Shown here: piece by piece, positions 1 to 64,000 of the stretch
How the letters are laid out: every line of letters starts with the position of its first letter
How positions within the stretch are numbered: position 1 is the first letter of the stretch
From: a bacterium
Lineage (GTDB): Bacteria; Sysuimicrobiota; Sysuimicrobiia; Sysuimicrobiales; Kaftiobacteriaceae
Length of the DNA stretch: 64,000 nucleotides
Reading direction: 5' to 3'
NCBI GenBank assembly: GCA_036505015.1
Contig: DASXUC010000026.1
Coordinates: 4,229 to 68,228 of the forward strand
The notes under the pieces: model-generated
Told to the model about the DNA's origin: nothing
Database searches by the model: none
Seen by the model: only the letters and a program-made list of their open reading frames with translations
Position numbers and translations under genes: made by a program

Positions 1-329
1 GAAGGTACAGAAGAGACCGCGGACGCAGCAATCCGATGACCGAACGAACCGTATCGGGTCTCCGCCCGATGCGGGACGGTCCCTGCCGTCTAGCGGCCCC
101 GAAGCGGGCGATGATCCAGCCGGAAACGGTGTCGAGAAACCCCGAGATGAACGCCGGTGGAAGCGTGGCGTATTCCTGCGGCCCTCCGGTGGTGGCGGTC
201 AAGAACAGGTGGTTCGCGCGCGGAAACACTGTGACGGGATCATAGCGATGAAAAGGCGCATCGTCTACGCTGCGGGCGGCACCAGCGGCGCCGCCTCGGC
301 GACCAGGTCCAGCAGGAGACGGCCCCGCA

Positions 330-1226
330 TCATGCCGCCTCGGGAATCCGGATCAGCAGTACCGGCACGTCGGTATGCCCGATGACGCGCGACGCCACGC
401 TGCCGGCCCAGGCACCGGCGACCCCTGAACGCCCGTGGGTGGCGATCACAATGAGATCGATCCCGCGGCCGGCCGCCGCCTGCAGCAGCATCCGCACGGC
501 CTCGCCGCGCTCGATCAGACCGGACGCCGCCAGGCCATCCGCGGCCAGGCTGTGGACGGTCGCGTCGAGATACTCCTGCATCTGCCGCGCCTCCAGATCG
601 AGCACCTCGGCGGCCGCCGACGGCATCAACCGGGTCGCCGCCGCGCGCTCCGGAGGGGCGGTTTCGGGCGTGGGCACCACCGAGACCAGCAATATCGCCG
701 CCGCGCAGGCGCGCCCGATCGCCGCCGCCGCCGGCAGCGCGACCGCCGCCGCCTCGCTGCCATCGAGCGGGACCATGATCCGGCGGCAGACAAAGTCGGC
801 CGGGCCTGCAGGTTTCGTCAGCAGCACCGGCGTCGCACCGTACCGCAGCACCTGCTGGGCCACGCTGCCGAACAGGGCGCCCCGGACGCCACCGCTGCCG
901 TGGGTGCACAACACGGTGAGGTCGGCGCCGACCGCCGTCCCCGCCTCGGCAATTTCCTTGGGCACATCGGTCGATCCCCGGCGCACCAGCGCGCTGGCCT
1001 CGACGTGCTGGGCGGCCAGCCGCGCGGCGATCTGCCCGAGGTAGGCGCCGGCGTCCTCGGCGCGGGTCAGGTGGCGATCGCCGTGCACCGTCGGGGCCGC
1101 GTGGGGTTCGACGACATGGACCGCGGTAATTCTGGCGGGCAGGCGCTGCGCGAGCGCGATGGCGGCGGGCAACGCGCTTTCCGCCAGGACGGAGCCATCG
1201 AGCGGTACGAGCAGGTGCGTAAACAT
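330..1226 (-). CDS. Universal stress protein with tandem UspA domains
   Basis: 298 aa. Two repeats of the UspA-like pattern (LVPLDGS...; MVPLDGSE...; ends ...ATHGRSG...VPVLL). Confidence 0.85.
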   Translation of the reverse strand: MFTHLLVPLDGSVLAESALPAAIALAQRLPARITAVHVVEPHAAPTVHGDRHLTRAEDAGAYLGQIAARLAAQHVEASALVRRGSTDVPKEIAEAGTAVGADLTVLCTHGSGGVRGALFGSVAQQVLRYGATPVLLTKPAGPADFVCRRIMVPLDGSEAAAVALPAAAAIGRACAAAILLVSVVPTPETAPPERAAATRLMPSAAAEVLDLEARQMQEYLDATVHSLAADGLAASGLIERGEAVRMLLQAAAGRGIDLIVIATHGRSGVAGAWAGSVASRVIGHTDVPVLLIRIPEAA

Positions 1227-1227
1227 C

Positions 1228-2538
1228 CTATCCGCCTCCCACCAGGCCGACCAGCAGCCAGACGTTGAGGGCGATGATGCCGGCGGTCACGACGGTGGCG
1301 GTGAGCGTCGTGAGGCGCGAGTTGGCCAGCGCACCCATCAGATCCCGCCGGCTCGTAAACCACACGAGGGGCGCCAGTGCAAACGGCAGGCCGAAGCTGA
1401 GCACGACCTGGCTGATCACCAGCGTGCGTGTCGGTTCCAGACCGATGGCGATCACGGCGAATGCCGGCAGCATCGTGACCAGCCGCCGCACCCACACCGG
1501 AATCCTCCGGTGCAGGAACCCCTGCATGATCACCTGTCCGGCCATCGTGCCGACCGTGGATGACGACAGTCCTGACGCCAGCAGCGAGACGGCGAAGACG
1601 ACGCTGCTGGCCCCGCCCAGCAGCGGTGCCAGCGTGCGGTGGGCCTCTTCGATCGTGGCGATCTGGGTCAGACCGTGCGTGAAAAACGTCGACGCGGCCA
1701 TGATCAACATGGCGCCGTTGACCAGCCCGGCCAGCCCCATCGCGATGACGACATCGACGATCTCGAAGCGAAACAGCCGCCGCGCCTGCGCCTCGTCCTG
1801 GGGGACGATCCGCCGCTGGGTCAGGGCCGAGTGCAGGAAGACGACGTGCGGCATCACGGTGGCCCCCAGGATCCCGGTGGCCAGCAAGATGCTGTCGGTG
1901 CCCGAGAAGCGAGGGACGAACGCCCCGGACGCCACCGCCAGCCACGACGGACGGTCGAGGAATGTCTCGATCACATAGCAAATCGCGATGACGCCGACCA
2001 GCGCCGTGATCACCGCTTCCACCGGCCGAAAGCCGTGGCGCTCCAGCGCGAGGATCGCCAGGGTCAGGATGCCGGCCAGCACCGCGGCGGCCAGCAGCGG
2101 CAGGTGAAACAACAGGTACAGGCCCAAGGCGGCGCCGAGGAACTCGGCGAGATCGGTGGCCATCGCGACCAGCTCGCTGATCACCCACATCGCCCACACG
2201 ATCGGCCGGGGCAGCTGCTCGCGGCACGTTTCGGCGAGGTTGAGGCCCGTCGCGATGCCCAATTTGGCGGACAGCGCCTGCACCAGCATCGCGATGAGGT
2301 TGCTGGCCACGATCACCCACAACAGCAGGTAGCCGAACTGCGCGCCCCCCTGGATATTCGTGGCGAAGTTGCCTGGGTCGACGTAGGCGACGCTGGCGAC
2401 GAAGGCCGGGCCGAGAAACGGCAGGATCCGGGCGAGGGTCCCGCGGGGGCCACGCCCCTCCAGGATCTCGACGGCGCCGGCAATCGTGCTCGCGTCTCTG
2501 CGGCCGGAGACTTGCCCCAGTGGGTCGCGGTTTGCCAT
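1228..2538 (-). CDS. mntH: NRAMP-family divalent metal (Mn2+/Fe2+) transporter
   Basis: 436 aa polytopic protein. Carries the hallmark GPAFVASVAYVDPGNFATNIQGGAQFGY motif. Confidence 0.9.
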   Translation of the reverse strand: MANRDPLGQVSGRRDASTIAGAVEILEGRGPRGTLARILPFLGPAFVASVAYVDPGNFATNIQGGAQFGYLLLWVIVASNLIAMLVQALSAKLGIATGLNLAETCREQLPRPIVWAMWVISELVAMATDLAEFLGAALGLYLLFHLPLLAAAVLAGILTLAILALERHGFRPVEAVITALVGVIAICYVIETFLDRPSWLAVASGAFVPRFSGTDSILLATGILGATVMPHVVFLHSALTQRRIVPQDEAQARRLFRFEIVDVVIAMGLAGLVNGAMLIMAASTFFTHGLTQIATIEEAHRTLAPLLGGASSVVFAVSLLASGLSSSTVGTMAGQVIMQGFLHRRIPVWVRRLVTMLPAFAVIAIGLEPTRTLVISQVVLSFGLPFALAPLVWFTSRRDLMGALANSRLTTLTATVVTAGIIALNVWLLVGLVGGG

Positions 2539-2609
2539 GTCGCTGGACTTCAGCCTACACCAAATTTGCCGTGCGAAGAATACGGAAGGCGGCGGCGGTT
2601 TGTCGGTGG

Positions 2610-3248
2610 TCAGGCGGACTGACGCTGTTTGGACGCGGTGCGCACCTCAAACGTGCAGCGTGGATCGCCCCGCACGATCCACTCCGACTGCTCGACGTCC
2701 TGCCCCGTCAGATCGGAGAGGACGAGACGAGCCGCGCAGCACAGCTCGCGGAATTCGAGCGCCAGGGATGCCAGCGGACATTCATGGAGGGAGAACTGAA
2801 GCCCATCGTCCGTCTGCATCACGGTTGAGGTGTCCATGCCGGCGAAGACGACCTGCCGGGCGGACTCGAGCCGAGAGGCGGTGTCGGGTATGCGCCCGAC
2901 CTCGGGGTGCATCGCGGCCAGCAGGCGGGCGATGGCCGGGAACATCGCCTCGATCTGTTCGGGCGCTGCGGTCTGCAGACGCGCGAACACCGCCTCGAGC
3001 AGCGCGGGGTAGCTGCCGGTTGCGGCCAGTGCCATCGGGACGGTCAGCGAGTAGACCTGGGGCGGCCGCCCGCTCCCGGAGCGGTTCGACCGCGCGGTCA
3101 CCGCCCCGACGCGACCCAGCGCGTCGAGATGGCGCCGCACCGTCGAGCGGGACAACCCGGTGGCCCGCTGCAGGGCGCTCACCGTAGACCCGCCGGTGCG
3201 CCGCATCGCCGTCATCACGCGGGTCCGGCTTGACGCTTGGACGGCCAT
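2610..3248 (-). CDS. Winged-HTH transcriptional regulator (ArsR-like N-terminus) with a Cys-containing C-terminal domain
   Basis: N-terminal STVSALQRATGLSRSTVRRHLDAL HTH. C-terminal HECPLA...ELCCAA...GDPRCTFEV cysteines. The family call is approximate. Confidence 0.6.
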   Translation of the reverse strand: MAVQASSRTRVMTAMRRTGGSTVSALQRATGLSRSTVRRHLDALGRVGAVTARSNRSGSGRPPQVYSLTVPMALAATGSYPALLEAVFARLQTAAPEQIEAMFPAIARLLAAMHPEVGRIPDTASRLESARQVVFAGMDTSTVMQTDDGLQFSLHECPLASLALEFRELCCAARLVLSDLTGQDVEQSEWIVRGDPRCTFEVRTASKQRQSA

Positions 3249-3308
3249 GACTTCACCTTACCCGGTCCGGCCGATGCGACGCCATCCGGCGGTCACAGTA
3301 TTTCCGTT

Positions 3309-3773
3309 CTACTTCACCACGAGCACGCCCTTCATACCGGCCTCGTAGTGTCCTTCAGCGTGGCACGCCATCTCGAAGGTGCCCTTCCGGGTGGGCGTGA
3401 ATTTCAGCTCCGCGCGCTTTCCCGGCTTCACCTCGACCTCAAAGACGCTCGTTCCGGCCACGGCGCCCATCCCCTCAAACTCGCCTTCGACCTCGCCCAT
3501 GTTCTGGAAGTACGTGTTGGGCATGATGTACGCGTCCCAGTCGGACACCTTGCTCTTCGGCGCCGGATAGACCATGAACTCGTGCTCGACCTTGCCCTTG
3601 TTGATCAGAGTGATCTCGGCCTCTACCCCAGCCTGCAGCGTGACCGTGGCGGGAGTGAATTTGAAGTCGGTCATCGTAATCGTGACCTTCTGCACCTTGG
3701 GTGCTCCGGCCGCCGGAACCGCAACCGCCAGGGCCACGATCACAATCAGGATCAGCACTCCCCTCGAACGCAT
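3309..3773 (-). CDS. Membrane-anchored type-1 (blue) copper cupredoxin
   Basis: One TM/signal segment, then a cupredoxin pattern with ligands H(VEHEF)...C-x4-H-x4-M (MACHAEGHYEAGM). Start refined to the ATG at 3773, preceded by GAGGGG. The ORF track extends to 3827. Confidence 0.75.
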   Translation of the reverse strand: MRSRGVLILIVIVALAVAVPAAGAPKVQKVTITMTDFKFTPATVTLQAGVEAEITLINKGKVEHEFMVYPAPKSKVSDWDAYIMPNTYFQNMGEVEGEFEGMGAVAGTSVFEVEVKPGKRAELKFTPTRKGTFEMACHAEGHYEAGMKGVLVVK

Positions 3774-3940
3774 CGGGCACCCCTCGTGTCGGTCAATTTT
3801 TGGTGCTACCTGTCCCACAGCAGGCACCGCTTTTAGAAGATCTCTGATCTGACGATAGGCGCTACGAAACGCTGGTGCCTATCGGACGCGGACCTGATAT
3901 CCGCCCCCAGAGGAGCCGAACGTGTTCCGGAAGCGAGACG

Positions 3941-5284
3941 CTACTTCAGGGTGAGCAGGTAAGCGACGAGCGCTTTGAGATCGCTATCCGAGGTCTTGTC
4001 GAACGCCGGCATGGTCGCCTGCGGGTTCACGGCACGAGGATTGCGAATGAGGTCCATCAGCTTGTCGCCAGAGTAGGAACCGCTGCCGATGTGTGTGAGT
4101 TCGGGACCGAAGTCGACCCCCTCGCCCTTGACCAAATGGCAGTTGAGGCATTGGCTTGCTACGAAAACTTGATGACCTTGGTCGATGAGTGCCTGGGGTG
4201 ATCCGGATGGCGCCGGGCGGGTGCCGGGTGGCGGCTGCACCGCCCCCAAATAGGTAAGCCCGGCCAGCGCCACGACGATGACCCCCGCGGCCCCGATTGC
4301 ATAGGTCCGGCGGCGCGGGCGCCGCTCGGGGCTCCTGTCCAGAAGCGGGAGCAGCACGAGCAACGTGATTGCGGCCAGAGGAAGCACCACCACGCCGATC
4401 GGTTCCCACACGGGTCCCTGGAAGTACTTCAGCAGCTGAAAGAGGAAGAGGAAGTACCATTCCGGCCGCGGCACGTACGTGGTCGACGAGGGATCGGCGC
4501 GAACCTCCGTAGGAATCCCCCAGACGGCAGTAAGGCCCAAAAGAATGAGCAGGATGGCCAGCGAGACGGCAAGATCCTCGGCCAGCTGGTCAGGATAGAA
4601 CGGCTTTGTCTTTCGGACCGATGCCTCGTTGCCGGGCGCGGGGGCAATGCCGTGCCTGTAGACGAGGTAGAGATGGAGGATAACGAGCGGCACCAAGAGA
4701 GCCGGAAGCACCAACACATGCACGGAGAAAAACCGCACAAGCGTGACGGGACCGACGTCGGCTTCGCCCCGCACGATCCGCAGGAGCCAGTCGCCGATCA
4801 GCGGCACTGTACCGACGACTTTTGTGCCTACCACTGTGGCCCAGTATGAACGCTGGGTCCAGGGCAGCAGGTATCCCGTGAAGGCAAACCCCATGACAAG
4901 TACCGCGAGGCCAACACCGGCTATCCAGGTCAGCTCCCGCGGAGCTTTGTACGATCCCCAGGCGAACACCCGCAGCAGGTGGAGGGCGATGACGATGATC
5001 AGCGCGTTCGCGCCCCAGTGATGCAGACCGCGCACGACCGAGCCGAAGAATACCTGCGTCGTCACAAACGTGATGCTGTCGTAGGCGTTCTCCGGCGTGG
5101 GCGAGTAGTTCAATGCCAGGACGATTCCGGTAACGACCTGAAGGACGAGCAGGAAAAGGGCGACGCTGCCCAGCGTGTGCGGAAGCCCGGTCTCTTCCGG
5201 CAGATTGCGGTTCAGAAATCCGCCGAACAACGGCCCCCCGAGTCTCTCTCGCAGCCAGCCGGAACGTCGCGGGGTCTCTGTCAC
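3941..5284 (-). CDS. Cytochrome b (b6 plus subunit-IV-like) fused to a C-terminal monoheme cytochrome c
   Basis: 447 aa. Bis-His heme b helices (GLHHWGANA...ALHLLRVF; FSVHVLV...ILHLYLV). C-terminal CLNCH heme-c motif with a downstream Met (ATMPAF). Confidence 0.85.
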   Translation of the reverse strand: MTETPRRSGWLRERLGGPLFGGFLNRNLPEETGLPHTLGSVALFLLVLQVVTGIVLALNYSPTPENAYDSITFVTTQVFFGSVVRGLHHWGANALIIVIALHLLRVFAWGSYKAPRELTWIAGVGLAVLVMGFAFTGYLLPWTQRSYWATVVGTKVVGTVPLIGDWLLRIVRGEADVGPVTLVRFFSVHVLVLPALLVPLVILHLYLVYRHGIAPAPGNEASVRKTKPFYPDQLAEDLAVSLAILLILLGLTAVWGIPTEVRADPSSTTYVPRPEWYFLFLFQLLKYFQGPVWEPIGVVVLPLAAITLLVLLPLLDRSPERRPRRRTYAIGAAGVIVVALAGLTYLGAVQPPPGTRPAPSGSPQALIDQGHQVFVASQCLNCHLVKGEGVDFGPELTHIGSGSYSGDKLMDLIRNPRAVNPQATMPAFDKTSDSDLKALVAYLLTLK

Positions 5285-5790
5285 GTACCGCCCCGGTGGA
5301 AGGCACCCATATACAGGGCCTCCCCCTCGACTTTCGCCTCATAGTAATCCAAGGGCCGCGGTGGGGGGCCGCTGACCACGTCCCCCTTTGCGTTGAAGAC
5401 TCCATTGTGACAGGGGCAAATGAACAGCCCGCGGGAGACGTCCCAATGATACGCGCACCCGAGGTGCGTGCAGTGGTTGTCAAAAATCTTGAACCCGCCC
5501 TCCGGGAGCCTGACGACCCACACCTGCATCTGGCCGGTAACGTTCACCCACCCTTCCTGCGACGGGTGGACATGATGCGCGAGCCGGGGCTCCGCGCCAA
5601 AGGCGGAAACGGGCCCGACCTTGATCCACTGGGCCTTCTCCTGCCTTCGGATTGCCGGAGAAAAGATGCTCCCGAGAGTCGGGACGCCGACGAGCAGGCC
5701 GATCAGAGTGGCGAGGCCCCAGAAGAGGCGTCCAAAGAACGTCCGCCGGCTGATCGCCAGTGCACCCCCGGTTGCTGGTCCGTCTGCCAC
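5281..5790 (-). CDS. Rieske [2Fe-2S] subunit of a bc-type complex
   Basis: CTHLGC and CPCHNG boxes with an N-terminal TM helix. There is a 4-nt overlap with the cytochrome b gene. Confidence 0.9.
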   Translation of the reverse strand: MADGPATGGALAISRRTFFGRLFWGLATLIGLLVGVPTLGSIFSPAIRRQEKAQWIKVGPVSAFGAEPRLAHHVHPSQEGWVNVTGQMQVWVVRLPEGGFKIFDNHCTHLGCAYHWDVSRGLFICPCHNGVFNAKGDVVSGPPPRPLDYYEAKVEGEALYMGAFHRGGT

Positions 5791-5802
5791 AGCAGCGGGG
5801 CG

Positions 5803-6291
5803 CTAGCGCGTCATTTTGAGCGGTGCCGGGGGACTGGCCGGCAGTCGATAGACAACGTAAGCGTGGTCGGTTTTCGCATGACACACGTTGCAGGCGCCGA
5901 CAATCTGCGGCACCAAGCCTTGATACTGTGACCAGTTCTTTGCTTTCGCAGCGGCTACAAGCTTGTCGAGGTAGTTGGTCTCAAACGCTTTGAGGAGAGG
6001 AGCCCTCGCGGGCCGGGTCGTCTCGGCGACTTCCTGAATCTCTATCATCTCGTCGAGCATGTATGTGGCGAGATCCCAGTTGCCACCTTTTGCCGCGTAG
6101 TATGCGTTCGTGAAGCGGGCCCCGTACTCGATCATCACGGTCCCCAAGCCCGGCTGGATACTCGCCAGTGTGTTGAACTTCTCATCCGTTGTGCCCTTCA
6201 GCCAGCTCGGGGCTTGGGTATATGCGACGCCCACCGCGAGCCCGGTAATAAGCACGATCCCCACGAAGACTGCCGTGTTTCGGGACATCAT
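5803..6291 (-). CDS. Membrane-anchored c-type cytochrome with a single C-terminal CxxCH (class-II / cytochrome c-prime-like layout)
   Basis: 162 aa with an N-terminal TM helix and a helical-looking body. The only heme motif, CNVCH, lies about 25 aa from the C-terminus. Confidence 0.6.
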   Translation of the reverse strand: MMSRNTAVFVGIVLITGLAVGVAYTQAPSWLKGTTDEKFNTLASIQPGLGTVMIEYGARFTNAYYAAKGGNWDLATYMLDEMIEIQEVAETTRPARAPLLKAFETNYLDKLVAAAKAKNWSQYQGLVPQIVGACNVCHAKTDHAYVVYRLPASPPAPLKMTR

Positions 6292-6365
6292 CTATCCTCC
6301 CTTCATCAGATTGCGTGCGTTGACTCGCGCGTGACGTTCGGAGATGCGCTGCGATGTTCCTGGCA

Positions 6366-6839
6366 TCATCGGTTCCCGGCATCAATTACGACCAGGTGTC
6401 CGATCATCGTGTCGTGATCCGGTGAACACGTCGCCGTCGCCGGATCGTACGGTAGGTAGCACCGGTACACAAAAATTCCCGGCTTATCCGCCACAAACGT
6501 GAGCACTTCCGATGCCTGCTCGCCACCGGTGAGAGGTCCGGTGCGCACGCCGTATCCGACAATTTCGATCCCGTGGCGGTAGAAGGATTGGTTGATAACC
6601 CGCAGGTGGACGGTATCCCCCCGTCGGACGACCATTAACTGGGGATCATAGAGGTGACGAAGCGCCGGCCCACCGATCGACCCCTCCGTGGTGACAAGGA
6701 GGGAAAGGTCGATCGTCGTGGCGGGGGCGGGAGCGGGATGGGTAGGGGCCGGTGTCAGCAGTATCAGCAGGCTGAGCGCGATGCCCGCAACCGAGACCGC
6801 AAGCGTAACCCCCCTCACGGCCGACCTGGAGCCATCCAT
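6366..6839 (-). CDS. Membrane-anchored cupredoxin-like protein, paralog A (H-x37-C-x10-C-x3-H-x2-M)
   Basis: 157 aa with a TM anchor. Cupredoxin beta pattern (RRGDTVHLRVIN...HGIEI...GIFVYRCYLPYDPATATCSPDHDTMIGHLVV). Confidence 0.65.
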   Translation of the reverse strand: MDGSRSAVRGVTLAVSVAGIALSLLILLTPAPTHPAPAPATTIDLSLLVTTEGSIGGPALRHLYDPQLMVVRRGDTVHLRVINQSFYRHGIEIVGYGVRTGPLTGGEQASEVLTFVADKPGIFVYRCYLPYDPATATCSPDHDTMIGHLVVIDAGNR

Positions 6840-6848
6840 CGAGGCACC

Positions 6849-7391
6849 CTATTCCGTCACGATGAGGTAGCCGAGCATGAGATCGTGGTCAGGAGTGCAG
6901 TTAAATTTCGCGGGATCGTATGGAAGGATGCATCGGTACGCGAAGACCCCGGTCTGATCGGCGATGAAGTGCAGGCGGTCGCTGGTGCCTGGTTTGAGGA
7001 CCCCGGTCTTAAGGTTGTACCCGGAGAGCTCCAACTGGTGGTTCACCTTGTCCGGATTGCCAACGGCAAGGTCCACGGTGTCGCCTTTGCGCACAACGAG
7101 CATGGTAGGATACCAACGGTGCGCCGCCATCCCCTGCCCACTGAACGTGGCGACCACCATGGAAAGCTTCAGTGTCGCCGGCTGTCGAGGTGGAGGTGTG
7201 ACTTCGGTCGTGGCGCGGCGGGCATAAGCGATTCCGCTGACCGCCAGAGCCACGATGGCGACGAAGAGAGCAAAGTAGCCCGTCCCGTTGCTGCGGCGTT
7301 CCATGCTATTTGACCGCCTGAGCTCCCATTTACCCTTTAGGTTACCGTACCAATACGCACCGCGCATAGGGTGTCCGCCTGATTTGGGCAT
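6849..7391 (-). CDS. Membrane-anchored cupredoxin-like protein, paralog B (H-x35-C-x10-C-x3-H-x2-M)
   Basis: 180 aa. Same architecture as paralog A (RKGDTVDLAVGN...HQLEL...GVFAYRCILPYDPAKFNCTPDHDLMLGYLIV). GAGGAG RBS lies 6 nt upstream of the ATG at 7391. Confidence 0.65.
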   Translation of the reverse strand: MPKSGGHPMRGAYWYGNLKGKWELRRSNSMERRSNGTGYFALFVAIVALAVSGIAYARRATTEVTPPPRQPATLKLSMVVATFSGQGMAAHRWYPTMLVVRKGDTVDLAVGNPDKVNHQLELSGYNLKTGVLKPGTSDRLHFIADQTGVFAYRCILPYDPAKFNCTPDHDLMLGYLIVTE

Positions 7392-7603
7392 CTACATCTC
7401 CTCTAATTGACGGAGCGCGCTCGTCCTTGTGCAAGGTCCTTTCACGCGCAAATGGCGACCGTCGGAAACATCGGATTGACGCTGTAGAACTCCCTCGGGT
7501 CTTTCGTCGTCTCCAGAATCGGCTGGGAACCCGATACATAGACCGGCAGGGGGTGCCTACGCTGAAACCGTCAGAGATAACGATCCATAAAGGAGGAGTC
7601 ACA

Positions 7604-8173
7604 ATGGCGGCACAGACCACCGTTTATGATGATCCTAAGTTCGTGCGGACACTATTCTCTACTTCAACGTTCGCATGGCTGTGGGCGATAGTGCGCATCT
7701 GGCTTGGCTGGCAGTGGATTCAGGCAGCGGAGCACAAGATCGGCGACGCGGCCTGGGTCGGAGGGGGCGCCGCGCTGAAGGGTTTCTGGGAGCGCGCGGT
7801 CGCGATCCCGGCGGCCCCAGCCAGGCCGGCAATCACGTTCGACTGGTACCGCAGTTTCCTGCAGTACATGCTGGATATCCACGCATACACATGGTTCGCG
7901 AAGATCGTCGCATACGGCGAACTACTGGTGGGCATCGCGCTGATCGTCGGTGCCTTCGTCGGCATCGCCGCGTTCTTCGGGGCGCTGATGAACTTCAACT
8001 TCATGCTGGCGGGATCGGCCAGCACAAACCCGATGCTGTTCATCATCGCGGTCCTGCTGGTCCTGGCCTGGAAGGTCGCCGGATACTACGGGCTGGACCG
8101 CTACCTCCTGTCGGTCCTGGGCACGCCCTGGAAGCCGGGACGCGTCTTCAAAGGTCGGCCGGTGATGGCCTGA
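7604..8173 (+). CDS. DoxX-family membrane protein
   Basis: DoxX-like 4-TM pattern (YGELLVGIALIVG...MNFNFMLAG...VLAWKVAGYYGLD). Start refined to the ATG at 7604, with AGGAGG at 7591. Confidence 0.8.
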   Translation: MAAQTTVYDDPKFVRTLFSTSTFAWLWAIVRIWLGWQWIQAAEHKIGDAAWVGGGAALKGFWERAVAIPAAPARPAITFDWYRSFLQYMLDIHAYTWFAKIVAYGELLVGIALIVGAFVGIAAFFGALMNFNFMLAGSASTNPMLFIIAVLLVLAWKVAGYYGLDRYLLSVLGTPWKPGRVFKGRPVMA

Positions 8174-8190
8174 TCGCTGAGGGAAACAAA

Positions 8191-8230
8191 GGGAGCAGAG
8201 GGAAAGATCCTTCTGCTCCCACTTTCGTGT
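8191..8230 (+). terminator. Putative intrinsic terminator after the DoxX gene
   Basis: About 12-bp stem GGGAGCAGAGGG / CCTTCTGCTCCC with a 6-nt loop, followed by ACTTTCGTGT (weak U-tract). Confidence 0.5.
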
Positions 8231-8242
8231 GCGGAGGTGCAT

Positions 8243-8755
8243 ATGAGCATCAGCGCGAGGGAACTGTGGACCGTGCTGCACGGCCTTGTCTTTGGCTCGG
8301 CATTTCTCCTCGCGTTCGCAGGGGGAGTAGCCGGATTGTACAGCCTCCGGCCGGAGTGGGTTACCGTCCAGGGGATCCGCGAGCGGCTGAACCGCCTGCT
8401 CGCCGGTACCTGGATCATGGCGGTAGTCGCCTGGATCACCGTCCTCAGCGGGACGTACATCGTCTACCCGTGGTACCGGGCGCAGGGCCCCACCAGCCCG
8501 CGCTCGATCCTGCTGGCAAGTGATGCCACCAAAACCTGGCACACCTTCGGCATGGAGTGGAAGGAGCACATCGGCTGGTTCGCACCGATTCTCGCCACCG
8601 CGGTGGCCTTCATCGTGACACGGTATGGACCGGATCTCGCCAGGAACAACAAGCTGCGCCAGGCCGCGCTGTGGCTGTTTGTCTTTGCGTTCGCGGCGGC
8701 CGGCATCGCCGGACTCTTCGGGGCGTTCCTGAACAAAGTCGCCCCGGTACGGTAG
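8243..8755 (+). CDS. Hypothetical 4-TM membrane protein with conserved-looking His residues
   Basis: Hydrophobic segments. GGAGG lies 5 nt upstream of the ATG at 8243. No family recognised. Confidence 0.55.
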   Translation: MSISARELWTVLHGLVFGSAFLLAFAGGVAGLYSLRPEWVTVQGIRERLNRLLAGTWIMAVVAWITVLSGTYIVYPWYRAQGPTSPRSILLASDATKTWHTFGMEWKEHIGWFAPILATAVAFIVTRYGPDLARNNKLRQAALWLFVFAFAAAGIAGLFGAFLNKVAPVR

Positions 8756-8768
8756 AGGAGGATTCTCG

Positions 8769-9107
8769 ATGGCACACCAGATGACGATGACCAAACCCAC
8801 GGGTCCCGCCGCGGCCGCCCTCATCGCGGCAGGCCTCGGGACGTTCACGATCGGCTTGATGACCACACTGGCGGAGGCATCGGCGGGATTCAGAAGCTCA
8901 TTGAACTTCTACAACCCGTCGGGGCCCCTTTCAGGCAAGACCGGCGTGGCCGTAGTGGTGTGGCTGATCTCGTGGTTCGTGCTGCACAGCATGTGGAAAA
9001 CCAGAAACCCGGAAATTGGACGCATCCTCACCTGGACGCTCGTGTTCATCGGACTGGGCTTCCTGCTCACATTTCCGCCGATCTTTGAAGCGTTCGCGGC
9101 CGAATAA
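8769..9107 (+). CDS. Hypothetical small 3-TM membrane protein
   Basis: 112 aa with a GAGGAGG RBS upstream. No family recognised. Confidence 0.55.
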   Translation: MAHQMTMTKPTGPAAAALIAAGLGTFTIGLMTTLAEASAGFRSSLNFYNPSGPLSGKTGVAVVVWLISWFVLHSMWKTRNPEIGRILTWTLVFIGLGFLLTFPPIFEAFAAE

Positions 9108-9122
9108 TCGCAGTTCGCACCA

Positions 9123-9157
9123 ATGGGGCCGGGCGATCTGCTCGGCCCCATTTCTTC
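9123..9157 (+). terminator. Putative intrinsic terminator after ORF 8769-9107, upstream of coxII
   Basis: 9-bp stem ATGGGGCCG / CGGCCCCAT, followed by TTTCTTC. Confidence 0.6.
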
Positions 9158-9211
9158 GTCGTCGCATCTCGCGCAGGAGTCCCCAGGGTACGGGGGAAAT
9201 ACGAACACTGT

Positions 9212-10042
9212 ATGGCCGACATCCCCCCGCCGTCTGAATCGCAGCAACTGGGCAGGCGTCTGGGTCTTGTCATTCTCCTGATGGTCCTCGTCGGCGGGGT
9301 CGGCTCGTTCCTGTGGGCCATGCGGCACTTGTGGCTGCCGCCCGTGGCATCGCAGCAGGGCATCGACGTCGATCGTCTGTTCACGATCACCCTCATCGTC
9401 ACCGGGGCAGCATTCATCCTCGTGCATCTCTTCCTGGGTATCTTCGCCTGGCGGTATGCCGACCGGGGGCAAAAAGAACGCGCGTACTACTGGCACGATA
9501 ACCGCACGCTCGAGCTGACGTGGACGCTGGTGCCGGCGGCCGTGCTGGTGACGCTGATTTCGATGGGCGCCGTCGTCTGGCTGCGCGTGCACAGCGCTCC
9601 GCCAGCGGATGTGATGGTCGTGGATGTGCACGCCCAGCAGTTCGGGTGGATGTTCCGCTACCCCGGTCCGGATGGAAAGTTCGGGCGCAACGAAGGCATC
9701 CGGATGACACCGGGCAACCCGCTGGGCATCGATCCGGCGGATCCCGCGGGCGCCGACGACATCGTCGCCCGGGAACTGCACTTGATCCTTGGGCAGCCTG
9801 TACAGGTGCGGCTGTCATCGACCGATGTGCTGCACAGTTTCTTTCTGCCGAACTTCCGCGTGAAGCAGGACGTCGTGCCCGGCATGTACACGACGGCGTG
9901 GTTTGTGCCGACGGCATCCGGCAAGTTCGAGATTGCCTGCGCGGAGCTGTGCGGAGTCGGCCACTACATCATGCGCAGTCAGGTGGTCGTCGAGCCGACG
10001 CGAGCGGCGTTTGACGCGTGGCTGGCAAAACAGAAGAAGTGA
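9212..10042 (+). CDS. ctaC: Cytochrome c oxidase subunit II (CuA, no fused cytochrome c)
   Basis: Two N-terminal TM helices. Canonical CuA motif H-x34-C-x3-C-x3-H-x2-M (HSFF...CAELCGVGHYIM). Confidence 0.9.
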   Translation: MADIPPPSESQQLGRRLGLVILLMVLVGGVGSFLWAMRHLWLPPVASQQGIDVDRLFTITLIVTGAAFILVHLFLGIFAWRYADRGQKERAYYWHDNRTLELTWTLVPAAVLVTLISMGAVVWLRVHSAPPADVMVVDVHAQQFGWMFRYPGPDGKFGRNEGIRMTPGNPLGIDPADPAGADDIVARELHLILGQPVQVRLSSTDVLHSFFLPNFRVKQDVVPGMYTTAWFVPTASGKFEIACAELCGVGHYIMRSQVVVEPTRAAFDAWLAKQKK

Positions 10043-10066
10043 ATCGCGACTCGTGAATCGTGAATC
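10039..10066. repeat. Tandem heptads GTGAATC x4 (one degenerate) in the coxII-coxI gap
   Basis: GTGAATC GCGACTC GTGAATC GTGAATC. The first unit contains the coxII stop codon. Confidence 0.85.
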
Positions 10067-10100
10067 GAACTACGGTTGACCTCATGAGGGGTGCACTAGC

Positions 10101-11933
10101 ATGGCGGTGACGCACGAAGCGGCGCACGGGGAGCACGAGCACCGGCTGAGCTTCTGGAAGAAGTACGTCTTCAGCCAGGACCACAAGATCATCGGGATGC
10201 AGTACTTGATGACGTCGTTCTTCATGGCGCTGGTCGGCGGCTTCCTGGCGATGCTGATCCGGATGCAGTTGGGCTTCCCGGCGCTGAAGTTCTACTGGGC
10301 GCAGTTTCTGTTCCCCGGCGGGTTCTCGGGCGACCAGATGAAGCCGGACTTCTACCTCGCCGTCGTCACCATGCACGGCACGATCATGATCTTCTTCGTG
10401 CTCACCACGGCGTTGTCCGGCGGCTTCGGCAACCTGTTGATCCCGCTGCAGATCGGCGCGCGCGACATGGCCTTCCCGTGGCTGAACATGGTGTCGTACT
10501 GGCTGTACCCGCCGGCGATCCTCATCCTGCTCGCCTCGTTCTTCGTCACCGGAGGCGCAGCCAGCGCGGGGTGGACGTCGTATCCGCCGTTATCGGCGCT
10601 GCGCAACGCCGTGCCGGGATCCTACCTGGGGCAAACGCTGTGGCTACTCAGCCTGGCGCTGCTCATTTTGGCGTTCCTGTTCGGGTCACTGAACTACATC
10701 ACGACGGTGCTGCAGCTGCGCACGCGCGGGATGTCGATGAGCCGGCTGCCCCTGCTGACCTGGGCGCAGTTCATCACCGCCATCTTGATGCTGCTGTCGT
10801 TCCCCGTGCTGCTGGCGGCGGCGATCATGATGCTGTTCGACCGCCACCTGGGAACCAGTTTCTTCGTCCCCGGCGGTCTGGTCGTCAACGGCGTGCCGGT
10901 CTCCCACAAAGGCGGCGATCCAATCCTCTGGCAGCACCTGTTCTGGTTTCTCGGCCACCCCGAAGTGTATGTGCTGATCCTGCCGCCGATGGGCATCGTC
11001 TCCGAGGTCCTGTCGACGAACGGGCGGAAGCCGATTTTCGGCTACTTCTTCATGGTCGGCAGCCTGGCCTCAATCGCATTCCTCAGTTTCCTGGTGTGGG
11101 GACATCACATGTTCACCAGCGGTATGGATCCGCTGCTGGGCACGGCGTTCATGACCACGACCCTGCTGATCGCGGTCCCGTCGGCCATTAAGACGTTCAA
11201 CTGGCTGGCCACGCTGTGGCGGGCCAAGATCCGCTATACGTCGGCGACCCTGTTTGCGGTGGGCTTCATCTCCCTGTTCGTCACCGGCGGGCTCACCGGC
11301 ATCTTCCTGGCGTCGCCGGCGATCGACATCCACTTTCAGGACACGTTTTTCGTCGTCGCCCACTTCCACTTCGTGATGGCCAGCGCGGCCCTGTTCGGCC
11401 TGTTCGCGGGGACGTATCACTGGTTCCCCAAGATGTTCGGACGCCTGATGAACGAGCGGCTCGGCAGGATCCACTTCTGGCTGACATTTGTAGGAGTGTA
11501 CGCCACGTTCTTCCCGATGCACTTCGCGGGCACTGCGGGGATGATGCGGCGGATCTTCTCCACGCAGATGTACCAGTTTCTCCAGCCCGTCTCCGGGTTG
11601 AACGCGTTCGTCTCGATCGCGGGATTTGTGCTCGGGACGGCGCAGCTGATCTTCGCCTACAACTTCATCTACAGCGCCTTCCGCGGGGCCAAGGCCGGCG
11701 CGAATCCCTGGGAGGCGAACACCCTGGAGTGGCAGGCCCCCTCCCCGCCCCCGCACGGCAACTGGGGAGCGACCCTCCCGGTCGTCTACCGCTGGCCGTA
11801 CGACTACAGCGTTCCGGATGCCGAGGAGGACTATCTCCCGCAAACCGTTCCCCAGCGGGCGGCATCGACGGTGCAGGGAGCACCCGAAGAGGCGCCATCG
11901 CTGCACGCAAAACCGCGGGGTGAAGAAGCGTAA
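10101..11933 (+). CDS. ctaD: Cytochrome c oxidase subunit I (heme-copper oxidase, A-type)
   Basis: 610 aa. Contains WFLGHPEVYVLILP, HHMFTSG and VVAHFHFVM motifs. Confidence 0.95.
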   Translation: MAVTHEAAHGEHEHRLSFWKKYVFSQDHKIIGMQYLMTSFFMALVGGFLAMLIRMQLGFPALKFYWAQFLFPGGFSGDQMKPDFYLAVVTMHGTIMIFFVLTTALSGGFGNLLIPLQIGARDMAFPWLNMVSYWLYPPAILILLASFFVTGGAASAGWTSYPPLSALRNAVPGSYLGQTLWLLSLALLILAFLFGSLNYITTVLQLRTRGMSMSRLPLLTWAQFITAILMLLSFPVLLAAAIMMLFDRHLGTSFFVPGGLVVNGVPVSHKGGDPILWQHLFWFLGHPEVYVLILPPMGIVSEVLSTNGRKPIFGYFFMVGSLASIAFLSFLVWGHHMFTSGMDPLLGTAFMTTTLLIAVPSAIKTFNWLATLWRAKIRYTSATLFAVGFISLFVTGGLTGIFLASPAIDIHFQDTFFVVAHFHFVMASAALFGLFAGTYHWFPKMFGRLMNERLGRIHFWLTFVGVYATFFPMHFAGTAGMMRRIFSTQMYQFLQPVSGLNAFVSIAGFVLGTAQLIFAYNFIYSAFRGAKAGANPWEANTLEWQAPSPPPHGNWGATLPVVYRWPYDYSVPDAEEDYLPQTVPQRAASTVQGAPEEAPSLHAKPRGEEA

Positions 11934-12577
11934 TGGCCGCGCGCGCCTCGACACTTCAGGAACGGCCGGCGCCCCCGCACGGTCCCAGGGGACCATCCGG
12001 CGAGGGCGGCGGCTCCGGTCGCGATGGCGACGGGGTCGTGCAGCCGGTCAGCCCGGCAAGGATCGCCGTCTGGCTGTTCGTGGGCACGGTCACCGTGCTG
12101 TTCGCGGCGTTTACCAGTACGTACCTCGCCAGGCGCGGAGGACCGGGGTGGACGGATGTGCCGCTGCCGTCCATCCTCTGGTTGAGCACGGCGATCCTCG
12201 CGATCAGCAGCGGCGTCCTGGAATGGGCGCGCCGGGCGGGCCGGGCAGGCGACGTCGGCGGGCTGCGCAGGGGAGTAACCCTCACCACCATCCTGGGAAT
12301 CGGGTTCCTGGCGGCGCAGCTCGCCGCCTGGCGGCAGCTGGTCGCTGCGGGGCTGTATCTGAGCTCGAATGCGCACAGTTCCTTCTTCTATCTGCTCACC
12401 GGCGCGCATGGGCTGCATCTCGTCGGGGGTATCGCCGCCTTGCTGTACACGGTGCGGAAGGTCTATCGCGCCCACGAGCCCGGCGAAGCCCTGGCGGTGA
12501 CCGATCCCACCGCAACGTTCTGGCACTTCCTTGGAATCCTGTGGGTCTATCTGTTTATCTTGTTGTTCTGGATCTGA
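11933..12577 (+). CDS. Cytochrome c oxidase subunit III-like protein (paralog 1)
   Basis: COX3-type helices (FFYLLTGAHGLHLVGG...FWHFLGILWVYLF). TAATG overlap with ctaD. Confidence 0.8.
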   Translation: MAARASTLQERPAPPHGPRGPSGEGGGSGRDGDGVVQPVSPARIAVWLFVGTVTVLFAAFTSTYLARRGGPGWTDVPLPSILWLSTAILAISSGVLEWARRAGRAGDVGGLRRGVTLTTILGIGFLAAQLAAWRQLVAAGLYLSSNAHSSFFYLLTGAHGLHLVGGIAALLYTVRKVYRAHEPGEALAVTDPTATFWHFLGILWVYLFILLFWI

Positions 12578-12584
12578 GATTGGG

Positions 12585-13241
12585 GTGTCGGTGGTGGCCG
12601 TAGAGCACGAAGCGCCAGGCATGGAGCACCACGCGGCCGACCAGGCCCGCGTCCTGGCGTCCCCATGGGGAGGCGGCAAATCCCCGTTCGCCGTCGGCTG
12701 GCCGAAGCTGATGATGTGGCTGTTCCTGGTCTCCGACACGTTAACGTTCGCGGGACTACTCAGCGGCTACGGCGTGATGCGGCTGTCGCTGGGCACGTGG
12801 CCGCATCAGTCGGAGATCTTCAACATCTGGCTGGTCGGCACGATGACCTTCATCCTGATCTGCAGCAGTGCGACCATGGCCGTGGCGGTGGCCGCGGCGC
12901 GATTGGGCGACAATCGCACGGTGCTGCGCTTCCTCATGCTTACCGTCCTGGGCGGCCTGTTCTTCCTCGGCGCCCAGGCCTATGAGTGGACGCATTTCAT
13001 CCGCGAAGGGGCCCGGCTGTTTGGGAACCCATGGGGCGTGCCCCAGTTCAGCGCGACGTTTTTCATCATCACCGGGTTCCACGGCGGGCACGTGACCGGC
13101 GGGGTGATCTATCTGGCCATCACCGCGCTGCGCTGGACCCGCCGCCGGATCAAACCCGAGAGCATCGAGATCGCCGGACTGTACTGGCACTTTGTGGACC
13201 TGGTATGGGTGTTCATTTTCACGCTGCTCTACTTGATTTAG
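12585..13241 (+). CDS. ctaE: Cytochrome c oxidase subunit III (paralog 2)
   Basis: COX3 motifs (FFIITGFHGGHVTGG...LYWHFVDLVWVFIF). The start is uncertain (GTG at 12585 or ATG at 12621). The track ORF starting at 12531 overlaps the previous gene. Confidence 0.8.
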   Translation: MSVVAVEHEAPGMEHHAADQARVLASPWGGGKSPFAVGWPKLMMWLFLVSDTLTFAGLLSGYGVMRLSLGTWPHQSEIFNIWLVGTMTFILICSSATMAVAVAAARLGDNRTVLRFLMLTVLGGLFFLGAQAYEWTHFIREGARLFGNPWGVPQFSATFFIITGFHGGHVTGGVIYLAITALRWTRRRIKPESIEIAGLYWHFVDLVWVFIFTLLYLI

Positions 13242-13259
13242 CCGAGCAAGCGAGGAAGC

Positions 13260-13595
13260 ATGGAAGCGAGGAAGCATTCGGTGGAAGAACGCGGTGAAGG
13301 GCCGGAGCAGCACCAGCAGGGTGGGTACCGGATTTACGTCGTGGTGTGGTTCTGGCTGCTCGTGTTTACGTTGATCGAAATCGGGATCGTCGTCTTGGGG
13401 GTCCCGAAGTGGGCGCTGGTCAGCGGGCTATTGGTGCTGGCGATGATGAAGGCCGCCCTCATTGTTGCGTACTTCATGCACCTGCGATATGAGCGTCTGA
13501 GCATGATCTACACGGTCGTGACCCCGCTGCTGCTGGGGTTCGTCTTGTTCGCGGCCCTGGGGCCCGACGCCGTCCACGTCTTCCTCTCACGCTGA
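13260..13595 (+). CDS. Prokaryotic cytochrome c oxidase subunit IV-like small membrane protein
   Basis: 111 aa, 3 TM, with AYFMHLRYE typical of the bacterial subunit IV family. Last gene of the cox operon. Confidence 0.7.
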   Translation: MEARKHSVEERGEGPEQHQQGGYRIYVVVWFWLLVFTLIEIGIVVLGVPKWALVSGLLVLAMMKAALIVAYFMHLRYERLSMIYTVVTPLLLGFVLFAALGPDAVHVFLSR

Positions 13596-13596
13596 G

Positions 13597-14151
13597 CTAA
13601 GGGTACCACTTCTTCAGCCACCCGCGCAGCATCACCGACTCCTGCGTTTCGATCTTCACGATGCCTGCCGCGAATGCCCGGAGATCGGGTCGAAACGCTT
13701 TCTGCGCCGCCAGCGCCGCAAGGTGCATGCTGGACTCGAGGTGCGCAGCCATCATCGGCAGGTAGGCGCGCTCCAGCGCGGCGTCTTTCAACGAGCGCAT
13801 CTTCTTCACCGGCGCCGACGCAACGCCGACGTTCCGCTTGCCCGGCGCGACCCCGGCCTCTTTGAGCCACGCCAGCATCCGGCGGACCTGGTCGGTCTTG
13901 CGCTCGATCAGCTTCTGGTTCCACTTCAGCAGCTCGGTGTGGTCCGCGTTCAGCGTTGCCGCGGAGGCGATCTCCACGGCCTCCTCGTCGACCGGGATCA
14001 GCGCCCGCATGAAGGCGGTGTCGAACGCCGGGCCGCTGAGTTTTGACAGCGCGGCAACCGTCGGATCGGGCGGAGGCGCCACCGGTCCCGCGGCCAGCGC
14101 GGTCGTCGCCAACAGACTGACCACCAATAGCACGGCCCACACACCCCGCAT
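13597..14151 (-). CDS. Secreted DUF305-like (ferritin-like four-helix) protein
   Basis: Signal peptide. Two repeats (FDTAFMRALIP...; ERAYLPMMAAHLESSMHLA...) and a C-terminal ESVMLRGWLKKW resembling the DUF305 end motif. The usual HH pair is not present. Confidence 0.55.
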   Translation of the reverse strand: MRGVWAVLLVVSLLATTALAAGPVAPPPDPTVAALSKLSGPAFDTAFMRALIPVDEEAVEIASAATLNADHTELLKWNQKLIERKTDQVRRMLAWLKEAGVAPGKRNVGVASAPVKKMRSLKDAALERAYLPMMAAHLESSMHLAALAAQKAFRPDLRAFAAGIVKIETQESVMLRGWLKKWYP

Positions 14152-14293
14152 TGTTCACCTCGTGGTCCTGCGAGTCGAAAGGCTGCGAACCGGGCGACGC
14201 ACCCTGATTATGCCCACGGCCTCAAGATCCCAGACAACCGGGGTTGCCGTGGGTAAAACCAGTTAGATCGCAGGACGAAAGGGAGGAATCACG

Positions 14294-14626
14294 ATGAGGT
14301 TCTCCACGCTGATTGCAGTCCTTGTCCTGCTTACCGCGGGACTCTTTGCCTATCAGAATCAGACCTTGCTCTACCAGGAGCAGGCGGTCCTCGTCCCGGG
14401 TGGCACGATGTCGGTTCCGCTCGTGGGGATCCTGCTGCTGGCGGGGGTGGGGGCGACGATTTTGCTCTGGCTCGCCGACATGGTGGCCACGTCTGCGGCT
14501 GCGGCCGGCCGCCGCAGACTGGAGAATCGTCTGGCGCAGCGCGAGCGGGAACTGGCGGAGCTCAACAGCGGCACCCACGTCGCCCCGGCGACCTCCGCAC
14601 CACCCCGGGAACCCGTAGGGCGCTGA
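14294..14626 (+). CDS. LapA-domain-like small membrane protein
   Basis: Two TM helices followed by a charged coiled tail (RRRLENRLAQRERELAELN). Confidence 0.5.
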   Translation: MRFSTLIAVLVLLTAGLFAYQNQTLLYQEQAVLVPGGTMSVPLVGILLLAGVGATILLWLADMVATSAAAAGRRRLENRLAQRERELAELNSGTHVAPATSAPPREPVGR

Positions 14627-14627
14627 T

Positions 14628-15266
14628 CTAGAACCGCGCGGCCGCCGGTGTCCGGCGGTCCACGATGTAGAAGATAATCAGGACCACCGGCCACATCACA
14701 AACGCGGCGGGTGTGTAGACCACCGCGACGGGGATCGACGCCAGGAAGACGATCCCGACGGAGAACAGCCGCACCTGCAGATGCCGTATCACCCGCGGAT
14801 CCGTGGTTGCACGGATCAGTTTCTCGCGCGCGGCGAAGCTCCACATCTCCAAACAGGTCAGGGCCGCGGCGGCCTGTGCGGCGGCGAACAGGATGACCGC
14901 TGGAGCGGATCCCGGATAGTCGCCCACCGTGACAATCGGAAACGGCAGAAACGCCACACACAGCAGCACGATCAGATTCCAGACCAGCAGGCCGTGATTC
15001 AGCCGATCGATGTACCGGAACATGCGGTGATGGGTGATCCAGAAGAACGACAGGATCCAAAAGCCGAACGCGAAGCTCAGGAAGTCAGGCAGTTGCTCGT
15101 AGAGGCGTTGAGGGACTTCTTCCAGAGTCATACCGTGAGGCAGATCGAAGCCCAGGACGATTAGCGTAATGGCAATCGCAAACACCGCGTCGCTGAACAG
15201 GTAGACCCGACCCAGCGCAGGCCCGAGCTCCGTTTCCTCGCCGTGTTGCCCTCCGGGGTGGTCCAT
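14628..15266 (-). CDS. TMEM175-family (DUF1211) potassium-channel-like protein, paralog 2
   Basis: 6-TM protein with the TM1 signature RVYLFSDAVFAIAITLIVL. Confidence 0.8.
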   Translation of the reverse strand: MDHPGGQHGEETELGPALGRVYLFSDAVFAIAITLIVLGFDLPHGMTLEEVPQRLYEQLPDFLSFAFGFWILSFFWITHHRMFRYIDRLNHGLLVWNLIVLLCVAFLPFPIVTVGDYPGSAPAVILFAAAQAAAALTCLEMWSFAAREKLIRATTDPRVIRHLQVRLFSVGIVFLASIPVAVVYTPAAFVMWPVVLIIFYIVDRRTPAAARF

Positions 15267-15919
15267 TACCTCACACCCGCGCTGGCGAACCGGCGCCGCA
15301 GGCGCCCCTGGATCACCGCGATCAGAAACAGGGCGAGGTAGGCCGCCGGCACGCTAACGAATGCGATGAACGCCGAGAGCACAAAAACAGACGGGGCGGA
15401 CAGCGCCCGCCACGTGAAGTGGTTGATCACGTCCTCGGGCGTATCCGCGCCGATCAGCCGGCGGCGCGCCGCGTACGCCCACACCCCGGCGGAGGCAAAC
15501 CCCACCAGGGCCATCGATCCGGCATAGAAAGCCTCGGCGGCGGGAAGGTCGCCATACCGGCCCAGCAGCTCCACCGGATACGGCAGGAAGCCCACCGCGA
15601 ACAGCATGAGAAAGTTCAGACCCAGCAGGGTTCCGTCGTACCGCTCGATGTACTGAAACATGCGATGATGCGCCATCCAGTAGATGGCGACCATCCAGAA
15701 ACTGAACGCGTACGACGCAAACCGCGGCGCCTGCGCCACCAGCGCCGGGACCAGCTCGCTGCCGGCAAGACGTGCGGGAATGTCGGGAACATCGAGGCTC
15801 ACGACCAGCAGCGTGATGGCAAACGCGAAGATGCCGTCGCTGAAGGCCACGACCCGGTCCATGGCCTTTCCCGAGCCTGGAGCGTCTCGCTCCAGCTTCT
15901 GATCGGGAGGCGCCGTCAT
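15266..15919 (-). CDS. TMEM175-family (DUF1211) potassium-channel-like protein, paralog 1
   Basis: 6-TM protein with the TM1 signature RVVAFSDGIFAFAITLLVV. Its stop overlaps the start of the downstream paralog (TAATG). Confidence 0.8.
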   Translation of the reverse strand: MTAPPDQKLERDAPGSGKAMDRVVAFSDGIFAFAITLLVVSLDVPDIPARLAGSELVPALVAQAPRFASYAFSFWMVAIYWMAHHRMFQYIERYDGTLLGLNFLMLFAVGFLPYPVELLGRYGDLPAAEAFYAGSMALVGFASAGVWAYAARRRLIGADTPEDVINHFTWRALSAPSVFVLSAFIAFVSVPAAYLALFLIAVIQGRLRRRFASAGVR

Positions 15920-15964
15920 ACCGCCTGGTCCCGGCAGGGAGGCCCGCCTTCCAGACTGAACTCA

Positions 15965-16564
15965 ATGCTGGCGATGGACAACCTCACGAAGCTGCTCGTG
16001 GTCTTCTTCGGCGTGATAAACCCCCTGATGACGCTGGTCACGTTTCCATCCCTGACCCGCGGGATGAACCGCAGCACGCAGGCGGCCACCGCGGTGCTGG
16101 CGACGCTGGTCGCATTCGGCATCCTCGCGGTGTTCGCGATCGCAGGAGACGATGTCCTCCGATTCCTCGACGTCAGCCTGCCTTCGTTTCGCATCGCCGG
16201 CGGGCTTGTCCTGGGCCTGTCGGCGGTACACCTCATCCAGCACGGCGAGCCCACCCCGCCCTCGGGCGAAGGCGCGAAAACTCCGACGGACGTCCTGGTG
16301 CCGCTGGCGACGCCCCTGATTGCCGGCCCGGCAACGATCACGGCGGCCGTGGCCTATGCGCACCTGTACAACGATCTGGAAACGATCGTGGCCGGAGCCA
16401 TCATCCTGCTGCTGACGCTGGCGATCATGCTCGCCAGCGGGTGGCTGACCACCCGCATCCCCCGGTCGGCTCTGTCCGTCGCGGCCCGGTTGATGGGCCT
16501 GCTGCTGCTTGCGCTGGCGTTCGACCTCGCGGCGGACGGCATCAAGGCGCACTTCATGCCGTAA
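15965..16564 (+). CDS. MarC-family (UPF0056) integral membrane protein
   Basis: About 200 aa, 6 TM, N-terminal LLVVFFGVINPL motif. Start refined to the ATG at 15965; the upstream part of the track ORF is antisense to the TMEM175 gene. Confidence 0.8.
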   Translation: MLAMDNLTKLLVVFFGVINPLMTLVTFPSLTRGMNRSTQAATAVLATLVAFGILAVFAIAGDDVLRFLDVSLPSFRIAGGLVLGLSAVHLIQHGEPTPPSGEGAKTPTDVLVPLATPLIAGPATITAAVAYAHLYNDLETIVAGAIILLLTLAIMLASGWLTTRIPRSALSVAARLMGLLLLALAFDLAADGIKAHFMP

Positions 16565-16585
16565 CCCGATCCGCTTCGCGGCGAA

Positions 16586-17767
16586 TTACTGATCCGGCGG
16601 CAGCGGTTTGAGGACATTGATGAACGCCCATACGAAGTCCAGCGGGAGAAACTTCGCGCTGCCGTCCGCGTTGTAGTACCAGGACCGCACCGGCGGCCCG
16701 ACGTGTCCGGCGCGGGGATTGCGGGACCGGAACACGCTCAGCGTCTGTCCGGCCGCGTTGACGGTCGAGCGCCCGTGGCAGGTCATGCACGAGGCGGTGG
16801 GGACGAAGCCCTTCTCCAGCAGGGTATTTCCCAGCAGCGTGGGGGTGCCGGTCGCATCCGTGTACTGCGTCTGCGTGCCCTTCAACCGGTAGTTGAGCCA
16901 CTCGCTGCCCAGCCCCCTGCGGCGCATCAGCGCCACCAGCTCCGCGCTGAGTCGACCAGGCGGGTAGAGTCCGCCCGATGTGCCATTGGGGTTGACGCGC
17001 TGAGGCACCGCCCCGAACTGGTCGTGGCAGCCGATGAAGTCGCACCGGCCGATCACGTCCACATGCTCGAAGGTGGCCCAGAACCATAGCGGCAGATCCT
17101 TGGTCATGATGTGAAACGCGGCCAGCCCGTAGAGGAGGCCGTCGTCAGCGTAGTTCCAGTGGTACCGTGGTTTATCGCGGACGTTGATGGGAATCCAGAT
17201 CGCCTTCACCTCGATCGAGTCGATCGGGAAGTCGACCTCGAACGACCCGGCCTGGGCGCGCAGGAAAGCGTCGATCAGCCCGTCACGGTACCACAAGTTG
17301 TTGGAGACGATGTAGTCATACGTCGGCTTGTTGCGGTAGACCACTTCCTGCTCATCGGTCTCGATGCCCAGTGCTTCGAGCTTCTGGATGGGCTGGAGGT
17401 TGTCGCTGCGGTGCTTGAGGCCGGGCCAGACCGGACACTGTTTGGGATCCGGGCGCAGCCCGGTGCAGGCGGCCGGGTTCCCGTTCGGGGGAAACGTATC
17501 GTCGTCAGTGGCCCAGGTTTCCCAGATCGTATCGTTCGACCCGTTGTTCGCCGCCCGGCTGATCTCGATCATGGTCTTCCAAGCAAATACCGCGGGCTGG
17601 TTCGCCGCCGGATTGGTGTCCCGCTGCGTGCCCCAGGCCGTGAGTCCTGCCGCTGCTACCAACACGCCGATCACCAAGAGGATGATGCCTGATCTCCGCC
17701 CGCCCATCGCGTCCCCCTCGCCCAAGATCAAGGATTCGCCGTACGCAGTCCTCGGATTTTGCGACAA
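16586..17767 (-). CDS. Exported hypothetical protein with a single CxxCH heme-c-type motif
   Basis: 393 aa with an N-terminal TM/signal segment. Trp-rich body (WFWATFEH) and CMTCHGRS near the C-terminus. No family recognised. Confidence 0.6.
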   Translation of the reverse strand: MSQNPRTAYGESLILGEGDAMGGRRSGIILLVIGVLVAAAGLTAWGTQRDTNPAANQPAVFAWKTMIEISRAANNGSNDTIWETWATDDDTFPPNGNPAACTGLRPDPKQCPVWPGLKHRSDNLQPIQKLEALGIETDEQEVVYRNKPTYDYIVSNNLWYRDGLIDAFLRAQAGSFEVDFPIDSIEVKAIWIPINVRDKPRYHWNYADDGLLYGLAAFHIMTKDLPLWFWATFEHVDVIGRCDFIGCHDQFGAVPQRVNPNGTSGGLYPPGRLSAELVALMRRRGLGSEWLNYRLKGTQTQYTDATGTPTLLGNTLLEKGFVPTASCMTCHGRSTVNAAGQTLSVFRSRNPRAGHVGPPVRSWYYNADGSAKFLPLDFVWAFINVLKPLPPDQ

Positions 17768-17881
17768 CGGGTAAACGATTTCCTGCCGGATGGATCCAGC
17801 CGGTTTCAGGTCCTAGGGGACGCTCGATGGCTGCCGAAGTCTAGGTCCTTTGGGACCACGACGCGGAGAAGCGACGCGCGC

Positions 17882-18931
17882 ATGAAGCTCGAGGACATTC
17901 CAGCGGATCGGCAGGCGAAATTCCGGTTCAGCCGAAAGCCGCTCCATGCGTTGAACGATATCCAGAGGAGCGCGCTCGACCAGATCAAGCACAAGATTCA
18001 GGATCAGTATGCCTATGAGGAGATCGAGTGTTTCTGCGGTCAGACGCAGGATATTCTGGTCGGCCGGTACGATCGGTACGGCCTCCCGCACTGGTCGCGG
18101 CTGTGCGGCAATTGCGGATTGATCAGGACCTCGCCCAGGCTCAGCGAAGCGAGCTACCACGATTTCTACGAACAGCACTTCGTGCAGCTGCACTACGGGA
18201 TCCCCGCCGTCGACGAGGCGTTTGCGCTCTCGCGGGTCACAATCATGAATCACCCAGCCAATGGCATGGAACTGCTGAACACGCTACGCCCGTTGGTGGA
18301 TCTGCGCGAAAGTAGGCGGGTCTTGGAGATTGGCTGCGGTGCAGGATGGACGTTGGTTCCTCTCAAAGATGCCGGGCTTGCGGTGGCCGGGTGCGATTAT
18401 GACAGCCGGCAGGTCGCACTGGGGAGGAAGCTGTTCGGGTTGGATCTCATCGCCGGCGGGGTGGAGCAGGTCAGCGCCTCGGGCCAAAAGTTCGATCTCA
18501 TCATCACGATCAACTTGCTCGAGCACATTCTCGACCTGCGCGGACTGTTGCGCCAGGCACACGATTTGCTGGATGACAATGGGCTATTCTACGTCATGAC
18601 GCCGGGTTTATTCCACTTCGTGTCGCAGATGTACCCGTCGCTCCAATACCAGCTGATGATCTACCACACCTATCTGTTCAACGAGTGGAATCTGGAATAT
18701 GTGCTCGGGGCCTGTGGATTCCAGAGGGTTCGCTGCGATCGCTTCATCACCTCAGTGTGGAGGAAGACCGCAGACGGGCGGAACCTGGCTCACGTTGACT
18801 TTCATGTCCCCGTTGTCGACGCGTTCCTGAAGCAGTACGGTGATACGAAACGACAGAGCGGCTTGGGAGCATTGAAATCTTGGACGCGCGAGCGAGGTTT
18901 GTGGAGCCGCCGATCGGATTCGAACCGATAA
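17882..18931 (+). CDS. Class I SAM-dependent methyltransferase with an N-terminal Cys4 zinc-ribbon-like motif
   Basis: VLEIGCGAGW...GCDYD motif I and post-I. CFCG...CGNCG lies upstream. GC is visibly lower (about 50-55% in sampled 60-mers). The 3' end runs 30 nt into the opposite-strand tRNA. Confidence 0.7.
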   Translation: MKLEDIPADRQAKFRFSRKPLHALNDIQRSALDQIKHKIQDQYAYEEIECFCGQTQDILVGRYDRYGLPHWSRLCGNCGLIRTSPRLSEASYHDFYEQHFVQLHYGIPAVDEAFALSRVTIMNHPANGMELLNTLRPLVDLRESRRVLEIGCGAGWTLVPLKDAGLAVAGCDYDSRQVALGRKLFGLDLIAGGVEQVSASGQKFDLIITINLLEHILDLRGLLRQAHDLLDDNGLFYVMTPGLFHFVSQMYPSLQYQLMIYHTYLFNEWNLEYVLGACGFQRVRCDRFITSVWRKTADGRNLAHVDFHVPVVDAFLKQYGDTKRQSGLGALKSWTRERGLWSRRSDSNR

Positions 18932-18978
18932 CCCCCTCATTACAAATGAGGCGCTCTACCGGGTTGAGCTACGGCGGC
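18902..18978 (-). tRNA. tRNA-Thr (anticodon UGU), CCA encoded
   Basis: Hand-folded cloverleaf: acceptor GCCGCCG/CGGCGGC, D-arm GCTC...GAGC, anticodon arm CCTCA-TTTGTAA-TGAGG, 5-nt variable loop, T-arm ATCGG-TTCGAAT-CCGAT, discriminator U plus CCA. Total 77 nt. Confidence 0.9.
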
Positions 18979-19001
18979 ACTGAAGACCACTATACGGGAT
19001 C

Positions 19002-19319
19002 TTAGTAGAAGCTGCGCTCCTGGATTTGGAACTCCAATCCGTCCTCATTTGCTTTCAGCGCGCAGTACAGCCACACGAACGGCACCAGCAGCCCGCCGCT
19101 GAGCAAGATCAGCCCGAACATGATTGTGGCGTGGACCCACAGCCCGCGCGCGACATACCAGAACGGTCCGAAAATGAATGCCGGCCAGTTCCACGACAGC
19201 CGGCGGGGCATCGCGCGGTGGTAGAGGGGCGGGATCGGACCCTCCCGTCGCTCGAGTCCGATTGGGAAGTTCAGGACCTTCCCGATGCCGTTGACGATGG
19301 CCTGCCACAACCGGCGCAC
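19002..19319 (-). CDS. DUF2628-like small membrane protein
   Basis: SWNWPAFIFGPFWYVARGLW motif followed by TM helices. Confidence 0.55.
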   Translation of the reverse strand: MRRLWQAIVNGIGKVLNFPIGLERREGPIPPLYHRAMPRRLSWNWPAFIFGPFWYVARGLWVHATIMFGLILLSGGLLVPFVWLYCALKANEDGLEFQIQERSFY

Positions 19320-19322
19320 GGG

Positions 19323-19550
19323 CTAGTCCTCGTCCTCATCCTCGTCGTGCAGCCTTCCGGGTCGCTCTTCGGGTGCCAGCTTCCCGGTGGTCAGGTCCAC
19401 GGTTTCTTCCATCTGCAGGCAAATCGCGCACGTTCCCTTGAGCAGTCCGTGCGGGCAGCGCTCGAGGCGGGTCCCGATCCGCGTGGCCGTGGTCGCCCGA
19501 GCCGATTTCGTCCGCCCTGTTGCAGTTCTCCTGGTCGCCGTCCTGGCCAT
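19323..19550 (-). CDS. Small basic protein with a Cys cluster and an acidic tail (hypothetical)
   Basis: 75 aa. Arg/Thr-rich N-terminus, C-x8-C-x2-C, and a C-terminal HDEDEDED tail. Coding status is not certain. Confidence 0.4.
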   Translation of the reverse strand: MARTATRRTATGRTKSARATTATRIGTRLERCPHGLLKGTCAICLQMEETVDLTTGKLAPEERPGRLHDEDEDED

Positions 19551-19689
19551 GGGGTTGCCCTCACTTTCCCGGCCTCGGCGGCAACGGCCGCCGAAGGACC
19601 GAGATTCTCCTTGTCACTAGGTGTTTATTCTACCCATCCTGAGTATCGACGCAACCCCAGAACGGGGGAAATTCTGACCGAGGATTAGT

Positions 19690-20133
19690 TTACACCGGCT
19701 CCATTTTGTTGTCTACGCGGGTCACCCCCGGCGGTGGGTCGACCAGCAGGACGGATTCTCCCTCTATGACGACCTCCCCGCGCTGGTTCTGGCAGGACGT
19801 CCTGAGCGTGAGCACCCGCTTCTGCGGCCGGTAGCCGATGACGTCTGCCGCGGCCGTGACCGTGTCGCCGATGCGCACCGGCTTGAGGAACTTCAGCGTC
19901 TGGCTGAGGAAGATCCCTCCCGGACCCGGCAGTCGCATCCCCAGCACGGCCGAGATCAGCCCCGCCGTCAGCATCCCATGGGCGATGCGTTCCCCGAATC
20001 GCGACCGGGCAGCATATTCCGCATCCACGTGCAACGGGTTGAAGTCTCCCGTTATTCCGGCGAACGCGTTGATGTCCGCCTCGGTGATCGCCTTGGTGAA
20101 CGTCGCCCTCTGTCCAACTTCGAATTCCGGCAT
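19690..20133 (-). CDS. MaoC-like (R)-specific enoyl-CoA hydratase / dehydratase
   Basis: Hot-dog fold motif GDFNPLHVDAEYAARSRFGERIAHGML. Start refined to MPEFEVGQ (ATG at 20133). Confidence 0.85.
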   Translation of the reverse strand: MPEFEVGQRATFTKAITEADINAFAGITGDFNPLHVDAEYAARSRFGERIAHGMLTAGLISAVLGMRLPGPGGIFLSQTLKFLKPVRIGDTVTAAADVIGYRPQKRVLTLRTSCQNQRGEVVIEGESVLLVDPPPGVTRVDNKMEPV

Positions 20134-20156
20134 TGGCGATGCCTCCCTCGACCTTT

Positions 20157-20184
20157 CGACGAACGACCAACGACCAACGATGGC
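20157..20184. repeat. Tandem heptads CGACCAA-type x4 in the maoC-bdhA gap
   Basis: CGACGAA CGACCAA CGACCAA CGATGGC. Confidence 0.85.
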
Positions 20185-20191
20185 CGGCAGT

Positions 20192-20977
20192 TTAGTGCGC
20201 CGTCCACCCGCCATCGATGGGGAGGGCGGCACCGGTGATGCCGGCCGCGGCCTCCGAGCACAGAAACACGGTCAGTGCAGCGACCTCGTCCGGCTCGAGC
20301 AGACGCTTCAGCGCCGCCGGCTGGAGCATAATGCGCTCCACCACCTCGGCTTCGGGAATGCCGTGCACCTTGGCCTGGTCGGCAATCTGGCGTTCCACCA
20401 GCGGGGTCCGGACGTACCCTGGGCAGATGGCGTTCACGGTGATTCCCTGCTCGGCCACTTCCCACGCGGCGACCTTCGTGAAACCGACGATGCCGTGCTT
20501 CGCAGAGACGTAGGCTGATTTGAACGGCGACGCGATCAGGCCGTGCGCTGACGCGATGTTCACGACCCTCCCCCACCGCTGGTCGAGCATCCGCGGCAGC
20601 GCGTACTTCGTGCACAGGAATGTGCCCGTGAGCATAATGTCGATCAACTTGTGCCACTGGTCCTCGGGAAACTGTACGATCGGGGCCACGTGCTGCAGCC
20701 CGGCGTTGTTCACCAGGATGTGGAGCCCGCCCAGCCCCTGGACGGTCTGCGCGACCAGCCCCCGCACCCCGCCGGGATCCGAGACGTCGGCCGCCACGAA
20801 CAGCCCGCGCCCACCGCGGGTGTGGATCTCATCCGCGACGGCGCCTCCGGCGGTTTCGTTCACATCGGCAACACACACGGAGCCCCCGGCATCTGCGAGG
20901 GCGAGCGCAATCGCGCGGCCGATGCCCGATCCCGCGCCGGTGACAATGGCTACCTTGCCCTCCAGATCGGCTTGCAT
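20192..20977 (-). CDS. bdhA: 3-hydroxybutyrate dehydrogenase (SDR family)
   Basis: TGAGSGIGRA, YVSAKHG, and the characteristic C-terminal ...PGYVRTPLVERQI...GAALPIDGGWTAH. Start refined to the ATG at 20977. Confidence 0.85.
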   Translation of the reverse strand: MQADLEGKVAIVTGAGSGIGRAIALALADAGGSVCVADVNETAGGAVADEIHTRGGRGLFVAADVSDPGGVRGLVAQTVQGLGGLHILVNNAGLQHVAPIVQFPEDQWHKLIDIMLTGTFLCTKYALPRMLDQRWGRVVNIASAHGLIASPFKSAYVSAKHGIVGFTKVAAWEVAEQGITVNAICPGYVRTPLVERQIADQAKVHGIPEAEVVERIMLQPAALKRLLEPDEVAALTVFLCSEAAAGITGAALPIDGGWTAH

Positions 20978-21155
20978 TGACGCCTGTGACCGGTCTACTG
21001 ACGCCAGACCAGGACCATGATCTGTCCGTTTCCTTTCGCCAGCGGTTGGAGCGCCTTCGCCACAATCGCGCCGACGCATCGCACCGGGCTGCTGCACCGC
21101 ATCAGGTGCCCCGGGAATTCCGCGCTGTGTGCATGACGCCTCCTAAGATTCGAAG

Positions 21156-21875
21156 TCAGAGCCCAAGGTACGCTACCTTGACGTGCTCGTTCCGCAGCAA
21201 TTCACGCCCGCTGCCCTCCAAGACGATCCGCCCGTTCTCGAGCACGTATCCACGATGAGCCATCCGCAGCGTCTGCCGCACGTTCTGTTCGACCAGCAGG
21301 ACCGTTACCCCCCGTTCATTGATCCGGCGCAGCGCGGCAAACAGCGACTGGACCAATACCGGCGCCAGACCCAGCGAGGGCTCGTCGACCATCAGCAGCA
21401 CGGGCCGCGCCATCAGCGCTCGTCCCAGCGCGAGCATCTGCTGCTCGCCGCCGCTCAACGTGCCGGCGAGCTGGTGCTGCCGTTCCGCCAGACGGGGGAA
21501 CAGCGCAAAGACGTCCTCCAAGGTCTCGGTCCGGCGTTCCCACGCCCCGGGCACGAACGCGGCGCCCAGTTCGAGGTGGTCGCGGGTGGACATCGCCGGA
21601 AACAGTTGGCGGCCTTCCGGGACGTGGGCGATCCCCAGCCGGGCGATCGCCGCGGTCCCCCGGCCGGCGATAGGCCGCCCGCCGAATGCGATGCGCCCCT
21701 GCGGGCGCACGACCCCGGTGAGCGCGCGCAGCAGGGTCGTCTTCCCCGCCCCGTTGGCGCCTACCAGGCAGACGATCTCACCAGCGTTGACCCGCAGGCT
21801 CACGTCCCACAGGACCTGGATATCCCCGTAGCCGGCCGACAGCCCATCGACCTGCAGCAGCGCCTCAGCGTTCAT
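21156..21875 (-). CDS. livF: Branched-chain amino acid ABC transporter ATP-binding protein (LivF type)
   Basis: Walker A GANGAGKTT, signature LSGGEQQ, Walker B LLMVDEPS. Confidence 0.9.
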   Translation of the reverse strand: MNAEALLQVDGLSAGYGDIQVLWDVSLRVNAGEIVCLVGANGAGKTTLLRALTGVVRPQGRIAFGGRPIAGRGTAAIARLGIAHVPEGRQLFPAMSTRDHLELGAAFVPGAWERRTETLEDVFALFPRLAERQHQLAGTLSGGEQQMLALGRALMARPVLLMVDEPSLGLAPVLVQSLFAALRRINERGVTVLLVEQNVRQTLRMAHRGYVLENGRIVLEGSGRELLRNEHVKVAYLGL

Positions 21876-22608
21876 CGCCGGCCTCCTCTTCGGTCCCCAG
21901 GTAGGCTTCGATCACGGTCGGTTCGGCGGCAACGGTTGCAAAGGAACCTTCGGCGATCTTGCGCCCGAAGTTCAACACCACCACGCGGTCGGCGAGATCG
22001 CGGACGCTGCTCATGACGTGGTCGATCAGCAGCACGGTCACCCCCCGTTCCCGCACCCGCCTGATGATCGCGATCGCCTGCCGGGCCTCTGTGGGAGTCA
22101 GCCCGGCCATCACTTCGTCGAGCAATAGCAGCCGCGGATGGGTCGCCAGCGCCCTGGCGATCTCCAGGCGTTTCAGGTCAGCAACCCCCAGGGCGATCGC
22201 GGGACGGTCCAGGAGGCCGCGGAGACCCAACTCCTCGCAGATGCCTTCCGCCTCGCGCCGCGCCACGGCAAGCGATTTGGGGGCGGTGTGGCCGAACAAC
22301 TCACCGACCATGACGTTTTCCAGCACGTTCATGTCATGGAACGGCTGCATCACCTGAAATGTCCGTCCGATGCCCAGGTGGGCGCGGAGCGACGGCGGCA
22401 GCGCGGTGATGTCCGCACCATCGAAACGCACCGTGCCCCGGTCGGGCGCGATCAGACCCGAGATCAGGTTGAAAGTCGTCGACTTGCCCGCGCCGTTGGG
22501 GCCGATGATGGCGACGATCTCCTCGGGTTGGACCGCCAGCGACAGATCGTTCACCGCCACAAGGCCGCCAAACGCCTTGGTCACCGATTGCAGGGCCAGC
22601 AGGCTCAC
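21865..22608 (-). CDS. livG: Branched-chain amino acid ABC transporter ATP-binding protein (LivG type)
   Basis: GPNGAGKST and LLLLDEVMAG motifs with the LivG-type C-terminus. Confidence 0.9.
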   Translation of the reverse strand: MSLLALQSVTKAFGGLVAVNDLSLAVQPEEIVAIIGPNGAGKSTTFNLISGLIAPDRGTVRFDGADITALPPSLRAHLGIGRTFQVMQPFHDMNVLENVMVGELFGHTAPKSLAVARREAEGICEELGLRGLLDRPAIALGVADLKRLEIARALATHPRLLLLDEVMAGLTPTEARQAIAIIRRVRERGVTVLLIDHVMSSVRDLADRVVVLNFGRKIAEGSFATVAAEPTVIEAYLGTEEEAGDER

Positions 22609-23537
22609 GCCCGCGGCCTCCGGCGCCGCCGCAGCAAGGCGTACACGCCGATCAACCCGCGCGGCATGAACAGAATCACGCCGGCCAGAATGAGCCCGTA
22701 GATGATCAGGTAGCCGCTGCGCAGCGACGCGCGCAGCATTTCCTCCCCAACCCGCAGGACGATCGCACCCAGCAGCGGGCCCACCGTGGTATAGAGCCCG
22801 CCGAAGATCGGCGCCACCAGCGCCCCGATAGAAATTGCGAGGCTATAGCTCTCAATGGGACTGATGAAGAGGAACACGTGGGCGTAGTAGGCGCCGGTGA
22901 TCCCGGCGAACGCGGCGCTGATGGCGAAAGCCAGGACCTTGAAGCGCACGACGTCGACGCCCATCGCCCCGGCCACCTCTTCGTTCGTGCGCACCGCGGT
23001 GAACGCGAAGTACCAGCGGGAGCGATTGATCAGCCAGGAAACCCCCACGGCCGCCATCAGGATGGCGAGGATCACCAGGTACTGCGCCACCAGGTTGCGC
23101 GCCAGCAGCGCCGGCACCACAAGTCCCATGGAGCCGCCGGTGAAGCGTAGCTGCTTGGTCACCACCCGCAGCGTTTCGGTGAACGCGAGCGTGGCAATGG
23201 CAAAGTAGATGCCGCGTAATCGCAGCGTGAGGAATCCCAACGCCACCGCCGCGATCACGGCAAGCACGCCGCCGGCGATGATGCCCACGGGGATCGGGAC
23301 GCCGGCACGCATGACCAACAGAGCGGACGTATACCCTCCGAGCCCGTAGAACGCGGCGTGCGCCAGCGAGAGCTGCCCGGTGCGGGCCAGAATGTCCCAG
23401 GAGACCGCCAGGACCGCAAACATCAGAATGTTCAAGGCATGCTGCAGCAGAAACGGCTCACTCCTGTCCAGCCAAAATGGGAGGGCGACGGCTCCGACCA
23501 CCACCACCCCCACCGCGGCCACGCGCGCCAGCCTCAC
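22605..23537 (-). CDS. livM: Branched-chain amino acid ABC transporter permease (LivM type)
   Basis: Polytopic permease. Start refined to the GTG at 23537 (GTGA overlap with the livH stop). Confidence 0.85.
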   Translation of the reverse strand: MRLARVAAVGVVVVGAVALPFWLDRSEPFLLQHALNILMFAVLAVSWDILARTGQLSLAHAAFYGLGGYTSALLVMRAGVPIPVGIIAGGVLAVIAAVALGFLTLRLRGIYFAIATLAFTETLRVVTKQLRFTGGSMGLVVPALLARNLVAQYLVILAILMAAVGVSWLINRSRWYFAFTAVRTNEEVAGAMGVDVVRFKVLAFAISAAFAGITGAYYAHVFLFISPIESYSLAISIGALVAPIFGGLYTTVGPLLGAIVLRVGEEMLRASLRSGYLIIYGLILAGVILFMPRGLIGVYALLRRRRRPRA

Positions 23538-24376
23538 CGGAACAGCCCCCGCGGCCGGATGAGCAGCACCAACAGGATCAACAGGAAGAACACGCCTTCC
23601 GCCCACCCCCCGCCGGAAGGCACGTAAAATTCCACAAAAGCTTCCGAGAGGCCGAGGACCAGGCTGGCGTAGATGACGCCGTTGATGTTGCCGAGGCCGG
23701 CGATGACGATGATCGCGAACGCCTTGAGCGTATACAGCAGCCCGATGTACGGCGAGACGGAGAGCTGGAGCGTCACCATCATCCCCGCGGTCCCGGCCAG
23801 CGCGACCGATAGACCGAACGCCAGCAGGTAAATCCGGTCAACGTCGATACCGACGAGTCCGGCCCCCAGGCGGTTCTGAGCGACCGCGCGCATCGCTTTG
23901 CCGATGCGGCTGCTGCCCAGCACGGCATAGAGGCCCAGCGTTAGACCCATTGCCAGCACGAAGACCAGCAGCTGTGGGAACCCGACGGTAAACGGACCCA
24001 GGGCGATCGCTCTGGCTTTGTACCCGATCGCGGCGGTGCGGGGATCGCCGCCCCACAGGATCACGGCCAGGTTCTGCAGGAAGATCGAGATCCCAAACGT
24101 GAGCAGCATTTGATTCAGTTCGGGAGCGCGAAGGACCCGCTGGATCGCCGTACGGTACACGACCCCGCCTACCGCGAACATCGTCACGGCGCCGGCCGGG
24201 ATGGCCAGCAGCGGATCGATCCCGTAGGACACGTACAGCCAGTAGCCGAGGTACGCCCCCAGCATCAAGAACTCGCCGTGCGCAAAGTTCACGATCCCGA
24301 TCACGCCGACCGACAGTGCCAGCCCCACCGCGGCCAGGGCGTACAGCCCCGAGCGGAGCACGCCGAAGATGACCAT
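23534..24376 (-). CDS. livH: Branched-chain amino acid ABC transporter permease (LivH type)
   Basis: 280 aa polytopic protein with the LivH-like GIVNFAHGEF motif. Confidence 0.9.
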   Translation of the reverse strand: MVIFGVLRSGLYALAAVGLALSVGVIGIVNFAHGEFLMLGAYLGYWLYVSYGIDPLLAIPAGAVTMFAVGGVVYRTAIQRVLRAPELNQMLLTFGISIFLQNLAVILWGGDPRTAAIGYKARAIALGPFTVGFPQLLVFVLAMGLTLGLYAVLGSSRIGKAMRAVAQNRLGAGLVGIDVDRIYLLAFGLSVALAGTAGMMVTLQLSVSPYIGLLYTLKAFAIIVIAGLGNINGVIYASLVLGLSEAFVEFYVPSGGGWAEGVFFLLILLVLLIRPRGLFR

Positions 24377-24411
24377 CTGGAAGAAAGTAGTGATGCGGGA
24401 CCCCCGATTAC

Positions 24412-24517
24412 AGGGCCTGGGGCCTAGGGCCTGGGGCGGTGCAACACGTCGCCCAGGCCGCTAAGCCCCAGAACTCCGAAGTCATCACCAGGCCCCAGTG
24501 TCCAGGCCCGAGGCCCT
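24412..24517. repeat. Inverted heptad arrays (GGGCCTN units) filling the livK-livH gap
   Basis: Left arm: AGGGCCT GGGGCCT AGGGCCT GGGGCGG. Right arm reverse complement: AGGGCCT CGGGCCT GGACACT GGGGCCT. Confidence 0.85.
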
Positions 24518-25712
24518 ATCTTCCGTAGGGCGCGGGATACGCGAGCTTGCCGCCAGCGATTTCCGCCGGCCACACCACGACCTGCTTGCCGTTCTGCCAC
24601 TGGAAAGCGATCAGACGTGTGAAGCCCTGGTTCTTGCCGTAGATGGAGCGCTTGAAGGTCAGCCGGAGCCCGATCGGCCCATCGTAGCTGGTGGCCTTCA
24701 TCGCCGCGACCAGCGCGTTGAGGTCAGTGCTGCCCGCGCGGCGCATGGCATCGGCGACTGTGATGAGGTTCGTGTAGGCCAAGGGTGCCCAGTACGATGA
24801 CGGCACTTCCTTGAACCGCTCGGTGTAACGCTGCACGAACCTTCGCGACTCCGGACTGCCGTTGTCCGGGGTCCACAGCGCCATGCCCGCCATGTAGTTG
24901 CCCGCGGCCAGCTTCTCAAACCCGACCGGCCAGGACGGCGGCGCGGCCAGGATGAGTTTGGGACTGTAGCCCACCTGCCGCGCCTGCGTGGCCAGCGGGA
25001 CCACGTCCTGATCGAACCCGACGAAGACGAACACGTCGGCATTCGAGGCCTTCGCCTTGGTCAGCAGCGGGGTCAGGTCCGGCGATCCGGTCTTGAAGGC
25101 CTCCGAGAAGATCACCTGCAGCCCGAAGCTGCGGGCGAAGCCGACCGCTTCGTCGGCGGATCCGCTGCCGAACGGTCCGTCCTCGTAGGCAAGGGCGATG
25201 GTCTTCGCCCCGATACTCTTGATAAATCCCCACGTCGAGTCGGCGTTGTTATACTGCCATGGGTGGTAGTGGAAGAACCAGTCCGTCTGCGCGAGCATCT
25301 GCTCGACGCCGACGAACGCCGCGCCGGTCCACGCCAGCAGGGTCGGGCGCTGCAACGCCTGGCTGGCGACGGCGATACTGACCGCCGACTGCAGCCCGCC
25401 GATCACGGACACAACGCGATCGCGGGTCACGAGCTTGATATAGGCAGCCGCCCCCGTGGGCGGATCGCCCTTGTCGTCCTCCACGGTCAACTCCACCCGC
25501 CGGCCCAGCACCCCCTGGCGGTTGATCTCGTCCAGCGCGAGCTGATACCCCTTCTGCATCGCCTGCCCGCTCGTCCCCGACGGGCCGCTCAGCGGGATAA
25601 TCGCGCCGATGCGAATCGGTTCTGGCTGTGCGACCGCCGGCTGGTAGGCAGTGCTGAAGATCAGCAGTACCAGTACGGCGACCGCCGCGATGGTGCCAAA
25701 CACCTTGTTCAT
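24516..25712 (-). CDS. ABC transporter substrate-binding protein (LivK / Leu-Ile-Val-binding family)
   Basis: Signal peptide followed by the type-I periplasmic binding fold pattern (IRIGAIIPLSGP...). First gene of the liv-like operon. Confidence 0.85.
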   Translation of the reverse strand: MNKVFGTIAAVAVLVLLIFSTAYQPAVAQPEPIRIGAIIPLSGPSGTSGQAMQKGYQLALDEINRQGVLGRRVELTVEDDKGDPPTGAAAYIKLVTRDRVVSVIGGLQSAVSIAVASQALQRPTLLAWTGAAFVGVEQMLAQTDWFFHYHPWQYNNADSTWGFIKSIGAKTIALAYEDGPFGSGSADEAVGFARSFGLQVIFSEAFKTGSPDLTPLLTKAKASNADVFVFVGFDQDVVPLATQARQVGYSPKLILAAPPSWPVGFEKLAAGNYMAGMALWTPDNGSPESRRFVQRYTERFKEVPSSYWAPLAYTNLITVADAMRRAGSTDLNALVAAMKATSYDGPIGLRLTFKRSIYGKNQGFTRLIAFQWQNGKQVVVWPAEIAGGKLAYPAPYGR

Positions 25713-25775
25713 TGTCTGTCCTCCTCGTCTGGTCTCGCCCTGCCCTGCCCTGCTCGATCCTATCCCACCTCCTGT

Positions 25776-26567
25776 CTACGCTGTCAGGAAATCGCGGATC
25801 AGCCGGTTGGCATCATCGGCTCGTTCCCACAGGAACAGATGGCCGGCGTCGGGGAAGATGTGCAGCCGTGCTCCGGGGATGCGTGCGGCCAGCAGCCGCG
25901 CGTTCTCGACGGGGACTACACGGTCGCGTTCGCCGTGCAAAATGAGCACCGGAGCATGCAGATCGCCGATCCGCTCCTCCGTGTCGTGGGCGGCCGCGGC
26001 CATCAACTGCCGCTGATAGGCAAACAGTGGCTGCGGGTGGGCCACGCGCCAGGCCACGTAGTCGTCGATCTCGGCCGGGTGCGTCTGCGGAAAGTCGGTG
26101 GCGAACTGCACGGCCAGGAAGACACGCAGATCGCGCCCGGGGTCGCCCGTACGGTCGAGCAGCACCTGGGTCGTCTCCGCCGGGATCGGCTCGCTGTGAG
26201 GACCGCCGAAGCTCGTGCAGCACAACACGACCTGCGCGGTCCGCTCCGGATGCGTCAGCGCGAACTCCTGCACCACGAACCCTCCCAGCGATGCGCCCAC
26301 CAGCCGGACCGCCGGGATCTCCAGGGCATCCAGCAGCCCGGCCACGTCCTCGGCCAGCATGCGGATGCTGTACGGCTCATCGGGTTTAGCGCTGCGGCAT
26401 GCGCCCCGGTTGTCGAAGGTGATGACCTCGTGTGCCTCGCTGAGCGCCGGGACCTGCCGGTACCAGAAGTGCGCATCGGCGCCCAGACCGGAGACCAAGA
26501 CCAGCGGCGTCCCCCGGCCCCGCGTTTCGTAGTACAGCTGGATGCCGTTAGTGCTCGCGTACGGCAT
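25776..26567 (-). CDS. Alpha/beta-fold hydrolase
   Basis: HG-type oxyanion region (LVLVSGLG), nucleophile elbow GASLGG, C-terminal DAGH. Start refined to the ATG at 26567. Confidence 0.8.
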   Translation of the reverse strand: MPYASTNGIQLYYETRGRGTPLVLVSGLGADAHFWYRQVPALSEAHEVITFDNRGACRSAKPDEPYSIRMLAEDVAGLLDALEIPAVRLVGASLGGFVVQEFALTHPERTAQVVLCCTSFGGPHSEPIPAETTQVLLDRTGDPGRDLRVFLAVQFATDFPQTHPAEIDDYVAWRVAHPQPLFAYQRQLMAAAAHDTEERIGDLHAPVLILHGERDRVVPVENARLLAARIPGARLHIFPDAGHLFLWERADDANRLIRDFLTA

Positions 26568-28116
26568 GGCGTCCGAACTGCTCCCGCAGCATCCGCTTGA
26601 GGACTTTGCCCGCGGCGTTGCGCGGCAGCGCGTCGACAATCTGCAGTCCCTTGGGAATCTTGTAGCGGGCCAGCTGGCCGTCGCAGAACCGCCGCAGTTC
26701 ATCCAGAGAGAGCGACTGGCCCGGCTTCACCACGACGGCCGCCTGCGCCGCCTCCCCCCAGCGCTCGTCGGGAATGCCGAAGACGGCGGCCTCGAGCACC
26801 GCGGGGTGGCGAAAGAGCACGTCCTCCACCTCGGCAGGGTAGATATTCTCGCCACCGGAGATGATCATGTCCGTCTTGCGGTCGACGATGTAGAGAAATC
26901 CCTCCGCGTCGATGCGGGCCAAGTCACCGGTGCGAAACCACGATTCCCCCGCGGGGTCGCTGACCATGACCTCCGCGGTCGCGGCCGGCCGGCGCCAGTA
27001 CCCGGAAAAGAGATTGGGGCCTCGGGTCCACACCTCGCCAATCCCCCCGGGGGGAACGTCTTGCCCTGCGTCGTCGACGACCCTCAGCTCGGCGTGGAGG
27101 GTGGCCTTCCCGACCGATCCCTTCTTGCGGAAGGCGTCGGCGGCAGGGATCAGCGTGCAGGTGGGGGAGGTCTCGGTCAAGCCGTAGCCTTGCTGGAAGA
27201 GCACGCCCCGCCGCTCGAAGGCGTCGATAATCGTCACCGGGCACGGCGCGCCGCCTGACGCGAAGCGCATGCCGCCGAGGTCGGCGTCCACAAATGCCTT
27301 GGACTGCAGCAGCGCCAGGTACATCGCGGGAACGGCAAGCATCGCCGTCACCTCGTGCGCGGCGATTAACTGCACCGTCTGCTCCGGGTCGAACGCACGC
27401 TGGATGACGGCGGTCGCACCGTGGTGGATCGACGGCAGGGTGTACAGTCCGATGCCCCCGGCATGGAACATCGGGAGCACATTGAGGGTCACGTCGCGGT
27501 CCGTCAGCCCGATCGCCGTTCCGATGTTGATGCTGTTCCAGAACTGCGTCGCCTGGGTGAGCACCGCCCCTTTCGGCCGGCCGGTCGTGCCCGAGGTGTA
27601 CATGATCAGCAGCGGGTCCTCGGCATCCCCCTCGGGTCCCTGTCCAGGTGGAAGAGCCTCGAGACCAAACACGAGCACGTCATACGGAATCGCCCAGGGC
27701 AGCGCGTCCCGGTCTGCATCGCTGAACGAGAAGTACGTCTGAATCAGCGCCGATTCAGGCTGGGCTTTGAGCCCATCGACCAGGGATACCAGACTGGGGT
27801 CGACGACCAGCATCTTCGGTTCGCTGTCCTGCACCTGAAACGCAAGTTCCGGCGGCGTCAGCCGCCAGTTCAGGGGAACTACGATCGCTCCCAACCACGC
27901 CGCGGCAAAGATAGTCTCGATGTATTCGGCCCGGTTGATCGACAGGATCGCGATCCGATCTCCTTTGCGGAGGCCGTAGCGTTCCAGATACCGTGCGGCC
28001 CCGGCGACCCGCGCAGCGAGCTGGCGATACGTGATCGACCGCGCGCCATCAAGCAGCGCCGGTTTGTCCGGATTGATGTCGGCACGGCGTTCCAGCCAGT
28101 GCCAGATGCCCCACAC
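26548..28116 (-). CDS. AMP-dependent acyl-CoA synthetase / fatty-acid-CoA ligase
   Basis: IMYTSGTTGRPKGA, GYGLTE and TGDLARIDAEGFLYIVDRKTD motifs. Likely start is the GTG at 28116. The track N-terminus (MNDERRTTNDER...) is encoded by a heptad repeat array. Confidence 0.85.
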   Translation of the reverse strand: MWGIWHWLERRADINPDKPALLDGARSITYRQLAARVAGAARYLERYGLRKGDRIAILSINRAEYIETIFAAAWLGAIVVPLNWRLTPPELAFQVQDSEPKMLVVDPSLVSLVDGLKAQPESALIQTYFSFSDADRDALPWAIPYDVLVFGLEALPPGQGPEGDAEDPLLIMYTSGTTGRPKGAVLTQATQFWNSINIGTAIGLTDRDVTLNVLPMFHAGGIGLYTLPSIHHGATAVIQRAFDPEQTVQLIAAHEVTAMLAVPAMYLALLQSKAFVDADLGGMRFASGGAPCPVTIIDAFERRGVLFQQGYGLTETSPTCTLIPAADAFRKKGSVGKATLHAELRVVDDAGQDVPPGGIGEVWTRGPNLFSGYWRRPAATAEVMVSDPAGESWFRTGDLARIDAEGFLYIVDRKTDMIISGGENIYPAEVEDVLFRHPAVLEAAVFGIPDERWGEAAQAAVVVKPGQSLSLDELRRFCDGQLARYKIPKGLQIVDALPRNAAGKVLKRMLREQFGRHAVREH

Positions 28117-28129
28117 GGTCCCTAACCCC

Positions 28130-28199
28130 CGTTCATCGTTCGTCGTTCGTCGTTCATCGTTCATCAACAACCAACAACCACGAACCATGAACCATGATC
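28130..28199. repeat. Ten consecutive heptads (CGTTCAT x5, then CAACAAC/CATGAAC x5), partly self-complementary
   Basis: CGTTCAT CGTTCGT CGTTCGT CGTTCAT CGTTCAT CAACAAC CAACAAC CACGAAC CATGAAC CATGATC. Confidence 0.9.
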
Positions 28200-28206
28200 G
28201 GCATTG

Positions 28207-29202
28207 TCACCACCGAATTGCAGTGGCCGCCCACGAATAGCCGGTGCCGCCGCTGACGGCCACGGCAAGATCGCCCCGCCGCAGCCGGCCCGCGCGCTCG
28301 CCCTCGACCAGCGAGATCAGCGGGTCGATGGCCGACATGTGGCCGTAATCCGCCAGGTAGAACGACTGCGATTCTTCCAGTCCCAGTACCCGCAAGAGTG
28401 CGTCGAACAGCGATCGTTTGGTGTGCAGCGCGGCCAGGTAGTCGATGTCCGCCACGGTGAACCCGCTGCGCGTGACGGCCTCGGTGATGACCCCGACAAA
28501 GCGGTCCAGGGCCACCGGATCCAACCGGGCCTTCATGCCCTGGGGATCGATGACGTCGAGGAAGTGCATCCCCTGCCGGACTGTCTGCTCCGACGCGGGA
28601 TGCACCGAGCCGCCCGCCGGGACGAGCACATCCCTCCAGAACGAACCGTCGGTGACGATCGCCGATGCCAGCACCTCATGACCGGAGTCCCGCTGCAGCA
28701 CCGCGGCCGCGGCGCCGTCGGCGAAACTGAACGCGAAGCGAGACCGCGGGTTGCGGTAATCGATGATCGCCGCCTCCCGCGAGGCGCCGGCCAGCAAGAT
28801 CGCGGTGAGATCTCGGTCTGCGACCAGCATGTCCTTGGCCACCTTCAGCGCCACCGGGCCGCAGGCGCTGGTGTCCATCAGCTCGAAGGTGAACGCGTTC
28901 ACCAACGCCAGTTCGTGCTGCAGCCTCGGCGCGCAGGTCCACAAGTAGTAGTCTTTGTGCGCGCTCCCGAAATAGATCACCGCCCCGATGCTCCGTGGGT
29001 CGATGCCCTCCAGCGCGGCGCGGGCGGCGTGGAGGGCCATGTCAGAAACGTGTTCATCCGGCGAGGCGATATGCTTCTGGCGCAGCCCGAACTTTTGGAT
29101 GATGACCTCCTCCGGGATGCCGCTGGCCGCGGCAATGGCGTCGCTCCTCTGCACGGCCGGCGGGATATAGGTCCCCATCGCGGTGATCCCGACGCGAGGC
29201 AT
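28207..29202 (-). CDS. KAS III (FabH)-like thiolase-fold condensing enzyme or acyltransferase
   Basis: FabH-like length and layout, with the active-site Cys in MDTSACGP. Start refined to the ATG at 29202 (ATGA overlap with the tetR stop). Confidence 0.8.
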   Translation of the reverse strand: MPRVGITAMGTYIPPAVQRSDAIAAASGIPEEVIIQKFGLRQKHIASPDEHVSDMALHAARAALEGIDPRSIGAVIYFGSAHKDYYLWTCAPRLQHELALVNAFTFELMDTSACGPVALKVAKDMLVADRDLTAILLAGASREAAIIDYRNPRSRFAFSFADGAAAAVLQRDSGHEVLASAIVTDGSFWRDVLVPAGGSVHPASEQTVRQGMHFLDVIDPQGMKARLDPVALDRFVGVITEAVTRSGFTVADIDYLAALHTKRSLFDALLRVLGLEESQSFYLADYGHMSAIDPLISLVEGERAGRLRRGDLAVAVSGGTGYSWAATAIRW

Positions 29203-29831
29203 CAGGCCCCGGCTCCCTTGCCGGTCCCGTCCAGACCGTGCAGCAGGAACTCCATCATGCCGTTGACTACGGAGGCCTTGGGTCCCGATCTCTCCCACAG
29301 GACCCAGCGCATGCCCAGGAAGTCCCCGATCCCCATCAGGCAGTACGCCAGGAGTTCCGGGTCAAGCGAACGGATGTGGCCGGCTCGGATGCCCTCCCGC
29401 AGCCCCGCCATATAGCCATCGGCAAACCGGCGGTAGTACCAGCGGAACAGCGCCGGATCGACAAACTCCGCCTGGCGGACAATGCGGTACATGTTGCGGT
29501 GGTGGTGAATAAAGCGGAAGAACGACTCGAACCCCTTGCGTTCGACGTCGCGCCGGTCGGTCAGTCCCCGAACGTCTTCCTGGATGGTGCGCCGCAGGTC
29601 ACGATTCCGCTCGCGCACGAGTTCGGTGAAGATCGCCCGCTTGCCGGGGAAGTAGACGTAGAAGGTGCCCTGGGCGACGCGGGCGCGGCGGGTGATGTTG
29701 GAGATCGACGTCTCGAAGTAGCCGCGGGCTCCGAACTCCGCCTCGGCCGCGTCGAGCAGGCGCCGACGCGTTCGCTGACCCCGGGCCTGCTTGGGTCGTT
29801 TGACGGGCTTAGAAACTGACAGGTGATTCAC
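29202..29831 (-). CDS. TetR/AcrR-family transcriptional regulator
   Basis: N-terminal HTH (FGARGYFETSISNITRRARVAQGTFYVYF). Confidence 0.85.
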   Translation of the reverse strand: MNHLSVSKPVKRPKQARGQRTRRRLLDAAEAEFGARGYFETSISNITRRARVAQGTFYVYFPGKRAIFTELVRERNRDLRRTIQEDVRGLTDRRDVERKGFESFFRFIHHHRNMYRIVRQAEFVDPALFRWYYRRFADGYMAGLREGIRAGHIRSLDPELLAYCLMGIGDFLGMRWVLWERSGPKASVVNGMMEFLLHGLDGTGKGAGA

Positions 29832-29883
29832 CTATCAACTTGTCAGAACTCCTTCGATTCCTGAAGGGGTATCCCCTGCAGAA

Positions 29884-29986
29884 GCGTCTGCTCAGTCTCC
29901 ACCGTCTCCTCCGTCTGCACAGTCTGGAACCGGATCGATGTAGGCGGAGAGGACGGAGAAGACTGGGTAGACGGAGTAGACGCAGT
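29884..29986. repeat. Inverted arrays of 9-nt units (5 + 5) in the tetR-moaA divergent gap
   Basis: Left arm: GCGTCTGCT CAGTCTCCA CCGTCTCCT CCGTCTGCA CAGTCTGGA. Right arm: AGGCGGAGA GGACGGAGA AGACTGGGT AGACGGAGT AGACGCAGT, the reverse complement of the same NCTCCGTCT unit. Confidence 0.85.
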
Positions 29987-29994
29987 GCTATAAT
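29986..29994 (+). promoter_or_regulatory. Extended -10 element (TGcTATAAT) upstream of moaA
   Basis: TGC TATAAT at 29986-29994, 27 nt before the TTG start. No good -35. Sits at the edge of the 9-mer inverted array. Confidence 0.4.
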
Positions 29995-30020
29995 TCCCTA
30001 TATCGCTGGAGGTACGCGTT

Positions 30021-30998
30021 TTGAAGGACCAGTACGGCCGAGAACTCACCGATCTCCGCATCTCTTTGACCGACCGCTGCAACCTGCGGTGCGTGTACTG
30101 CATGCCCGCGGAGGGGATCGACTTCCGTCCTCCCGAGGAGTTGCTGGCCGATGAGGAACTCCTGACCCTCGTGCGCATCGCCGCGGAACTGGGTGTGCGC
30201 AAGGTGCGCCTGACCGGCGGGGAGCCGACCGTGCGGCCCGGGATCGTGGAGCTGACCCAGGCGATCAGCAGCATCCCCGGAATCGAGGACGTGGCGATGA
30301 CGACCAACGGGCTGCTGCTGGAGTACCTCGCGGCGCCGCTGGCCCGCGCGGGCCTGCACCGGCTCAACGTCAGTCTGGACACGACGGATCCGGAGAAGTA
30401 CCGCCGCATTACCCGCGGCGGCCGCGTGGAGAAAGTCCTGGCGGGCATCGCGGCGTCGGAAGCCGCCGGCCTGAGACCGATTAAGCTCAACGCGGTGGTC
30501 GTGCGTGGATTCAACGAGGGCGACGTTGTTCCGCTGGCCGCGCTGACGCTGGAACGCCCCTGGGACGTACGCTTCATCGAGATGATGCCCTTCGGCAGCG
30601 TGGGCGACTTCGCGGAAGCCGGCGTCGTGAAGAGCGAGGAAACGATGGACCGGATCGCTGCGGCCCTCGGCCCCCTCGCCCCGCTTGACCTCTCCGGCGA
30701 GGATCCGGCCAGGACCTACCGGCTTCCCGGTGCGGTGGGGCGCGTCGGGTTCATCAGTCCGGTCAGCCAGCCATTTTGCAGCAAGTGCGGCCGGCTGCGC
30801 CTGACCGCCGACGGCCGGCTGCGATTGTGCCTCCTGCGCGACGACGAGCAGGATCTCCTCTCGCCGCTGCGCGGAGGAGCGACTTACGAGCAGGTGCGCG
30901 AGATCTTTCGCGCCGCCGCCTTCCGGCGTCCCTATGGACACGCCCTCGCCGAGAAGATGTTCCCGCAGGCCAGGGTGATGATCCAGATCGGAGGCTAG
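30021..30998 (+). CDS. moaA: GTP 3',8-cyclase (molybdenum cofactor biosynthesis protein A, radical SAM)
   Basis: CNLRCVYCMP radical-SAM cluster and C-terminal CSKCGRLRLTADG. TTG start with GGAGG 7 nt upstream. Confidence 0.9.
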   Translation: MKDQYGRELTDLRISLTDRCNLRCVYCMPAEGIDFRPPEELLADEELLTLVRIAAELGVRKVRLTGGEPTVRPGIVELTQAISSIPGIEDVAMTTNGLLLEYLAAPLARAGLHRLNVSLDTTDPEKYRRITRGGRVEKVLAGIAASEAAGLRPIKLNAVVVRGFNEGDVVPLAALTLERPWDVRFIEMMPFGSVGDFAEAGVVKSEETMDRIAAALGPLAPLDLSGEDPARTYRLPGAVGRVGFISPVSQPFCSKCGRLRLTADGRLRLCLLRDDEQDLLSPLRGGATYEQVREIFRAAAFRRPYGHALAEKMFPQARVMIQIGG

Positions 30999-31012
30999 GC
31001 GCTCATTCGGGT

Positions 31013-31417
31013 TCAGATCCCCCAGGATTTGGCGCCTACGATCCGCAGCCCAATCACCCACTCGATGTCCTCGTCCGCGTATTGCCTGTATTGCTTGAAC
31101 TTTCGCTTGAGCAGCTGACGGGCACGCGACAACTCGCGGCCGCTGCGAACGGTTTGGGCGCGGACATGGGCGACGAGTCCCCGCAGACGATCCCAGTCTT
31201 CAAAGTAGTCGTCACACTCGACGGCTCCTCGTGCGCGTTCCCGAAGATTCCGCGCCGTGCGCCCCTTGGTCCACACATAGACCGTTTGACTGGAAACGTC
31301 GAACGCATGACACAGCGGCGCAACGTGAGTCGCCCCGCTGCGATCCGCTGACGCCACCCTGCACACCCTGGCACGAGCCAAGTAGCGCTGCTCGCGCGTT
31401 GAAAGCCGTGCATGCAT
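31013..31417 (-). CDS. Pyridoxamine 5'-phosphate oxidase (PPOX)-family protein
   Basis: 134 aa with a split-barrel-like N-terminal pattern (L...E..YL...RVCRVA..D..G..HV.P). The family call is by eye. Confidence 0.65.
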   Translation of the reverse strand: MHARLSTREQRYLARARVCRVASADRSGATHVAPLCHAFDVSSQTVYVWTKGRTARNLRERARGAVECDDYFEDWDRLRGLVAHVRAQTVRSGRELSRARQLLKRKFKQYRQYADEDIEWVIGLRIVGAKSWGI

Positions 31418-31429
31418 CGGGATGTCCTC

Positions 31430-32110
31430 CTATCCTCCTGGCGCTGACATGTAGATCCAGGCTGACCCTGCCCTCCCCGGAGCAATCTCGTCGGGCACTT
31501 CGACCTCCTCGACTCGGCCAGCGACCTCGGCCAGCACAGCAGCGAACCCGGGGGCGCGATGTGCCGACCAGTAGGCAATGACCCCACCCGGCACTGTGGC
31601 ATCGTGGAATCGTTGTATCGCCTCGGGCGTATAGATTCGGGCGTTGTCAGGGACGACCAGCCAGTCCGGGCCATTGTCGGTGTCCAAGAGGATCGCCCCA
31701 TAGGACCTCGGGGGAAGTGGAACGTCCGACAGATCCGAGATGACCAGGTCCGTACGGGGATCATCCAACGGCCTGCCGCACAGGGACGCGAAGAATCGGC
31801 GATGCCAGTCCACGACAAGCGGCTCGACCTCAACGACTTGAACGCGGCCGACGCGAGGATCGGCCAGCGCCGCCTGCACCGTGTAACCGATTCCCAGGCC
31901 GCCGACCAAGACGTCGATCGTCTCAGCAATGACACGCTCCAGAGCGAGTCGGGCGAGTTGATGGTCAGATTCGCGGTTGTAAGTTGCCATCAGAAAGACG
32001 CCGTTGCAGATGATCTCGTAGTGGCCGTCACGGCGCTGCAGCTGCCATTCCCCGGTTGCCGTCGTCACCCGGGCCAGCACCTCGCGGCCGGAGGGTACGG
32101 GGTCAATCAT
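31430..32110 (-). CDS. Spermidine/spermine synthase-like SAM-dependent transferase
   Basis: VLVGGLGIGYT...VQVVEVEP motif set. Start refined to the ATG at 32110. Confidence 0.7.
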   Translation of the reverse strand: MIDPVPSGREVLARVTTATGEWQLQRRDGHYEIICNGVFLMATYNRESDHQLARLALERVIAETIDVLVGGLGIGYTVQAALADPRVGRVQVVEVEPLVVDWHRRFFASLCGRPLDDPRTDLVISDLSDVPLPPRSYGAILLDTDNGPDWLVVPDNARIYTPEAIQRFHDATVPGGVIAYWSAHRAPGFAAVLAEVAGRVEEVEVPDEIAPGRAGSAWIYMSAPGG

Positions 32111-32246
32111 CTTCGGGATCGAGAATTTCCTCTTCATCCGGCTCAAACGCCGTCCCGCAGCGCGGACAGATGACCTGCTCATCATCTTCCACCGACGTGA
32201 TCTGAAGGAAGATGAACCGGCAGTTGGGGCACAGGATGCGTAGCAT
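32103..32246 (-). CDS. Small zinc-ribbon protein with an acidic tail
   Basis: 47 aa, CPNC...CPRC, C-terminal PDEEEILDPEDD. There is an 8-nt overlap with the downstream gene. Confidence 0.5.
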   Translation of the reverse strand: MLRILCPNCRFIFLQITSVEDDEQVICPRCGTAFEPDEEEILDPEDD

Positions 32247-32487
32247 GATGCCGACGTCACAAGTATAGTGGCGGGGCGAGTGGGGTGGCCGCCGAGCGAC
32301 GTTGGAGGGCGGCAACCAGACCGCAGGCCGTGAAGCACAGGACCGCAGCACCAATGCAGCGGAGAGCGGTACAGACCGTAGTGTTCCGTAGCTAAGGATT
32401 GGCAGGCGAGCGTGGCAGGGAGCGTGAGGCCTGCAGCGTCAATCCGAGCCGCCCGACCGGAGCGAGCAGGCCACCCCCGAGCGCCGA

Positions 32488-32528
32488 CGACAAAGGAAGA
32501 GAGGGGACGAGATCTCTCGCCCCCTCTC
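32488..32528 (-). terminator. Putative intrinsic terminator of sigH
   Basis: On the minus strand: GAGAGGGGGCGAGAGATCTCGTCCCCTCTC hairpin followed by TTCCTTTGTCG, 22 nt after the sigH stop. Confidence 0.6.
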
Positions 32529-32549
32529 GATCTTCAAATAACGCCAGAA

Positions 32550-33188
32550 CTAGTCTTCTTCGCCCTCCAGATTCCGCTCCAGCTTCCGCTTCACGCGCTG
32601 CAGGGCGTTGTCGATGGACTTCACGTGCCGGTTCAGCTCGGTAGCCATCTCCTGGTAGGATTTCCCTTCCAGGTAGGCGGTGAGCACCCGGCACTCGAGC
32701 TCGCTGAGGTTCTTGCGGATCCGCTCCCGCATCGTGGCGGAGGCTTCCTGATTGATGACGAGTTCTTCGGGATCGGACACCTTGATGCTGCTGATCACGT
32801 CCAGCAGCGTGCGGTCCGAGTCCTCATCATAGATCGGCTTGTTCAACGAGATGTATGAGTTCAGCGGGATGTGCTTCTGACGGGTGGCCGTCTTGATCGC
32901 GGTGATGATCTGACGGGTGATGCACAGTTCGGCGAACGCGCGGAACGAAGAGAGTTTGTCCGCGCGGAAGTCGCGGATCGCCTTGTACAGGCCGATCATA
33001 CCCTCCTGGATGATATCTTCCCGATCCGCGCCGATCAGGAAGTAGGCCTTGGCCTTGACCCGGACGAAGTTGCGGTACTTATTGATGAGGTACTCACTGG
33101 CGTGATCGTCGCCGTTCTTGGCTGTGGCGACGAGGTCTTCATCGAGCATTTCCTGGTAGGTCGGAGCGTCGCGTCGCGCTAGAGCCAC
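32550..33188 (-). CDS. sigH: RNA polymerase sigma factor SigH (sporulation/stationary-phase sigma-70 family)
   Basis: Near-colinear with Bacillus SigH motifs (YLINKYRNFVRVKAKAYFLIGADREDIIQEGMIGLYKAIRDF...FAELCITRQIITAIKTATRQKHIPLNSY...NRHVKSIDNALQRVKRKLE). GTG start with a GGAGG RBS. Confidence 0.9.
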   Translation of the reverse strand: MALARRDAPTYQEMLDEDLVATAKNGDDHASEYLINKYRNFVRVKAKAYFLIGADREDIIQEGMIGLYKAIRDFRADKLSSFRAFAELCITRQIITAIKTATRQKHIPLNSYISLNKPIYDEDSDRTLLDVISSIKVSDPEELVINQEASATMRERIRKNLSELECRVLTAYLEGKSYQEMATELNRHVKSIDNALQRVKRKLERNLEGEED

Positions 33189-33236
33189 TCTTCGCCTCCG
33201 CCGGGAATCGGATTCGCCGCAGCGATGTTCTTGCCT

Positions 33237-33266
33237 ATTATACGGACAGGGTCACGAAACCGTCAA
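33237..33266 (-). promoter_or_regulatory. Sigma-70/SigA-type promoter upstream of sigH
   Basis: Minus strand: TTGACG - 18 nt - TATAAT, about 45 nt upstream of the GTG start. Confidence 0.6.
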
Positions 33267-33273
33267 GAAAAAA

Positions 33274-34632
33274 TCAGGGGCTCGCGCTGGTCTGCGTCGG
33301 TTTCTTGATGCCGATCTTGATCGTGCGGGGCACCGGGTTGTAGTAGCTGCTGACCACCAGCTCGCGTTTCACGACTTCTCCACCTACCCGGACGATGCGG
33401 TACGTTCGCACCCGGTATCCCGGCAGCGCCTCGCGCGTTACGGTCTGCCCTTCCTCCAGCAGGGGATCTCTCTTGGTCACCGTGTACGTCGGCGGAGCGA
33501 TCGTTTCCCGCGCGGAGACGATGATGCTGACCGCTCTTGCCGGGTCCGCGGTCCCGTAGGCCGTGAACGTCAGCCAGCGACCGGCCAGCGATGACCAGAT
33601 CATGAGGTAGTGCCCCGTGGTGTTCTTGAACTGCAGGTCGAGCGCGCCATAGGTGACGGTCGCGTCCCGGCCGATCGGCAGGTAGGCCACGGGCCGCATG
33701 TGGTTCGTGCGCGCCAGGATCTGCAGATCGGACAGCAGGGCGACATTGAACAGCGTCGAGCTGACCTGACAGACCCCGCCGCCGTCGCCTGGGACGAGCT
33801 CGTTGTCGATCAGCACCGGCGCTTCGCGGAATCCACGCGAGCCGGTACGCGGCCCGACGGTCTTGTTGTATGAGAACACCTCACCGGGCCCGACAATCGT
33901 GCCCCGGATGTAGGCGGCAGCCAGACCGACGTTGTGCACGCGGTTGGGCACGCCTCCGACGTGTGTCGTGTAAGTCGCCAGCGGAACGCTCAGCTCGCGC
34001 GCATTCGCGGTGGTGAAACGGGGGACGACCACCTCCACGTCGGCGACGGCACGGTCGGCGCCGGCGTCCATGGCGGCGGCAATCCGCTGTACCGTCGCAG
34101 CCACATCGAGCGTGCGGCCTTCCCGGCTTTCCCGGGTGATCACGACGCGCCCGCTCTGCACGGTCACTTCGGCATCTTCAGGCGTGGCACTGAATCCCTC
34201 AACCATCCGGGTGAGCAGCGCCCGCGAGACGCGGTCATCGCGCGTGGATCGGATCGGAATGTCCATGGGCCGGCCGATCAGCTCGATGCGCCGGATCAGG
34301 CGGACCCACGGAGGGCCGGTCCGGACCTGGGCGTATGCCTCCGCGACGGCTTCATCCGGGTACGCGCGCAGCCCCAGGTCGGCATAGGTGTACGTTCGGT
34401 CTTCGCTGCCGATCTGCAGGGCAAGCGGTTTCGACGTGATCGCCTGGGCGGCCGTGTGCGCCGCGGCTGCAGCCTCCGCTCGGGTGAGCCCCGCGACGCT
34501 GGTCCCCGCAATCGCCACGCCGGGGTAGATTCGTCCCTCGAACGCACGCGTGTCGCGGATCACCGCGGCGGCGCCGCCTGCGAGCGCACCAACCAACAGG
34601 ATGAGGACGGGCAGGATCACCCGTGCGAGCAT
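33274..34632 (-). CDS. VanW-family protein (membrane-anchored, C-terminal G5-like domain)
   Basis: VanW core (GGGVCQVSSTLFNVALL). Start is either the ATG at 34632, directly before the TM helix, or the GTG at 34722. The extra 30 codons are encoded by heptad repeats. Confidence 0.85.
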   Translation of the reverse strand: MLARVILPVLILLVGALAGGAAAVIRDTRAFEGRIYPGVAIAGTSVAGLTRAEAAAAAHTAAQAITSKPLALQIGSEDRTYTYADLGLRAYPDEAVAEAYAQVRTGPPWVRLIRRIELIGRPMDIPIRSTRDDRVSRALLTRMVEGFSATPEDAEVTVQSGRVVITRESREGRTLDVAATVQRIAAAMDAGADRAVADVEVVVPRFTTANARELSVPLATYTTHVGGVPNRVHNVGLAAAYIRGTIVGPGEVFSYNKTVGPRTGSRGFREAPVLIDNELVPGDGGGVCQVSSTLFNVALLSDLQILARTNHMRPVAYLPIGRDATVTYGALDLQFKNTTGHYLMIWSSLAGRWLTFTAYGTADPARAVSIIVSARETIAPPTYTVTKRDPLLEEGQTVTREALPGYRVRTYRIVRVGGEVVKRELVVSSYYNPVPRTIKIGIKKPTQTSASP

Positions 34633-34662
34633 ACCCCACCGGCGCCGTGGCCTTTTCCGGGT

Positions 34663-34745
34663 GGCCTGGGGCCTGGGATCTGGAACCGGGGATCTAGGTT
34701 GGACCTGCGCGTCACCAGTCACGAGTCACGAGTCACGAGTCACAT
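34663..34745. repeat. Two adjacent heptad arrays (GGCCTGG-type x5-6, then GTCACGA x5) in the rlmB-vanW junction
   Basis: GGCCTGG GGCCTGG GATCTGG AACCGGG GATCTAG ... GTCACCA GTCACGA GTCACGA GTCACGA GTCACAT. The rlmB stop codon lies inside the second array. Confidence 0.9.
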
Positions 34746-35518
34746 GCTGTCGATTTGCCCACGGATGCCTGCCGCAGCACTTCATAGAGTAGCACACCCG
34801 CCGCGACCGCCACGTTGAGAGATGCCAGATGACCCCGCATCGGCAGGCGCACCAGGAAGTCGCAATGCTCGCGCACGAGCCGGCTGAGCCCCTTGCCTTC
34901 TCCTCCCATCACCAGTGCCAGCGGCGGGGCGAGGCGTGCCTGATCGTACAGCTCCCCCGCCGCAGGATCGGCCCCGGCCACCCACAGGCCCGCCCCTTTG
35001 AGCATCTCCAGCGCCTGCACGACATTGGTCACCTGGGCGACCGGCACGTGCTCGATCGCGCCGGCCGATGTCTTGGCCACCGCGGGCGTCAGCCCCACGG
35101 CGCGATGCCTGGCGATGAGTACACCGTGCACGCCCGTGGCCTCGGCAGTGCGGAGGATCGCCCCGAGGTTGGCCGGGTTCTGAAGGCCGTCGACCACGAC
35201 GACGAACGGGGCCTCTCCCTTCGCCCGGGCGCCGTCGAGGATGGCGTCGAGGCTGACCGTCGGCTTGGCCGAGACGAGTGCCACCGTCCCCTGGTGTGTT
35301 GCCCGCGGGGCGAGGGCGTCCAGACGTGCGACGGTGACGTACTGGACCTGGATGTGCTCACGCCGGGCCGCTTCCAGGATCGCGTGCACGATCCCGCCGG
35401 TGACGACGCCTTTGGCGATAAGCAGCTTGCGGATCGGGCGCCCGGCGCGCAGCGCCTCGAGCACGGCGCGCCGCCCTGGGATGGTGTCGGCGCCGCGAGG
35501 GTCGGGGTCCTGGATCAA
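34733..35518 (-). CDS. rlmB: 23S rRNA (guanosine-2'-O)-methyltransferase, SpoU/TrmH family (RlmB/YacO type)
   Basis: SpoU motifs (NLGAILRTAEA...LVMGGEGKGL...SLNVAVAAGVLLYE). Confidence 0.85.
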   Translation of the reverse strand: MIQDPDPRGADTIPGRRAVLEALRAGRPIRKLLIAKGVVTGGIVHAILEAARREHIQVQYVTVARLDALAPRATHQGTVALVSAKPTVSLDAILDGARAKGEAPFVVVVDGLQNPANLGAILRTAEATGVHGVLIARHRAVGLTPAVAKTSAGAIEHVPVAQVTNVVQALEMLKGAGLWVAGADPAAGELYDQARLAPPLALVMGGEGKGLSRLVREHCDFLVRLPMRGHLASLNVAVAAGVLLYEVLRQASVGKSTACDS

Positions 35519-37062
35519 TCGGCTCCCGTGCGCAAGCCGTCGGCGGTTGCCACGCGCCAGCGGGGACCGGTCGGCAGGTCCTCAACCAGGATTCCGGCTG
35601 CGGAGAGTTCGCCGCGGATACGGTCGGCCGTGGAAAAATCGCGCGCCGCCCGGGCCCGTTCCCGTCCCGCGAGCAGGTATGCCACGATCCCATCCAGCCC
35701 GTCCTGCGGCTCCTCGCCGAACAACTGGGGAGCCTGGGTGCGCAGTGCGGCCGCGAGGTCGCGAACCCGGCGTACGACATCCTCATCGGCGGCGCCGGCC
35801 CCGAACTGGAGACCAAGGATTCCCGTCATCTCCACCAGCGCAGCTCGGGCGCGGCTGAGGCCCGGTTCGGCCTGCACGGCTTCGAGGGCGCCCTTGAGCA
35901 CCTGATCGGTCAGGCGGTTCATGTCGGACGCCAGCTGAAAGATCGCGGCCAGTGCGCCCGAGGTATTGAGATCGTCGTCCATGGCGGTCGCGAAGCCGCG
36001 TCGCGCCGCGTCCGTGGACCGCGACAATTCCTGCGACGGAGCGCCGTCTTCTGACAGCCCGCCGGCCCGCTGCACGACCAGATCGGCGGACGCCAGCGCG
36101 GCGCGCAACCGATCGACCGCCCGCGCCGCATCGTCCAATCGCTCCGGTGTGACCTCCAAGGGTTTGCGGTAGTGGACGGCACCCAGCGCATACCGGACGA
36201 CCTGTGGTGAGTACTGCGCCAGCGCATCGGACACGGCGATGTAGTTGTGCTGTGACTTCGACATCTTCTCGCCGCGGACCATCACCATCGCGTTGTGGAT
36301 CCAGAACCGGGCGAACGGCGCGCGCCCGGTATACGCCTCCGACTGCGCGATCTCATTCTCGTGGTGGGGGAAGATCAGGTCGTCGCCGCCGCCATGGATG
36401 TCAAACCCCATGTCCAGATACTTCAGCGACATCGCCGAGCACTCGATATGCCAGCCCGGCCGCCCGCGGCCCCATGGACTCTCCCAACTCGGCTCTCCGG
36501 GCTTGGCGCCCTTCCACAGCGCGAAATCGGCGGGGTGGCGCTTGAATTCACCCGGCTCCACACGCGCCCCCGCCTTCAGATCCTCCAGCACCCGGCCCGA
36601 CAGCTTGCCGTACCCGTCCATTTTTGTCACGTCGAAGTAGACGTCGCCCTCGGCGTAATACGCAAATCCCCGGTCAATCAGCCGCTGGATCATCTCGATC
36701 ATCTCGGCAATGTGCTGGCTGGCGCGCGGTTCCACGTGCGGGGGGAGGATCGCGAGCTGCCGGGATGCGTCGCGGTAGTCCGCGATGTAGCGGCCGGTGA
36801 TCGCCTCCGTGGACACGCCCTCCGCCTGGGCGCGGGCGATGATCTTGTCCTCGACGTCGGTAATGTTCTGCACGTGCCGGACCGCCAGGTCCTGCGCTTC
36901 CAGGTAGCGCCGCAGGATGTCGAAGACGATTGCCGCGCGCATGTGCCCGAGATGCGTCACGTCGTAGACGGTGGGTCCACACACGTACATCGCGACCTTG
37001 CCGGGGTCGCGGGGAACAAAGTCCTCTGTCCTCTTGGTGAGTGAGTTGTGGAGGCGCAGCAT
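35515..37062 (-). CDS. cysS: Cysteine--tRNA ligase
   Basis: HLGH (HIGH-class) and KMSKS motifs. 515 aa. Confidence 0.95.
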   Translation of the reverse strand: MLRLHNSLTKRTEDFVPRDPGKVAMYVCGPTVYDVTHLGHMRAAIVFDILRRYLEAQDLAVRHVQNITDVEDKIIARAQAEGVSTEAITGRYIADYRDASRQLAILPPHVEPRASQHIAEMIEMIQRLIDRGFAYYAEGDVYFDVTKMDGYGKLSGRVLEDLKAGARVEPGEFKRHPADFALWKGAKPGEPSWESPWGRGRPGWHIECSAMSLKYLDMGFDIHGGGDDLIFPHHENEIAQSEAYTGRAPFARFWIHNAMVMVRGEKMSKSQHNYIAVSDALAQYSPQVVRYALGAVHYRKPLEVTPERLDDAARAVDRLRAALASADLVVQRAGGLSEDGAPSQELSRSTDAARRGFATAMDDDLNTSGALAAIFQLASDMNRLTDQVLKGALEAVQAEPGLSRARAALVEMTGILGLQFGAGAADEDVVRRVRDLAAALRTQAPQLFGEEPQDGLDGIVAYLLAGRERARAARDFSTADRIRGELSAAGILVEDLPTGPRWRVATADGLRTGAD

Positions 37063-37112
37063 TACTGTTCAGTGTAGCCACGCCACCGCCGGCGTGGCAA
37101 GATTACCGTTGC

Positions 37113-37466
37113 CTACTGGGTGTGTTCGGGAGATTCGACGGCGTCGAGGTCGGCACAGACTTCCCACTCGCGGCGCGCCCGCAGCGTCCGTGCATCCACC
37201 CGATGCCAGCGTCGGAGGTCGACGCATCCCCGATCCGTCACGACGCGCAGGAAGGCTTCACCGTGTTCGTAACGCGCCTCGACGATCTTCAGGACGCGGT
37301 GAAACTGCCCGCCGCGCCAGAAGCCGGTCACGACGGAGCGGAAGGCGCCGGGCCGATCGACTTCGACGGCGACGGGCTCGGAGATGACCGCGCGCTCTAC
37401 GAAAAGAAGGTGCGGGATTTCGACCTCGTCGCGTCGGGCATGCGGTCGCCGGTTCACCGGCGCCAT
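37113..37466 (-). CDS. Hypothetical protein
   Basis: About 117 aa from the ATG at 37466. No family recognised. The track ORF N-terminus is repeat-encoded. Confidence 0.4.
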   Translation of the reverse strand: MAPVNRRPHARRDEVEIPHLLFVERAVISEPVAVEVDRPGAFRSVVTGFWRGGQFHRVLKIVEARYEHGEAFLRVVTDRGCVDLRRWHRVDARTLRARREWEVCADLDAVESPEHTQ

Positions 37467-37475
37467 CCTTCCACT

Positions 37476-37561
37476 GGCGAACGGGGAACGGGGAACGGGG
37501 AACGCGATCCGCACGGCCGTGGCCTCGTCATCTGTTCCCTGTTCCCTGTCCCCTGTTCCCA
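37476..37561. repeat. Near-perfect inverted heptad arrays, 4 x GGGGAAC / 4 x GTTCCCY, with a 30-nt spacer
   Basis: GGCGAAC GGGGAAC GGGGAAC GGGGAAC, spacer containing the palindrome CACGGCCGTG, then GTTCCCT GTTCCCT GTCCCCT GTTCCCA. The right arm encodes the ispDF C-terminal tail. Confidence 0.9.
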
Positions 37562-38715
37562 ATCAAGGTCGCCACGGCCTGCGCGGCGATGCCTTCGTGG
37601 CGGCCGATCGCCCCCAGCCCTTCCATCGTCGTCGCCTTCAGGTTCACCGCCCGCGACGGAATGCCCAGCGCGCCGGCCAGCGCCTGGGTCATCTGCGGGA
37701 GATACGGCCCAATCATCGGCGCCTCCGCGAGGACGGTGACGTCAACGTGCGCGATCTCCCATCCCTCCGCCCCGACCGCCGAGGCCACCTCACGCAGCAG
37801 GGCGATGCTGTCGGCGCCCTCGTACGCGGCGTCGGTGGGCGGAAATCGCCTGCCGATGTCGCCCAGCCCGGCGGCACCCAGCAGCGCATCCATGACGGCG
37901 TGGGCGACGACATCGGCGTCGGAATGACCCAGCAGACCTCGCTCGCTGTCGATCACGACGCCGCCAAGCACCAGGCGCCGGCCTGCCGCAAGACGGTGCA
38001 CATCGAATCCGATCCCCGTGCGCACGGCCGCGGGGCGGTGTGCCGTGGCCAGCATGGCTTCCGCCAGCGCGAGGTCGTCGGGCACGGTGACCTTCAGGTT
38101 GAGGACGGAGTCCTCAACCATCCGCACGGGCTGTCCGCAGCGCTCGACCATCCCGGCATCGTCGGAGGCGTGCCAGCCTTCCTGCAGCGCCTGCTCGTGC
38201 GCCCGCCGCAGCAGGTGCGTGGCAAACGCTTGGGGCGTGTGGGCAATCCACAGACGATCGCGGTCCACTGTCTCGACCGCCTGGCCGCCCTCGACCAGTT
38301 TGACGGTTTGCCTGATGGGAATGCCCGCCGACGCGGCGCCGGTCTCTTGGGCCGCGGCGATGACCCGATCGACCAGGGCGGGTCGCACCAGCGGCCGGGC
38401 GCCGTCATGCACCGCAACGAGCGGCGCGGAACCGACTTCCGCCAGGCCGGAGAACACCGAGCCCTGCCGGTCGGCGCCGCCCGGAACGACGGCGCCCACT
38501 TTGCCGCAGCCGGCGGCTGAGAGCAGTGAGCGCGCCCGGGCCACGTCGTCGGTCCCCACAACGACAATGATGCGCCCGACGAGGGCGGCGGCTTCGAGGG
38601 CGCGGACCGCATGCACCAGCAGTGGGATACCGGCGAGGGTGACGAAGGCTTTGGGCCCGCGGGCCCCCAGGCGTTCCCCGCGTCCGGCGGCGACCACGAC
38701 GGCCGCAGCCGTCAT
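37528..38715 (-). CDS. ispDF: Bifunctional IspD/IspF (MEP cytidylyltransferase / MEcPP synthase)
   Basis: N-terminal VVAAGRGERLG (IspD). C-terminal GIGFDVHRL...GHSDADV...DIG (IspF). The last ~10 codons (GNRGQGTGNR) are encoded by a heptad array. Confidence 0.9.
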   Translation of the reverse strand: MTAAAVVVAAGRGERLGARGPKAFVTLAGIPLLVHAVRALEAAALVGRIIVVVGTDDVARARSLLSAAGCGKVGAVVPGGADRQGSVFSGLAEVGSAPLVAVHDGARPLVRPALVDRVIAAAQETGAASAGIPIRQTVKLVEGGQAVETVDRDRLWIAHTPQAFATHLLRRAHEQALQEGWHASDDAGMVERCGQPVRMVEDSVLNLKVTVPDDLALAEAMLATAHRPAAVRTGIGFDVHRLAAGRRLVLGGVVIDSERGLLGHSDADVVAHAVMDALLGAAGLGDIGRRFPPTDAAYEGADSIALLREVASAVGAEGWEIAHVDVTVLAEAPMIGPYLPQMTQALAGALGIPSRAVNLKATTMEGLGAIGRHEGIAAQAVATLIGNRGQGTGNR

Positions 38716-39806
38716 CGCCGTTCTTGCGTGGCGCCGTGCGCTTCCTGGCCCGCGCGCGGCAGGTCCTTGGGCCGGCCGAAAATCATGCGCCCCGCTACAG
38801 TCTGCAGCACGCTGGTCACAATGACCTCCGAGGTCTCTCCGATCAACCGCTTGCCACCTTCGACGACCACCATCGTCCCGTCGTCGAGATAGCCAATCCC
38901 CTGCCCCGCTTCTTTGCCGTCCTTGATGACCTGGACGGTCAGCTCCTCACCCGGGAGCAGGATCGGTCGCAGCGACTGGGAGAGCTCGTTGATGTTCAGC
39001 ACGCGAATGCCCTGCAGCTCCGCAACCTTGTTGAGATTGAAGTCATTGGTCACGATCCACCCACGCATGTGCTTGGCCAGCGCAACCAGCCGGCCGTCCA
39101 CGTCGAGGTTGACATCGGCGGTGTCATCGACGATCTGCACCGCCTGCATCTCCTGCTGCAGACGGTTCAGGATGTCCAGCCCGCGGCGCCCGCGGTTGCG
39201 CCGCAGCGTGTCCGAAGAATCCGCGATCCGCTGCAGCTCGGCCAGGACGGAGCGCGGGACGACCAGCGGGCCTTCCAGAAAACCGGCCCGTACCACGTCG
39301 GCGATCCGGCCGTCGATCACCACGCTGGTATCGAGGATCTTGGGAACCCCACGCGCGCGAGTGCGCTCGCGGCCGGCCCGATCGGAGCGGCCGATCGGCA
39401 GACTCACCTCGTCGCGCCGCTGCACCACCAGCTGCAGGCCGAGGTATCCCAACACCAGCGCCGCGGCGAGCGCCAGGTATGGACCGATCCCTGGAATGCG
39501 CGAGAGCGGGTACCCGACGAGAAACGCCAGTACCAACCCCGCGCCCAGGCCGAGCGCGCCCAGCGCCATGTCCCGGATGGAGAAATGGGAAAGCCGATCC
39601 AGCACCCAGGCCATGGCGCGCTCGAACCAGCGCCACAGCCCCACCGCGGCAAGCGAACCTACCACCGCGCCGGCAACCAGGGCCCCGATGAGGATCGGCA
39701 GCGCGAATGGCTGCAGGTTGTCAGACAGCTTAATCAGTTCACCGGCGAGCTGGTTGCCGACCACGGCGCCCAGCAGCGCCCCGGCAAGACGAATGACAAT
39801 TGTCAT
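38712..39806 (-). CDS. yacL: PIN/TRAM-domain membrane protein (YacL type)
   Basis: N-terminal TM helices, PIN domain (ILDTSVVIDGRI...) and TRAM C-terminus. Start refined to the ATG at 39806. Confidence 0.85.
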   Translation of the reverse strand: MTIVIRLAGALLGAVVGNQLAGELIKLSDNLQPFALPILIGALVAGAVVGSLAAVGLWRWFERAMAWVLDRLSHFSIRDMALGALGLGAGLVLAFLVGYPLSRIPGIGPYLALAAALVLGYLGLQLVVQRRDEVSLPIGRSDRAGRERTRARGVPKILDTSVVIDGRIADVVRAGFLEGPLVVPRSVLAELQRIADSSDTLRRNRGRRGLDILNRLQQEMQAVQIVDDTADVNLDVDGRLVALAKHMRGWIVTNDFNLNKVAELQGIRVLNINELSQSLRPILLPGEELTVQVIKDGKEAGQGIGYLDDGTMVVVEGGKRLIGETSEVIVTSVLQTVAGRMIFGRPKDLPRAGQEAHGATQERR

Positions 39807-39895
39807 GCTGCCACCACAAGAGTCCGCTTCGTGTCTACTATATCGTCTTTTCCCTTGGACGGTCACAGCCACCGCGGGTGTTTAGCCGAACTTTC

Positions 39896-39933
39896 TTGAC
39901 AGTATTTTCAGACCGAGACTATAATCAGTCTCG
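39896..39933 (+). promoter_or_regulatory. Consensus SigA-type promoter with a palindrome straddling the -10 element
   Basis: TTGACA (39896-39901) - 18 nt - TATAAT (39920-39925). Inverted repeat CGAGACT-ATAATC-AGTCTCG spans 39914-39933. Confidence 0.65.
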
Positions 39934-39981
39934 ACCAACGGGCAGAGCGCACTCGCTTCCATCATCTCGCTTCAGGAGGGC

Positions 39982-40380
39982 GTGATGAAAGGCACCGAGG
40001 AGATCCGCTTCCAGGATACGGTTTCGCAGTACCTGCTCCGGCACCGCAGCATCCTCGACGTGCAGTCCAAGCTCACCGAGTCCGCAGCCCGCGTGAACCG
40101 CGCGCTGGCGAAAGCCGTCACCTCCTGCGGGTGCATCAGCGTCAGCGCCGAGCGCCAGCGGTTCCCCACCGAGGTCAGCCTGAAGGAACTCAAACAGTTC
40201 ATGGCCACCCACGTCCACGGCGACCTGTGCGACAAATGCCGCGAAGCCGTGGAGACGGAAATCGGGACCACGCTCTTCTACCTCGCGGCGATGTGCACGC
40301 TGCTTGGATTGAATCTCCGCGACGTGGTCGAGAAAGAGTACGGGCGGGTCAGCGCGCTGGGAGTGTTCGGGCTGACCTAA
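39982..40380 (+). CDS. Hypothetical Cys-rich protein (C-terminal helix resembles MazG-like proteins)
   Basis: 132 aa, CGC...C-x2-C, C-terminal EIGTTLFYLAAMCTLLGLNLRDVVEKE. AGGAGGG RBS and a consensus promoter lie upstream. Confidence 0.55.
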   Translation: MMKGTEEIRFQDTVSQYLLRHRSILDVQSKLTESAARVNRALAKAVTSCGCISVSAERQRFPTEVSLKELKQFMATHVHGDLCDKCREAVETEIGTTLFYLAAMCTLLGLNLRDVVEKEYGRVSALGVFGLT

Positions 40381-40388
40381 CGACGGAT

Positions 40389-40453
40389 CAGGGATTAGGG
40401 ATTGGTGAGTAGCCAGTCCCTCTCTTATTTCCTAATCCCAAATCCCCAATCCC
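40389..40453. repeat. Inverted heptad arrays (GGGATTA / TAATCCC, i.e. a CCCCAAT-type unit) filling a convergent gap
   Basis: CAGGGAT TAGGGAT TGG ... CCTAATC CCAAATC CCCAATC CC. Lies exactly between the stop of ORF 39982-40380 and the radA stop. Confidence 0.85.
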
Positions 40454-40457
40454 GTTG

Positions 40458-41813
40458 TTAGGGGATGAGCGCCGCCAGCGCCGCCGCCAGATGCTCGACC
40501 CTCACGATCTCAATCCCCTCCAGAGCAGGCGCATCGGATGTGCGCGGCACCACGACCCGGCGAAAGCCCAGCCGCGCGGCCTCGGCGGTGCGGCGGTTCA
40601 TCTGCGGAACGGCCCGCACTTCTCCGGCCAGCCCGACTTCTCCGATCGCCACGGTCTGGCCCTGGACAGGACGGTCGCGGAGACTGCTGGCCACGGCCGC
40701 GGCCAGGCCGAGGTCGGCCGCCGGTTCGTCGACGCTGACCCCGCCGGCCACACTCGCATAGACGTCGTGGCTGCTCAGGCGGAGCCCGGCGCGTTTCTCC
40801 AGCACGGCGAGCATCAAGATCATGCGGTTGTAGTCCAGCCCGGCGGCGGTCCGCCGGGGCATGCCGAACACGGTCGGGGTGACAAGCGCCTGCACCTCCA
40901 GCAGGACCGGCCGCGTCCCTTCCAGCACGCAGACCACTGCCGACCCGGGAGCCTCAGCCGCGCGCTCGGAGAGGAACGCCGCCGATGGGTTGGGCACTTC
41001 ACGCAGGCCGTCGCCGCGCATTTCGAAGACGCCGATCTCGTTGGTTGACCCGAACCGATTCTTCGTCGCCCGGAGGATGCGGTACGCGTGGTGTTGATCG
41101 CCTTCGAAGTACAGCACGGTGTCGACGATGTGCTCGAGCACACGTGGGCCGGCCAGCTGACCCTCTTTCGTGACGTGTCCCACGATGAACACGGTGATGT
41201 TCTGGCTTTTCGCCATGCGCATCAACGCGGCGGCGCACTCCCGGACCTGGGCCACACTGCCGGGAGCCGAGGGGAGGTCGGGCGTGCTGACGGTCTGAAT
41301 GGAGTCGACGACTACCACCGCGGGGTGCGCACGCTCGCAGGCCGCAATGATCGCCTGCAGGTCGTTCTCCGCCAGCAGCAGCAGCGAGGGCGCGCTCACT
41401 CCGAGACGCTGGCCGCGGAGCCTGATCTGCGCCGCGGACTCTTCGCCGCTGACGTACACGACGGTCTGACCGCCGGCCGACAGATGCTGGCAGGTCTCCA
41501 ACAGCAGCGTACTCTTGCCCGCGCCCGGTTCCCCGCCCACCAGCACCAGTGAGCCGGAGACCAGACCGCCGCCGAGCACCCGGTCCAGTTCACCAATGCC
41601 GGTTGAAGTCCGGGGCTCATCCCCCGCTCCGACGCCGGTAATCGGAATGGGCGTGGCCACGGGTGTGGCGCGCCGCGTCGCCGCAGACGCCGCCGGCGCG
41701 ATCAGTTCTTCCACAAACGTATTCCACTCGCCGCACGACGGACAGCGGCCGAGCCACTTCGGCGAGCTGTGCCCGCAGGTTTGACAAACGTACTGAAGTT
41801 TCGTTTTGCTCAC
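40458..41813 (-). CDS. radA: DNA repair protein RadA (Sms)
   Basis: N-terminal C4 zinc finger (CQTCG...CPSCG), Walker A GEPGAGKST, KNRFG motif, Lon-like C-terminus. Start is probably the GTG at 41813. Confidence 0.95.
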   Translation of the reverse strand: MSKTKLQYVCQTCGHSSPKWLGRCPSCGEWNTFVEELIAPAASAATRRATPVATPIPITGVGAGDEPRTSTGIGELDRVLGGGLVSGSLVLVGGEPGAGKSTLLLETCQHLSAGGQTVVYVSGEESAAQIRLRGQRLGVSAPSLLLLAENDLQAIIAACERAHPAVVVVDSIQTVSTPDLPSAPGSVAQVRECAAALMRMAKSQNITVFIVGHVTKEGQLAGPRVLEHIVDTVLYFEGDQHHAYRILRATKNRFGSTNEIGVFEMRGDGLREVPNPSAAFLSERAAEAPGSAVVCVLEGTRPVLLEVQALVTPTVFGMPRRTAAGLDYNRMILMLAVLEKRAGLRLSSHDVYASVAGGVSVDEPAADLGLAAAVASSLRDRPVQGQTVAIGEVGLAGEVRAVPQMNRRTAEAARLGFRRVVVPRTSDAPALEGIEIVRVEHLAAALAALIP

Positions 41814-41832
41814 GCTTGCACCACCCAACTAC

Positions 41833-41981
41833 GCGATAAGAGCGATAAAGGCGATATGAAAGAACAAGGACCCGCGTGATTTCGGGCCCTCCGAACTGGA
41901 ATCTCTAGATGTGCGGCCAGCGTCGCCGTTATCGCTGTTATCGGTCTTATCGCCGTTATCGCCCTTATCGCCTTTATCGCG
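41833..41981. repeat. Inverted arrays of 9-nt units (3 x GCGATAANN / 6 x GCNNTTATC) in the clpC-radA gap
   Basis: Right arm: GCCGTTATC GCTGTTATC GGTCTTATC GCCGTTATC GCCCTTATC GCCTTTATC, abutting the clpC stop. Left arm: GCGATAAGA GCGATAAAG GCGATATGA. Confidence 0.9.
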
Positions 41982-41984
41982 TAG

Positions 41985-44438
<2,454 letters not shown>

Positions 44439-44673
44439 TACCTGTCCGTCCTCCTCTCCGCCGGGTCCGATTGTGTGGTCCGTGTCAGGTCCGACGATCG
44501 GCGTGACCCTCGCGTTTACCAGCGAGGTGGCAGAGGGTTCGGTTGGTTTGGCCTACGAATTCTGCCCTGCCGGAGTTCCCTCCTGCCGTACAGTCCCAGA
44601 ACACCCTCATTCAGTTGTTACGTATCCTGGACGCGGCCCATTCCCCGCTTCCACTAAGACTTTTCCCTTCCCG

Positions 44674-44710
44674 GCGAAAACAAGACCGGGCAGGACGGCC
44701 GCCTGCCCGG
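44674..44710 (-). terminator. Putative intrinsic terminator of greA
   Basis: On the minus strand: CCGGGCAGG-CGGCCGT-CCTGCCCGG hairpin followed by TCTTGTTTTCG, 34 nt after the greA stop. Confidence 0.7.
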
Positions 44711-44743
44711 TGAGATAGATCGGCCCGCCCTCCGGCAGGCGCG

Positions 44744-45226
44744 CTAATGCTCGACCCGCAGCACGGAAAAGCGCATCTTTCCGGCGGGGGCGACGACTTC
44801 GACCGTTTGCCCTTTGCGCTTGCCCAGCAGGGCATGCCCCACCGGCGATTCGTTGCTGATCTTATCGTGGTCCGGGTCGGCTTCAGGAGACCCCACAATC
44901 ATGTACGTGATCTCCTCGCCGTTGCCCAGATCCTTGAGGTGAACGGTCGATCCCACCGTGACCTGGTCGTGCGGGGCGTTGTGGTTGTCGATGATGCGGG
45001 CGTTGCGGAGCATCTGCTCCAGCTGCAAGATCCGCCCCTCCACAAACGCCTGCTCGTTCTTCGCGTCTTCGTATTCCGCGTTTTCGGACAGGTCCCCGAA
45101 TTCCTTGGACTGCTTGATCCGTTCGGCGACTTCCTTCCGTCGGACCGTCTTCAGGGTCTCCAGCTCCTCTTCCAGCCGGCGGAGACCCTCGGGGGTGAGG
45201 ATGGTTTCTTTTTCTTCTGTGGCCAT
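44744..45226 (-). CDS. greA: Transcription elongation factor GreA
   Basis: 160 aa. Coiled-coil N-terminus with the acidic tip (GDLSENAEYEDAK) and a FKBP-like C-terminus. Confidence 0.95.
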   Translation of the reverse strand: MATEEKETILTPEGLRRLEEELETLKTVRRKEVAERIKQSKEFGDLSENAEYEDAKNEQAFVEGRILQLEQMLRNARIIDNHNAPHDQVTVGSTVHLKDLGNGEEITYMIVGSPEADPDHDKISNESPVGHALLGKRKGQTVEVVAPAGKMRFSVLRVEH

Positions 45227-45261
45227 GCTGGACTCCTAGGTCGATTCGAAATGGCCCCCGA

Positions 45262-45291
45262 CGAAAAACTGAGGGCTGCACACGCCCTCAG
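45262..45291 (-). terminator. Terminator-like hairpin plus U-tract inside the greA 5' leader (possible attenuator)
   Basis: On the minus strand: CTGAGGGC-GTGTGCA-GCCCTCAG followed by TTTTTCG. Located between the predicted promoter (45313-45342) and the greA ATG (45226). Confidence 0.6.
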
Positions 45292-45312
45292 CATCGGTCC
45301 GACCGTGGCCCG

Positions 45313-45342
45313 AGTATATCTTTCTTATGCCGCAAGCGTCAA
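45313..45342 (-). promoter_or_regulatory. SigA-type promoter of greA
   Basis: Minus strand: TTGACG - 18 nt - TATACT. Confidence 0.55.
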
Positions 45343-45378
45343 GGACGCAGACGGGTCATACGTGTGAATATCTGGCGG

Positions 45379-46467
45379 TCAGCGGGCGGCGGAAGGCTGA
45401 CGAGCGGCGTTGTCGCGGATGCGCGCAATTTCATCGTCGCTGATGGCGCGCTCGAACCGCCGGAAACCGGCCAGTTTGAATCCATGTTTGCGGGCCAGCG
45501 CGCTGATCTCTTCGACCTGGGCCAGTGTGATCTCCCGCCCCAGCGTGAAGTTCTCATAGCGGCCTTCCAGGGCGAGGATGATCGTCTCGGCCATACACGC
45601 CTCACAGGTCCGCGGCGGGAACCCGAAATCGAAACCGAAATCCACGGGGCCGGGAACCTCGATCACGCCACCGTCAATGACCAAGACGTCGTTCCGCCGC
45701 TCGTAGACCAGGCGCGACACGTTGCGGGGCCTGGCCACGTCGCAGACTACCGCGCCCGGTCGCAGTTGGTTCGGCTCGATGAGGGTATCGGTGGCCGCGG
45801 ACACCGTCAGCACGACGTCGGCCTCGCGCACGCTGCGGGCGGGATCCACCGACGTGCTGAGCTGTGCCCGGCTGCCCGGCCGCAGCCGCTCTGCCAGCGT
45901 GTCGAGATCGGCCGGCGTCCGCGCGATGAGGATCAGCCGGCCCACCGCACGGCTGAGTATTTCACTGCAGATGGCGCCGATGGAGCCCGTGGCGCCGACG
46001 ACAGCCGCCGTACCGGCCGAGACCTCGATCGCCATGCGTTGCGCCGCCAGCAGCGCGCCCTCCACCGCCGTGGCGGCCGTGTAGCTGTTGCCGGTGGTGA
46101 CGGCGATGCGCAGATTCCGGGCCACGGTGACACCGCGGTCCCCAACGATCTTGGTGAAAGCACCCAGGCCGAAGATCCTGGCTCCTTGCCCCTCGGCAAG
46201 GCGGCCGGACTCGATCAGGCGGCGGTACACAAAGGGCAGCGGGGACTCCAGCAGCATCCGCGGGGTCAGGGGCAGCGCCACGAACCACCCCTCCGCCCGC
46301 GCCCCGGTCGCCGACTCGATGCCGCGGACATGCGAGACCACTCGAGGTCCAATCCACCGGCCGGCGGCTTCGACCCACCGCTCCGGCAGGCGCCTCGTGA
46401 ATGGGTACTTCCGGGCGAAATCAGCGATCTTGAGAGGATGGAGCAGGAAGGCGAACCGGCCGGTCAA
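45379..46467 (-). CDS. NAD(P)-binding oxidoreductase of the acyl-ACP-reductase-like / shikimate-dehydrogenase-like family
   Basis: FAFLLHPL N-terminus and the Rossmann motif VVGATGSIGAI. The layout resembles cyanobacterial acyl-ACP reductase. Function is not established. Confidence 0.6.
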   Translation of the reverse strand: MTGRFAFLLHPLKIADFARKYPFTRRLPERWVEAAGRWIGPRVVSHVRGIESATGARAEGWFVALPLTPRMLLESPLPFVYRRLIESGRLAEGQGARIFGLGAFTKIVGDRGVTVARNLRIAVTTGNSYTAATAVEGALLAAQRMAIEVSAGTAAVVGATGSIGAICSEILSRAVGRLILIARTPADLDTLAERLRPGSRAQLSTSVDPARSVREADVVLTVSAATDTLIEPNQLRPGAVVCDVARPRNVSRLVYERRNDVLVIDGGVIEVPGPVDFGFDFGFPPRTCEACMAETIILALEGRYENFTLGREITLAQVEEISALARKHGFKLAGFRRFERAISDDEIARIRDNAARQPSAAR

Positions 46468-47414
46468 GAACGGGCCTCTCGGACCTCGGTCCCCGGACCC
46501 CGGGCCCCCGGATTGAGTTCCTCAATCCGGGGTTCAAACCCCGCGCGCAGCAGGGTGTCGAGATACTCCTGCGGGGGGATGTCCTCCGGCCGCTTGCCGG
46601 TGACGGCGACAACGATTCCCTGCAGCACATTGGTCGCAAACGAGCGCCCACCCATGTCCGGCCCGTCGGTGATCAGTATCCACACACCCCGCTTGCGCAG
46701 TTCGTCCACGTCGGTGGAGGTAATCGTCTGGGTGAAGATGATCTTCCCGCGCAGATTGTCCGGCATGAACCGGCGGATGAGATGGAAGTCGCCGGCGACC
46801 ACGTCCGCCCAGGCGTAGTACGAGCCGTGCTTGGGGGTGATCTGGTCCTGCTTCTCTCCGGTGGGATACAGGAAGCGAATCGGGACCTGCGTCAGCACGG
46901 GCAGCAGCAGGGCGGCGAGGATCTTCACCGACGCCAGCGACCGCAGCGGGATGGGCAGTCCGAGGGCAAAGATGAAGTCGCCGAACAGGACGTCGGCGCC
47001 CGCCTCCGTGAACGCCTCGGCCTGCCCGTAGCGGTCGACGGAGGAGACGAGCAACACCTTGCGGCCGCGGAACGAGATGCCTTTCTGCGCGGGCAGGTAA
47101 TCCGTAATCAGCCAGCGCTCCCACGAGGCCTTCACGCCCCCGCCGTCGACGATCGGCGTCTTCCTGACGTGGCTGATCATGCGCGCGGTCTCGCGGATCA
47201 GATACCGCCGGGTGCCCGCGCGCAGGTACAGGTCGGTGCCCCCCACCCCCAGCGCGTCCACCTGGCCGTCGAGCTCGCGCAGCAGCTCGGTAGCGCGCAG
47301 CACGTTTCCATTCGTACCGATGCGTTCGATGGTGATGGGCTGGCCCAGAATGACGGTTTCAAAACGATGGTCGCGCTTGCTGGAGCCGAGGCTGACGGAG
47401 ACGACGCGCTTCAC
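46464..47414 (-). CDS. Conserved hypothetical protein (no confident family)
   Basis: Good coding look. Start refined to the GTG at 47414 (AAGGAG RBS, GTGA overlap with the coaX stop). The C-terminal ~23 codons are encoded by a repeat/hairpin element. Confidence 0.55.
   Translation of the reverse strand: MKRVVSVSLGSSKRDHRFETVILGQPITIERIGTNGNVLRATELLRELDGQVDALGVGGTDLYLRAGTRRYLIRETARMISHVRKTPIVDGGGVKASWERWLITDYLPAQKGISFRGRKVLLVSSVDRYGQAEAFTEAGADVLFGDFIFALGLPIPLRSLASVKILAALLLPVLTQVPIRFLYPTGEKQDQITPKHGSYYAWADVVAGDFHLIRRFMPDNLRGKIIFTQTITSTDVDELRKRGVWILITDGPDMGGRSFATNVLQGIVVAVTGKRPEDIPPQEYLDTLLRAGFEPRIEELNPGARGPGTEVREARS
46471..46532. repeat. Heptad array (CGGNCCN x5-6) joined to a perfect 12-bp hairpin, inside the 3' end of ORF 46464-47414
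   Basis: CGGGCCT..CGGACCT CGGTCCC CGGACCC CGGGCCC, then CCCCGGATTGAG-TTC-CTCAATCCGGGG (46506-46532). Confidence 0.85.
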
Positions 47415-48214
47415 GAGGACTCCTTGGCTCGGCCGGCGGGCAAGGGTTCCGGGACCTGGTTCCGCTGGTGGATGATCCGGAGCCCCTCCAATGTCAGCAG
47501 CGGGTCGTGATGCTCGATGCTCCGGCATTCCCCGGCGATCAGCTCGGCCCAACCGCCGGTCGCGACGGTGACGGCCCGCCCGCCGAGCTCGCGCCGCATG
47601 CGGTCGATGATCTCTTCGACCTGGCCGACGACGCCGTAGAGGATTCCCGACTGCAGGGCGGTGACCGTCGACCGCGCGATCACCGACGGCGGCCGGACCA
47701 GTTCCACGCGGCGCAGTTGCGCCAATTCGGCCAGCGCATCCATGGAAATGCCGACGCCGGGAGCAATCGCCCCGCCCATGAAGTCGCCGTCTGACGACAC
47801 GACGGTGAACGTGGTGGCCGTGCCGAAGTCCACCACGATGGCCGGACCGCCGTACTTCTCGAACACCGCGATGGCATTGCAGATCCGGTCCGCCCCGACT
47901 TCCTTCGGGTTCTCGTAGTGAATGCGAATCCCGGTCCGCACCCCGGGGCCGACCACCAGCGGCGCGACGCCGAAATACCGGCGGGAGAGGCGGTCGAACA
48001 CCTCGGTCAGCGCCGGCACGACGCAGGAGACCGCGACGGATTCGATCCGCGAGAACGGGATGCCGGCGTAGTCGAACAGGCCCCGCAGCACGATCGCGTA
48101 TTCATCGTCGGTCTTGTCCGGGTCGGTGGCAATCCGCCACGAGTTGGCCAGGGCGGCATCCTGATAGATGCCGATCTTGATCAGCGTGTTGTTGATATTC
48201 AGCGCGAGGAGCAT
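47411..48214 (-). CDS. coaX: Type III pantothenate kinase
   Basis: LLALNINNT N-terminus and the VVDFGTATTF and GG..P ASKHA-fold motifs. Confidence 0.9.
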   Translation of the reverse strand: MLLALNINNTLIKIGIYQDAALANSWRIATDPDKTDDEYAIVLRGLFDYAGIPFSRIESVAVSCVVPALTEVFDRLSRRYFGVAPLVVGPGVRTGIRIHYENPKEVGADRICNAIAVFEKYGGPAIVVDFGTATTFTVVSSDGDFMGGAIAPGVGISMDALAELAQLRRVELVRPPSVIARSTVTALQSGILYGVVGQVEEIIDRMRRELGGRAVTVATGGWAELIAGECRSIEHHDPLLTLEGLRIIHQRNQVPEPLPAGRAKESS

Positions 48215-48801
48215 CAGGAGCGCGCTTGCCCTGAACCCGAGGGGACCGAGCGGTTCGAGGCGGCGGCCAGCCGCCGGGTCCGTCCGAGCGCGGCGAACAC
48301 GGGCACGGCGACGACCACGGCGAAGACGATTTCAAATGGAAAATTGACCACGATGATCGGTGCGACGGCGGTACGGAAATCCGGAACGCCCAAGAACCAG
48401 AGGATTCCCAGCACCCCCGCCGTGTTCGTGGCGGTCCCGACGATCCCGGCGACCACCGAGGCGGCGGTTCCGCGCAGCGCGCGATACGCGTAGAACGCGA
48501 GGACGCCGATCAGGATGCGGGGCAGAAACGCGGCGGCCGCCGCCACAGGCACATTGCCTCCGGCGAACTGCATGAAGACGCCGCTGAACTTGGTCCATGA
48601 GGCCACCGCCAGCACGAGGCCGACCAGAGCCCCCGCGACGGGCCCGGCAACGACGCCGGCGATAATCGCCGGAATGTGCAAGGTCGTCGCTGCTCCCGAC
48701 ACATTCGGTACGGGAACCAATCCCAGCGGCGTGTAGGCGAGCGCTATCGCAAGACCGCCGCAGATCCCTGCGACGGCGATTTGGAACGTGGTGAGGCGCA
48801 T
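48214..48801 (-). CDS. ECF-transporter S (substrate-capture) component-like membrane protein
   Basis: 195 aa, 6 TM, Gly/Ala-rich helices. It is immediately upstream of and overlapping coaX. Substrate assignment (pantothenate) is inference only. Confidence 0.6.
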   Translation of the reverse strand: MRLTTFQIAVAGICGGLAIALAYTPLGLVPVPNVSGAATTLHIPAIIAGVVAGPVAGALVGLVLAVASWTKFSGVFMQFAGGNVPVAAAAAFLPRILIGVLAFYAYRALRGTAASVVAGIVGTATNTAGVLGILWFLGVPDFRTAVAPIIVVNFPFEIVFAVVVAVPVFAALGRTRRLAAASNRSVPSGSGQARS

Positions 48802-48862
48802 CGATGATCCCTCCGTTCCAGTCTCAGATGAGTACCGGACGGACTTGATCGTACCACAACTA

Positions 48863-48960
48863 CAGGTGTCGGGTCTCAGGTGCCAGGTCTTCAGGTCTCA
48901 GGTCTCGGTTTTCAGGTGGTTTCATCTGAAATCTGACACCTGAAACCTGGCACCTGATTT
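48863..48960. repeat. Inverted heptad arrays (CAGGTCT units x8 / CTGAAAC-type x5) between the S58 peptidase and the ECF-S gene
   Basis: CAGGTGT CGGGTCT CAGGTGC CAGGTCT (T) CAGGTCT CAGGTCT CGGTTTT CAGGTGG ... CTGAAAT CTGACAC CTGAAAC CTGGCAC CTGATTT. Confidence 0.9.
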
Positions 48961-49909
48961 AGCGGTTATCAGCGAGTCCGGGAATTCCGTGCAGACCCTT
49001 CGCAGTGAGGACGCCCCGCTTCACTGACATGGCCACGGCTTCCACCGCGGCCACCCCGAGCTGGAGCAGGTCGGCGGCGGCGGTTCCGCAAGACAGTGCG
49101 AAGATCGTGTCCCCGTCGTACTGCGTGTGCACCGGCCAGATGGTACGGGCCAGGCCGTCGTGCGCCAGCTGCGCCAGCCGGGTCGCCTCGGCCTTCGTGA
49201 GACGGGCGTTGGTGGCGACGACTCCCAGGCTGGTATGGCCAAATCCGATCGGCTCCTCCAGCGTCAGGACGGCGCGTACGCTGTCGATGAGGTCTCCCGT
49301 CGCCGGATCCCGCGCACCGGCAAGAATCCGCCCGGTGTGATCGTCACGTACGTCGCCGAAGGAGTTGACTACGACCAGCGCGCCGACGATGACGCCACCG
49401 GGCAGGGTGATGCTCCAGGTGCCGACGCCGCCTTTCATGGCCGACAGCGGACCCAGGACCTTGCCGACCGTAGCGCCGGTCCCGGCACCCACACTGCCTT
49501 CCTCCACCGGCCCGCGCGCCGCGGCCTCAGAGGCCCGATATCCCATCTCCGCGCCCGGCCGGACGCCGGCGTCGCCCAGCGCAAGGTCGAACAGCGCGGC
49601 CGCGGGGACGATGGGCACCCGGGCTACGCCGATATCAAACCCGATGCCGTGCTCCTCCAGGAATCGCATCACGCCGTCGGCGGCGGCCAGACCAAATGCG
49701 CTGCCGCCCGCCAGCAGCACGGCGTGGATCCGGTCCATCATGGCGGACGGGTGCAGCAGATCGGTTTCGCGCGTGCCGGGCGCACCACCCCGCACATCGA
49801 CGCCGGCGACCGCCCCGGACCCGCACAGCACCACCGTGCAGCCGGTCGCGCCAACCCGATCGGTTGCGTGCCCGATCATCACTTCTTCCACGTCGGTGAT
49901 CTGCGGCAT
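48959..49909 (-). CDS. Peptidase family S58 (DmpA / P1 aminopeptidase-like)
   Basis: GHATD...TGCTVVL N-terminus and the internal GNS/GT self-processing region pattern. Confidence 0.8.
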   Translation of the reverse strand: MPQITDVEEVMIGHATDRVGATGCTVVLCGSGAVAGVDVRGGAPGTRETDLLHPSAMMDRIHAVLLAGGSAFGLAAADGVMRFLEEHGIGFDIGVARVPIVPAAALFDLALGDAGVRPGAEMGYRASEAAARGPVEEGSVGAGTGATVGKVLGPLSAMKGGVGTWSITLPGGVIVGALVVVNSFGDVRDDHTGRILAGARDPATGDLIDSVRAVLTLEEPIGFGHTSLGVVATNARLTKAEATRLAQLAHDGLARTIWPVHTQYDGDTIFALSCGTAAADLLQLGVAAVEAVAMSVKRGVLTAKGLHGIPGLADNR

Positions 49910-49912
49910 CGG

Positions 49913-50710
49913 TTACTTCTCCAGAGGTTCGCCCGATCTGAGACGGATGCTCACCTCACCGGCGCTGACGGCCTTCACCCCATCGGCCGTGCGGACCAGC
50001 AGCGCTCCCGATTCGTCGAGCCCTTCCACCACTCCATCGAACGTCGTGGCCCCGATCACGTGCACCGCTCGCCCCAGCGCCACCGAGCGGCGGCGCCACT
50101 CATCGAGGATCCAGGTCCTGTCGGTCTGCAGCCGGGGATAGTACTGCTCGAGGGACAGGAGCAGTCCGGCGGCCAGACCGGCGAGATCGAGCGGGCGGCC
50201 GGTGATCGCCTGCAGCGAGGTGACGGTATGCTGCATCGCCGGCTCGAACGCCTCGAGCGCCACGTTCGCGTTGATACCCACCCCACCGATGGCGAAGGCG
50301 CCGGTGCCTTCCACCAGCACGCCACCCAGCTTGCGCGAGCGGATCATGATATCGTTCGGCCACTTCACGCCGGTGCGGAGGCCGGTGGCGGCGTCGATCG
50401 CGCTGCACGCGGCCAGCGCAAGGACGAAGCCGAGCAGCGGCCAATCCCCGACCGGCAGGGCCGGGCGGAACACCACCGACATCCACAGGCCGCCGCGGGG
50501 AGAAAGCCACGCGCGTCCGAGCCGTCCACGGCCGGAGCGCTGTTCGCGCGCGATGACGGCGGTCCCTTCGGCCGCCCCGGAGGAGGCCAGCTGCCTGGCC
50601 ACATCATTCGTCGACGTCACGGCGTCGTGCAGGCGCAGCACGCGCCCAAAGCGGACCGTTTCCAGGCGCCTGGCAACCTCCTCGGCGGACAGATCCGCAG
50701 CACGCATCAT
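49913..50710 (-). CDS. birA: Biotin--[acetyl-CoA-carboxylase] ligase
   Basis: QRSGRGRLGRAW and KWPNDI motifs. Start refined to the ATG at 50710. No obvious N-terminal HTH. Confidence 0.85.
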   Translation of the reverse strand: MMRAADLSAEEVARRLETVRFGRVLRLHDAVTSTNDVARQLASSGAAEGTAVIAREQRSGRGRLGRAWLSPRGGLWMSVVFRPALPVGDWPLLGFVLALAACSAIDAATGLRTGVKWPNDIMIRSRKLGGVLVEGTGAFAIGGVGINANVALEAFEPAMQHTVTSLQAITGRPLDLAGLAAGLLLSLEQYYPRLQTDRTWILDEWRRRSVALGRAVHVIGATTFDGVVEGLDESGALLVRTADGVKAVSAGEVSIRLRSGEPLEK

Positions 50711-50711
50711 C

Positions 50712-51335
50712 TCAGCGCTCCACGAGGGGGAACAGCGAGGGCAGGCGCGACTGCATATCGGCAATCAGCGCGTCGAGATTCGCCAGGTCCAGGGCGCCGG
50801 CATCGACCGTGAGGACCGGGCAGAGCGTGAAATTGTCGATCCATTCGGCATAGCGATCGTTCAGCTGTTCCAGGTACGCCTGGGGAATCCGCTGCTCATA
50901 ATCGCGCGCGCGGTGCCGGATGCGCTCCATCAGGGTCGGCACCGATGCGCTGAGGTAGAGCACGAGATCCGGGGGCCGCAGAAACTGCATCATGGTGTTG
51001 AACAGGTCGTAGTAACTGCGGAAGTCGCGTTCATCCATCAAACCCTGCAGGTAGAGGTTGCGCGCGAAGATCTCCGCATCCTCATAGATAGTGCGGTCCT
51101 GGATCACCGACTGCGGGGCGTGCACAATTTCCTGGTGATGCTGAAAACGCTTGCTGAGGAAGAAGACCTGCAGGTGAAAGCTCCAGCGCGGCATGTTGCC
51201 GTAGAAGTCGGGCAGGTACGGGTTCTCATCGACGACCTCATAGTACGGCGTCCAGCCGAGCCGATCGCTCAGCACGGTCGTCAAGGTGGACTTGCCCGAC
51301 CCGATATTGCCGCTGACGGCGACGAACCACTTCAC
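50712..51335 (-). CDS. Deoxynucleoside kinase (dAK/dGK family), copy 1
   Basis: P-loop GNIGSGKST and ENPYLPDFY motifs. Start refined to the GTG at 51335. The track N-terminus is repeat-encoded. Confidence 0.85.
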   Translation of the reverse strand: MKWFVAVSGNIGSGKSTLTTVLSDRLGWTPYYEVVDENPYLPDFYGNMPRWSFHLQVFFLSKRFQHHQEIVHAPQSVIQDRTIYEDAEIFARNLYLQGLMDERDFRSYYDLFNTMMQFLRPPDLVLYLSASVPTLMERIRHRARDYEQRIPQAYLEQLNDRYAEWIDNFTLCPVLTVDAGALDLANLDALIADMQSRLPSLFPLVER

Positions 51336-51345
51336 GGCAACCCCC

Positions 51346-51407
51346 CAACGACTGTTCGTCGTTGGTGGTTGATGGTTGATCGTTCGACCAACGACCAACG
51401 TCCAACG
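51346..51407. repeat. Inverted heptad arrays (NNNGGTT x4 / CGACCAA x3) between the two deoxynucleoside kinase genes
   Basis: CGTCGTT GGTGGTT GATGGTT GATCGTT | CGACCAA CGACCAA CGTCCAA. Same unit as at 20157. Confidence 0.9.
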
Positions 51408-51412
51408 GGTTA

Positions 51413-52090
51413 CTACTTCTGGACTGTCGCGGCGACATAGTGCAATATCTGCGCCAGATCCGCTTTCGAAAAGATGTCGACCTTGTCCGTATCGACGGTC
51501 AGGACCGCCACCTCATCATACGCGGGCACGAACTCCTCATAGACCTCGCACAGCCGGGCCAGGTAGTCCCGTTCGATGGCGCGCTCGAAGGGCCTGTCGC
51601 GCTGGGCGATCCGCCGCAGCAGCGTCTCCAGATCCGCCCGCAGGTAGACAACGACATCGGGGACGACCGTGGTCGGGGCCACGATCGCAAACAGCCGGTC
51701 GTAGAGGTCCAGTTCCCGTTCGTCGAGATTCATCCGTGCAAACAGCCGGTCCTTCAGGAAGATGTAGTCGCTGACCACCGAGATTCCGCTGGCGCGCCTG
51801 GCCTTGATCGCGTCCTGCTGGCGGTGGCGGCTGAGGAAGAAGAAGATCTGCGTCTGGAAGGCATAACCGCGGATGTCCTGGTAGAAGCGCAAGAGGAATG
51901 GATTCTCCTCCACCACCTCCAGGACGGGCTCGGCTCCCAGCGCATCGGCCAGCAGCCGCGTCAGCGTGGTCTTGCCGACGCCGATCGGCCCTTCCACGGC
52001 GACGTGCAGGCCCGCCGGACGCGTACCGTCCCCACGCAGGAGGACCTCCTGACTGGTCCGCGGCGGTCGGAAGGACAGCGTGGAGGTCAT
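51413..52090 (-). CDS. Deoxynucleoside kinase (dAK/dGK family), copy 2
   Basis: P-loop GPIGVGKTT and ENPFLLRFY motifs. Confidence 0.85.
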   Translation of the reverse strand: MTSTLSFRPPRTSQEVLLRGDGTRPAGLHVAVEGPIGVGKTTLTRLLADALGAEPVLEVVEENPFLLRFYQDIRGYAFQTQIFFFLSRHRQQDAIKARRASGISVVSDYIFLKDRLFARMNLDERELDLYDRLFAIVAPTTVVPDVVVYLRADLETLLRRIAQRDRPFERAIERDYLARLCEVYEEFVPAYDEVAVLTVDTDKVDIFSKADLAQILHYVAATVQK

Positions 52091-52560
52091 TCCATCACCT
52101 TGCGCACGTCTTGATCCGCCACACCCGACATCAGGTCGCGCACCACACGTCCATCAGGCAGCGTCGCGCTGGGGGCAATCTCCAGCAGGGGTTCGAGCAC
52201 AAACCGCCGCCGTGTCAGCTCCGGGTGCGGTACCGCCAGGCGCGATGTCCGGATCGTCAGGTCGCCGTACAGCAGGATGTCAATGTCGATCGTGCGGGGA
52301 CCCCAGCGCACCTCGCGCGTTCTCCCCAGACCGGCTTCCACGCTGTGCACCAGATCGAGCAGGGCATCCGGCGGCAGGATCGTGTCCACCGCCACAACCT
52401 GGTTCAGAAATCTTTTCTGGGCTTCGTGTCCGATCGGGGCGGTTTCGTAGAGCGATGAACGCGCCGCGATCCGGATGTCACCGGACGCCTCCAGAGCAGC
52501 CAGCGCTTCTTCCAGCATCGCCTGCCGGTCACCGAGGTTTGAGCCCAGACTGAGGAACAC
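52087..52560 (-). CDS. folK: 2-amino-4-hydroxy-6-hydroxymethyldihydropteridine diphosphokinase
   Basis: FLSLGSNLGDR, YETAPIG and IDIDILLYG motifs. Start is probably the GTG at 52560. The upstream 25 track codons are repeat-encoded. Confidence 0.85.
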   Translation of the reverse strand: MFLSLGSNLGDRQAMLEEALAALEASGDIRIAARSSLYETAPIGHEAQKRFLNQVVAVDTILPPDALLDLVHSVEAGLGRTREVRWGPRTIDIDILLYGDLTIRTSRLAVPHPELTRRRFVLEPLLEIAPSATLPDGRVVRDLMSGVADQDVRKVME

Positions 52561-52566
52561 GCGGAC

Positions 52567-52620
52567 GGGCCTCGGGCCTGGGGCCCGTGGGCCTCTGGCC
52601 CACGGCCTCGGGCCCATGGG
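52567..52620. repeat. Heptad/octad array of GGGCCTN units in the folB-folK junction
   Basis: GGGCCTC GGGCCTG GGGCCCGT GGGCCTCT GGCCCAC GGCCTCG GGCCCAT. Self-complementary (GGGCC/GGCCC). Confidence 0.85.
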
Positions 52621-52641
52621 TTTACTCCGCGACACGAACCA

Positions 52642-53001
52642 TCACATGCGCTGGCGACGCACCGTGACCTCTGAATAGTCGAGCGGGCCCGGAAACCGGA
52701 CGCGCAGCTTGCGGACCGAGACCGTGACGCCATGCACCCGTTCGAGTTCCAGCACGCGCCGGGCAATCGATTCCGCCAGCGATTCCAGAAGGTTGCGCGG
52801 CGGGCCCTCCATGACCTCGCGGGCGCGCGCGTACACGTCGCGGTAATCGACCGTCTGCGTCAGCTCGTCGGAGCGCCCGGCCTCGCGGAGGTCGGCGTCC
52901 AGCACCACGTCGACCACAAACTCCTGACCCTGCGCGCGCTCCTCGGCAAGTGCGCCGTGGTAGCCGTAGAACCGCATCCCCTTCAAGACGATCGTGTCCA
53001 C
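52642..53001 (-). CDS. folB: Dihydroneopterin aldolase
   Basis: FYGYHGALAEERAQGQEF and DYRDVY motifs. Start refined to the GTG at 53001. Confidence 0.85.
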   Translation of the reverse strand: MDTIVLKGMRFYGYHGALAEERAQGQEFVVDVVLDADLREAGRSDELTQTVDYRDVYARAREVMEGPPRNLLESLAESIARRVLELERVHGVTVSVRKLRVRFPGPLDYSEVTVRRQRM

Positions 53002-53008
53002 CTCGACG

Positions 53009-53623
53009 TTAGGCCAGCGCGGCCTCGACAAGGTCCAGGGCCGCGGTGCGCAGTTCGTCCGCGCGCCGCTCGAGTTCGCGCGCACGGGCGGCGGTCTGAG
53101 TGCGGTATTCCTGATCCTTGATGGACTTCAGATTGATCGCCACGTTGAGCAGCGCGCCCCGCACCGCCGCGTGCGCCACCAGCGCGGCGACGCCCACGTC
53201 GCTGACCGTGTTGGGGTTGCCGATGCGGGCGATCTCGGGGGTCAGGGCAAGGACCAGCATCGCCTGCTCGGCGGTCGTCAAGGGGACCGCGGTGGCATTC
53301 TGCAGGGCCTCCTGCAGCGCCGCCTGCCTGGCCGCTTTCTCCGGCGCAGCGTCCCGCGGCATCCGCATCGCCGCCATCACCCGATCGAACGCGTCCGCGT
53401 CGCGGTCCACGAGCGCCAGCAGCGTGTCCGCCGCCTGGTCCGCCGTGCGAACCGACTGATCGAGCAGTTCGTCGTCCGCCCCCCGTCCCATCGACAATCT
53501 GGCCACCATCGCACTGAGGCCTGCGGCGACGGCGCCCGCCAGCGCCGCGGCGCTCCCCCCTCCGGGGGTCGGCTCGGCCGAAGCCAGCCGTTCGACGAAC
53601 GTGCGCACCGGTTCGTTGATCAT
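53009..53623 (-). CDS. Formiminotetrahydrofolate cyclodeaminase-family protein (FtcD C-terminal-domain homolog)
   Basis: FVERLASAEPTPGGGSAAALAGA signature of the cyclodeaminase/cyclohydrolase family. Confidence 0.8.
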   Translation of the reverse strand: MINEPVRTFVERLASAEPTPGGGSAAALAGAVAAGLSAMVARLSMGRGADDELLDQSVRTADQAADTLLALVDRDADAFDRVMAAMRMPRDAAPEKAARQAALQEALQNATAVPLTTAEQAMLVLALTPEIARIGNPNTVSDVGVAALVAHAAVRGALLNVAINLKSIKDQEYRTQTAARARELERRADELRTAALDLVEAALA

Positions 53624-54912
53624 GAGCCCTCCCCCACCCGCGCGCGGCCGGCGCGGTAAACGATGCGGCCGCGTTTGATCACGGTGTCCACGGGATTCAC
53701 ACCAAAGTGCATCGGCAGCTCGCGGTAGTCGGCGATGTCGAGGACGATCAGATCGGCCGCCTTCCCCGTCTCGAGGCTCCCGACCTCTTCCGCCACGGCC
53801 AGCGCGTGCGCGGCGTTGATAGTGGCCCCGACGACGGCCTGGGCCGGCGTGAGTTTCATGCCCACGCAGGCCAGGGCCACCACCATCGCCATCGAGTAGG
53901 TCGGCGAGGTGCCGGGATTGAAATCCGTGCCCAGCGCGATGGCCACCCCCGCATCGAGCATCCGCCCCGCCGGAGCATAGCCCAGGCCAAGGAAGAACGC
54001 CGTCCCGGGCAGCAGCACCGCCATCGTCCCCGCCGCGGCCATCGTCCGCAGGCCGTCGTCGGATGCCATCAACAGGTGGTCCGCGGAAATTGCCTCCACC
54101 TCGGCGGCCAGGGCGGCACCGCCGAGATCCGAGAGTTCGTCGGCATGCAGCTTCCCCTCCAGCCCGGCGTCCCGCGCGGCCACGAGAATCGTCCGCGACT
54201 GTTCGGGACTGAACGCTCCCGCCTCACAGAAGACGTCACAGAACTCCGCCAGGTCCTCGTCGATGACCGCCGGGAGCATCTCGTCGATGATCAACTGCAC
54301 GTAGGCGTCTGCATCCCCGGCATACTCCGGCGGGACCGCGTGCGCCCCCAGGAACGTCGGAATCAGGTCGAGGTCATGGGTCGCCGTCAGCCGGTTGATG
54401 ACCCGCAGACACTTCAGCTCATCATCGACGGTCAGCCCGTACCCGCTTTTCGCCTCCGCCGTCGTCGTCCCGTGCGCCAGCATCGCATCCAGGCGCCGGC
54501 GCCCCAGCGCCACCAGCTCCTCCTCCCCGGCCGCACGGGTTGCATGCATCGTCGCCAGAATCCCCCCGCCGCGGCGGGCGATGTCCTGGTACGAGGCGCC
54601 GAGTAGGCGCATCTCGAACTCGCCGGCGCGCGATCCTGCGTAGACGAGATGGGTATGGGCATCGACGAATCCGGGCAGCACCACCAGACCGGCGGCGTCG
54701 ACGACCACGCAGTCGGGGGTGGGCGTCACCGCGTCCATCACGTCGACGGTCGGACCGGAGGCGACGATGACGCCGTCACCGGCCGCCACGGCTCCGTCGA
54801 CAACGAGGCCGACGTCGGCCATTCCGGCGCCGGTACGAGGTGCATCATTCTCCCCCGCCAGGGTCAGCAGCTGGGCGGCGTGCACAATGAGGAGATCGGC
54901 GCTGTATTTCAT
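53620..54912 (-). CDS. hutI: Imidazolonepropionase
   Basis: Amidohydrolase metal ligands (FVDAHTHL...) with HutI-like length and motifs. Confidence 0.9.
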   Translation of the reverse strand: MKYSADLLIVHAAQLLTLAGENDAPRTGAGMADVGLVVDGAVAAGDGVIVASGPTVDVMDAVTPTPDCVVVDAAGLVVLPGFVDAHTHLVYAGSRAGEFEMRLLGASYQDIARRGGGILATMHATRAAGEEELVALGRRRLDAMLAHGTTTAEAKSGYGLTVDDELKCLRVINRLTATHDLDLIPTFLGAHAVPPEYAGDADAYVQLIIDEMLPAVIDEDLAEFCDVFCEAGAFSPEQSRTILVAARDAGLEGKLHADELSDLGGAALAAEVEAISADHLLMASDDGLRTMAAAGTMAVLLPGTAFFLGLGYAPAGRMLDAGVAIALGTDFNPGTSPTYSMAMVVALACVGMKLTPAQAVVGATINAAHALAVAEEVGSLETGKAADLIVLDIADYRELPMHFGVNPVDTVIKRGRIVYRAGRARVGEGS

Positions 54913-54923
54913 GAACTGCGCGC

Positions 54924-55817
54924 TTATTCCATAAGTCGAGTTTCCAAGATCTGCGCTCGCTCGAAGTGTGTGAGTTTCAAGTAGTGGCGCGCGGCGTCGG
55001 TGAGGGCATCGAGTGGGATCAGACCGACGACCTCACTCTCGGCGATCTCCACCCCACGCTGGGCGGCTGCCTCACGCACGGCTTCGAACGCGCGGTGCAC
55101 CGGCGTCGTCGTGTAGTCGACGAGATTCATCGAGACCTGCGCCTGACCGGCTTCGCTCCGCACACCCATCGCCTGCACCGCGACTAGACCGCCGCTGGAC
55201 TCACGCACGGCTTTCGCGATTTCGCGCGCCACCTTCACATCATCGGTGGTGAGGTTGATGTTGTACGCGATGAGCGGCCGTCGTGCCCCGACTGCGATGG
55301 CCCCGGCGGTCGGATGCGGCGTGGGGTCTCCCACATCCGGGGCCCAGGCCGGATCCTTCAGCTTCTCGGCCAGCCCTTCGAACTCGCCCTTCCGGACATC
55401 CGGCAGGCGCCGCCGCGCGGGCCGTGTGGCCGCCTCGGCGTAGAAGAACACCGGAACGCGCAGCGTTTCCCACAACCGCGTCCCCAGCGTCCTGGCCGCC
55501 GCGACGCATTCCTCCATGCTGACGCCGGTAATCGGTACCAGCGGGATCACGTCCACCGCTCCCATCCGCGGGTGCTCCCCTCGATGCGCGGTCATATCGA
55601 TCGACGCGACGGCCACGGCGGCGGCGGCGAGCGCCGCGGACTCGACGGCGGCGAGATCTCCGACCAGCGAGATGACACAGCGGTTGTGGCTTTCGTCGGC
55701 CTGCACGTCGAGCAGCCGCACCCCGCGGACGGCCGCCACCGCGGCGGCGATCTCGTCAATCACTTCGCGGCGCCGGCCCTCGCTGAAATTGGGAACGCAC
55801 TCGACAATCTGGACCAT
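54924..55817 (-). CDS. Glutamate formimidoyltransferase (FtcD N-terminal-domain homolog)
   Basis: VECVPNFSEGRR N-terminal signature. 297 aa. Confidence 0.85.
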   Translation of the reverse strand: MVQIVECVPNFSEGRRREVIDEIAAAVAAVRGVRLLDVQADESHNRCVISLVGDLAAVESAALAAAAVAVASIDMTAHRGEHPRMGAVDVIPLVPITGVSMEECVAAARTLGTRLWETLRVPVFFYAEAATRPARRRLPDVRKGEFEGLAEKLKDPAWAPDVGDPTPHPTAGAIAVGARRPLIAYNINLTTDDVKVAREIAKAVRESSGGLVAVQAMGVRSEAGQAQVSMNLVDYTTTPVHRAFEAVREAAAQRGVEIAESEVVGLIPLDALTDAARHYLKLTHFERAQILETRLME

Positions 55818-55868
55818 GCGACAATCTGCCTTCTTCGCTGCTCCGGGATGCGCTCACCTCCGACTCAT

Positions 55869-55936
55869 GGTAGCCGGGCAGCCTGGCAGCCTGGTAGCGG
55901 AGACCGAATCGTTGGCTCCCCGGGTACCCGGCTACC
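55869..55936. repeat. 10-bp long-range inverted repeat enclosing an 8-nt tandem (GCAGCCTG x2) and a 12-nt palindrome, in the ftcD/tldD divergent gap
   Basis: GGTAGCCGGG ... CCCGGCTACC. The interior holds CAGCCTGG CAGCCTGG TAGC and CCGGGTACCCGG. Confidence 0.75.
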
Positions 55937-55968
55937 GCACTGGGATTCTGACTGTGTAGAATAGTCCC

Positions 55969-57399
55969 ATGCCGATGCTCAATGAGTCTCTGGTGGGCGA
56001 CGTGCTGGCGTTCGCGCGGCAGCGCGGCGCGGATTTCGCGGAGCTGTATGTGGAACGCTGGAAGCGCCGCGCACTGCGGGTCCTCAACGATGAAGTGAAA
56101 GAGGCCACCAGCGGTCTGGAGTACGGCGCCGGTCTGCGTCTGTTCTTCGGCGAGGAGGTCGCGTACGCGTACACCAACGATCTGACGCGCGAGGGACTGC
56201 TCGAGATCGCGGACAGCCTGACCCGATTGAAGGGCCGCTCCGGCCGGGTGGACAGCCGCGGCCGGGGAGGTCTCGATTTCCGAAAGGCGGCGGCACGCGG
56301 GCTGCATGCACCCGAGATTCCGTTCGATGAGCACGACAAAGCCTACCGGTTGGAACGGCTGCGGGAGGGCCAGGCCGGGGCGCGGGTCGCTCCGGAGGTC
56401 CGGCAGGTCGAGTCCTTCCTCATGGAGTGGGACCAGGAAGTGTTGGTCGCCAACTCCGAGGGCACCTGGACCGAAGACCGCCGCGTGCGGTCCCGACACG
56501 TGGTGCAGGCCGTCGCGCAGGATGGCACGGAAGTGCAGACAGGGTTTTACGGCCCCGGGCTGAGTGTGGGTCTGGAATTGTTCGACCGCTACCCCCCCCG
56601 CGAGGTCGGGCGCACCTCCGGGGAACAGGCGATGACCAACCTGCGGGCGAAACCGGCTCCGGCGGGCACGTTTCCGGTGATCATCGGCAATGCGTTCGGC
56701 GGCGTGCTGTTCCACGAAGCGGTCGGCCATCTGCTGGAGACGACGTCCGTGGCGAAAAAGGCCTCGGTGCTGTCCGACAAGATCGGCGAGCAGATCGCCA
56801 GCTCCGCCGTCACGTACATCGACGACGGGACCACGCCGCACGGGTGGGGCAGCAGCGAGTACGACGACGAAGGCCTGCCGGTGGAGCGAACCGTCCTCAT
56901 CGACGGCGGCGTGCTGAAAAGTTATATGGTCGACCGCTGGGGGGCCCTGCGGACCGGCTACCGCCCGACGGGCTCGGGCCGCCGGCAGAACTACACCCTG
57001 GCGCCCACGTCGCGGATGCGGAATACGTTCATCGCGCCGTCGGCGACGCCGCCGCAGAAGCTGTTTGAGATGGTGGAGATGGGCCTCTACACAAAGAGTA
57101 TGCGGGGCGGTCAGGTGAAGCCCGGCTCCGGGGAATACAACTTCGGCACGCAGGAAGCCTACATGATCCGCCACGGCCGGATCGAGGAGCCGGTGCGCGG
57201 CGCCATGCTGCTGGGGAAAGGACCGGACACCATCGCCAGAGTCGTGGCGGTGGCCAACGACCTGGCGACCGGGCCGGGAATGTGCGGCAGTCTGTCAGGT
57301 TCGATCCCGGTCGAAGTCGGACAACCGCACGTCCTCGTGTCGGAAATCGTCGTCGGAGGCGAAGCCCCGAACCCCGCGGATGGGAACGTGCTGCGATGA
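55969..57399 (+). CDS. tldD: Metalloprotease TldD
   Basis: TldD/PmbA fold with the HEAVGH metal motif. 476 aa. Confidence 0.9.
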   Translation: MPMLNESLVGDVLAFARQRGADFAELYVERWKRRALRVLNDEVKEATSGLEYGAGLRLFFGEEVAYAYTNDLTREGLLEIADSLTRLKGRSGRVDSRGRGGLDFRKAAARGLHAPEIPFDEHDKAYRLERLREGQAGARVAPEVRQVESFLMEWDQEVLVANSEGTWTEDRRVRSRHVVQAVAQDGTEVQTGFYGPGLSVGLELFDRYPPREVGRTSGEQAMTNLRAKPAPAGTFPVIIGNAFGGVLFHEAVGHLLETTSVAKKASVLSDKIGEQIASSAVTYIDDGTTPHGWGSSEYDDEGLPVERTVLIDGGVLKSYMVDRWGALRTGYRPTGSGRRQNYTLAPTSRMRNTFIAPSATPPQKLFEMVEMGLYTKSMRGGQVKPGSGEYNFGTQEAYMIRHGRIEEPVRGAMLLGKGPDTIARVVAVANDLATGPGMCGSLSGSIPVEVGQPHVLVSEIVVGGEAPNPADGNVLR

Positions 57400-58754
57400 G
57401 CGAGATGAGTGGCGATCCGCGTGGTTCGGGGCGAAGCGTGACCCTGGACGAGGCCAGGCGCTACGTCCTCGACGCCGCGCGCGCCCGGGGGATCGGGGCG
57501 GAGATCATCGGCGAACGAGGGCGGGAACTGACGGCCAAGGCGCACCAGCACCAGATCGAGCAGATCACCGAGGCGGTCGTGGGCGGGGTCGGCGTGCGGG
57601 TGGTCATCGACGGACGCGTGGGCTACGGCTACAGCGAAGATCTGTCCCCGGAGGCGCTGGACTGGATGCTGGCGGAAGCCGCGGAGAATGCGGCCCTGCA
57701 GACCGACACCAGCGGGTTCCTTCCCGAGGGCGTGGATCTCGGCACCCACGATCTTGTCGGCGACGGATTGGCCGCACCGCTGGAATCCAAAGTCCAGACC
57801 GCGTTGGGGTTCGAAGGCACTCTGCGCGAGGACAAGCGCGTGAAGCAGGTCATGTTCGCCTCGTACTCGGAACGCGAGGTGGATCTCTCATTGGCTTCCA
57901 CGCAGGGCGCCGACGGTCGCTATCGCCGCGGCGTCGCCGGGTTGATCGCCTCGGTCATCATGCAGGATGGACAGAGTCTCAAGCAGTCCTGGGATGCCGA
58001 CTGGGTGCGCAACCTGGAATCGCTCGATCCCGCCCATACCGCGCTGGACTTCACGCAGCGCACCGGCCGCCTGCTTGGCGCGCGCCCCCTGCCGACAGGA
58101 CGCTACACGGCCTACTTCGAACCGAAGGCCTTCGCCCACTTGCTGTCCGCATTCTGGTCGCTGTGGAGCGGCAAGGCGGCGATCGAGGGCAAGAGCCGGC
58201 TGGCGAACCGGTTGGGACAGCGGGTCGCCTCGGCGGCATTCACGCTGATCGATGATCCCACCCTGGCCGACGGCCTCGCGACGCGCCCATTCGATTCGGA
58301 AGGCACGCCGGCTCGTCCGGTGACGCTCGTGGAAGATGGCGTCCTGAGGACCTTCTTCACCTCTTCGGAGACCGCCCGGGCGCTGGCGCTGCCCAACACC
58401 GGGCATGCCGCGCGCAGCTACCGCAGTGTGCTGACGACCCTGCCGTCCAATCTCTACGTCAAGCCGGGGGGCGGGCTGCGGATGGAGACCGGCGTCATCG
58501 TCGCCGAACTGTCGGGGGTGCATGCCGGCACGAACGCGATCAGCGGAGATTTCTCGGTGCAGGCATTGGGACTGTGGGTCGAAAACGGTCAGGTCGCCTA
58601 CGCGGTGGAGAACTTTGCGGTGGCGGGCGACTTCCTCAGTCTCTTGATGAACATCACGGGCATCGACGCGGTACTGAAGTGGGAGCTGATGGGACGTATG
58701 GCGATCGGGACGCCGACGATCGAGGTGGCCGACCTCTCGTTTGCCGGGATCTGA
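57396..58754 (+). CDS. pmbA: TldD/PmbA-family protein (PmbA/TldE partner)
   Basis: PmbA-like motifs with no HExxxH. ATGA overlap with the tldD stop. Confidence 0.85.
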   Translation: MSEMSGDPRGSGRSVTLDEARRYVLDAARARGIGAEIIGERGRELTAKAHQHQIEQITEAVVGGVGVRVVIDGRVGYGYSEDLSPEALDWMLAEAAENAALQTDTSGFLPEGVDLGTHDLVGDGLAAPLESKVQTALGFEGTLREDKRVKQVMFASYSEREVDLSLASTQGADGRYRRGVAGLIASVIMQDGQSLKQSWDADWVRNLESLDPAHTALDFTQRTGRLLGARPLPTGRYTAYFEPKAFAHLLSAFWSLWSGKAAIEGKSRLANRLGQRVASAAFTLIDDPTLADGLATRPFDSEGTPARPVTLVEDGVLRTFFTSSETARALALPNTGHAARSYRSVLTTLPSNLYVKPGGGLRMETGVIVAELSGVHAGTNAISGDFSVQALGLWVENGQVAYAVENFAVAGDFLSLLMNITGIDAVLKWELMGRMAIGTPTIEVADLSFAGI

Positions 58755-59350
58755 GATCTGCGTTAGAAGAAGGCGGCTGGATGCTCGGGGGCGGCCGCCT
58801 CGCTACGAGTCGGGCGGCCCGGATTGACTGCAGGCCTCCCGTTCCCTCACGCCCTCGCCTGCCAAGCACGACACGATGACTACTACCTCTTACCTACCAT
58901 CTGCTGCCTGGCTGCGTTGGTCCGCGCTCTTCACGGCCTGGGAATTGGTTGCCGCCCGCCCACCTTCACTCGGCGGCCGCCCCCTTCGCCGCCGCCATCA
59001 TCTCCGTAACATTCCTGTCAGGGTCGGAAGTGCCTCTAGATGGGGCTGGTGGGGGGCCCGCGGAGCGACGTGGCGGCGAGCTGTCGCCGCCGTGCGCGAG
59101 GGCCGCGTCGCGCAGGGCGGGGCCCCGCATGCAGCGTGCGCTCCAGACCAAGCAGCCCTCGCACGCGGTAGTGCGGGGGGGCCCGGAGCAGCGTGCCCGG
59201 CCGTCGTGCAGGCCGGGCGAGCCCAGCCGATCGTGGCTAGGCGAACCCGAGCGCTACGCCCGGCGGGCGAGCCGCCTAGAGAGCGCAGCGGCCCTCCACC
59301 AGCCCGAACAGTGGGAGGCTAGATTCGCTGGACTCTTCCGCGCGCCTACC

Positions 59351-59704
59351 TCACTCCTCTACGCGCGAAAAGTGGATCACGGTGACCGTGTGTTCCATCG
59401 TGATGTTCCGCCCGCGGCCGTAGATCATCTCCAGGAACTCCACCAGTTCGTCGTGGCGGTGCAGCTGCGGGTTGTCCCGTTCGATCTCGCGCGGGCTCAC
59501 CTCACGGATCGCCTTCACCTCGACGTGATCGATGACCGCGGTCGCGATCTTCTTGCGCGTGCCGAATCGCCGGCCGACCGTGAGCCAGACGATCTGCCCC
59601 GCCTGGTACTTGTCCCGCTTGTCCCCGAGCCGGATCGTGGCCGTCTTCCGGCCATCACGCAGTTGCTCCGCAAACACCGAGGAGTAGAAATTGAGTGCGT
59701 ACAC
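59351..59704 (-). CDS. ASCH-domain protein
   Basis: 117 aa with a DGRKTATIRLG motif typical of ASCH/PUA-like domains. Confidence 0.7.
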   Translation of the reverse strand: MYALNFYSSVFAEQLRDGRKTATIRLGDKRDKYQAGQIVWLTVGRRFGTRKKIATAVIDHVEVKAIREVSPREIERDNPQLHRHDELVEFLEMIYGRGRNITMEHTVTVIHFSRVEE

Positions 59705-59715
59705 GACCGTCCTCC

Positions 59716-61386
59716 TTAGGGCCTGGGGCCCTGATCAAGCATCGGAATCTTGATGTGATGCCGCCGTGCGGCGTCGATCGCCAGCGCATAGCCGGCGTCC
59801 GCGTGGCGGATGATGCCGGTGCCCGGATCGGTGGTCAGCACGCGCTCCAGTTTCTGCGCCGCGAGCTCGGTACCGTCGGCAACGCACACCTGCCCGGCAT
59901 GGATCGAGTTGCCGATTCCGACGCCGCCGCCGTGATGGACCGATACCCAGGTCGCCCCCGCGCTGGCATTGACCAGCGCGTTGAGCACCGGCCAGTCGGC
60001 CACGGCGTCTGAACCGTCCCGCATGCCTTCGGTTTCCCGGTTCGGTGAGGCAACGGATCCCGCATCGAGATGGTCGCGGCCGATCACGATCGGGGCCTGC
60101 ACTTCGCCGCGGCGCACCAGGTCATTGAAGACCAGCCCGGCCTGCGCGCGCTCTCCGTAGCCCAGCCAGCAGATGCGTGCGGGCAGCCCCTGAAACGGCA
60201 CCCGGTCTTCCGCCAGACGGATCCAGCGGGCTAGCGGTGTGTTCCCGGGAAAGAGGTCGAGCACGGCGCGATCGGTGCGCAGGATGTCGGCGGGCTGCCC
60301 GGACAGCGCCACCCAACGAAACGGCCCCTTGCCCTCGCAGAACAGGGGCCGCACGTACGCCTGCACGAACCCGGGGTAGGCGAATGCGTCCGCAAACCCC
60401 GCCGCTTTGGCCTGACCGCGGAGGTTGTTTCCGTAGTCGAACACCACGCTGCCGCCGCGTTGCATCTGCACCATCGCCGCGCAGTGCACCGCCATCGACT
60501 CCATCGAACGGCGCACGTAGTCCTCCGGCTGCTGCCGCCGCCGCTGCACCGCGTCCTCCGCGCTGAAACCGGCAGGGATGTAGCCGCCGAGGGGATCGTG
60601 AGCCGACGTCTGATCCGTGACGACGTCAAAGCGCACGCCCCGCTCAGCCAGCAGCGGGTAGACTTCCGCGGCGTTGCCCAGCAGCGCCACCGATGATGGG
60701 CGGCCGGCCTGAGCGGCGTCGTCCACCAACCGCAGTGCTTCGTCGAGATTGTCGGTCGCGTGCTCCACCCAACCAGTGGCGCGGCGCCGGTGAATCCGTG
60801 CCGGATCGGCTTCGACGATCAAGGCGACCCCCTCGTTCATCGTGACCGCCATCGGCTGAGCGCCGCCCATCCCGCCCAACCCGGCCGACAGGATCGTGCG
60901 TCCGGCCAGCGATCCGCCGAAGTGCGTCCGCGCGGCGGCCGCGAATGTCTCGTAGGTGCCTTGCAGAATTCCCTGGGTGCCGATGTAGATCCACGAGCCC
61001 GCGGTCATTTGACCGTACATCATCAGACCCATCGCCTCCAGCTCCCAGAACTTCTCCCAGGTCGCCCAGGCCGGTACCAGCATCGAATTGCTGATCAGCA
61101 CCCGCGGCGCCCATTCATGGGTGCGGAATACCCCCACAGGTTTGCCGGACTGGACGAGGAGTGATTGGTCTCCATCCAGCTCCCGCAGCGCCCGCACGAT
61201 CCCGTCGAAGGACTCCCAGTTCCGCGCCGCCTTTCCGGTGCCGCCGTAGACGATGAGATCCTCCGGCCGTTCCGCCACCTCGGGATCCAGGTTGTTCATG
61301 AGCATGCGCAGCGCCGCTTCCTGCGGCCACCCCCGGCAGGACCGCTGGGCCCCGCGGGGGGCGGAGACGCGGCGCGGCGCGGGCAT
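59716..61386 (-). CDS. hutU: Urocanate hydratase
   Basis: 556 aa from the ATG at 61386 (ATGA overlap with the hutH stop). Highly characteristic motifs ([37 protein letters not shown]). The 783-aa track ORF is an upstream read-through artefact. Confidence 0.95.
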
Positions 61387-62909
61387 CACCCGAGCCCTCC
61401 CACGACCGCTGCCGCGGCGCCGAGGACGGCGCCGGATCGCACGAGCCCGAGTGCCGCCGCGAAGTCCCCTGCCAGCACGCGGTCCTCGTCCAGCGGCGGG
61501 ATGACCGTGCGCACCGCCGCCGCGGCCGCGCGCGTGCCCAATCCCGGCCGCAGCGGGGCATGAAAGTCCAGCGCCTGGGCGGCGCAGATCAGCTCGATCC
61601 CCGTCACCTGCTGCGCGTGCTCGAGCACCTGTGCGGCCTTGCGTGCGGCGATCGTGCCCATGCTGACATGATCTTCCTGGTTCGCCGACGTCGGGATACT
61701 GTCGACGCTGGCGGGATGGGCGAGCACCTTGTTCTCCGAGACCAGAGCCGCCACCGTGTACTGCGCCAGCATGAGCCCGGAATGTAACCCGTGCCGCTTC
61801 GTCAGAAACGGCGGGAGGCCGGAGAGATGGGGATTGACGAGGCGCTCGACCCGCCGCTCCGCGATGCCGGCCAGCTCGCTGAGCGCGATGGCGAGCACGT
61901 CGAGGGCCAGGGCCACCGGCTGGCCGTGGAAGTTGCCGCCGGAGATCATGCGGTCGTGATCCGGAAACACCAGCGGGTTGTCGGTCGCCGAGTTGATCTC
62001 GATCTCCAGAACCCCGGCGACATACGCGAGCGCATCCCGCGCCGCCCCATGGACCTGGGGAATGCACCGCAGCGCGTACGCGTCCTGCAGCTTCCGGCGT
62101 TCGGACGGGCGGGCGAGGATCTCGCTGCCGTGAATCACCCGCCGCAGATTGTCCGCGCTCACGCGCTGGCCCGGATGCGGGCGCGCCGCCTGCAGCAAGG
62201 CATCGAACGCATCGGGATTCCCCACCAACGCCTCAAACGACATCGCCCCGGCCACGTCGGCGGTGCCGGCGAGGCGGCGGGCATCATCCAATGCCAGCGC
62301 GCCGATCGCCGTCATGAGCTGCGTCCCATTGATCAGCGCCAGGCCGTCCTTGCCGGTCAGCGTCGCGGGGCGAAGCTCAGCCGCGGCCAGCGCGTCGGCA
62401 CTGGACTGCCGGCGTCCGCCGGTGAGCACTTCTCCTTCGCCGATCATCGCCAGCGCCAGGTGCGCCAGCGGCGCGAGATCGCCGCTGGCCCCGACGGAGC
62501 CCTGCGCAGGGATGACCGGTACGAGGCCCCGGTTGAGCATGTCGATCAGCAGATCCAGGGTCTGGGGTTGCACGCCGGAGAAGCCGAGGGCAAGCGCGTG
62601 GGCGCGGAGCACCATCATCGCCCGCACGACGTCTTCCGCCAGCGGCGCGCCCACCCCGGCGCTGTGGCTGCGCACGATGTTGACCTGCAGCTGGGCGGAC
62701 TGCTCGGCGGAGATCCGTTCTCCGGCGAGTTCGCCTACCCCGGTCGTGATCGCGTACACCGGGGTCCCCGCGGCGACCAGGCGATCCACCATCGCCCGCG
62801 CGCGCCCGACCCGGTCCCTGGCATGAGGAGAGAGGGCAACGACCGCCCTCTCTCTGGCCACGCTCACCACGTCCTGGATTGAGAGGTGCCCTCCTAGTTG
62901 GATGCTCAA
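61386..62909 (-). CDS. hutH: Histidine ammonia-lyase
   Basis: MIO-forming GSVGASGDL motif. Probable TTG start at 62909 (LSIQLGG...). The upstream 27 track codons are repeat-encoded. Confidence 0.9.
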
Positions 62910-62912
62910 TTC

Positions 62913-62998
62913 GGTCTCAGGTCTCAGGTCCCAGGTGTCAGGTTCTGGGGATCGGGTGTCAGGTAATTCCTGAGACCTGAAACCTGACACCTGATACC
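62913..62998. repeat. Inverted heptad arrays (GGTCTCA units x8 / TGAGACC-type x4) upstream of hutH
   Basis: GGTCTCA GGTCTCA GGTCCCA GGTGTCA GGTTCTG GGGATCG GGTGTCA GGTAATT CC TGAGACC TGAAACC TGACACC TGATACC. Same unit family as at 48863. Confidence 0.9.
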
Positions 62999-63005
62999 CT
63001 TCGTA

Positions 63006-63731
63006 TTACTTCAGCGCCCCGAAGTAGATGGTGGTCACGTTCTTGTCGCCGCGCTTGCCGGTCACGGTGGCGATGACGGCGTCCTTGTAGTAGATGTTCG
63101 AGGTCACCGACTTCGCAAGCTGCAGCTGGTTGCTGACCGCCTGAAACGCCAGCAGTCCCTCGGTCTCCAGGTTCTTTCGGGCGACCTTCTTGACGTTCGG
63201 ATCGACCGCGGCGAAATCCGGCTCCACCGAGACGACCGGTCTGTCCGTCTCCAGCGCGTCCCCGGGTTTGACGAGCACCTCGACCACCCGCCCGGCAAAC
63301 TGCGCCTTCCCGGCAGGGACCGGTTGCCCGGCGCTGCCCTTGACGAATGCCACCGTGTCGCCTGGCTTGACCGAGGCCCCAACGGCCGCCAGACCGTTGG
63401 CGAGAACCTCCCCCGCGGCGGTGGCGCGGATCCGCGGAGGATAGGTGGCCGACTCAAAGTCCACCTCCACCGCGCCGGTCGCCTCGTTCACGCGTACGTT
63501 CCGCACGGTATCGGGCCCGATGATGTTCTCCACGAGGTTCTTGACGAGGACCTGAGGGTCGGGAGGTTTGTTCGCCGCCTCCTGCCGCCGGCGGTAGGAA
63601 AGATCCCAGGTGAACAACCCGGCCGCGACGAGGATGACGATGGCCACGTAGATCAGAATGGGACCCAGCTGTAGACCCGTCTTCCTAGACACACGACTAG
63701 ATCGTGCCACTGCCCACCTCCAAGGGTCCAA
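63006..63731 (-). CDS. Hypothetical membrane-anchored protein with a lipoyl/hybrid-barrel-like segment
   Basis: One TM helix followed by ...VKPGDTVAFV...GRVVEVLVKPGDAL.... No family recognised. Confidence 0.5.
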   Translation of the reverse strand: MDPWRWAVARSSRVSRKTGLQLGPILIYVAIVILVAAGLFTWDLSYRRRQEAANKPPDPQVLVKNLVENIIGPDTVRNVRVNEATGAVEVDFESATYPPRIRATAAGEVLANGLAAVGASVKPGDTVAFVKGSAGQPVPAGKAQFAGRVVEVLVKPGDALETDRPVVSVEPDFAAVDPNVKKVARKNLETEGLLAFQAVSNQLQLAKSVTSNIYYKDAVIATVTGKRGDKNVTTIYFGALK

Positions 63732-63820
63732 TCGGGAGCACTCTCTTATTCGTCGCTCCCCGCAGAGTCCCTAGCCACGCGCGCTGGTTCCACCGCCGGT
63801 GACGCAGTACAATTTTGTTG

Positions 63821-64000
63821 ATGCCCCTCCCGATTCCATCGTTCTTCGATCCGGCAAAGGTCGGCCTGGTGTGGCGCGTCAGCTACCAGGAACGCGCGGC
63901 CCAGGCCGCGGCGTGGGCGGAGGGTCACCACGTGCGGCCAGCCGCCGCCGACGCGGTGCGCCTCTGCCTGATTGCCGTCGACGTCCAGAACACCTTCTGT
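63821..64000 (+). CDS. Isochorismatase/nicotinamidase-family cysteine hydrolase (5' partial, runs off the window)
   Basis: Hand translation gives [25 protein letters not shown]...[13 protein letters not shown]. The [10 protein letters not shown] motif is typical of this family. Open to the window end. Confidence 0.6.

Follow-up and report, generated by a model that had tools for sequence, protein, structure and literature searches.

Tandem membrane-anchored cupredoxins with an expanded CuA-like ligand loop in a bacterium of the Sysuimicrobiota

Two adjacent genes in the window (the whole 64,000-nucleotide stretch of contig DASXUC010000026.1 analysed here) encode membrane-anchored cupredoxins, A and B, that carry the ligands of a CuA centre in the CuA order, with 10 residues instead of three between the two cysteines. 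The reading towards which we lean, on balance, is that both are electron-transfer subunits of the CuA type whose loop has been expanded, acting downstream of quinol-oxidising modules.

The gene pair and its neighbours

The original prediction, which was made from the letters of the window, had described tandem cupredoxin genes with the ligand pattern H-x35/37-C-x10-C-x3-H-x2-M, and both parts of this description held. The two ORFs are present in tandem on the reverse strand (Table 1), each with a single transmembrane helix, and a regular-expression search recovered H89-x37-C127-x10-C138-x3-H142-x2-M145 in A and H118-x35-C154-x10-C165-x3-H169-x2-M172 in B (numbered from ATG 7391). The motif quoted for the oxidase subunit II of the window was likewise found, as H208-x34-C243-x3-C247-x3-H251-x2-M254 in CoxII (9212-10042). 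A and B are 40% identical to each other, and each contains exactly two cysteines. The one N-terminal hydrophobic helix of each protein was recognised by hydropathy and spans residues 2-28 (A) and 6-32 (B) of the AF2 models.

Table 1. Positions of the cupredoxin genes, their ligand loops and the neighbouring genes in the window
Feature	Position	Strand	Description
Cupredoxin A	6366-6839	-	ORF; 157 aa; one TM helix, Pro/Ala linker and cupredoxin domain
Cupredoxin B	6849-7391	-	ORF; 180 aa from ATG 7391; one TM helix and cupredoxin domain
Ligand loop of A	6405-6461	-	C127-YLPYDPATAT-C138-SPD-H142-DT-M145 (regex); upstream ligand His89 at 6573-6575
Ligand loop of B	6876-6932	-	C154-ILPYDPAKFN-C165-TPD-H169-DL-M172 (regex); upstream ligand His118 at 7038-7040
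Putative c-type cytochrome	5803-6291	-	162 aa, membrane-anchored; one CNVCH haem-c motif near C-terminus; bc operon
Rieske [2Fe-2S] protein	5281-5790	-	PF00355, E = 1.2e-9; Tat-like SRRTFF motif at N-terminus
Cytochrome b (N- and C-terminal parts)	3941-5284	-	Fused C-terminal mono-haem cytochrome c domain; PF00033, PF00032, PF00034, PF13442
Type-1 (T1) cupredoxin, canonical, single-Cys	3309-3773	-	Membrane-anchored; PF13473, E = 6.9e-16, and PF00127; loop C-HAEG-H-YEAG-M
A-family haem-copper oxidase operon	9212-13595	+	CoxII (without fused cytochrome c), CoxI, two COX3-like ORFs, COX4_pro; divergent from B-A
DoxX-like protein and two membrane proteins lacking assignment	7427-9107	+	Weak DoxX match; upstream of CoxII

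The translation start of B is ambiguous, because the length of its homologues favours ATG 7304 but a Shine-Dalgarno sequence precedes ATG 7391. The homologues are around 151 aa long and cover 84% of the long ORF, which fits ATG 7304, and the Shine-Dalgarno sequence, GAGGAG, lies 6 nt upstream of ATG 7391. B is probably 151 aa long and initiated at ATG 7304, as in the homologues.

The start of the cytochrome b gene overlaps the stop of the Rieske gene by 4 bp. The T1 cupredoxin, which belongs to the same operon as A and B, has the single cysteine and the C-x2-4-H-x2-4-M loop of its class and is conserved at the end of related clusters. The 162-aa CxxCH protein has no family match in Pfam or NCBIfam, and its similarity to cytochrome c' is non-significant. 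The original prediction had omitted this protein, the T1 cupredoxin and the cytochrome c fused to cytochrome b. On the other side of the pair, the genes at 7427-9107 are syntenic in three related loci (L001, L011 and L017).

Conservation of the two-cysteine pattern and kinship with CuA domains

Lack of conservation of the two cysteines in homologues was among the outcomes that the original prediction had named as refuting it, and the pattern C-x10-C-x3-H is kept in all 240 of the closest 90%-identity clusters (120/120 A-type and 120/120 B-type). Exactly two cysteines are present in 238 of these 240 clusters, and the axial Met is kept in 236, with Gln or Ile in the remaining four. The sequence search gave 128 homologous clusters for A. 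To judge from these alignments, the two-Cys pattern is not a product of chance.

An exhaustive profile search for the wider family returned 3,779 matches, and A and B, by their sequences, belong to a large and widespread family of bacteria and archaea that is unnamed and unstudied. Among the best 150 of the 3,779 matches, the spacer between the cysteines is x3, x4 or x9-x16, the C-x3-H-x2-X half is unchanged, and the axial residue is M, Q, I, L or V. Replacement of the axial Met by Gln, Ile, Leu or Val is seen in many expanded-loop members and in none of the 13 x3 members. The stand-alone x3 relatives exceed the Pfam COX2 threshold. The insertion between the cysteines carries a conserved LP[Y/H][D/N]P-x. 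Across 57 divergent members, only G74, H89, G121, C127, C138 and H142 (A numbering) are invariant, and the invariant His/Cys/Cys/His set is, on this alignment, the His2Cys2 core of CuA. His62 was considered as an additional ligand and rejected, its conservation being lost in the wider family. The PF23509 tag on some distant members was also rejected, as sub-threshold and belonging to the unrelated MSMEG_3727 family. A neighbour-joining tree computed from the core columns carries no support values and serves as a rough guide. No model in Pfam or NCBIfam names proteins of the A/B type, which constitutes an annotation gap, and full-text searches of the open literature (subscription journals lie outside this coverage) found no description of the family or of a cupredoxin/NrfCD module; the CSP1-3 genomics papers covered are silent as well.

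The HMM searches proposed in the original prediction place A and B below curated thresholds, and a profile of the x10 group aligns to the CuA domain of Thermus. Direct family assignment using Pfam, NCBIfam and phmmer against the PDB gave only weak or partial matches, which end at the first Cys. In the Pfam scan A had no match and B reached 20.5 bits for Cupredoxin_1 (PF13473), below the gathering threshold of 27; some homologues of A and B bear a precomputed PF13473 tag. Neither protein matches PF00116 (COX2). The NosZ and CoxB models (TIGR04246, TIGR02866) gave 14-30 bits on A and B against cut-offs of 148-625, and the nitrosocyanin model (TIGR03096) gave 28.7 and 27.4 bits against an equivalog cut-off of 142.85. 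The canonical CuA motif is Hx34Cx3Cx3Hx2M (PMC6189053), and its spacing is absent from A and B, which have x37 and x35, respectively, after the first His, and C-x10-C.

Profile-profile comparison with hhalign aligned the x10 group with the CuA domain of Thermus ba3 oxidase at a probability of 88% (E = 3e-6); the five side-chain ligands (H, C, C, H, M) fall on Thermus H114/C149/C153/H157/M160, and the alignment contains one insertion, of seven residues. The same profile aligned with the x3/x4 group at E = 4e-35 with both cysteines matched, and with the single-Cys T1 group at E = 8e-25 with only C127 matched. With the CoxII of the window, the ligands were paired as expected, but the alignment had little statistical weight (E = 0.015, probability 3%), and therefore the Thermus CuA domain and the x3/x4 group were used instead. 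An x4 paralogue from CSP1-3, of the same phylum, matches 2cua and 1ehk_B ligand for ligand (E = 4e-9 to 6e-8), and also matches the NosZ CuA domain and CoxB models. The AF2 models of A and B are confident (pLDDT 90.7 and 91.3), with eight strands in a cupredoxin beta-sandwich; the ligand loop of B has a pLDDT of 95-97, and that of A is also modelled with confidence. Foldseek searches with these models returned NosZ CuA domains, ba3 subunit II and nitrosocyanin at a probability of 1.00. The ligand set is placed as in CuA domains, in the beta4 region and on the beta7-beta8 loop. The original prediction had taken the motif for an expanded CuA ligand set, and the Thermus register, with its one insertion, and the graded spacers of the relatives bear this out.

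Among characterised proteins, CbaB of Thermus thermophilus (the CuA subunit of ba3 oxidase; 2cua, 1ehk chain B) resembles A and B in having one transmembrane helix and a cupredoxin domain of around 150-170 aa with H...C...C-x3-H-x2-M in register; its fold matches theirs, and in sequence it is significantly similar to the x4 paralogue. In contrast to CbaB, which has a Cys-Cys spacer of three, A and B form a tandem pair that heads quinol-oxidising operons, are neither next to nor obviously paired with an oxidase subunit I, and fall below the Pfam COX2 threshold. Of the NCBIfam models, the C-terminal CuA domain of NosZ (especially the Sec-dependent clade II, TIGR04246) gives the best full-length domain match, extending through the end of the ligand loop, and NosZ structures are among the top Foldseek matches; however, the NosZ model scores 24-50 bits against its equivalog cut-off of 625, there is no CuZ beta-propeller in A or B or nearby in the window, and the loop between the cysteines is expanded. 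A and B are not part of an oxidase subunit II or of NosZ: they are stand-alone proteins of 151-157 aa with no propeller domain, and the oxidase of the window comes with a canonical CoxII of its own. As far as the first Cys, A and B come closest, in direct comparisons of sequence and structure, to nitrosocyanin (red copper, 1iby) and to the N-terminal T1 cupredoxin domain of the NirK of Hyphomicrobium denitrificans (2dv6, 6tfd), but there the alignments end. Both of these have a single Cys and a short loop, C-x2-H or C-x4-H; nitrosocyanin also has Glu60 where A has His89 (B: His118), and its ligand motif is Cys-x2-His-x4-His. We propose that the CuA domain of ba3-type subunit II and NosZ is either the ancestor of A and B or their sister.

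The metal site

If A and B are CuA-type proteins, His89, Cys127, Cys138 and His142 of A would hold a thiolate-bridged binuclear Cu2S2 centre, with Met145 as a weak axial ligand, and the extra seven residues between the cysteines would probably form a closed hairpin excursion that leaves a path between the thiolates like that of C-x4-C. We infer this copper nuclearity from the sequences. In canonical CuA the C-x3-C spacing is strictly conserved and residue C+2 supplies a backbone carbonyl ligand, and an insertion of 7 to 13 residues could abolish the second copper site.

This last consideration, that a long insertion may not suit a Cu2S2 core, speaks for a mononuclear redox copper site, a reading that we regard as unlikely and that would still make A and B electron carriers. 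Such a site would be T1-like, green or red, built from His89, Cys127, His142 and Met145 with Cys138 as a fifth ligand or in the second sphere, or would coordinate one copper by Cys2His2. H89 and C127 do align with the canonical T1 ligand positions of nitrite reductase (NiR) domains and nitrosocyanin, which are also the best direct PDB matches of A, and the axial position accepts M, Q, I, L or V, a freedom better known from T1 sites. However, neither A nor B matches PF00127 (type-1 blue copper), and 14 residues, with a second invariant Cys among them, separate C127, which stands at the end of its strand, from H142, far beyond the loop of two to four in the usual C-x2-4-H-x2-4-M. Mononuclear Cu(II) bis-thiolate sites are, moreover, redox-unstable, and one copper leaves unexplained both the invariance of the second Cys at exactly C-x3-H in every spacer class and the grading of the family into exact CuA motifs.

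The original prediction had also named a copper chaperone for oxidase assembly. Proteins of this kind would bind Cu(I) by Cys2His, or perform thiol-disulfide chemistry, and would metallate the CuA of CoxII or the neighbouring cupredoxins. The pair does adjoin the aa3 oxidase and other cupredoxin genes, two cysteines and a His resemble the Sco ligand set, and a scan of roughly 10 kb next to the oxidase (10 ORFs at 13.2-21.9 kb) turned up neither a Sco nor a PCuAC gene. Cupredoxin-fold Cu(I) chaperones also exist, for example CupA of Streptococcus pneumoniae. We nevertheless consider this role improbable to a greater degree than a mononuclear site, because A and B have the fold and the ligands of a redox cupredoxin and the most conserved partners, NrfC/NrfD-like or Rieske/cytochrome b genes in the same orientation, encode proteins that do not need copper. 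A and B are homologous to redox CuA domains, with the N-terminal His and the axial position kept; they have no Pfam or NCBIfam match to Sco or PCuAC, their fold differs from the thioredoxin fold of Sco, and both the CxxxC...H (Sco) and the H(M)x10Mx21HxM (PCuAC) motifs are absent. An archaeal locus (L014) keeps the gene linkage with no neighbouring oxidase, and two to four chaperone paralogues in series would be unusual.

Least probable of all, in our estimate, is a structural disulfide with no Cu-thiolate bond, which would make A and B either His/Met Cu(I) binders or metal-free docking subunits of a quinol-oxidising complex: the extracytoplasmic cysteines number exactly two, DSSP strings of the AF2 models suggest an insertion that closes on itself, and the two invariant cysteines of PmoD are disulfide-bonded in one of its crystal forms (PMC6189053), so that sequence invariance cannot distinguish a ligand from a disulfide, but the remaining His89 and His142, with a non-ligating axial Ile, Leu or Val in many members, are too few ligands, and the fixed C-x3-H register and the continuity with true CuA motifs would be left unexplained. 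A variant in the original prediction, a T1 site with a loop disulfide, fails on the cysteine count, because a disulfide between the only two cysteines leaves no thiolate ligand. PmoD/AmoD also resembles A and B, being a membrane-anchored cupredoxin that stands alone, belongs neither to an oxidase nor to NosZ, and has a CuA-type centre with a non-canonical arrangement of ligands (PMC6189053); it differs from A and B in that its site is intermolecular, in a homodimer, and lies in another part of the fold, lacking the Hx34C...CxxxHxxM framework kept in A and B.

Gene linkage and a possible role in electron transfer

In relatives, the cupredoxin genes lie directly upstream of genes for an NrfC-like 4x[4Fe-4S] protein and an NrfD-like quinol subunit. 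Eight distinct CSP1-3 loci have B-A (with or without T1 and x4 cupredoxins) followed by the NrfC-like and NrfD-like genes, and the same linkage is found for an x4 gene in a Symbiobacteriaceae-like (Firmicute-like) contig and for an archaeal x10 gene, at a locus (L014) with no adjacent oxidase. Pfam matches to Fer4_11 and NrfD were obtained in L009, L011, L012, L014 and L018, where NCBIfam describes the proteins as DsrO/DsrP-like. Tat signals and 16 Cys characterise the NrfC-like proteins, which lack any haem (CxxCH) motif. No NrfC/NrfD-like homologue was found in the window, in which cytochrome c-Rieske-cytochrome b takes the position of the NrfCD-type module: the flanks are common to the window and L011, and the module is swapped. 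Of the 19 loci retrieved, this window alone links A/B-type genes to bc genes.

The operons of the relatives contain an NrfC/NrfD-like module of the alternative complex III type. Like alternative complex III with auracyanin, a quinol:acceptor oxidoreductase (ActB and ActC are NrfC/NrfD-type) whose electrons go to a membrane-anchored cupredoxin, they combine an exported FeS protein and an NrfD-type subunit with membrane-anchored cupredoxins, near haem-copper oxidases. They differ in that the multihaem ActA and the monohaem ActE-like cytochromes are absent: no cytochrome c genes were called in the CSP1-3 or archaeal operons, and L012 has one small cytochrome c. Furthermore, the cupredoxins of the relatives are CuA-like two-Cys proteins encoded inside the operon, and the module of the window is Rieske/cytochrome b. 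For the 512-aa protein that heads the L012 operon, we considered a NosZ-like propeller (L-NosZ) whose split CuA domain would be the cupredoxin, and rejected this identity, as the protein has only generic beta-propeller matches in NCBIfam.

From this context, A and B would be single-pass, outward-facing cupredoxins that act as electron-transfer subunits or carriers at the outer face of the membrane. They may accept electrons from a quinol-oxidising module, which here would be Rieske/cytochrome b with its fused cytochrome c, and in most relatives the Tat-exported NrfC-like 4x[4Fe-4S] protein on its NrfD-like membrane subunit. The electrons would then reach the CuA of the divergent aa3-type oxidase, either straight from A and B or through the neighbouring T1 cupredoxin. 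We infer this direction of electron flow, as well as the physical pairing of B with A, if any. The original prediction had offered A and B as the missing shuttle between a bc complex and an aa3 oxidase with no fused cytochrome c. An electron-transfer role does fit the gene context, but 'missing' was an overstatement, because a canonical T1 cupredoxin and two candidate c-type haem carriers (the cytochrome c fused to cytochrome b and the separate CxxCH protein) are present in the same operon, and because the bc linkage is an exception, found in one of 19 loci.

A further reading joins two proposals and is, taken as a whole, speculative. The expanded-loop proteins might hold a copper centre not seen before in nature, a cluster derived from CuA and reshaped by the conserved insertion P-[Y/H/W/F]-[D/N] (through, for example, a side-chain ligand that replaces the backbone carbonyl, or an extra metal), and might also form, with the T1 and x4 paralogues, a haem-free 'copper wire' that replaces the multihaem cytochromes of alternative complex III. 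If true, CSP1-3 bacteria, some Firmicutes, and Nitrososphaerota and Thermoplasmata archaea would share a new class of complex for electron transfer from quinol to oxidase.

To our knowledge, natural CuA is known from haem-copper oxidases, NO reductases, NosZ and, unusually, PmoD, with the essentially fixed motif Hx34Cx3Cx3Hx2M. The same occurrence is stated in PMC6189053. Should A and B indeed be CuA-type proteins, their family would be evidence that spacers of 3 to 16 residues between the bridging cysteines are tolerated in nature, and that CuA-type domains serve as free-standing, membrane-anchored redox proteins. Loop effects on CuA have so far been explored only by protein engineering (e.g. 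PMC6115626, PMC7480511), and the family would provide a natural loop-length series for bioinorganic tests of loop structure against nuclearity and potential. The conserved association of these genes with Tat-exported FeS/NrfD modules suggests that electrons travel from quinol to oxygen along a route built on copper and largely free of haem. Organisms of these lineages are abundant in soils and hot springs but uncultivated, and at present their respiratory chains are annotated only as 'cox genes present'.

Tandem two-cysteine cupredoxin genes and their operon

Genes A and B encode membrane-anchored proteins, 40% identical to each other, whose open reading frames are separated by only 9 bp. Each protein has exactly two cysteines and one transmembrane helix, at the N-terminus, and both genes have a GC3 of 0.72 and coding-like G+C contents by codon position. 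A regular-expression check confirmed the originally predicted ligand motifs, namely H89-x37-C127-x10-C138-x3-H142-x2-M145 in A, H118-x35-C154-x10-C165-x3-H169-x2-M172 in B, and the canonical H208-x34-C243-x3-C247-x3-H251-x2-M254 in CoxII of the window. The start of B is ambiguous, because nearly all of its homologues are 151 aa long and match from Met30 (ATG 7304), but ATG 7391 has a strong GAGGAG Shine-Dalgarno sequence 6 nt upstream; with the latter start, the 29-residue N-terminal extension would be cytoplasmic.

Features of the window and of homologous loci from other genomes (L numbers; positions in the locus named)
Feature	Position	Strand	Remarks
A	6366-6839	minus	ORF, 157 aa
B	6849-7391	minus	ORF, 180 aa, from ATG 7391
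Anchored CxxCH protein	5803-6291	minus	162 aa; one CNVCH motif near C-terminus
Rieske	5281-5790	minus	
Cytochrome b with fused C-terminal mono-haem cytochrome c domain	3941-5284	minus	
Canonical membrane-anchored T1 cupredoxin	3309-3773	minus	single Cys; loop C-HAEG-H-YEAG-M; PF13473 (E = 7e-16), PF00127
DoxX-like and two unknown membrane proteins, before CoxII	7427-9107	plus	
Consecutive COX3-like ORFs, then COX4_pro	11933-13595	plus	214 and 236 aa; slightly overlapping as called
Tandem duplicated TMEM175-family potassium-channel-like genes	14628-15919	minus	
L009, x4 paralogue	11003-11449		CSP1-3 genome
L011, protein after NrfD	16314-17207		CSP1-3 operon; ~300 aa
L014, protein after NrfD	10505-11452		archaeal operon; ~300 aa
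L012, beginning of x4-cupredoxin/DsrOP-like operon	5234-7264		Firmicute-like
L015, stand-alone CuA-motif proteins	9556-10041, 11469-11870		Thermoplasmata; 133-161 aa

The minus-strand order is B, A, the CxxCH protein, Rieske, cytochrome b-cytochrome c and the type-1 (T1) cupredoxin, with short intergenic gaps or overlapping genes, and a scan of this operon found no terminator-like sites between its genes. The 4-bp overlap of the Rieske stop with the cytochrome b start points to translational coupling. The CxxCH protein has no family match (its sole similarity, to cytochrome c', is non-significant) and could belong to the bc complex as a c-type cytochrome subunit of a new kind. The T1 cupredoxin, the final gene of the bc operon and kept at the end of related clusters, is an ordinary candidate for a carrier to the oxidase. 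Divergently, the plus strand carries the DoxX-like gene, two genes for unknown membrane proteins, CoxII without a fused cytochrome c, CoxI, the two COX3-like ORFs and COX4. The gene order thus bears out the placement of A and B between a bc-type complex and an aa3 oxidase, but the electron shuttle proposed to be missing is not missing from this operon, which already encodes a blue-copper carrier of the ordinary sort as well as two candidates for c-type haem proteins.

The DoxX-like gene and its two neighbors are syntenic in L001, L011 and L017, and a DoxX-like gene also lies near the pair in L003, L006 and L007. The split COX3-like ORFs are called likewise in L011, which also has the TMEM175-family genes.

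Conservation and relationship to CuA domains

The two-cysteine pattern persists in close homologues, as the original reading required. In a search of 5.8 billion clustered proteins, A matched 128 clusters significantly and B 202; in the best 120 of each, C-x10-C-x3-H is kept in 240 of 240 clusters, exactly two cysteines in 238, and the axial Met in 236 (Gln or Ile in the remaining four). The inserted segment is also conserved in these clusters, as C-[YV]-L-P-[YH]-[DN]-P-x4-C-[AST]-P-D-H.

Pfam upheld the predicted cupredoxin relationship only below threshold, for B (20.5 bits to Cupredoxin_1; cut-off 27), and assigned no family; A had no Pfam match. NCBIfam gave only weak partial matches for both, to nitrosocyanin, NirK and the C-terminal CuA domain of NosZ, and no model in either collection names proteins of this type. 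Direct PDB matches, to nitrosocyanin (1iby) and the N-terminal T1 domain of Hyphomicrobium NirK (2dv6/6tfd), end at the first Cys and put H89 and C127 at canonical cupredoxin ligand positions. AF2 models built from family alignments are confident (pLDDT 90.7 for A and 91.3 for B; 91-97 in the ligand loop). Foldseek matched both to nitrosocyanin and to domains of NirK and NosZ (CuA), and the B model also to ba3 subunit II over its full length; such a fold search confirms the predicted cupredoxin but cannot separate copper-site types.

A HMMER search with the A/B family profile, run exhaustively over 1.84 billion representatives, yielded 3,779 matches at E <= 1e-3 (159 at E <= 1e-10). The ligand loops of the top 150 form two groups, single-Cys T1 relatives and a large two-Cys group with a constant C-x3-H-x2-X, whose two cysteines are 3, 4, 9, 10, 11, 12, 13, 15 or 16 residues apart (x3, x4 and so on). 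Only G74, H89, G121, C127, C138 and H142 are invariant in a 57-sequence alignment of all spacer classes, and H89, C127, C138 and H142 are the predicted His2Cys2 core of a Cu2S2 centre; His62 is invariant within the A/B clades, not across the wider family. The axial residue is Met in all 13 x3 members, mostly Gln in x4 forms, and Met, Gln, Ile, Leu or Val in expanded forms.

In profile-profile comparisons, the x10 profile aligned with the x3/x4 group at E = 4e-35, both cysteines in register around a 6-7-residue insertion, and with the single-Cys T1 group at E = 8e-25, C127 alone matching the T1 Cys. Its alignment with the Thermus ba3 CuA domain (probability 88%, E = 3e-6) has one 7-residue insertion and brings all ligands into register with A (H89/H114, C127/C149, C138/C153, H142/H157 and M145/M160). 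The Thermus sequence was taken from phmmer output of the x4 paralogue in L009, which matches 2cua/1ehk_B ligand for ligand (E = 4e-9 to 6e-8) and the CuA domain of clade II NosZ (E = 1e-13). Stand-alone x3 relatives pass the Pfam COX2 threshold. From this spacer continuum, the profile alignments, the x4 paralogue and the x3 COX2 matches, A and B are divergent expanded-loop relatives of true CuA domains.

The wider expanded-loop family spans Nitrososphaerota, Thermoplasmata and Chloroflexi, always under generic names. The stand-alone proteins of L015, which have the exact CuA motif C-x3-C-x3-H-x2-M and pass Pfam COX2, are encoded on either side of a Fer4_5 membrane protein gene; free-standing canonical CuA domains may also be unstudied.

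Gene neighborhoods in relatives

Close homologues of A and B occur in CSP1-3 (Sysuimicrobiota) or 'Armatimonadota'-labelled MAGs, and each of the eight species-representative loci has B before A. Downstream of the pair, eight distinct CSP1-3 loci carry a gene for an NrfC-like 4x[4Fe-4S] protein and, where the contig continues, one for an NrfD-like quinol-oxidising membrane subunit; a T1 and an x4 cupredoxin often lie between the pair and the NrfC-like gene. The NrfC-like proteins have 16 cysteines, no haem motif, and twin-arginine signals, so they would be exported to the side of the cupredoxin domains; NCBIfam labels them DsrO/DsrP-like. The same linkage recurs in L012, a Symbiobacteriaceae-like contig, where the cupredoxin gene is of the x4 type, and in the archaeal genome L014, where it is of the x10 type.

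The window has no NrfC or NrfD homologue, and it alone among the fetched loci has cytochrome c-Rieske-cytochrome b directly after the pair. Its close relative L011 (CoxI 90-94% identical) shares both flanks, with the oxidase operon at one end and, at the opposite end, the T1 cupredoxin, an HTH regulator and Nramp; where L011 has its NrfCD-type module and a two-component system, the window has the bc module.

A dCache/HAMP/HisKA_3 sensor kinase and a GerE-type response regulator lie beside the pair in L001-L006, L009, L011, L017 and L019, and are absent in the window. The protein after NrfD in L011 and L014, with an N-terminal cupredoxin domain (C-x3-C-x2-H-x3-Q), an Ig-like middle and a C-terminal transmembrane helix, is another uncharacterised two-Cys cupredoxin subunit. 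At the head of the L012 operon are genes for a beta-propeller-like protein of 512 aa and for a small cytochrome c; the former had generic matches only and was rejected as a NosZ.

Copper site and proposed role

We favour, by a modest measure, the reading of A and B as binuclear-copper electron-transfer proteins, each domain of which would hold two coppers. DSSP of both AF2 models places isolated bridge residues at C1+5 and C2-1, around a three-residue helical turn, and on the simplest reading the insertion may loop out as a closed hairpin, so that the path between the cysteines would stay C-x4-C-like, as it is in the x4 relatives. A mononuclear redox copper site is rather unlikely. Less probable still is a copper chaperone: two different quinol-oxidising modules occupy the same slot beside the same cupredoxins, our strongest functional argument, and this indicates that the B-A pair is instead the redox partner of such a module. 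A disulfide or otherwise non-thiolate protein seems least probable, since it would leave only two His, accompanied in many members by an Ile, Leu or Val that cannot act as a ligand; sequence alone is unable to settle this point, because the invariant cysteines of PmoD can be observed as a disulfide in one state yet sustain a CuA site in a different one (PMC6189053). A T1 site with a loop disulfide, among the explanations first offered, fails on logic, as a disulfide between the only two cysteines leaves no thiolate ligand.

As redox partners, B and A would receive electrons from quinol oxidation at cytochrome b/Rieske in the window, or at the NrfD-like subunit in relatives. Electrons would exit on the outer face through the fused cytochrome c and the CxxCH protein, or through four [4Fe-4S] clusters. 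The CuA-like B and A, tethered to the membrane, would take them up, perhaps with the T1 cupredoxin in series, and hand them on to CuA of the aa3-type oxidase; this direction of flow is the presumed one. B and A may pair as a heterodimer, or may act as bound subunits and not as mobile carriers.

Full-text literature searches, which reached few subscription journals, turned up no account of CuA-like cupredoxins with an expanded loop or of a module joining cupredoxins to NrfCD, and two CSP1-3 genomics papers do not mention A/B-type proteins. The CuA-type cupredoxin is already known as an electron-transfer protein; what is not known from earlier work is that such proteins stand alone in pairs, have 9-16 residues between the two cysteines, and associate, in more than one domain of life, with quinol-oxidising modules poor in haem. 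The A/B family, whose soluble domain has about 110 residues, is relevant to both bioinorganic chemists and microbial bioenergeticists.

Follow-up and report, generated by a model that had tools for sequence, protein, structure and literature searches.

Tandem arrays of 7- to 9-nucleotide units, mostly in inverted pairs, in intergenic gaps of a Sysuimicrobiota-like soil bacterium

Repeat arrays and their neighbouring genes

The genome sampled by the window (the whole stretch of 64,000 nt analysed here) has a GC content of 65%, and the MAGs most closely related to it come from soil and hot springs, among them Ca. Calidihabitans tengchongensis of the phylum Candidatus Sysuimicrobiota. The host is an uncultured Sysuimicrobiota-like soil bacterium; a preliminary description of this DNA had called the genome Bacillota-like, which both the GC content and the relatives contradict. 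According to the gene map, 89% of the window is coding and 7,255 nt (11%) are non-coding. The same description had listed 15 loci with tandem arrays of short units, and TRF found arrays of period 7, 8 or 9 at all 15 start positions with an offset of 0–15 nt (TRF starts 10039, 20157, 24413, 28130, 29885, 34663/34711, 37479, 40385, 41833, 46471, 48863, 51361, 52566, 55868 and 62913), as well as one array absent from that list. An intergenic excess of period-7 arrays, proposed as a test of the description, was evident: 18 non-overlapping arrays of at least 2.7 copies were observed in the window, whereas 30 shuffles that preserved dinucleotides averaged 0.77, and 16 of the 18 were in non-coding DNA. 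The arrays are not assembly artefacts, since the same arrays were present in an independent JGI metagenome contig (L001) and related ones recurred unchanged in several assemblies of a sister population.

Sixteen of the 40 gaps of at least 30 nt carried a period-7, -8 or -9 array, in keeping with the claim that many intergenic gaps are occupied. Post-stop, co-directional, convergent and divergent gaps were all represented, so that the REP/BIME-like placement proposed earlier was recovered. The arrays start at a stop codon or within about 15 nt of one, and they abut the stop codons of housekeeping genes, with one element at the classic site between genes for a substrate-binding protein and a permease. 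Most sites are inside operons, downstream of stops rather than in promoters.

Eleven of the 15 loci carry inverted array pairs, which agrees with the earlier statement that the arrays are mostly paired as inverted arms (the pairs are given here without strand; z compares folding with dinucleotide shuffles). A GGGCCTN pair (24413..24512; dG −70, z −3.8) runs from the TAG stop of the gene for the ABC-transporter substrate-binding protein, with the permease gene downstream, and a CGTTCRT ×5 / AACCAYG ×3 pair (28130..28197; z −2.6/−3.4) separates a FabH-like gene from an acyl-CoA synthetase gene, filling their 90-nt gap. The divergent TetR-MoaA gap holds the 9-mer pair GTCTCCNCC ×4.6 / GGAGNAGAC ×4.2 (29886..29982; z −6.1), which ends just 5' of a TATAAT box and has reversed polarity, the C-rich arm coming first. 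The upstream arm of the GGGGAAC ×3.7 / CTGTTCC ×4.1 pair (37479..37560; z −4.4/−5.1) codes the C-terminal ~10 residues of IspDF together with its stop; the YgbB domain of this protein extends to residue 384 of 395. Where RadA and a 131-aa ORF converge, the gap contains a GGGATTN / AATCCCN pair (40385..40453; z −8.1) with a terminator-like hairpin and T-rich tail at its centre (40397–40421). The clpC-radA gap is occupied by a 9-mer pair, in the sense orientation GCGATAANN ×6.4 followed by TATCGCNNN ×2.7 (41827..41986; z −4.5/−5.9), whose arms are 90% complementary over 30 nt and which brackets a canonical terminator (41866–41891, − strand) orthologous in relatives. Directly 3' of the TAA of an S58 peptidase gene, a CAGGTNT ×7.7 / ACCTGNN ×4.6 pair (48863..48957; z −10.2) ends at an extended −10-like box 5' of an ECF-transporter leader; a pair of the same unit family (62913..62998; z −5.0) lies 3' of the stop of a 213-aa ORF and 5' of hutH. 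The remaining pairs are CGTTGGT ... ACCAACG in the sense orientation (51346..51407; z −4.5), flanked by two deoxynucleoside kinase genes; GGGCCNN arrays that fold compactly into a hairpin in the folB-folK (HPPK) gap (52566..52616; z −3.2/−5.5); and the 8-mer pair GGCAGCCT / GGCTACCC in the divergent TldD-FTCD gap (55868..55936), which adjoins an extended −10-like box.

The other four loci are unpaired. GTGAATC ×4.1 (10039..10067, + strand; z −1.7) lies where 58 nt separate the genes for cytochrome oxidase subunits II and I, with the upstream TGA stop in its first unit. An array with the sense unit CGTTGGT ×3.4 (20157..20180, − strand) occupies the stop-to-next-RBS interval separating an SDR gene from one for a MaoC dehydratase. 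At 34663..34743 (− strand) there are two single arrays unrelated to each other, GGCCTGG ×2.1 (34663–34677) and GTCACGA ×4.7 (34711–34743); no hairpin was found over this interval (z positive), and the second array overlaps the stop of a SpoU methylase gene. A GGNCCCN-type array (46471..46512, − strand) falls within the 3'-terminal part of a 316-aa ORF that has no Pfam domain, and codes a variable C-terminal tail, orthologues aligning only to residues 1–302/308. The array missing from the earlier list, an unpaired 8-mer array (CGAGGAAG ×4.1; 13243..13275, + strand), extends across an intercistronic gap of 18 nt and over the start codon that follows, and every one of its units is Shine-Dalgarno-like. 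As had been argued, the arrays do not reflect cryptic coding periodicity, though three of them supply short C-terminal tails.

Pairing, folding and polarity

Compared with dinucleotide shuffles, the paired loci fold more stably on at least one strand (z about −3 to −10), and the long, periodically mismatched hairpins predicted earlier were thus obtained at all 11. The arms pair with 6 bp and one mismatch per heptamer, as at 37479, and are matched in length at about four units each. Complementarity was about equal across all in-phase registers, indicating that an arm is a homogenised array and not a mirror copy; unit-by-unit mirror-image arms were seen only at 41827. Across the clade 40 of 76 arrays were paired, and single-arm arrays were common. 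In 20 of 23 pairs it is the 5' arm that is richer in G, a polarity shared with the canonical terminators of the clade; the three exceptions are all in divergent gaps, which probably receive little read-through from the flanking genes. No strand-specific RNA signature was detected, the sense strand folding more stably in just 11 of 17 cases, with 61 G-U pairs in sense versus 50 in antisense. The arrays themselves have no U-tracts; canonical terminators with U-tracts are present in the same genome.

Repeats of similar architecture in other bacteria

Like REP/BIME/REPIN elements, the window elements are extragenic, lie just after stops or between co-directional genes, and form inverted doublets with long imperfect hairpins in several families per genome. 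The REP unit is a single imperfect palindrome of 20–40 nt with a conserved GTAG end, mobilised by RAYT transposases, and REPs stabilise mRNA 3' ends and cause partial termination (E. coli malE-malF REP). The window elements differ in having arms of tandem 7–9-mers, no RAYT seen, and GTAG-like ends in some elements only. The consensus of the cyanobacterial STRR1 is CCCCA(A/G)T, which the window unit GGGATTN (= AATCCCN) resembles; however, the host is not cyanobacterial, and most window units are unrelated to STRR1-3. The cyanobacterial STRR and heptanucleotide LSSRs in general are likewise intergenic, over-represented, lineage-specific tandem heptamers, for which polymerase slippage was proposed as the generator, and an excess of heptamer arrays is known from many bacteria (Mazel 1990; Mrázek 2007; both as cited in PMC4692102 and PMC4679880). 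Inverted pairing, the rule in the window, is rare in Nostoc (Rehm et al., PMC4692102).

The paired architecture itself is already known, from Xanthomonas (Rehm 2015) and Geobacter metallireducens (Aklujkar 2009), and these records contradict the premise that inverted pairs of heptamer arrays had not been described. Among the 186 GGGAATC sites of Xanthomonas, about 70 form inverted pairs in convergent orientation, led by the G-rich arm (Rehm et al. 2015, PMC4692102). As in the window, the Xanthomonas repeats are about 90% intergenic and close to ORF ends, and their position is kept across species while length and sequence vary; they likewise show no link to surface or virulence genes and are under-represented in divergent gaps (PMC4692102). 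Xanthomonas has one dominant unit per genome, whereas many distinct units occur in these 64 kb, and the focus of that study, G-quadruplexes, is inapplicable to about half of the window units. G. metallireducens has three classes of paired opposite-strand 8-, 9- and 7-mer arrays (Aklujkar et al. 2009, PMC2700814), each of 3–5 tandem units (GTTGCTYN, TCTCCGTS[Y], MTYCTGA). Shared with the window are several classes per genome, opposite-strand pairs with a variable spacer in intergenic or intercistronic gaps (e.g. proB-proA), presence in one species but not in a close relative, and additional single-orientation elements of four heptamers (GGACCGG). The phylum and the units differ, GTCTCCNCC being only loosely like TCTCCGTSY, and the terminator bracketing and unit swapping among relatives seen in the window clade are not reported for Geobacter (PMC2700814). 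The preliminary description had named an existing family of this architecture as a ground for refutation, and that ground applies in part: the architecture has precedents, but these sequences fall under no named family or mechanism, and Rfam gave no match to the window elements.

Origin and possible role of the elements

One explanation, which we regard as rather unlikely, is that the elements are non-autonomous mobile hairpins (REPIN/MITE-like) mobilised in trans by a transposase encoded elsewhere, homing to hairpins or terminators just 3' of stops, with unit-family lineages competing for sites. The units, with 5–6 conserved and 1–3 free positions, vary by locus and several recur, as described before: TRF gave 14 consensus units for the 15 window elements, and 29 pairs among 39 elements differed by at most one mismatch (5.5 ± 2.3 for composition-shuffled units), so that unit families are real. 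GCGATAANN occurs at three non-orthologous sites, the two CAGGTNT elements, 48863 and 62913, share 81% identity along their length, and several elements end in ...CGTAGTT or start with AACTACG, recalling the REP GTAG motif. Relatives also differ in the presence of elements at tiny gaps: the hutU-ASCH gap is 11 nt in the window and holds an AGGTCGT hairpin in L082-L091, and L005 has a 106-nt hairpin with an 11-nt local duplication that is absent in L004. These two genomes are ~94% identical, yet at the same site L004 carries GGGACTN and L005 CGGGAACG. Corresponding gaps in relatives often hold arrays of a different unit, or none, and the trait is distributed patchily over close lineages, a pattern also known from Xanthomonas and from G. 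metallireducens versus G. sulfurreducens. All of this is compatible with mobility; however, one family has different centres at different sites, many arrays are single-armed, and family sharing within a genome (8.6%) did not exceed that between genomes (6.4%; permutation p = 0.18). Nor did loci compared among relatives show a consistent target-site duplication, and neither the 30 scanned proteins of the window nor the Pfam listings for related loci included a transposase or RAYT domain. In the clpC-radA gap, moreover, the terminator is conserved while both flanking arms change (GCGATAANN in the window and L092, GGGGAAC in L002, GGGATCAA in L093, a 5' array only in L005), which insertion of an element as one unit cannot accomplish; the pattern fits outward growth around a pre-existing hairpin. 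The likeness of the 9-mer unit CAATCTNCC in L082/L014 to the adjacent conserved flank ATTCTACAC suggests local amplification as its source.

The arrays might also be neutral debris of mutation: heptamers that are prone to slippage and that mismatch repair does not reach would build up wherever selection permits and serve no function in DNA or RNA. Unit sequence is indeed unconstrained, several relatives evidently manage without elements in the same gaps, the RNA signal is missing from the sense strand, all gap types including divergent ones are occupied, and arrays spill into 3' coding ends as arbitrary tails. Pure slippage, however, makes no reverse-complement partner, yet most window loci are paired; the matched arms, the strongly non-random polarity and the repeated filling of the same gaps by different lineages also count against neutral debris, and we consider this explanation unlikely.

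It is quite improbable that the elements are DNA sites at which tandem half-sites on both strands recruit oligomers of nucleoid-associated or global regulators. Their architecture is identical to that of the Geobacter class 1-3 'global regulator sites', read as IHF/HU-type sites, the conserved and free positions are arranged as in spaced recognition sites, and some elements adjoin −10 boxes; but the 14 consensus units would require cognate proteins in comparable number, relatives freely swap units at a given gene, the sites are mostly intra-operonic and post-stop, and the Geobacter model is itself only a proposal (PMC2700814). G-quadruplex or i-motif repeats acting on transcription or translation, as considered for Xanthomonas and Nostoc GGGNATC, are a most improbable explanation, since although G3-4 runs every 7 nt (GGGGAAC, GGGCCTN, GGGATTN) give G3N4 ×4 motifs and GGGNATC-type repeats fold into G4 in vitro, about half of the families lack a G-run (CAGGTNT, CGTTGGT, GTCACGA, GTGAATC, GCGATAANN, GTCTCCNCC), window units without G-runs tend to be as frequent as those with them, a paired C-rich arm favours the duplex or hairpin, and Rehm et al. 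saw no regulatory role (PMC4692102).

We tentatively favour, with a probability of about 0.45, slippage-driven, hairpin-forming intergenic repeats of the STRR type, REP-like at mRNA 3' ends and of putative function; on this reading they are neither coding elements nor contingency loci nor sequence-specific operators. The elements are long simple-sequence repeats of tandem 7–9-nt units, mostly two inverted arrays of about four units, such that a long stem with about one mismatch in each unit can form in either strand of the DNA and in the mRNA. They fill the few permissive gaps of an 89%-coding genome and can extend or bracket a gene's own terminator hairpin. Replication slippage may add or remove whole units within an arm, as suggested by a comparison between strains in which the sole indel between the window and the 99.9%-identical contig L001 was exactly one 7-nt unit, in the 51346 array. 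L004 and L005 are set apart by a unit difference of 8/10 nt. Intrastrand template switching might copy a hairpin flank onto the other side, and favoured units from a clade-wide pool may spread among sites. This reading is supported by the intergenic period-7 excess, hairpin stability at 11 loci, the one-unit indel, stop-abutting placement, the 6+1 pairing of homogenised arms, the retained clpC-radA terminator, the unit-flank likeness in L082/L014, unit turnover within the same gaps and the 20/23 polarity. Mrázek's slippage proposal for heptamers, as relayed in PMC4692102 and PMC4679880, and the finding that in Xanthomonas the position of the repeats is kept while their sequence is not (PMC4692102; PMC4679880) also count in its favour.

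Several observations weigh against slippage-driven repeats with a 3'-end role: the missing strand-specific RNA signature, arrays without U-tracts, and elements in divergent promoter gaps, where a 3'-end function is not needed. Nor do the arms speak directly for template switching, those at 41827 alone being unit-by-unit mirrors. The wholesale unit replacement between L004 and L005 and the single 9-mer at three non-orthologous sites are hard to explain by gradual change in situ, and slippage is not fast, because related arrays are identical across 5–9 independent ENA/JGI/Logan assemblies of a sister population. The elements belong to a kind of repeat that is known but poorly understood; on transcripts, their 3' or intercistronic stem-loops would most likely have a REP-like effect, either blocking 3' exonucleases or providing read-through transcripts with a second, U-tract-independent stop.

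Occurrence and authenticity of the arrays

All 15 array positions listed in the preliminary description were recovered by Tandem Repeats Finder, with the units visible in the raw sequence, and the program found an extra array at 13243-13275. We counted non-overlapping arrays of at least 2.7 copies and used 30 dinucleotide-preserving shuffles as the baseline. The window holds 18 period-7 arrays versus 0.77 expected, and the corresponding figures are 3 versus 0.5 for period 8 and 7 versus 0.37 for period 9. The gene map, which was obtained with a self-trained codon model, agrees with the JGI gene calls on the overlapping contig and gives a coding fraction of 88.7%; Pfam hits were found for 27 of the 30 proteins scanned (in three batches). 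The proposed intergenic concentration was borne out, with 16 of the 18 period-7 arrays lying within the 11% of non-coding DNA and the remainder overlapping ORF 3' ends, and a period-7, -8 or -9 array is present in 16 of the 40 gaps that measure 30 nt or more. The arrays belong to the heptanucleotide class of long simple sequence repeats (LSSRs, Mrázek 2007), which are head-to-tail runs of units of 5-11 nt that exceed the chance length for the genome; their unit lengths are not a multiple of three, and they lie mainly outside coding sequence. Coding periodicity was rejected because the period is not divisible by three, and a CRISPR-like reading because spacers are lacking.

The preliminary description had left room for assembly artefacts and had called the genome Bacillota-like, and neither idea survived. 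Window positions 43855-56297 have a 99.9% counterpart in a JGI metagenome contig (L001), which contains the same six arrays, and the arrays of a sister species are identical in 5-9 contigs of independent assembly; we therefore conclude that the arrays are real sequence. The GC content of 65% argues that the window is not Bacillota-like in composition, and its nearest genomes, among those of a species-level collection, are MAGs of uncultured soil bacteria under the labels 'bacterium SMAG', 'Bacillati bacterium ANGP1' and 'Armatimonadetes bacterium 13_1_40CM', together with Ca. Calidihabitans tengchongensis, whose NCBI phylum is Candidatus Sysuimicrobiota. The sole hit of Rfam 15 in the window at the gathering threshold was a tRNA-Thr (anticodon TGT; 18902-18978, minus strand), which is also the only Rfam/ARAGORN feature there, and all that an E-value scan of 40300-53000 returned were sub-threshold matches of the 48.8-kb element to miRNA hairpins, which are spurious.

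Arm anatomy and position relative to genes

Inverted array pairs occupy 11 of the 15 loci, in keeping with the earlier statement that most arrays form inverted arms; three loci are single arrays (10039, 20157 and 34663/34711), and the array at 46471 lies within an ORF 3' end. The minimum free energies of the 11 pairs are 3-10 SD below those of dinucleotide shuffles. Arms usually comprise about four units (range 2.7-7.7), and a unit consists of 5-6 fixed and 1-3 free positions, as in GGGAAC-N, GGGCCT-N, CAGGT-NT, GCGATAA-NN and GTCTCC-NCC. In the folded stems each heptamer gives about six pairs followed by a mismatch or G-U. Clade-wide, 40 of the 76 arrays are partnered by a reverse-complement array no more than 160 nt away, with spacers of 0-66 nt. 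Complementarity between arms hardly varies with the in-phase register (0.81/0.80/0.81/0.79 at 37479, for instance), which argues that the arms are homogenised arrays of one unit and not mirror copies, and the array hairpins can pair in several registers. Unit-by-unit mirror copying was therefore rejected as a general rule; a single register stands out only at 41827-41986 (0.90 versus at most 0.80 in the others).

In 20 of 23 pairs from the window and its relatives, the 5' arm exceeds the 3' arm in G-richness, on both strands, and the three exceptions are all in divergent gaps. Canonical terminators of the clade have the same polarity. When strands were compared, the sense strand was the more stable in 11 of 17 cases, and G-U pairs numbered 61 in sense versus 50 in antisense; this lack of a clear sense-strand bias, with the presence of elements in divergent gaps, tends to speak against a purely RNA-level role. 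No T-run follows the 3' arm of any array hairpin, and we rejected the arrays as intrinsic (Rho-independent) terminators since they lack U-tracts, unlike the true terminators of the same window. A canonical terminator with stem and T-tract lies at the centre of two window elements, 40385 (terminator at 40397-40421) and 41827 (terminator at 41866-41891), and is likewise central between the arms in the clpC-radA gap of the related contigs L002, L092 and L093. The idea that every unit carries a stop, three units closing all frames, fits GTGAATC, TCGTGAC, GGGATTA and GCGATAA by inspection but fails for GGGAACA, GGGCCTN and CGTTGGT.

Elements start at the stop codons of housekeeping genes or no more than about 15 nt after them. 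Arrays were found between coxB and coxA, between an ABC substrate-binding protein gene and its permease gene (the classic site of a REP), and between a fabH-like gene and an acyl-CoA synthetase gene, as well as in the gaps ispDF to a small ORF, clpC to radA, S58 peptidase to ECF transporter, dNK to dNK, folB to folK, and a 213-aa ORF to hutH. The gap between radA and a 131-aa ORF is convergent, and two further array gaps are divergent. Three arrays enter coding sequence and supply the final residues and the stop codon: residues ~385-395 of IspDF (37528-37560), the QGPRP tail of urocanase (hutU; 59716-59735, two GGCCCNN units) and the C-terminal tail of a 316-aa ORF (46464-46512). The repeat units are thus translated as arbitrary C-terminal tails, and predicted gene ends therefore depend on the array present.

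At the other end of the gap, several elements run right up to the following gene's extended -10-like box. Extended -10-type boxes (TGnTAnnnT or TATAAT; in 29983-30020, 48802-48862 and 55937-55968) lie just 3' of several hairpins, with no obvious -35 element, and the hairpins occupy the -35 position. The arrays at 13243-13275 (CGAGGAAG) and in the related contig L082 (12790-12821, CACGAGG) are single, their units are themselves Shine-Dalgarno-like, and they occupy very short intercistronic gaps and overlap the following start codon; copy number could therefore alter the dosage or spacing of ribosome-binding sites.

Conserved leaders were also seen. On the minus strand at 48802-48850, 5' of the ECF-transporter S-component gene (the gene before coaX), lies a leader of the form ..GTCCGTCCGGTACTC..GAGACTGGAACGGAGGGA..ATG, orthologous in L002-L009, L014, L092 and L093, with a constant outer helix and a variable middle that in L004 holds a 72-nt palindromic insertion. 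Rfam gave no match to this region, which has the look of a small riboswitch or leader and may have a link to pantothenate. The greA leader (45227-45378, minus strand), conserved in relatives, has a promoter-like TTGACG/TATACT pair and then a terminator-like hairpin (GCTGAGGGC..GCCCTCAGTTTTT), with a second hairpin (GGGGGCGCTGTAGG..CCTACGGTGTTTT) in relatives, an arrangement that suggests attenuation control of greA. A stretch of ~300 nt on the 5' side of clpC (44439-44743, minus strand) is conserved as well and may form a structured leader; the blocks GCAGGAGGGA.CTCCGCC..GCAGAA.TCGTAGG and GGCGGAGAGGAGGACG are common to all relatives, including those lacking arrays.

Turnover of arrays in matching gaps of relatives

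Loci of relatives were gathered by exact-protein look-ups. Synteny around 41-63 kb is kept in about 15 related contigs, and the elements in matching gaps differ. The inter-dNK gap carries a CGTTGGT hairpin in the window, four copies of GTTTCCSC in L002 and L092, 4.6 copies of CACGAGG in L082/L093, and no array in L003 and L010-L012; in L004/L005 the second dNK gene is absent, and 2.9 copies of ATTCACC follow the single dNK gene. In the S58-ECF gap we found CAGGTNT in the window, GGGATCAGA in L002, GCGATAAGA in L014, one TATCGC arm in L092, GGGGATT in L004/L005, and nothing in L003, L006, L007 and L009. The gap between hutU and the ASCH gene is 11 nt in the window and holds an AGGTCGT/CCTACGA hairpin in L082-L091. 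In the clpC-radA gap of the window, GCGATAANN arms (6.4 and 2.7 copies) surround an orthologous terminator (GGAGGGCCCG...CGGGNCC plus T-tract); the relatives have GCGATAANN in L092 (3.3 and 3.7 copies), GGGGAAC in L002, GGGATCAA in L093, and a 5' array only, CGGGAACG, in L005/L004. In L092 (11236-14224) the called radA starts about 1.6 kb after clpC and includes the intein-splicing domain PF14890, which the window radA lacks; the ClpC proteins are 98% identical.

Differences were also seen at close range. Over 12.4 kb, L001 and the window are separated by a sole indel, a single heptamer of the 51.4-kb array, and such a difference of one whole unit between near-identical strains is the pattern expected from slippage. 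Of L004 and L005, which are ~94% identical, only L005 has a 9-mer hairpin of 106 nt; with it goes a local duplication of 11 nt, the geometry of which is unlike that of a standard TSD; other sites have no duplication. At the ECF-coaX site the same two contigs bear different unit families.

The unit families are real: 29 pairs of units lie within one mismatch of each other, versus 5.5 +/- 2.3 in composition-matched shuffles. This test was used in place of single-linkage clustering, which merged 26 arrays into one 'family', a result that we attribute to the small sequence space of heptamers. Genome-specific families were dropped as an idea, since sharing within genomes is not significantly above that between genomes (p = 0.18). 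Array richness is patchy: the window, L002, L014, L082/L093, L092 and L004/L005 are rich in arrays, and the more distant relatives L003 and L006-L013 have few or none. In a chance sample of unrelated phyla obtained through the dNK query, similar inverted pairs of tandem 7-8-mers occur in contigs of WOR-3 (L047, 9171-9285; L050, 8825-8889) and Herpetosiphonaceae (L022, 7507-7695; L039, 8306-8372); the Myxococcota loci of that sample have no such pairs and few period-7 arrays (at most one per locus), and period-7 arrays are absent from its two Thermus loci. Occurrence seems to be widespread but patchy.

Relation to known repeats and possible origin

Tandem heptamer arrays have been noted in bacteria since 1990 and their general over-representation since 2007, when, as recounted in later papers, Mrázek et al. 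reported that in many prokaryotes heptanucleotides outnumber every other long-SSR class and put forward polymerase slippage as their source (PMC4679880, PMC4692102). Inverted pairing, which the preliminary description took to be undescribed, is already on record. Rehm et al. (2015) found ~186 GGGAATC arrays per Xanthomonas genome, ~90% intergenic, with 70-75 in convergent inverted pairs, conserved in position and variable in length and sequence, and did not find a function (PMC4692102). In Geobacter metallireducens, Aklujkar et al. (2009) described three classes of opposite-strand paired arrays of 8-, 9- and 7-mers (3-5 units each, one pair lying between proB and proA), listed 49 four-heptamer elements as well, and guessed that the paired arrays are global-regulator sites (PMC2700814). 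The same architecture is present at 11 of the 15 window loci. No window unit equals GTTGCTYN, TCTCCGTS[Y] or MTYCTGA of G. metallireducens or GGGAATC of Xanthomonas, and GTCTCCNCC and GTGAATC/GGGATTN are only loosely similar to the described consensi; membership therefore rests on architecture and not on sequence homology. The window arrays are a further instance of a known architecture in a new phylum, and by sequence they belong to no named family.

Other named classes differ from the window elements. Cyanobacterial STRR are STRR1-3 heptamers of cyanobacterial genomes, whereas the host here belongs to Ca. Sysuimicrobiota; of the window units, just the one at 40385-40453 resembles STRR1. A REP/REPIN is a single imperfect palindrome of 20-40 nt with a conserved GTAG end and many near-identical copies, whereas the window arms are tandem 7-9-mers with equal complementarity in all in-phase registers, and GTAGTT/AACTAC ends are limited to the GCGATAANN family and some others. 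Phase-variation (contingency) SSRs belong to surface or virulence genes, where they lie in the promoter or the 5' coding part, and are highly polymorphic in copy number. This reading was rejected, the adjoining genes being housekeeping ones (cox, a liv-type ABC transporter, fab, ispDF, clpC, radA, folBK, dNK, hut) and the copy numbers being identical in 5-9 assemblies of one population.

We tentatively favor, at a probability of roughly 45%, a model in which the arms would grow via replication slippage and the partner arm would be copied across the hairpin through template switching, which at quasi-palindromes is an established mutational mechanism in E. coli. The resulting RNA stems might be REP-like, serving as exonuclease barriers or back-up terminators. 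The model is consistent with the whole-unit difference, with fast array turnover at fixed, permissive sites adjoining stop codons, and with the ability of arrays to flank a conserved terminator. The spread of families and their wholesale replacement are better explained by mobile elements, a reading that we nevertheless consider somewhat unlikely: it leaves unexplained the swap of both arms around an immobile terminator, and no transposase or consistent target duplication was found, Y1_Tnp (RAYT) being absent from the 30 window proteins and from the relatives' Pfam listings (64 kb plus ~20-kb fragments). A MITE has terminal inverted repeats flanked by a target-site duplication of fixed length. 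Pure neutrality of the arrays is, in our judgment, unlikely. It is harder still to credit, though conceivable, that an undescribed process, aimed at structure and not at sequence, installs or replaces matched arms on either side of post-stop terminator hairpins and also underlies STRR and the Xanthomonas, Geobacter and WOR-3/Herpetosiphonaceae pairs; the units would then come from a clade-wide pool of 7-9-nt units, and the agent could be either a non-autonomous hairpin element of a new class or a dedicated mechanism that extends repeats on a hairpin template. Regulator sites and G-quadruplexes, both ideas from the literature, are very improbable, as only a minority of units fit either.

The value of these loci lies in an unusually clean comparative series, in which the same housekeeping gaps in about ten related genomes have the hairpin absent, one-armed, two-armed or built of another unit, in one case with the arms around a terminator that is itself conserved. 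The series does not establish function; it makes slippage, mobile element and regulator site testable alternatives, and adds useful constraints in the arm swap around a conserved terminator, the fixed sites with changing units, and the polarity rule. It also extends the phenomenon to the barely studied soil phylum Sysuimicrobiota, where the arrays create arbitrary C-terminal tails and can shift predicted starts and stops, and so affect gene calling in such MAGs.

Follow-up and report, generated by a model that had tools for sequence, protein, structure and literature searches.

The locus at the 3' end of ispDF raises the question of what two facing arrays of heptamers are and how they came to overlap the stop codon of a gene. 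It lies in a stretch of 64,000 nucleotides (the window) of a metagenome-assembled genome (MAG), here G000, of 2.85 Mb in 175 contigs, with 66.5% G+C and 8.9% contamination. Relatives are denoted G001 and so on, and contigs of G000 as C44, C104, and the like. A second, partial ispD (C21:7-696), only 68% identical to the ispD of the window, was found in G000; together with the contamination value, it suggests that the MAG includes contigs of a second organism.

Table 1. Features of the ispDF element, sibling hairpins of the window, and PF05635 cassettes of G000. Positions are those of the window unless a contig is named.
Feature	Position	Strand	Description
Arm A	37476..37503	.	+ strand, GGCGAAC + 3 x GGGGAAC; 3' arm in the ispDF mRNA, (GTTCCCC)3 GTTCGCC; unit that of the C44 PF05635 cassette
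Loop (spacer)	37504..37532	.	29 nt, GCGATCCGCACGGCCGTGGCCTCGTCATC; holds a 10-nt palindrome and the ispDF stop
Arm B	37533..37560	.	+ strand, TGTTCCC TGTTCCC TGTCCCC TGTTCCC; 5' arm in the ispDF mRNA, (GGGAACA)-type x 4; also fits the G3N4 x 4 quadruplex motif
ispDF	37528..38715	-	IspD + IspF/YgbB domains; stop TGA 37528-37530 inside the loop
Translated arm B	37531..37560	-	last ten ispDF codons, GNRGQGTGNR; not in orthologues without the repeat
Small downstream gene	37113..37466	-	117 aa from ATG 37466; GTG 37457 as alternative start
Heptamer sibling hairpin	28128..28199	.	CGTTCAT ... ATGAACC type
9-mer-armed sibling hairpin	29880..29990	.	GTCTNNNCN; orthologous in G001, loop different
Sibling hairpin	40382..40454	.	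(GGGATTA)n ... (TAATCCC)n; between convergent genes
9-mer-armed sibling hairpin	41828..41985	.	GCGATAANN; between clpC and radA
Heptamer sibling hairpin	62909..62998	.	GGTCTCA ... CCTGAAA/TGAGACC type
C44 cassette	gene C44:24082-24396		arms (GGGAACR)4 / (CTGTTCS)4; unit that of the ispDF element
C104 cassette			arms GTTGGTC / GACCAAC
C171 cassette			arms of 8-mers
C118 cassette (pseudogene)			arms of 9-mers

Structure of the Element at the End of ispDF

On the + strand, four GGSGAAC units are followed by the spacer and by four TGTYCCC units (Table 1). An earlier note on this DNA had described four heptamers facing four others, and direct reading bears this out; both arrays were also scored by Tandem Repeats Finder (TRF; period 7, 3.7 and 4.1 copies, scores 52 and 51). 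The same note called the arms almost perfectly complementary, which was slightly generous. The terminal inverted repeats, 28 nt each, form a stem of about 28 bp, in which 22 of 27 positions in the best register are Watson-Crick pairs and five are mismatches, three of them wobble pairs. Those three fall on the seventh base of the unit, which gives G.T on the + strand. On the ispDF mRNA strand they become A.C, and most heptads of the stem carry this mismatch there.

The RNA of positions 37460-37575 on the - strand, the sense strand of ispDF, folded at -60.5 kcal/mol (z = -4.65), and none of 200 shuffled sequences was as stable. The antisense RNA of the element folded better than the ispDF-sense RNA (-53.7 vs -48.7 kcal/mol). 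The spacer measures 29 nt and not 30 nt, as had been stated, whereas the location of the ispDF stop codon within it was given correctly. The palindrome noted in the spacer is present as well (CACGGCCGTG, at 37512-37521), but its significance did not hold: the loop had no excess self-structure (z = +0.48), and the palindrome is therefore probably due to chance. An Rfam search of the element returned nothing at gathering score, only sub-threshold matches to generic hairpins (miRNA precursors).

The IspDF Tail and the Downstream Gene

The last ten or so residues of IspDF had been taken for the translated right arm of the repeat, and the tail is indeed read from the heptads (Table 1). IspDF has 395 residues, and its YgbB/IspF domain extends to residue 384. 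Among 23 IspDF orthologues of the same order, 13 terminate two to five residues past ...AVATL, and 21 are without the G/N/R/Q tail, which was confined to G000 and G001; these are both of the genomes with GGGAACA heptads at the ispDF junction. Thus, the tail of nine or ten residues is translated repeat, a by-product of the insertion without meaning of its own.

A small gene (114-117 aa) is conserved directly downstream of ispDF across the whole order (23 genomes). It carries the conserved motif LLFVERA...EVDRP...GFWR...KIVE and matched no Pfam or NCBIfam family. The suspicion that the left arm inflates the N-terminus of this ORF proved justified: the six-frame ORF 37113-37562 is artificially extended at its start by arm A, and the true start is either the ATG, which is the JGI call, or the GTG, which aligns with the ATG of G001. 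A Shine-Dalgarno-like GGAAGGA at 37468-37474 lies two bases from the element.

The ispDF Junction in Related Genomes

G003 belongs to the same genus as G000, with about 80% DNA identity in long blocks and in the flanks. Its IspDF ends in ...ATLIG*, and only CTAGCCC separates the flanks CTGATYGG and AGGATGGCG, versus about 89 nt in G000. At the same junction of G014, the mapped flanks are 0 nt apart, i.e., there is no insert. The element is thus an insertion relative to an empty site. In G001, the junction has the identical 4 + 4 heptads, including the non-complementary seventh base, and the 29-nt loop has diverged. Other inserts at this place are a hairpin with 9-mer arms in G008, a degenerate array in G016, and a lone GTGAATG x4 array in G005 and in G011. 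Because the junctions are empty or differently filled, the site must have been hit several times, by different units, within one bacterial family. The proposal of the earlier note that the element was inserted or generated at a gene junction, the reading-frame end being captured secondarily, is supported by the empty site of G003 together with the orthologue tails, and the look at the same junction in relatives agrees with it: G003 (7 nt) and G014 (0 nt) are empty, and other relatives carry other arrays.

G000 is closer to G003 than to G001; either the element was cleanly lost in G003, or it was gained independently at the same spot in G000 and G001. A JGI contig encoding CysS carries a junction identical to that of the window, with one mismatch in 5.3 kb, and is therefore uninformative about polymorphism. 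When metagenome contigs were scanned for exact words from the 3' end of ispDF, eight chance matches in unrelated genes were obtained.

A Family of Tandem-Armed Hairpins in G000

At equal stringency, 113 arrays of period 7, 62 of period 8, and 34 of period 9 were counted in G000, versus 0-3 for periods of 5, 6, 10, 11, and 13. Altogether there were 534 arrays with at least three units, 74 short hairpins, and 36 unit families. Four units were the commonest arm length (102 of 158 arms), and the G-rich arm was the 5' one in 61 of 72 hairpins, with polarity fixed within unit families. According to the crude GC3-based caller behind the context statistics, 50 of the 74 hairpins touch the stop of a called gene or sit within 80 nt of it, usually no more than about 10 nt away. 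In about 14 hairpins the stop is at least 13 nt deep within the element; therefore, tails of translated repeat are common. The ispDF element shows the same pattern, with two inverted arrays in the 7-9-nt range, about four units per arm, the G-rich arm 5', and an abutting stop, and it belongs to this family. Its unit and polarity recur at at least seven loci and in one gene-bearing cassette. Matches to GGGAAC arrays numbered 59 in G000, 213 in G001, 20 in G003, and 159 in G005, with about zero elsewhere, and the reversed-pattern control gave 0.

A T-rich tail was present in only 2 of 45 hairpins, and the better fold was that of the sense RNA in 19 hairpins and of the antisense RNA in 25 (p = 0.43), i.e., there was no strand bias. 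Thus, the hairpins are not terminators, and no selection on the sense-strand RNA is visible. Loops were unique to each locus, and arms were shared between loci. The only loop sharing across the hairpins was between C63:43-70 and C76:1718-1745, which are identical as reverse complements; both lie near contig ends and therefore probably represent one locus assembled twice. The loops in general showed no excess self-structure (mean z = -0.29, p = 0.45), and the idea that arms extend a pre-existing small hairpin was rejected on this ground, the hairpin between clpC and radA alone enclosing an ancestral one. In 12 of the 74 hairpins, including the ispDF element, a position is uniform within each arm yet non-pairing between the arms; the comparison of within-arm and between-arm similarity is biased by array detection and is used descriptively only. 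The 8-mer hairpins C116:63661-63789, C88:36114-36189, and C156:18877-18973 combine arms of (GGGAACGC)4 and (GCGATCCC)4, with an A.A or T.T mismatch in every unit, so that the arms are internally uniform and non-complementary.

Sibling hairpins also occur within the window (Table 1). The one between convergent genes is orthologous in G003, where its loop is homologous, and absent in G014. At the clpC-radA hairpin, all units of both arms in G003 read GGGATAANN; every unit thus has GCGATAA in G000 versus GGGATAA in G003, a concerted, compensatory one-base change (L093). The loop of this hairpin holds an ancestral GC hairpin (GGCCCGG..CCGGGCC), which is armless in G014 (L078) and accompanied by a one-sided 8-mer array in G008 (L089). 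In addition, an unpaired GTCACGA array at 34711-34743 has 4.7 units in G000 and 2 in G003, and GATTCAC x2 is found there in G001; thus, both the unit number and the unit variant change at one orthologous site.

PF05635 Cassettes and Their Arms

Five PF05635 genes ("23S rRNA intervening-sequence protein," TIGR02436) were identified in G000, and four of them lie in the loops of tandem-armed hairpins (Table 1); besides PF05635, no other cargo genes were found in the hairpin loops of G000. The arm unit of the C44 cassette is identical to that of the ispDF element. This cassette is itself an insertion: its site is empty in G002 and G003, where the flanking ABC-2 permease genes overlap by ATGA. At the permease-permease junction of G008 (L195, G008:C194, ~1330-1490), an insert of about 150-190 nt has nested ordinary inverted repeats (GTCATTGCGAGG...CCTCGCAATGAC) and no tandem arrays; therefore, the tight junction at the C44 site attracts another kind of hairpin, too. 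The fifth, divergent PF05635-like gene of G000 (C116:3177-3476, 42.6 bits) has no flanking arrays, and weak array-less PF05635 matches were also obtained in G009 and G017.

PF05635 was detected in 14 of 31 relatives, all of one family, and 23 of the 25 PF05635 loci of relatives lay between inverted arrays with periods of 7, 8, or 9, spaced 414-613 nt apart. Among named public genomes from many phyla, at least 44 of 80 PF05635 loci were bracketed by inverted arrays. In syntenic DNA around ispDF, no arrays were found in 190 kb from 10 relatives without a cassette-type gene, versus 27 in 148 kb from 8 relatives with one (P = 2e-10). G005 has many GGGAAC arrays, and no cognate cassette was found in this MAG, which is 86% complete.

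In a tree of 28 PF05635 proteins, the grouping followed the arm core. The clades correspond to the cores GGGAxx (including C44), GTTGRA, GTCGC 8-mers, TCTAC 9-mers, and GGGAARA, and the cores in the clade of C44 are GGGAAC, GGGATC, GGGACT, GGGATA, and GCGATA. The C44 protein comprises 133 aa, and among solved structures Xanthomonas XCC0516 (2GSC) is its nearest relative; in each of the PDB matches 2GSC and 2RLD, the matched chain is present five times. In the literature, we found no paper linking heptamer arrays in general to PF05635 genes.

Proposed Origin of the ispDF Element

The ispDF element is likely a copy, lacking a gene, from a family of IVS-type hairpin cassettes whose full form carries PF05635. 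Each arm in the family is a tandem array of about four 7-, 8-, or 9-nt units, and the full form holds the gene for a PF05635/TIGR02436 four-helix bundle in its loop, which measures about 0.45 kb. Most likely, a copy with GGGAACR arms entered the very tight junction between ispDF and the small ORF in the lineage of G000 and G001. With this insertion the original ispDF stop was lost, so that translation of ispDF continues for nine or ten codons along one arm to the TGA of the loop, and the ribosome-binding site of the small downstream gene was spared. An RNase III gene (rnc) is encoded in G000, and the imperfect stem of about 28 bp on a polycistronic mRNA may be a substrate of the resident enzyme, by analogy with the IVS of Coxiella. 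In that case, the host would tolerate the element as a site of processing or stability and would not need it.

The cognate four-helix-bundle protein may recognise the repeat units, which would explain the upkeep of arms with a fixed unit, a fixed polarity, and about four units. The covariation of protein clades with arms is also expected from co-inheritance; for this reason, binding of the unit is something that we infer. New copies probably do not arise by copy-and-paste of the whole element. The unique loops, the arms of about four units, the uniform non-pairing positions, and the concerted change at clpC-radA suggest that what is propagated and homogenised in the element is its arms. No PF00078 match was found in G000, G001, G003, G005, G008, or G013; because array-rich genomes are thus without this domain, the idea that the G-rich arms stem from a reverse transcriptase of the telomerase or DGR type was rejected. 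Nor did the ispDF loop show similarity to the interior of the resident cassettes above that of shuffled controls. The model in which the loop is a remnant of a cassette interior was dropped for this reason and, since loops are not shared either, descent of the element from the C44 cassette by deletion is not demonstrable.

We tentatively extend this reading to PF05635 proteins and inverted arrays of about four 7-9-nt units in general. It is possible, though doubtful at present, that they form one widespread propagating system that operates with neither a transposase nor a reverse transcriptase, its arms, rather than the whole element, being written and kept at tight gene junctions. In such a system the loops would be local or idiosyncratic, each arm would be homogenised internally, and the 5' position would always fall to the G-rich arm. 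Among the long simple-sequence repeats of bacteria, tandem heptanucleotides are the most common, and, to our knowledge, the function and spread of rRNA intervening sequences and of the very large PF05635/TIGR02436 family have been unexplained for about 30 years. If true, such a system, in which the arms are written, would account for the bacterial excess of heptanucleotides, for STRR and the heptamer pairs of Xanthomonas, and for how rRNA intervening sequences originated. The ispDF junction and its relatives offer a clean comparative system, in which the site is empty in some genomes and occupied by one or another type of unit in others. Since arrays occur only where the gene is present and arm units track protein clades, the partnership of protein and repeat is directly testable. 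For annotation, about a quarter of the genes beside such hairpins bear C-terminal or apparent N-terminal extensions of mere translated repeat. The ispDF locus is supporting evidence for this class of hairpins and not its first sighting.

Alternative Explanations

The alternative that survives best is control at the RNA level by the host, i.e., a site of RNase III processing or mRNA stability, kept by selection, through which ispDF would be uncoupled from the small gene and cysS. The strong fold (z = -4.65) would suit such a site, as would the conservation in G001 of the arms, including their arm-specific seventh base, though the loop diverged. The arms also co-vary between species at other junctions, and RNase III, which is present in G000, cuts the stem of the Coxiella IVS. 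However, most relatives have no insert, or about 7 nt only, at the ispDF junction; sense RNA lacks a folding bias (19 vs 25 hairpins, p = 0.43); the sense strand of the ispDF element carries A.C mismatches; and non-complementary positions are systematic in 12 of 74 hairpins. We consider this explanation unlikely, and a role in host control would be compatible with an origin as a selfish insert.

An ordinary simple-sequence repeat is far less probable. Here, a short seed would have grown by local replication slippage, the inverted partner would have arisen by chance or by hairpin-templated repair, and PF05635 would be unrelated. Work cited in PMC4679880 ascribes to polymerase slippage the heptanucleotide repeats that are over-represented in many bacterial genomes, and the array at 34711 does differ in copy number (x4.7 in G000 vs x2 in G003). 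Slippage does not account for a unit and polarity that recur at at least seven loci and in a gene-bearing cassette, for a copy number that peaks at 4 rather than decaying, for the fixed polarity (G-rich arm 5' in 61 of 72 hairpins), or for the absence of arrays in relatives without the PF05635 gene. A G-quadruplex element must be regarded as very improbable, too. The (GGGAACA)4 of the ispDF sense strand fits G3N4G3N4G3N4G3 and resembles the GGGAATC repeats that form quadruplexes in Xanthomonas (PMC4692102), but most unit families of G000 (GTGAATC, GTTGGTC, GTGACTC, GCGATAA, and others) have no G-runs, so that a quadruplex cannot be the common principle, and the complementary arm competes for pairing.

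There is little to recommend a REP/REPIN- or MITE-type element moved by a RAYT or an IS-encoded transposase, even though the hairpins are intergenic, palindromic, and dispersed in families and G000 has one Y1_Tnp gene (C89:31180-31509). That gene is flanked by other palindromes (GTGACAGTCAC) and not by tandem arrays, and the RAYT/REP model was rejected on this basis. Copy-and-paste of the MITE kind was rejected because loops are unshared except in one contig-end pair and no target duplication was seen at two pairs of empty and filled sites (the ispDF element and the C44 cassette). The element is not a REP/RAYT element, a MITE, or part of a DGR. A Rho-independent terminator or attenuator at the end of ispDF is the least credible candidate. 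In its favour is the GC-rich stem-loop directly at the 3' end of the gene; however, the element has no U-tract after the stem on either strand (with a T-rich tail in only 2 of 45 family members), sits within an operon-like string two bases from the Shine-Dalgarno sequence of the next gene, and has no counterpart hairpin at the ispDF junction of relatives; an intrinsic terminator it is not.

Comparison With Known Repeat Systems

As a gene-less relative of PF05635 cassettes, the ispDF element invites comparison with the rRNA intervening sequences. In Coxiella burnetii, the 23S IVS (helix 45) has a 28-bp stem with 3-4 tandem heptamers (GACAGAT) before the S23p ORF; the number of heptamers varies between strains, RNase III cuts in the stem, and the IVS is regarded as selfish, with its mode of spread unexplained (PMC4990558). 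The ispDF element shares with it the terminal inverted repeats, the stem of about 28 bp (4 x 7), and the tandem heptamers, which in Coxiella are on the 5' side, and its full-form siblings (C44, C104, C171, and C118) carry a PF05635 gene in a loop of about 0.4 kb. Unlike the Coxiella IVS, it lies between protein-coding cistrons and not in helix 25 or 45 of 23S rRNA, and the G000 family also uses 8- and 9-mers. No 23S gene was found in the G000 MAG. The 29-nt loop of the ispDF copy contains no PF05635/S23p ORF; therefore, this copy was classed as a gene-less relative and not as a full IVS.

In Xanthomonas and Nostoc, arrays of G-rich heptamers are numerous and frequently form convergent pairs directly behind ORFs; they were studied as quadruplex-forming simple-sequence repeats, with about 70 heptamer pairs in X. 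campestris (Rehm et al., PMC4692102). The ispDF element resembles the Xanthomonas (GGGAATC) and Nostoc repeats in having tandem G-rich heptamers that are intergenic, near the stop of the upstream ORF, and often in inverted pairs. Whereas the reports on those genera treat simple-sequence repeats and quadruplexes and link no protein gene, in G000 the link with the PF05635 cassette is established. The STRR heptamers of cyanobacteria, reportedly described by Mazel et al. in 1990, are likewise tandem heptanucleotides in intergenic DNA. STRR1-3 units are those of heterocystous cyanobacteria, whereas the unit of the ispDF element is GGGAACR and relatives of G000 are deposited as "Bacillati bacterium ANGP1," "Armatimonadota bacterium," or MAGs.

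The cassette protein is distantly related to the DGR accessory protein Avd (PF22296, NF033474), with 25 bits to bAvd and 28 bits to the Avd equivalog. These scores are far below the Avd cut-offs, no reverse transcriptase was found in six genomes, and template or variable repeats are absent. Similarly to REP/BIME/REPIN sequences with their RAYT, the hairpins are short intergenic palindromes at gene 3' ends that are tied to a single-copy, repeat-flanked protein gene. They differ in that the partner, a four-helix bundle of about 120 aa, has no known catalytic domain and is not a Y1 transposase, that the arms are tandem arrays, and that loops are not conserved between copies. The sole Y1_Tnp gene of G000 (IS200/RAYT-type, PF01797) has three copies of the palindrome GGTGACAGTCACC upstream, which are possibly REP-like sites of that gene itself, unrelated to the tandem-armed hairpins.
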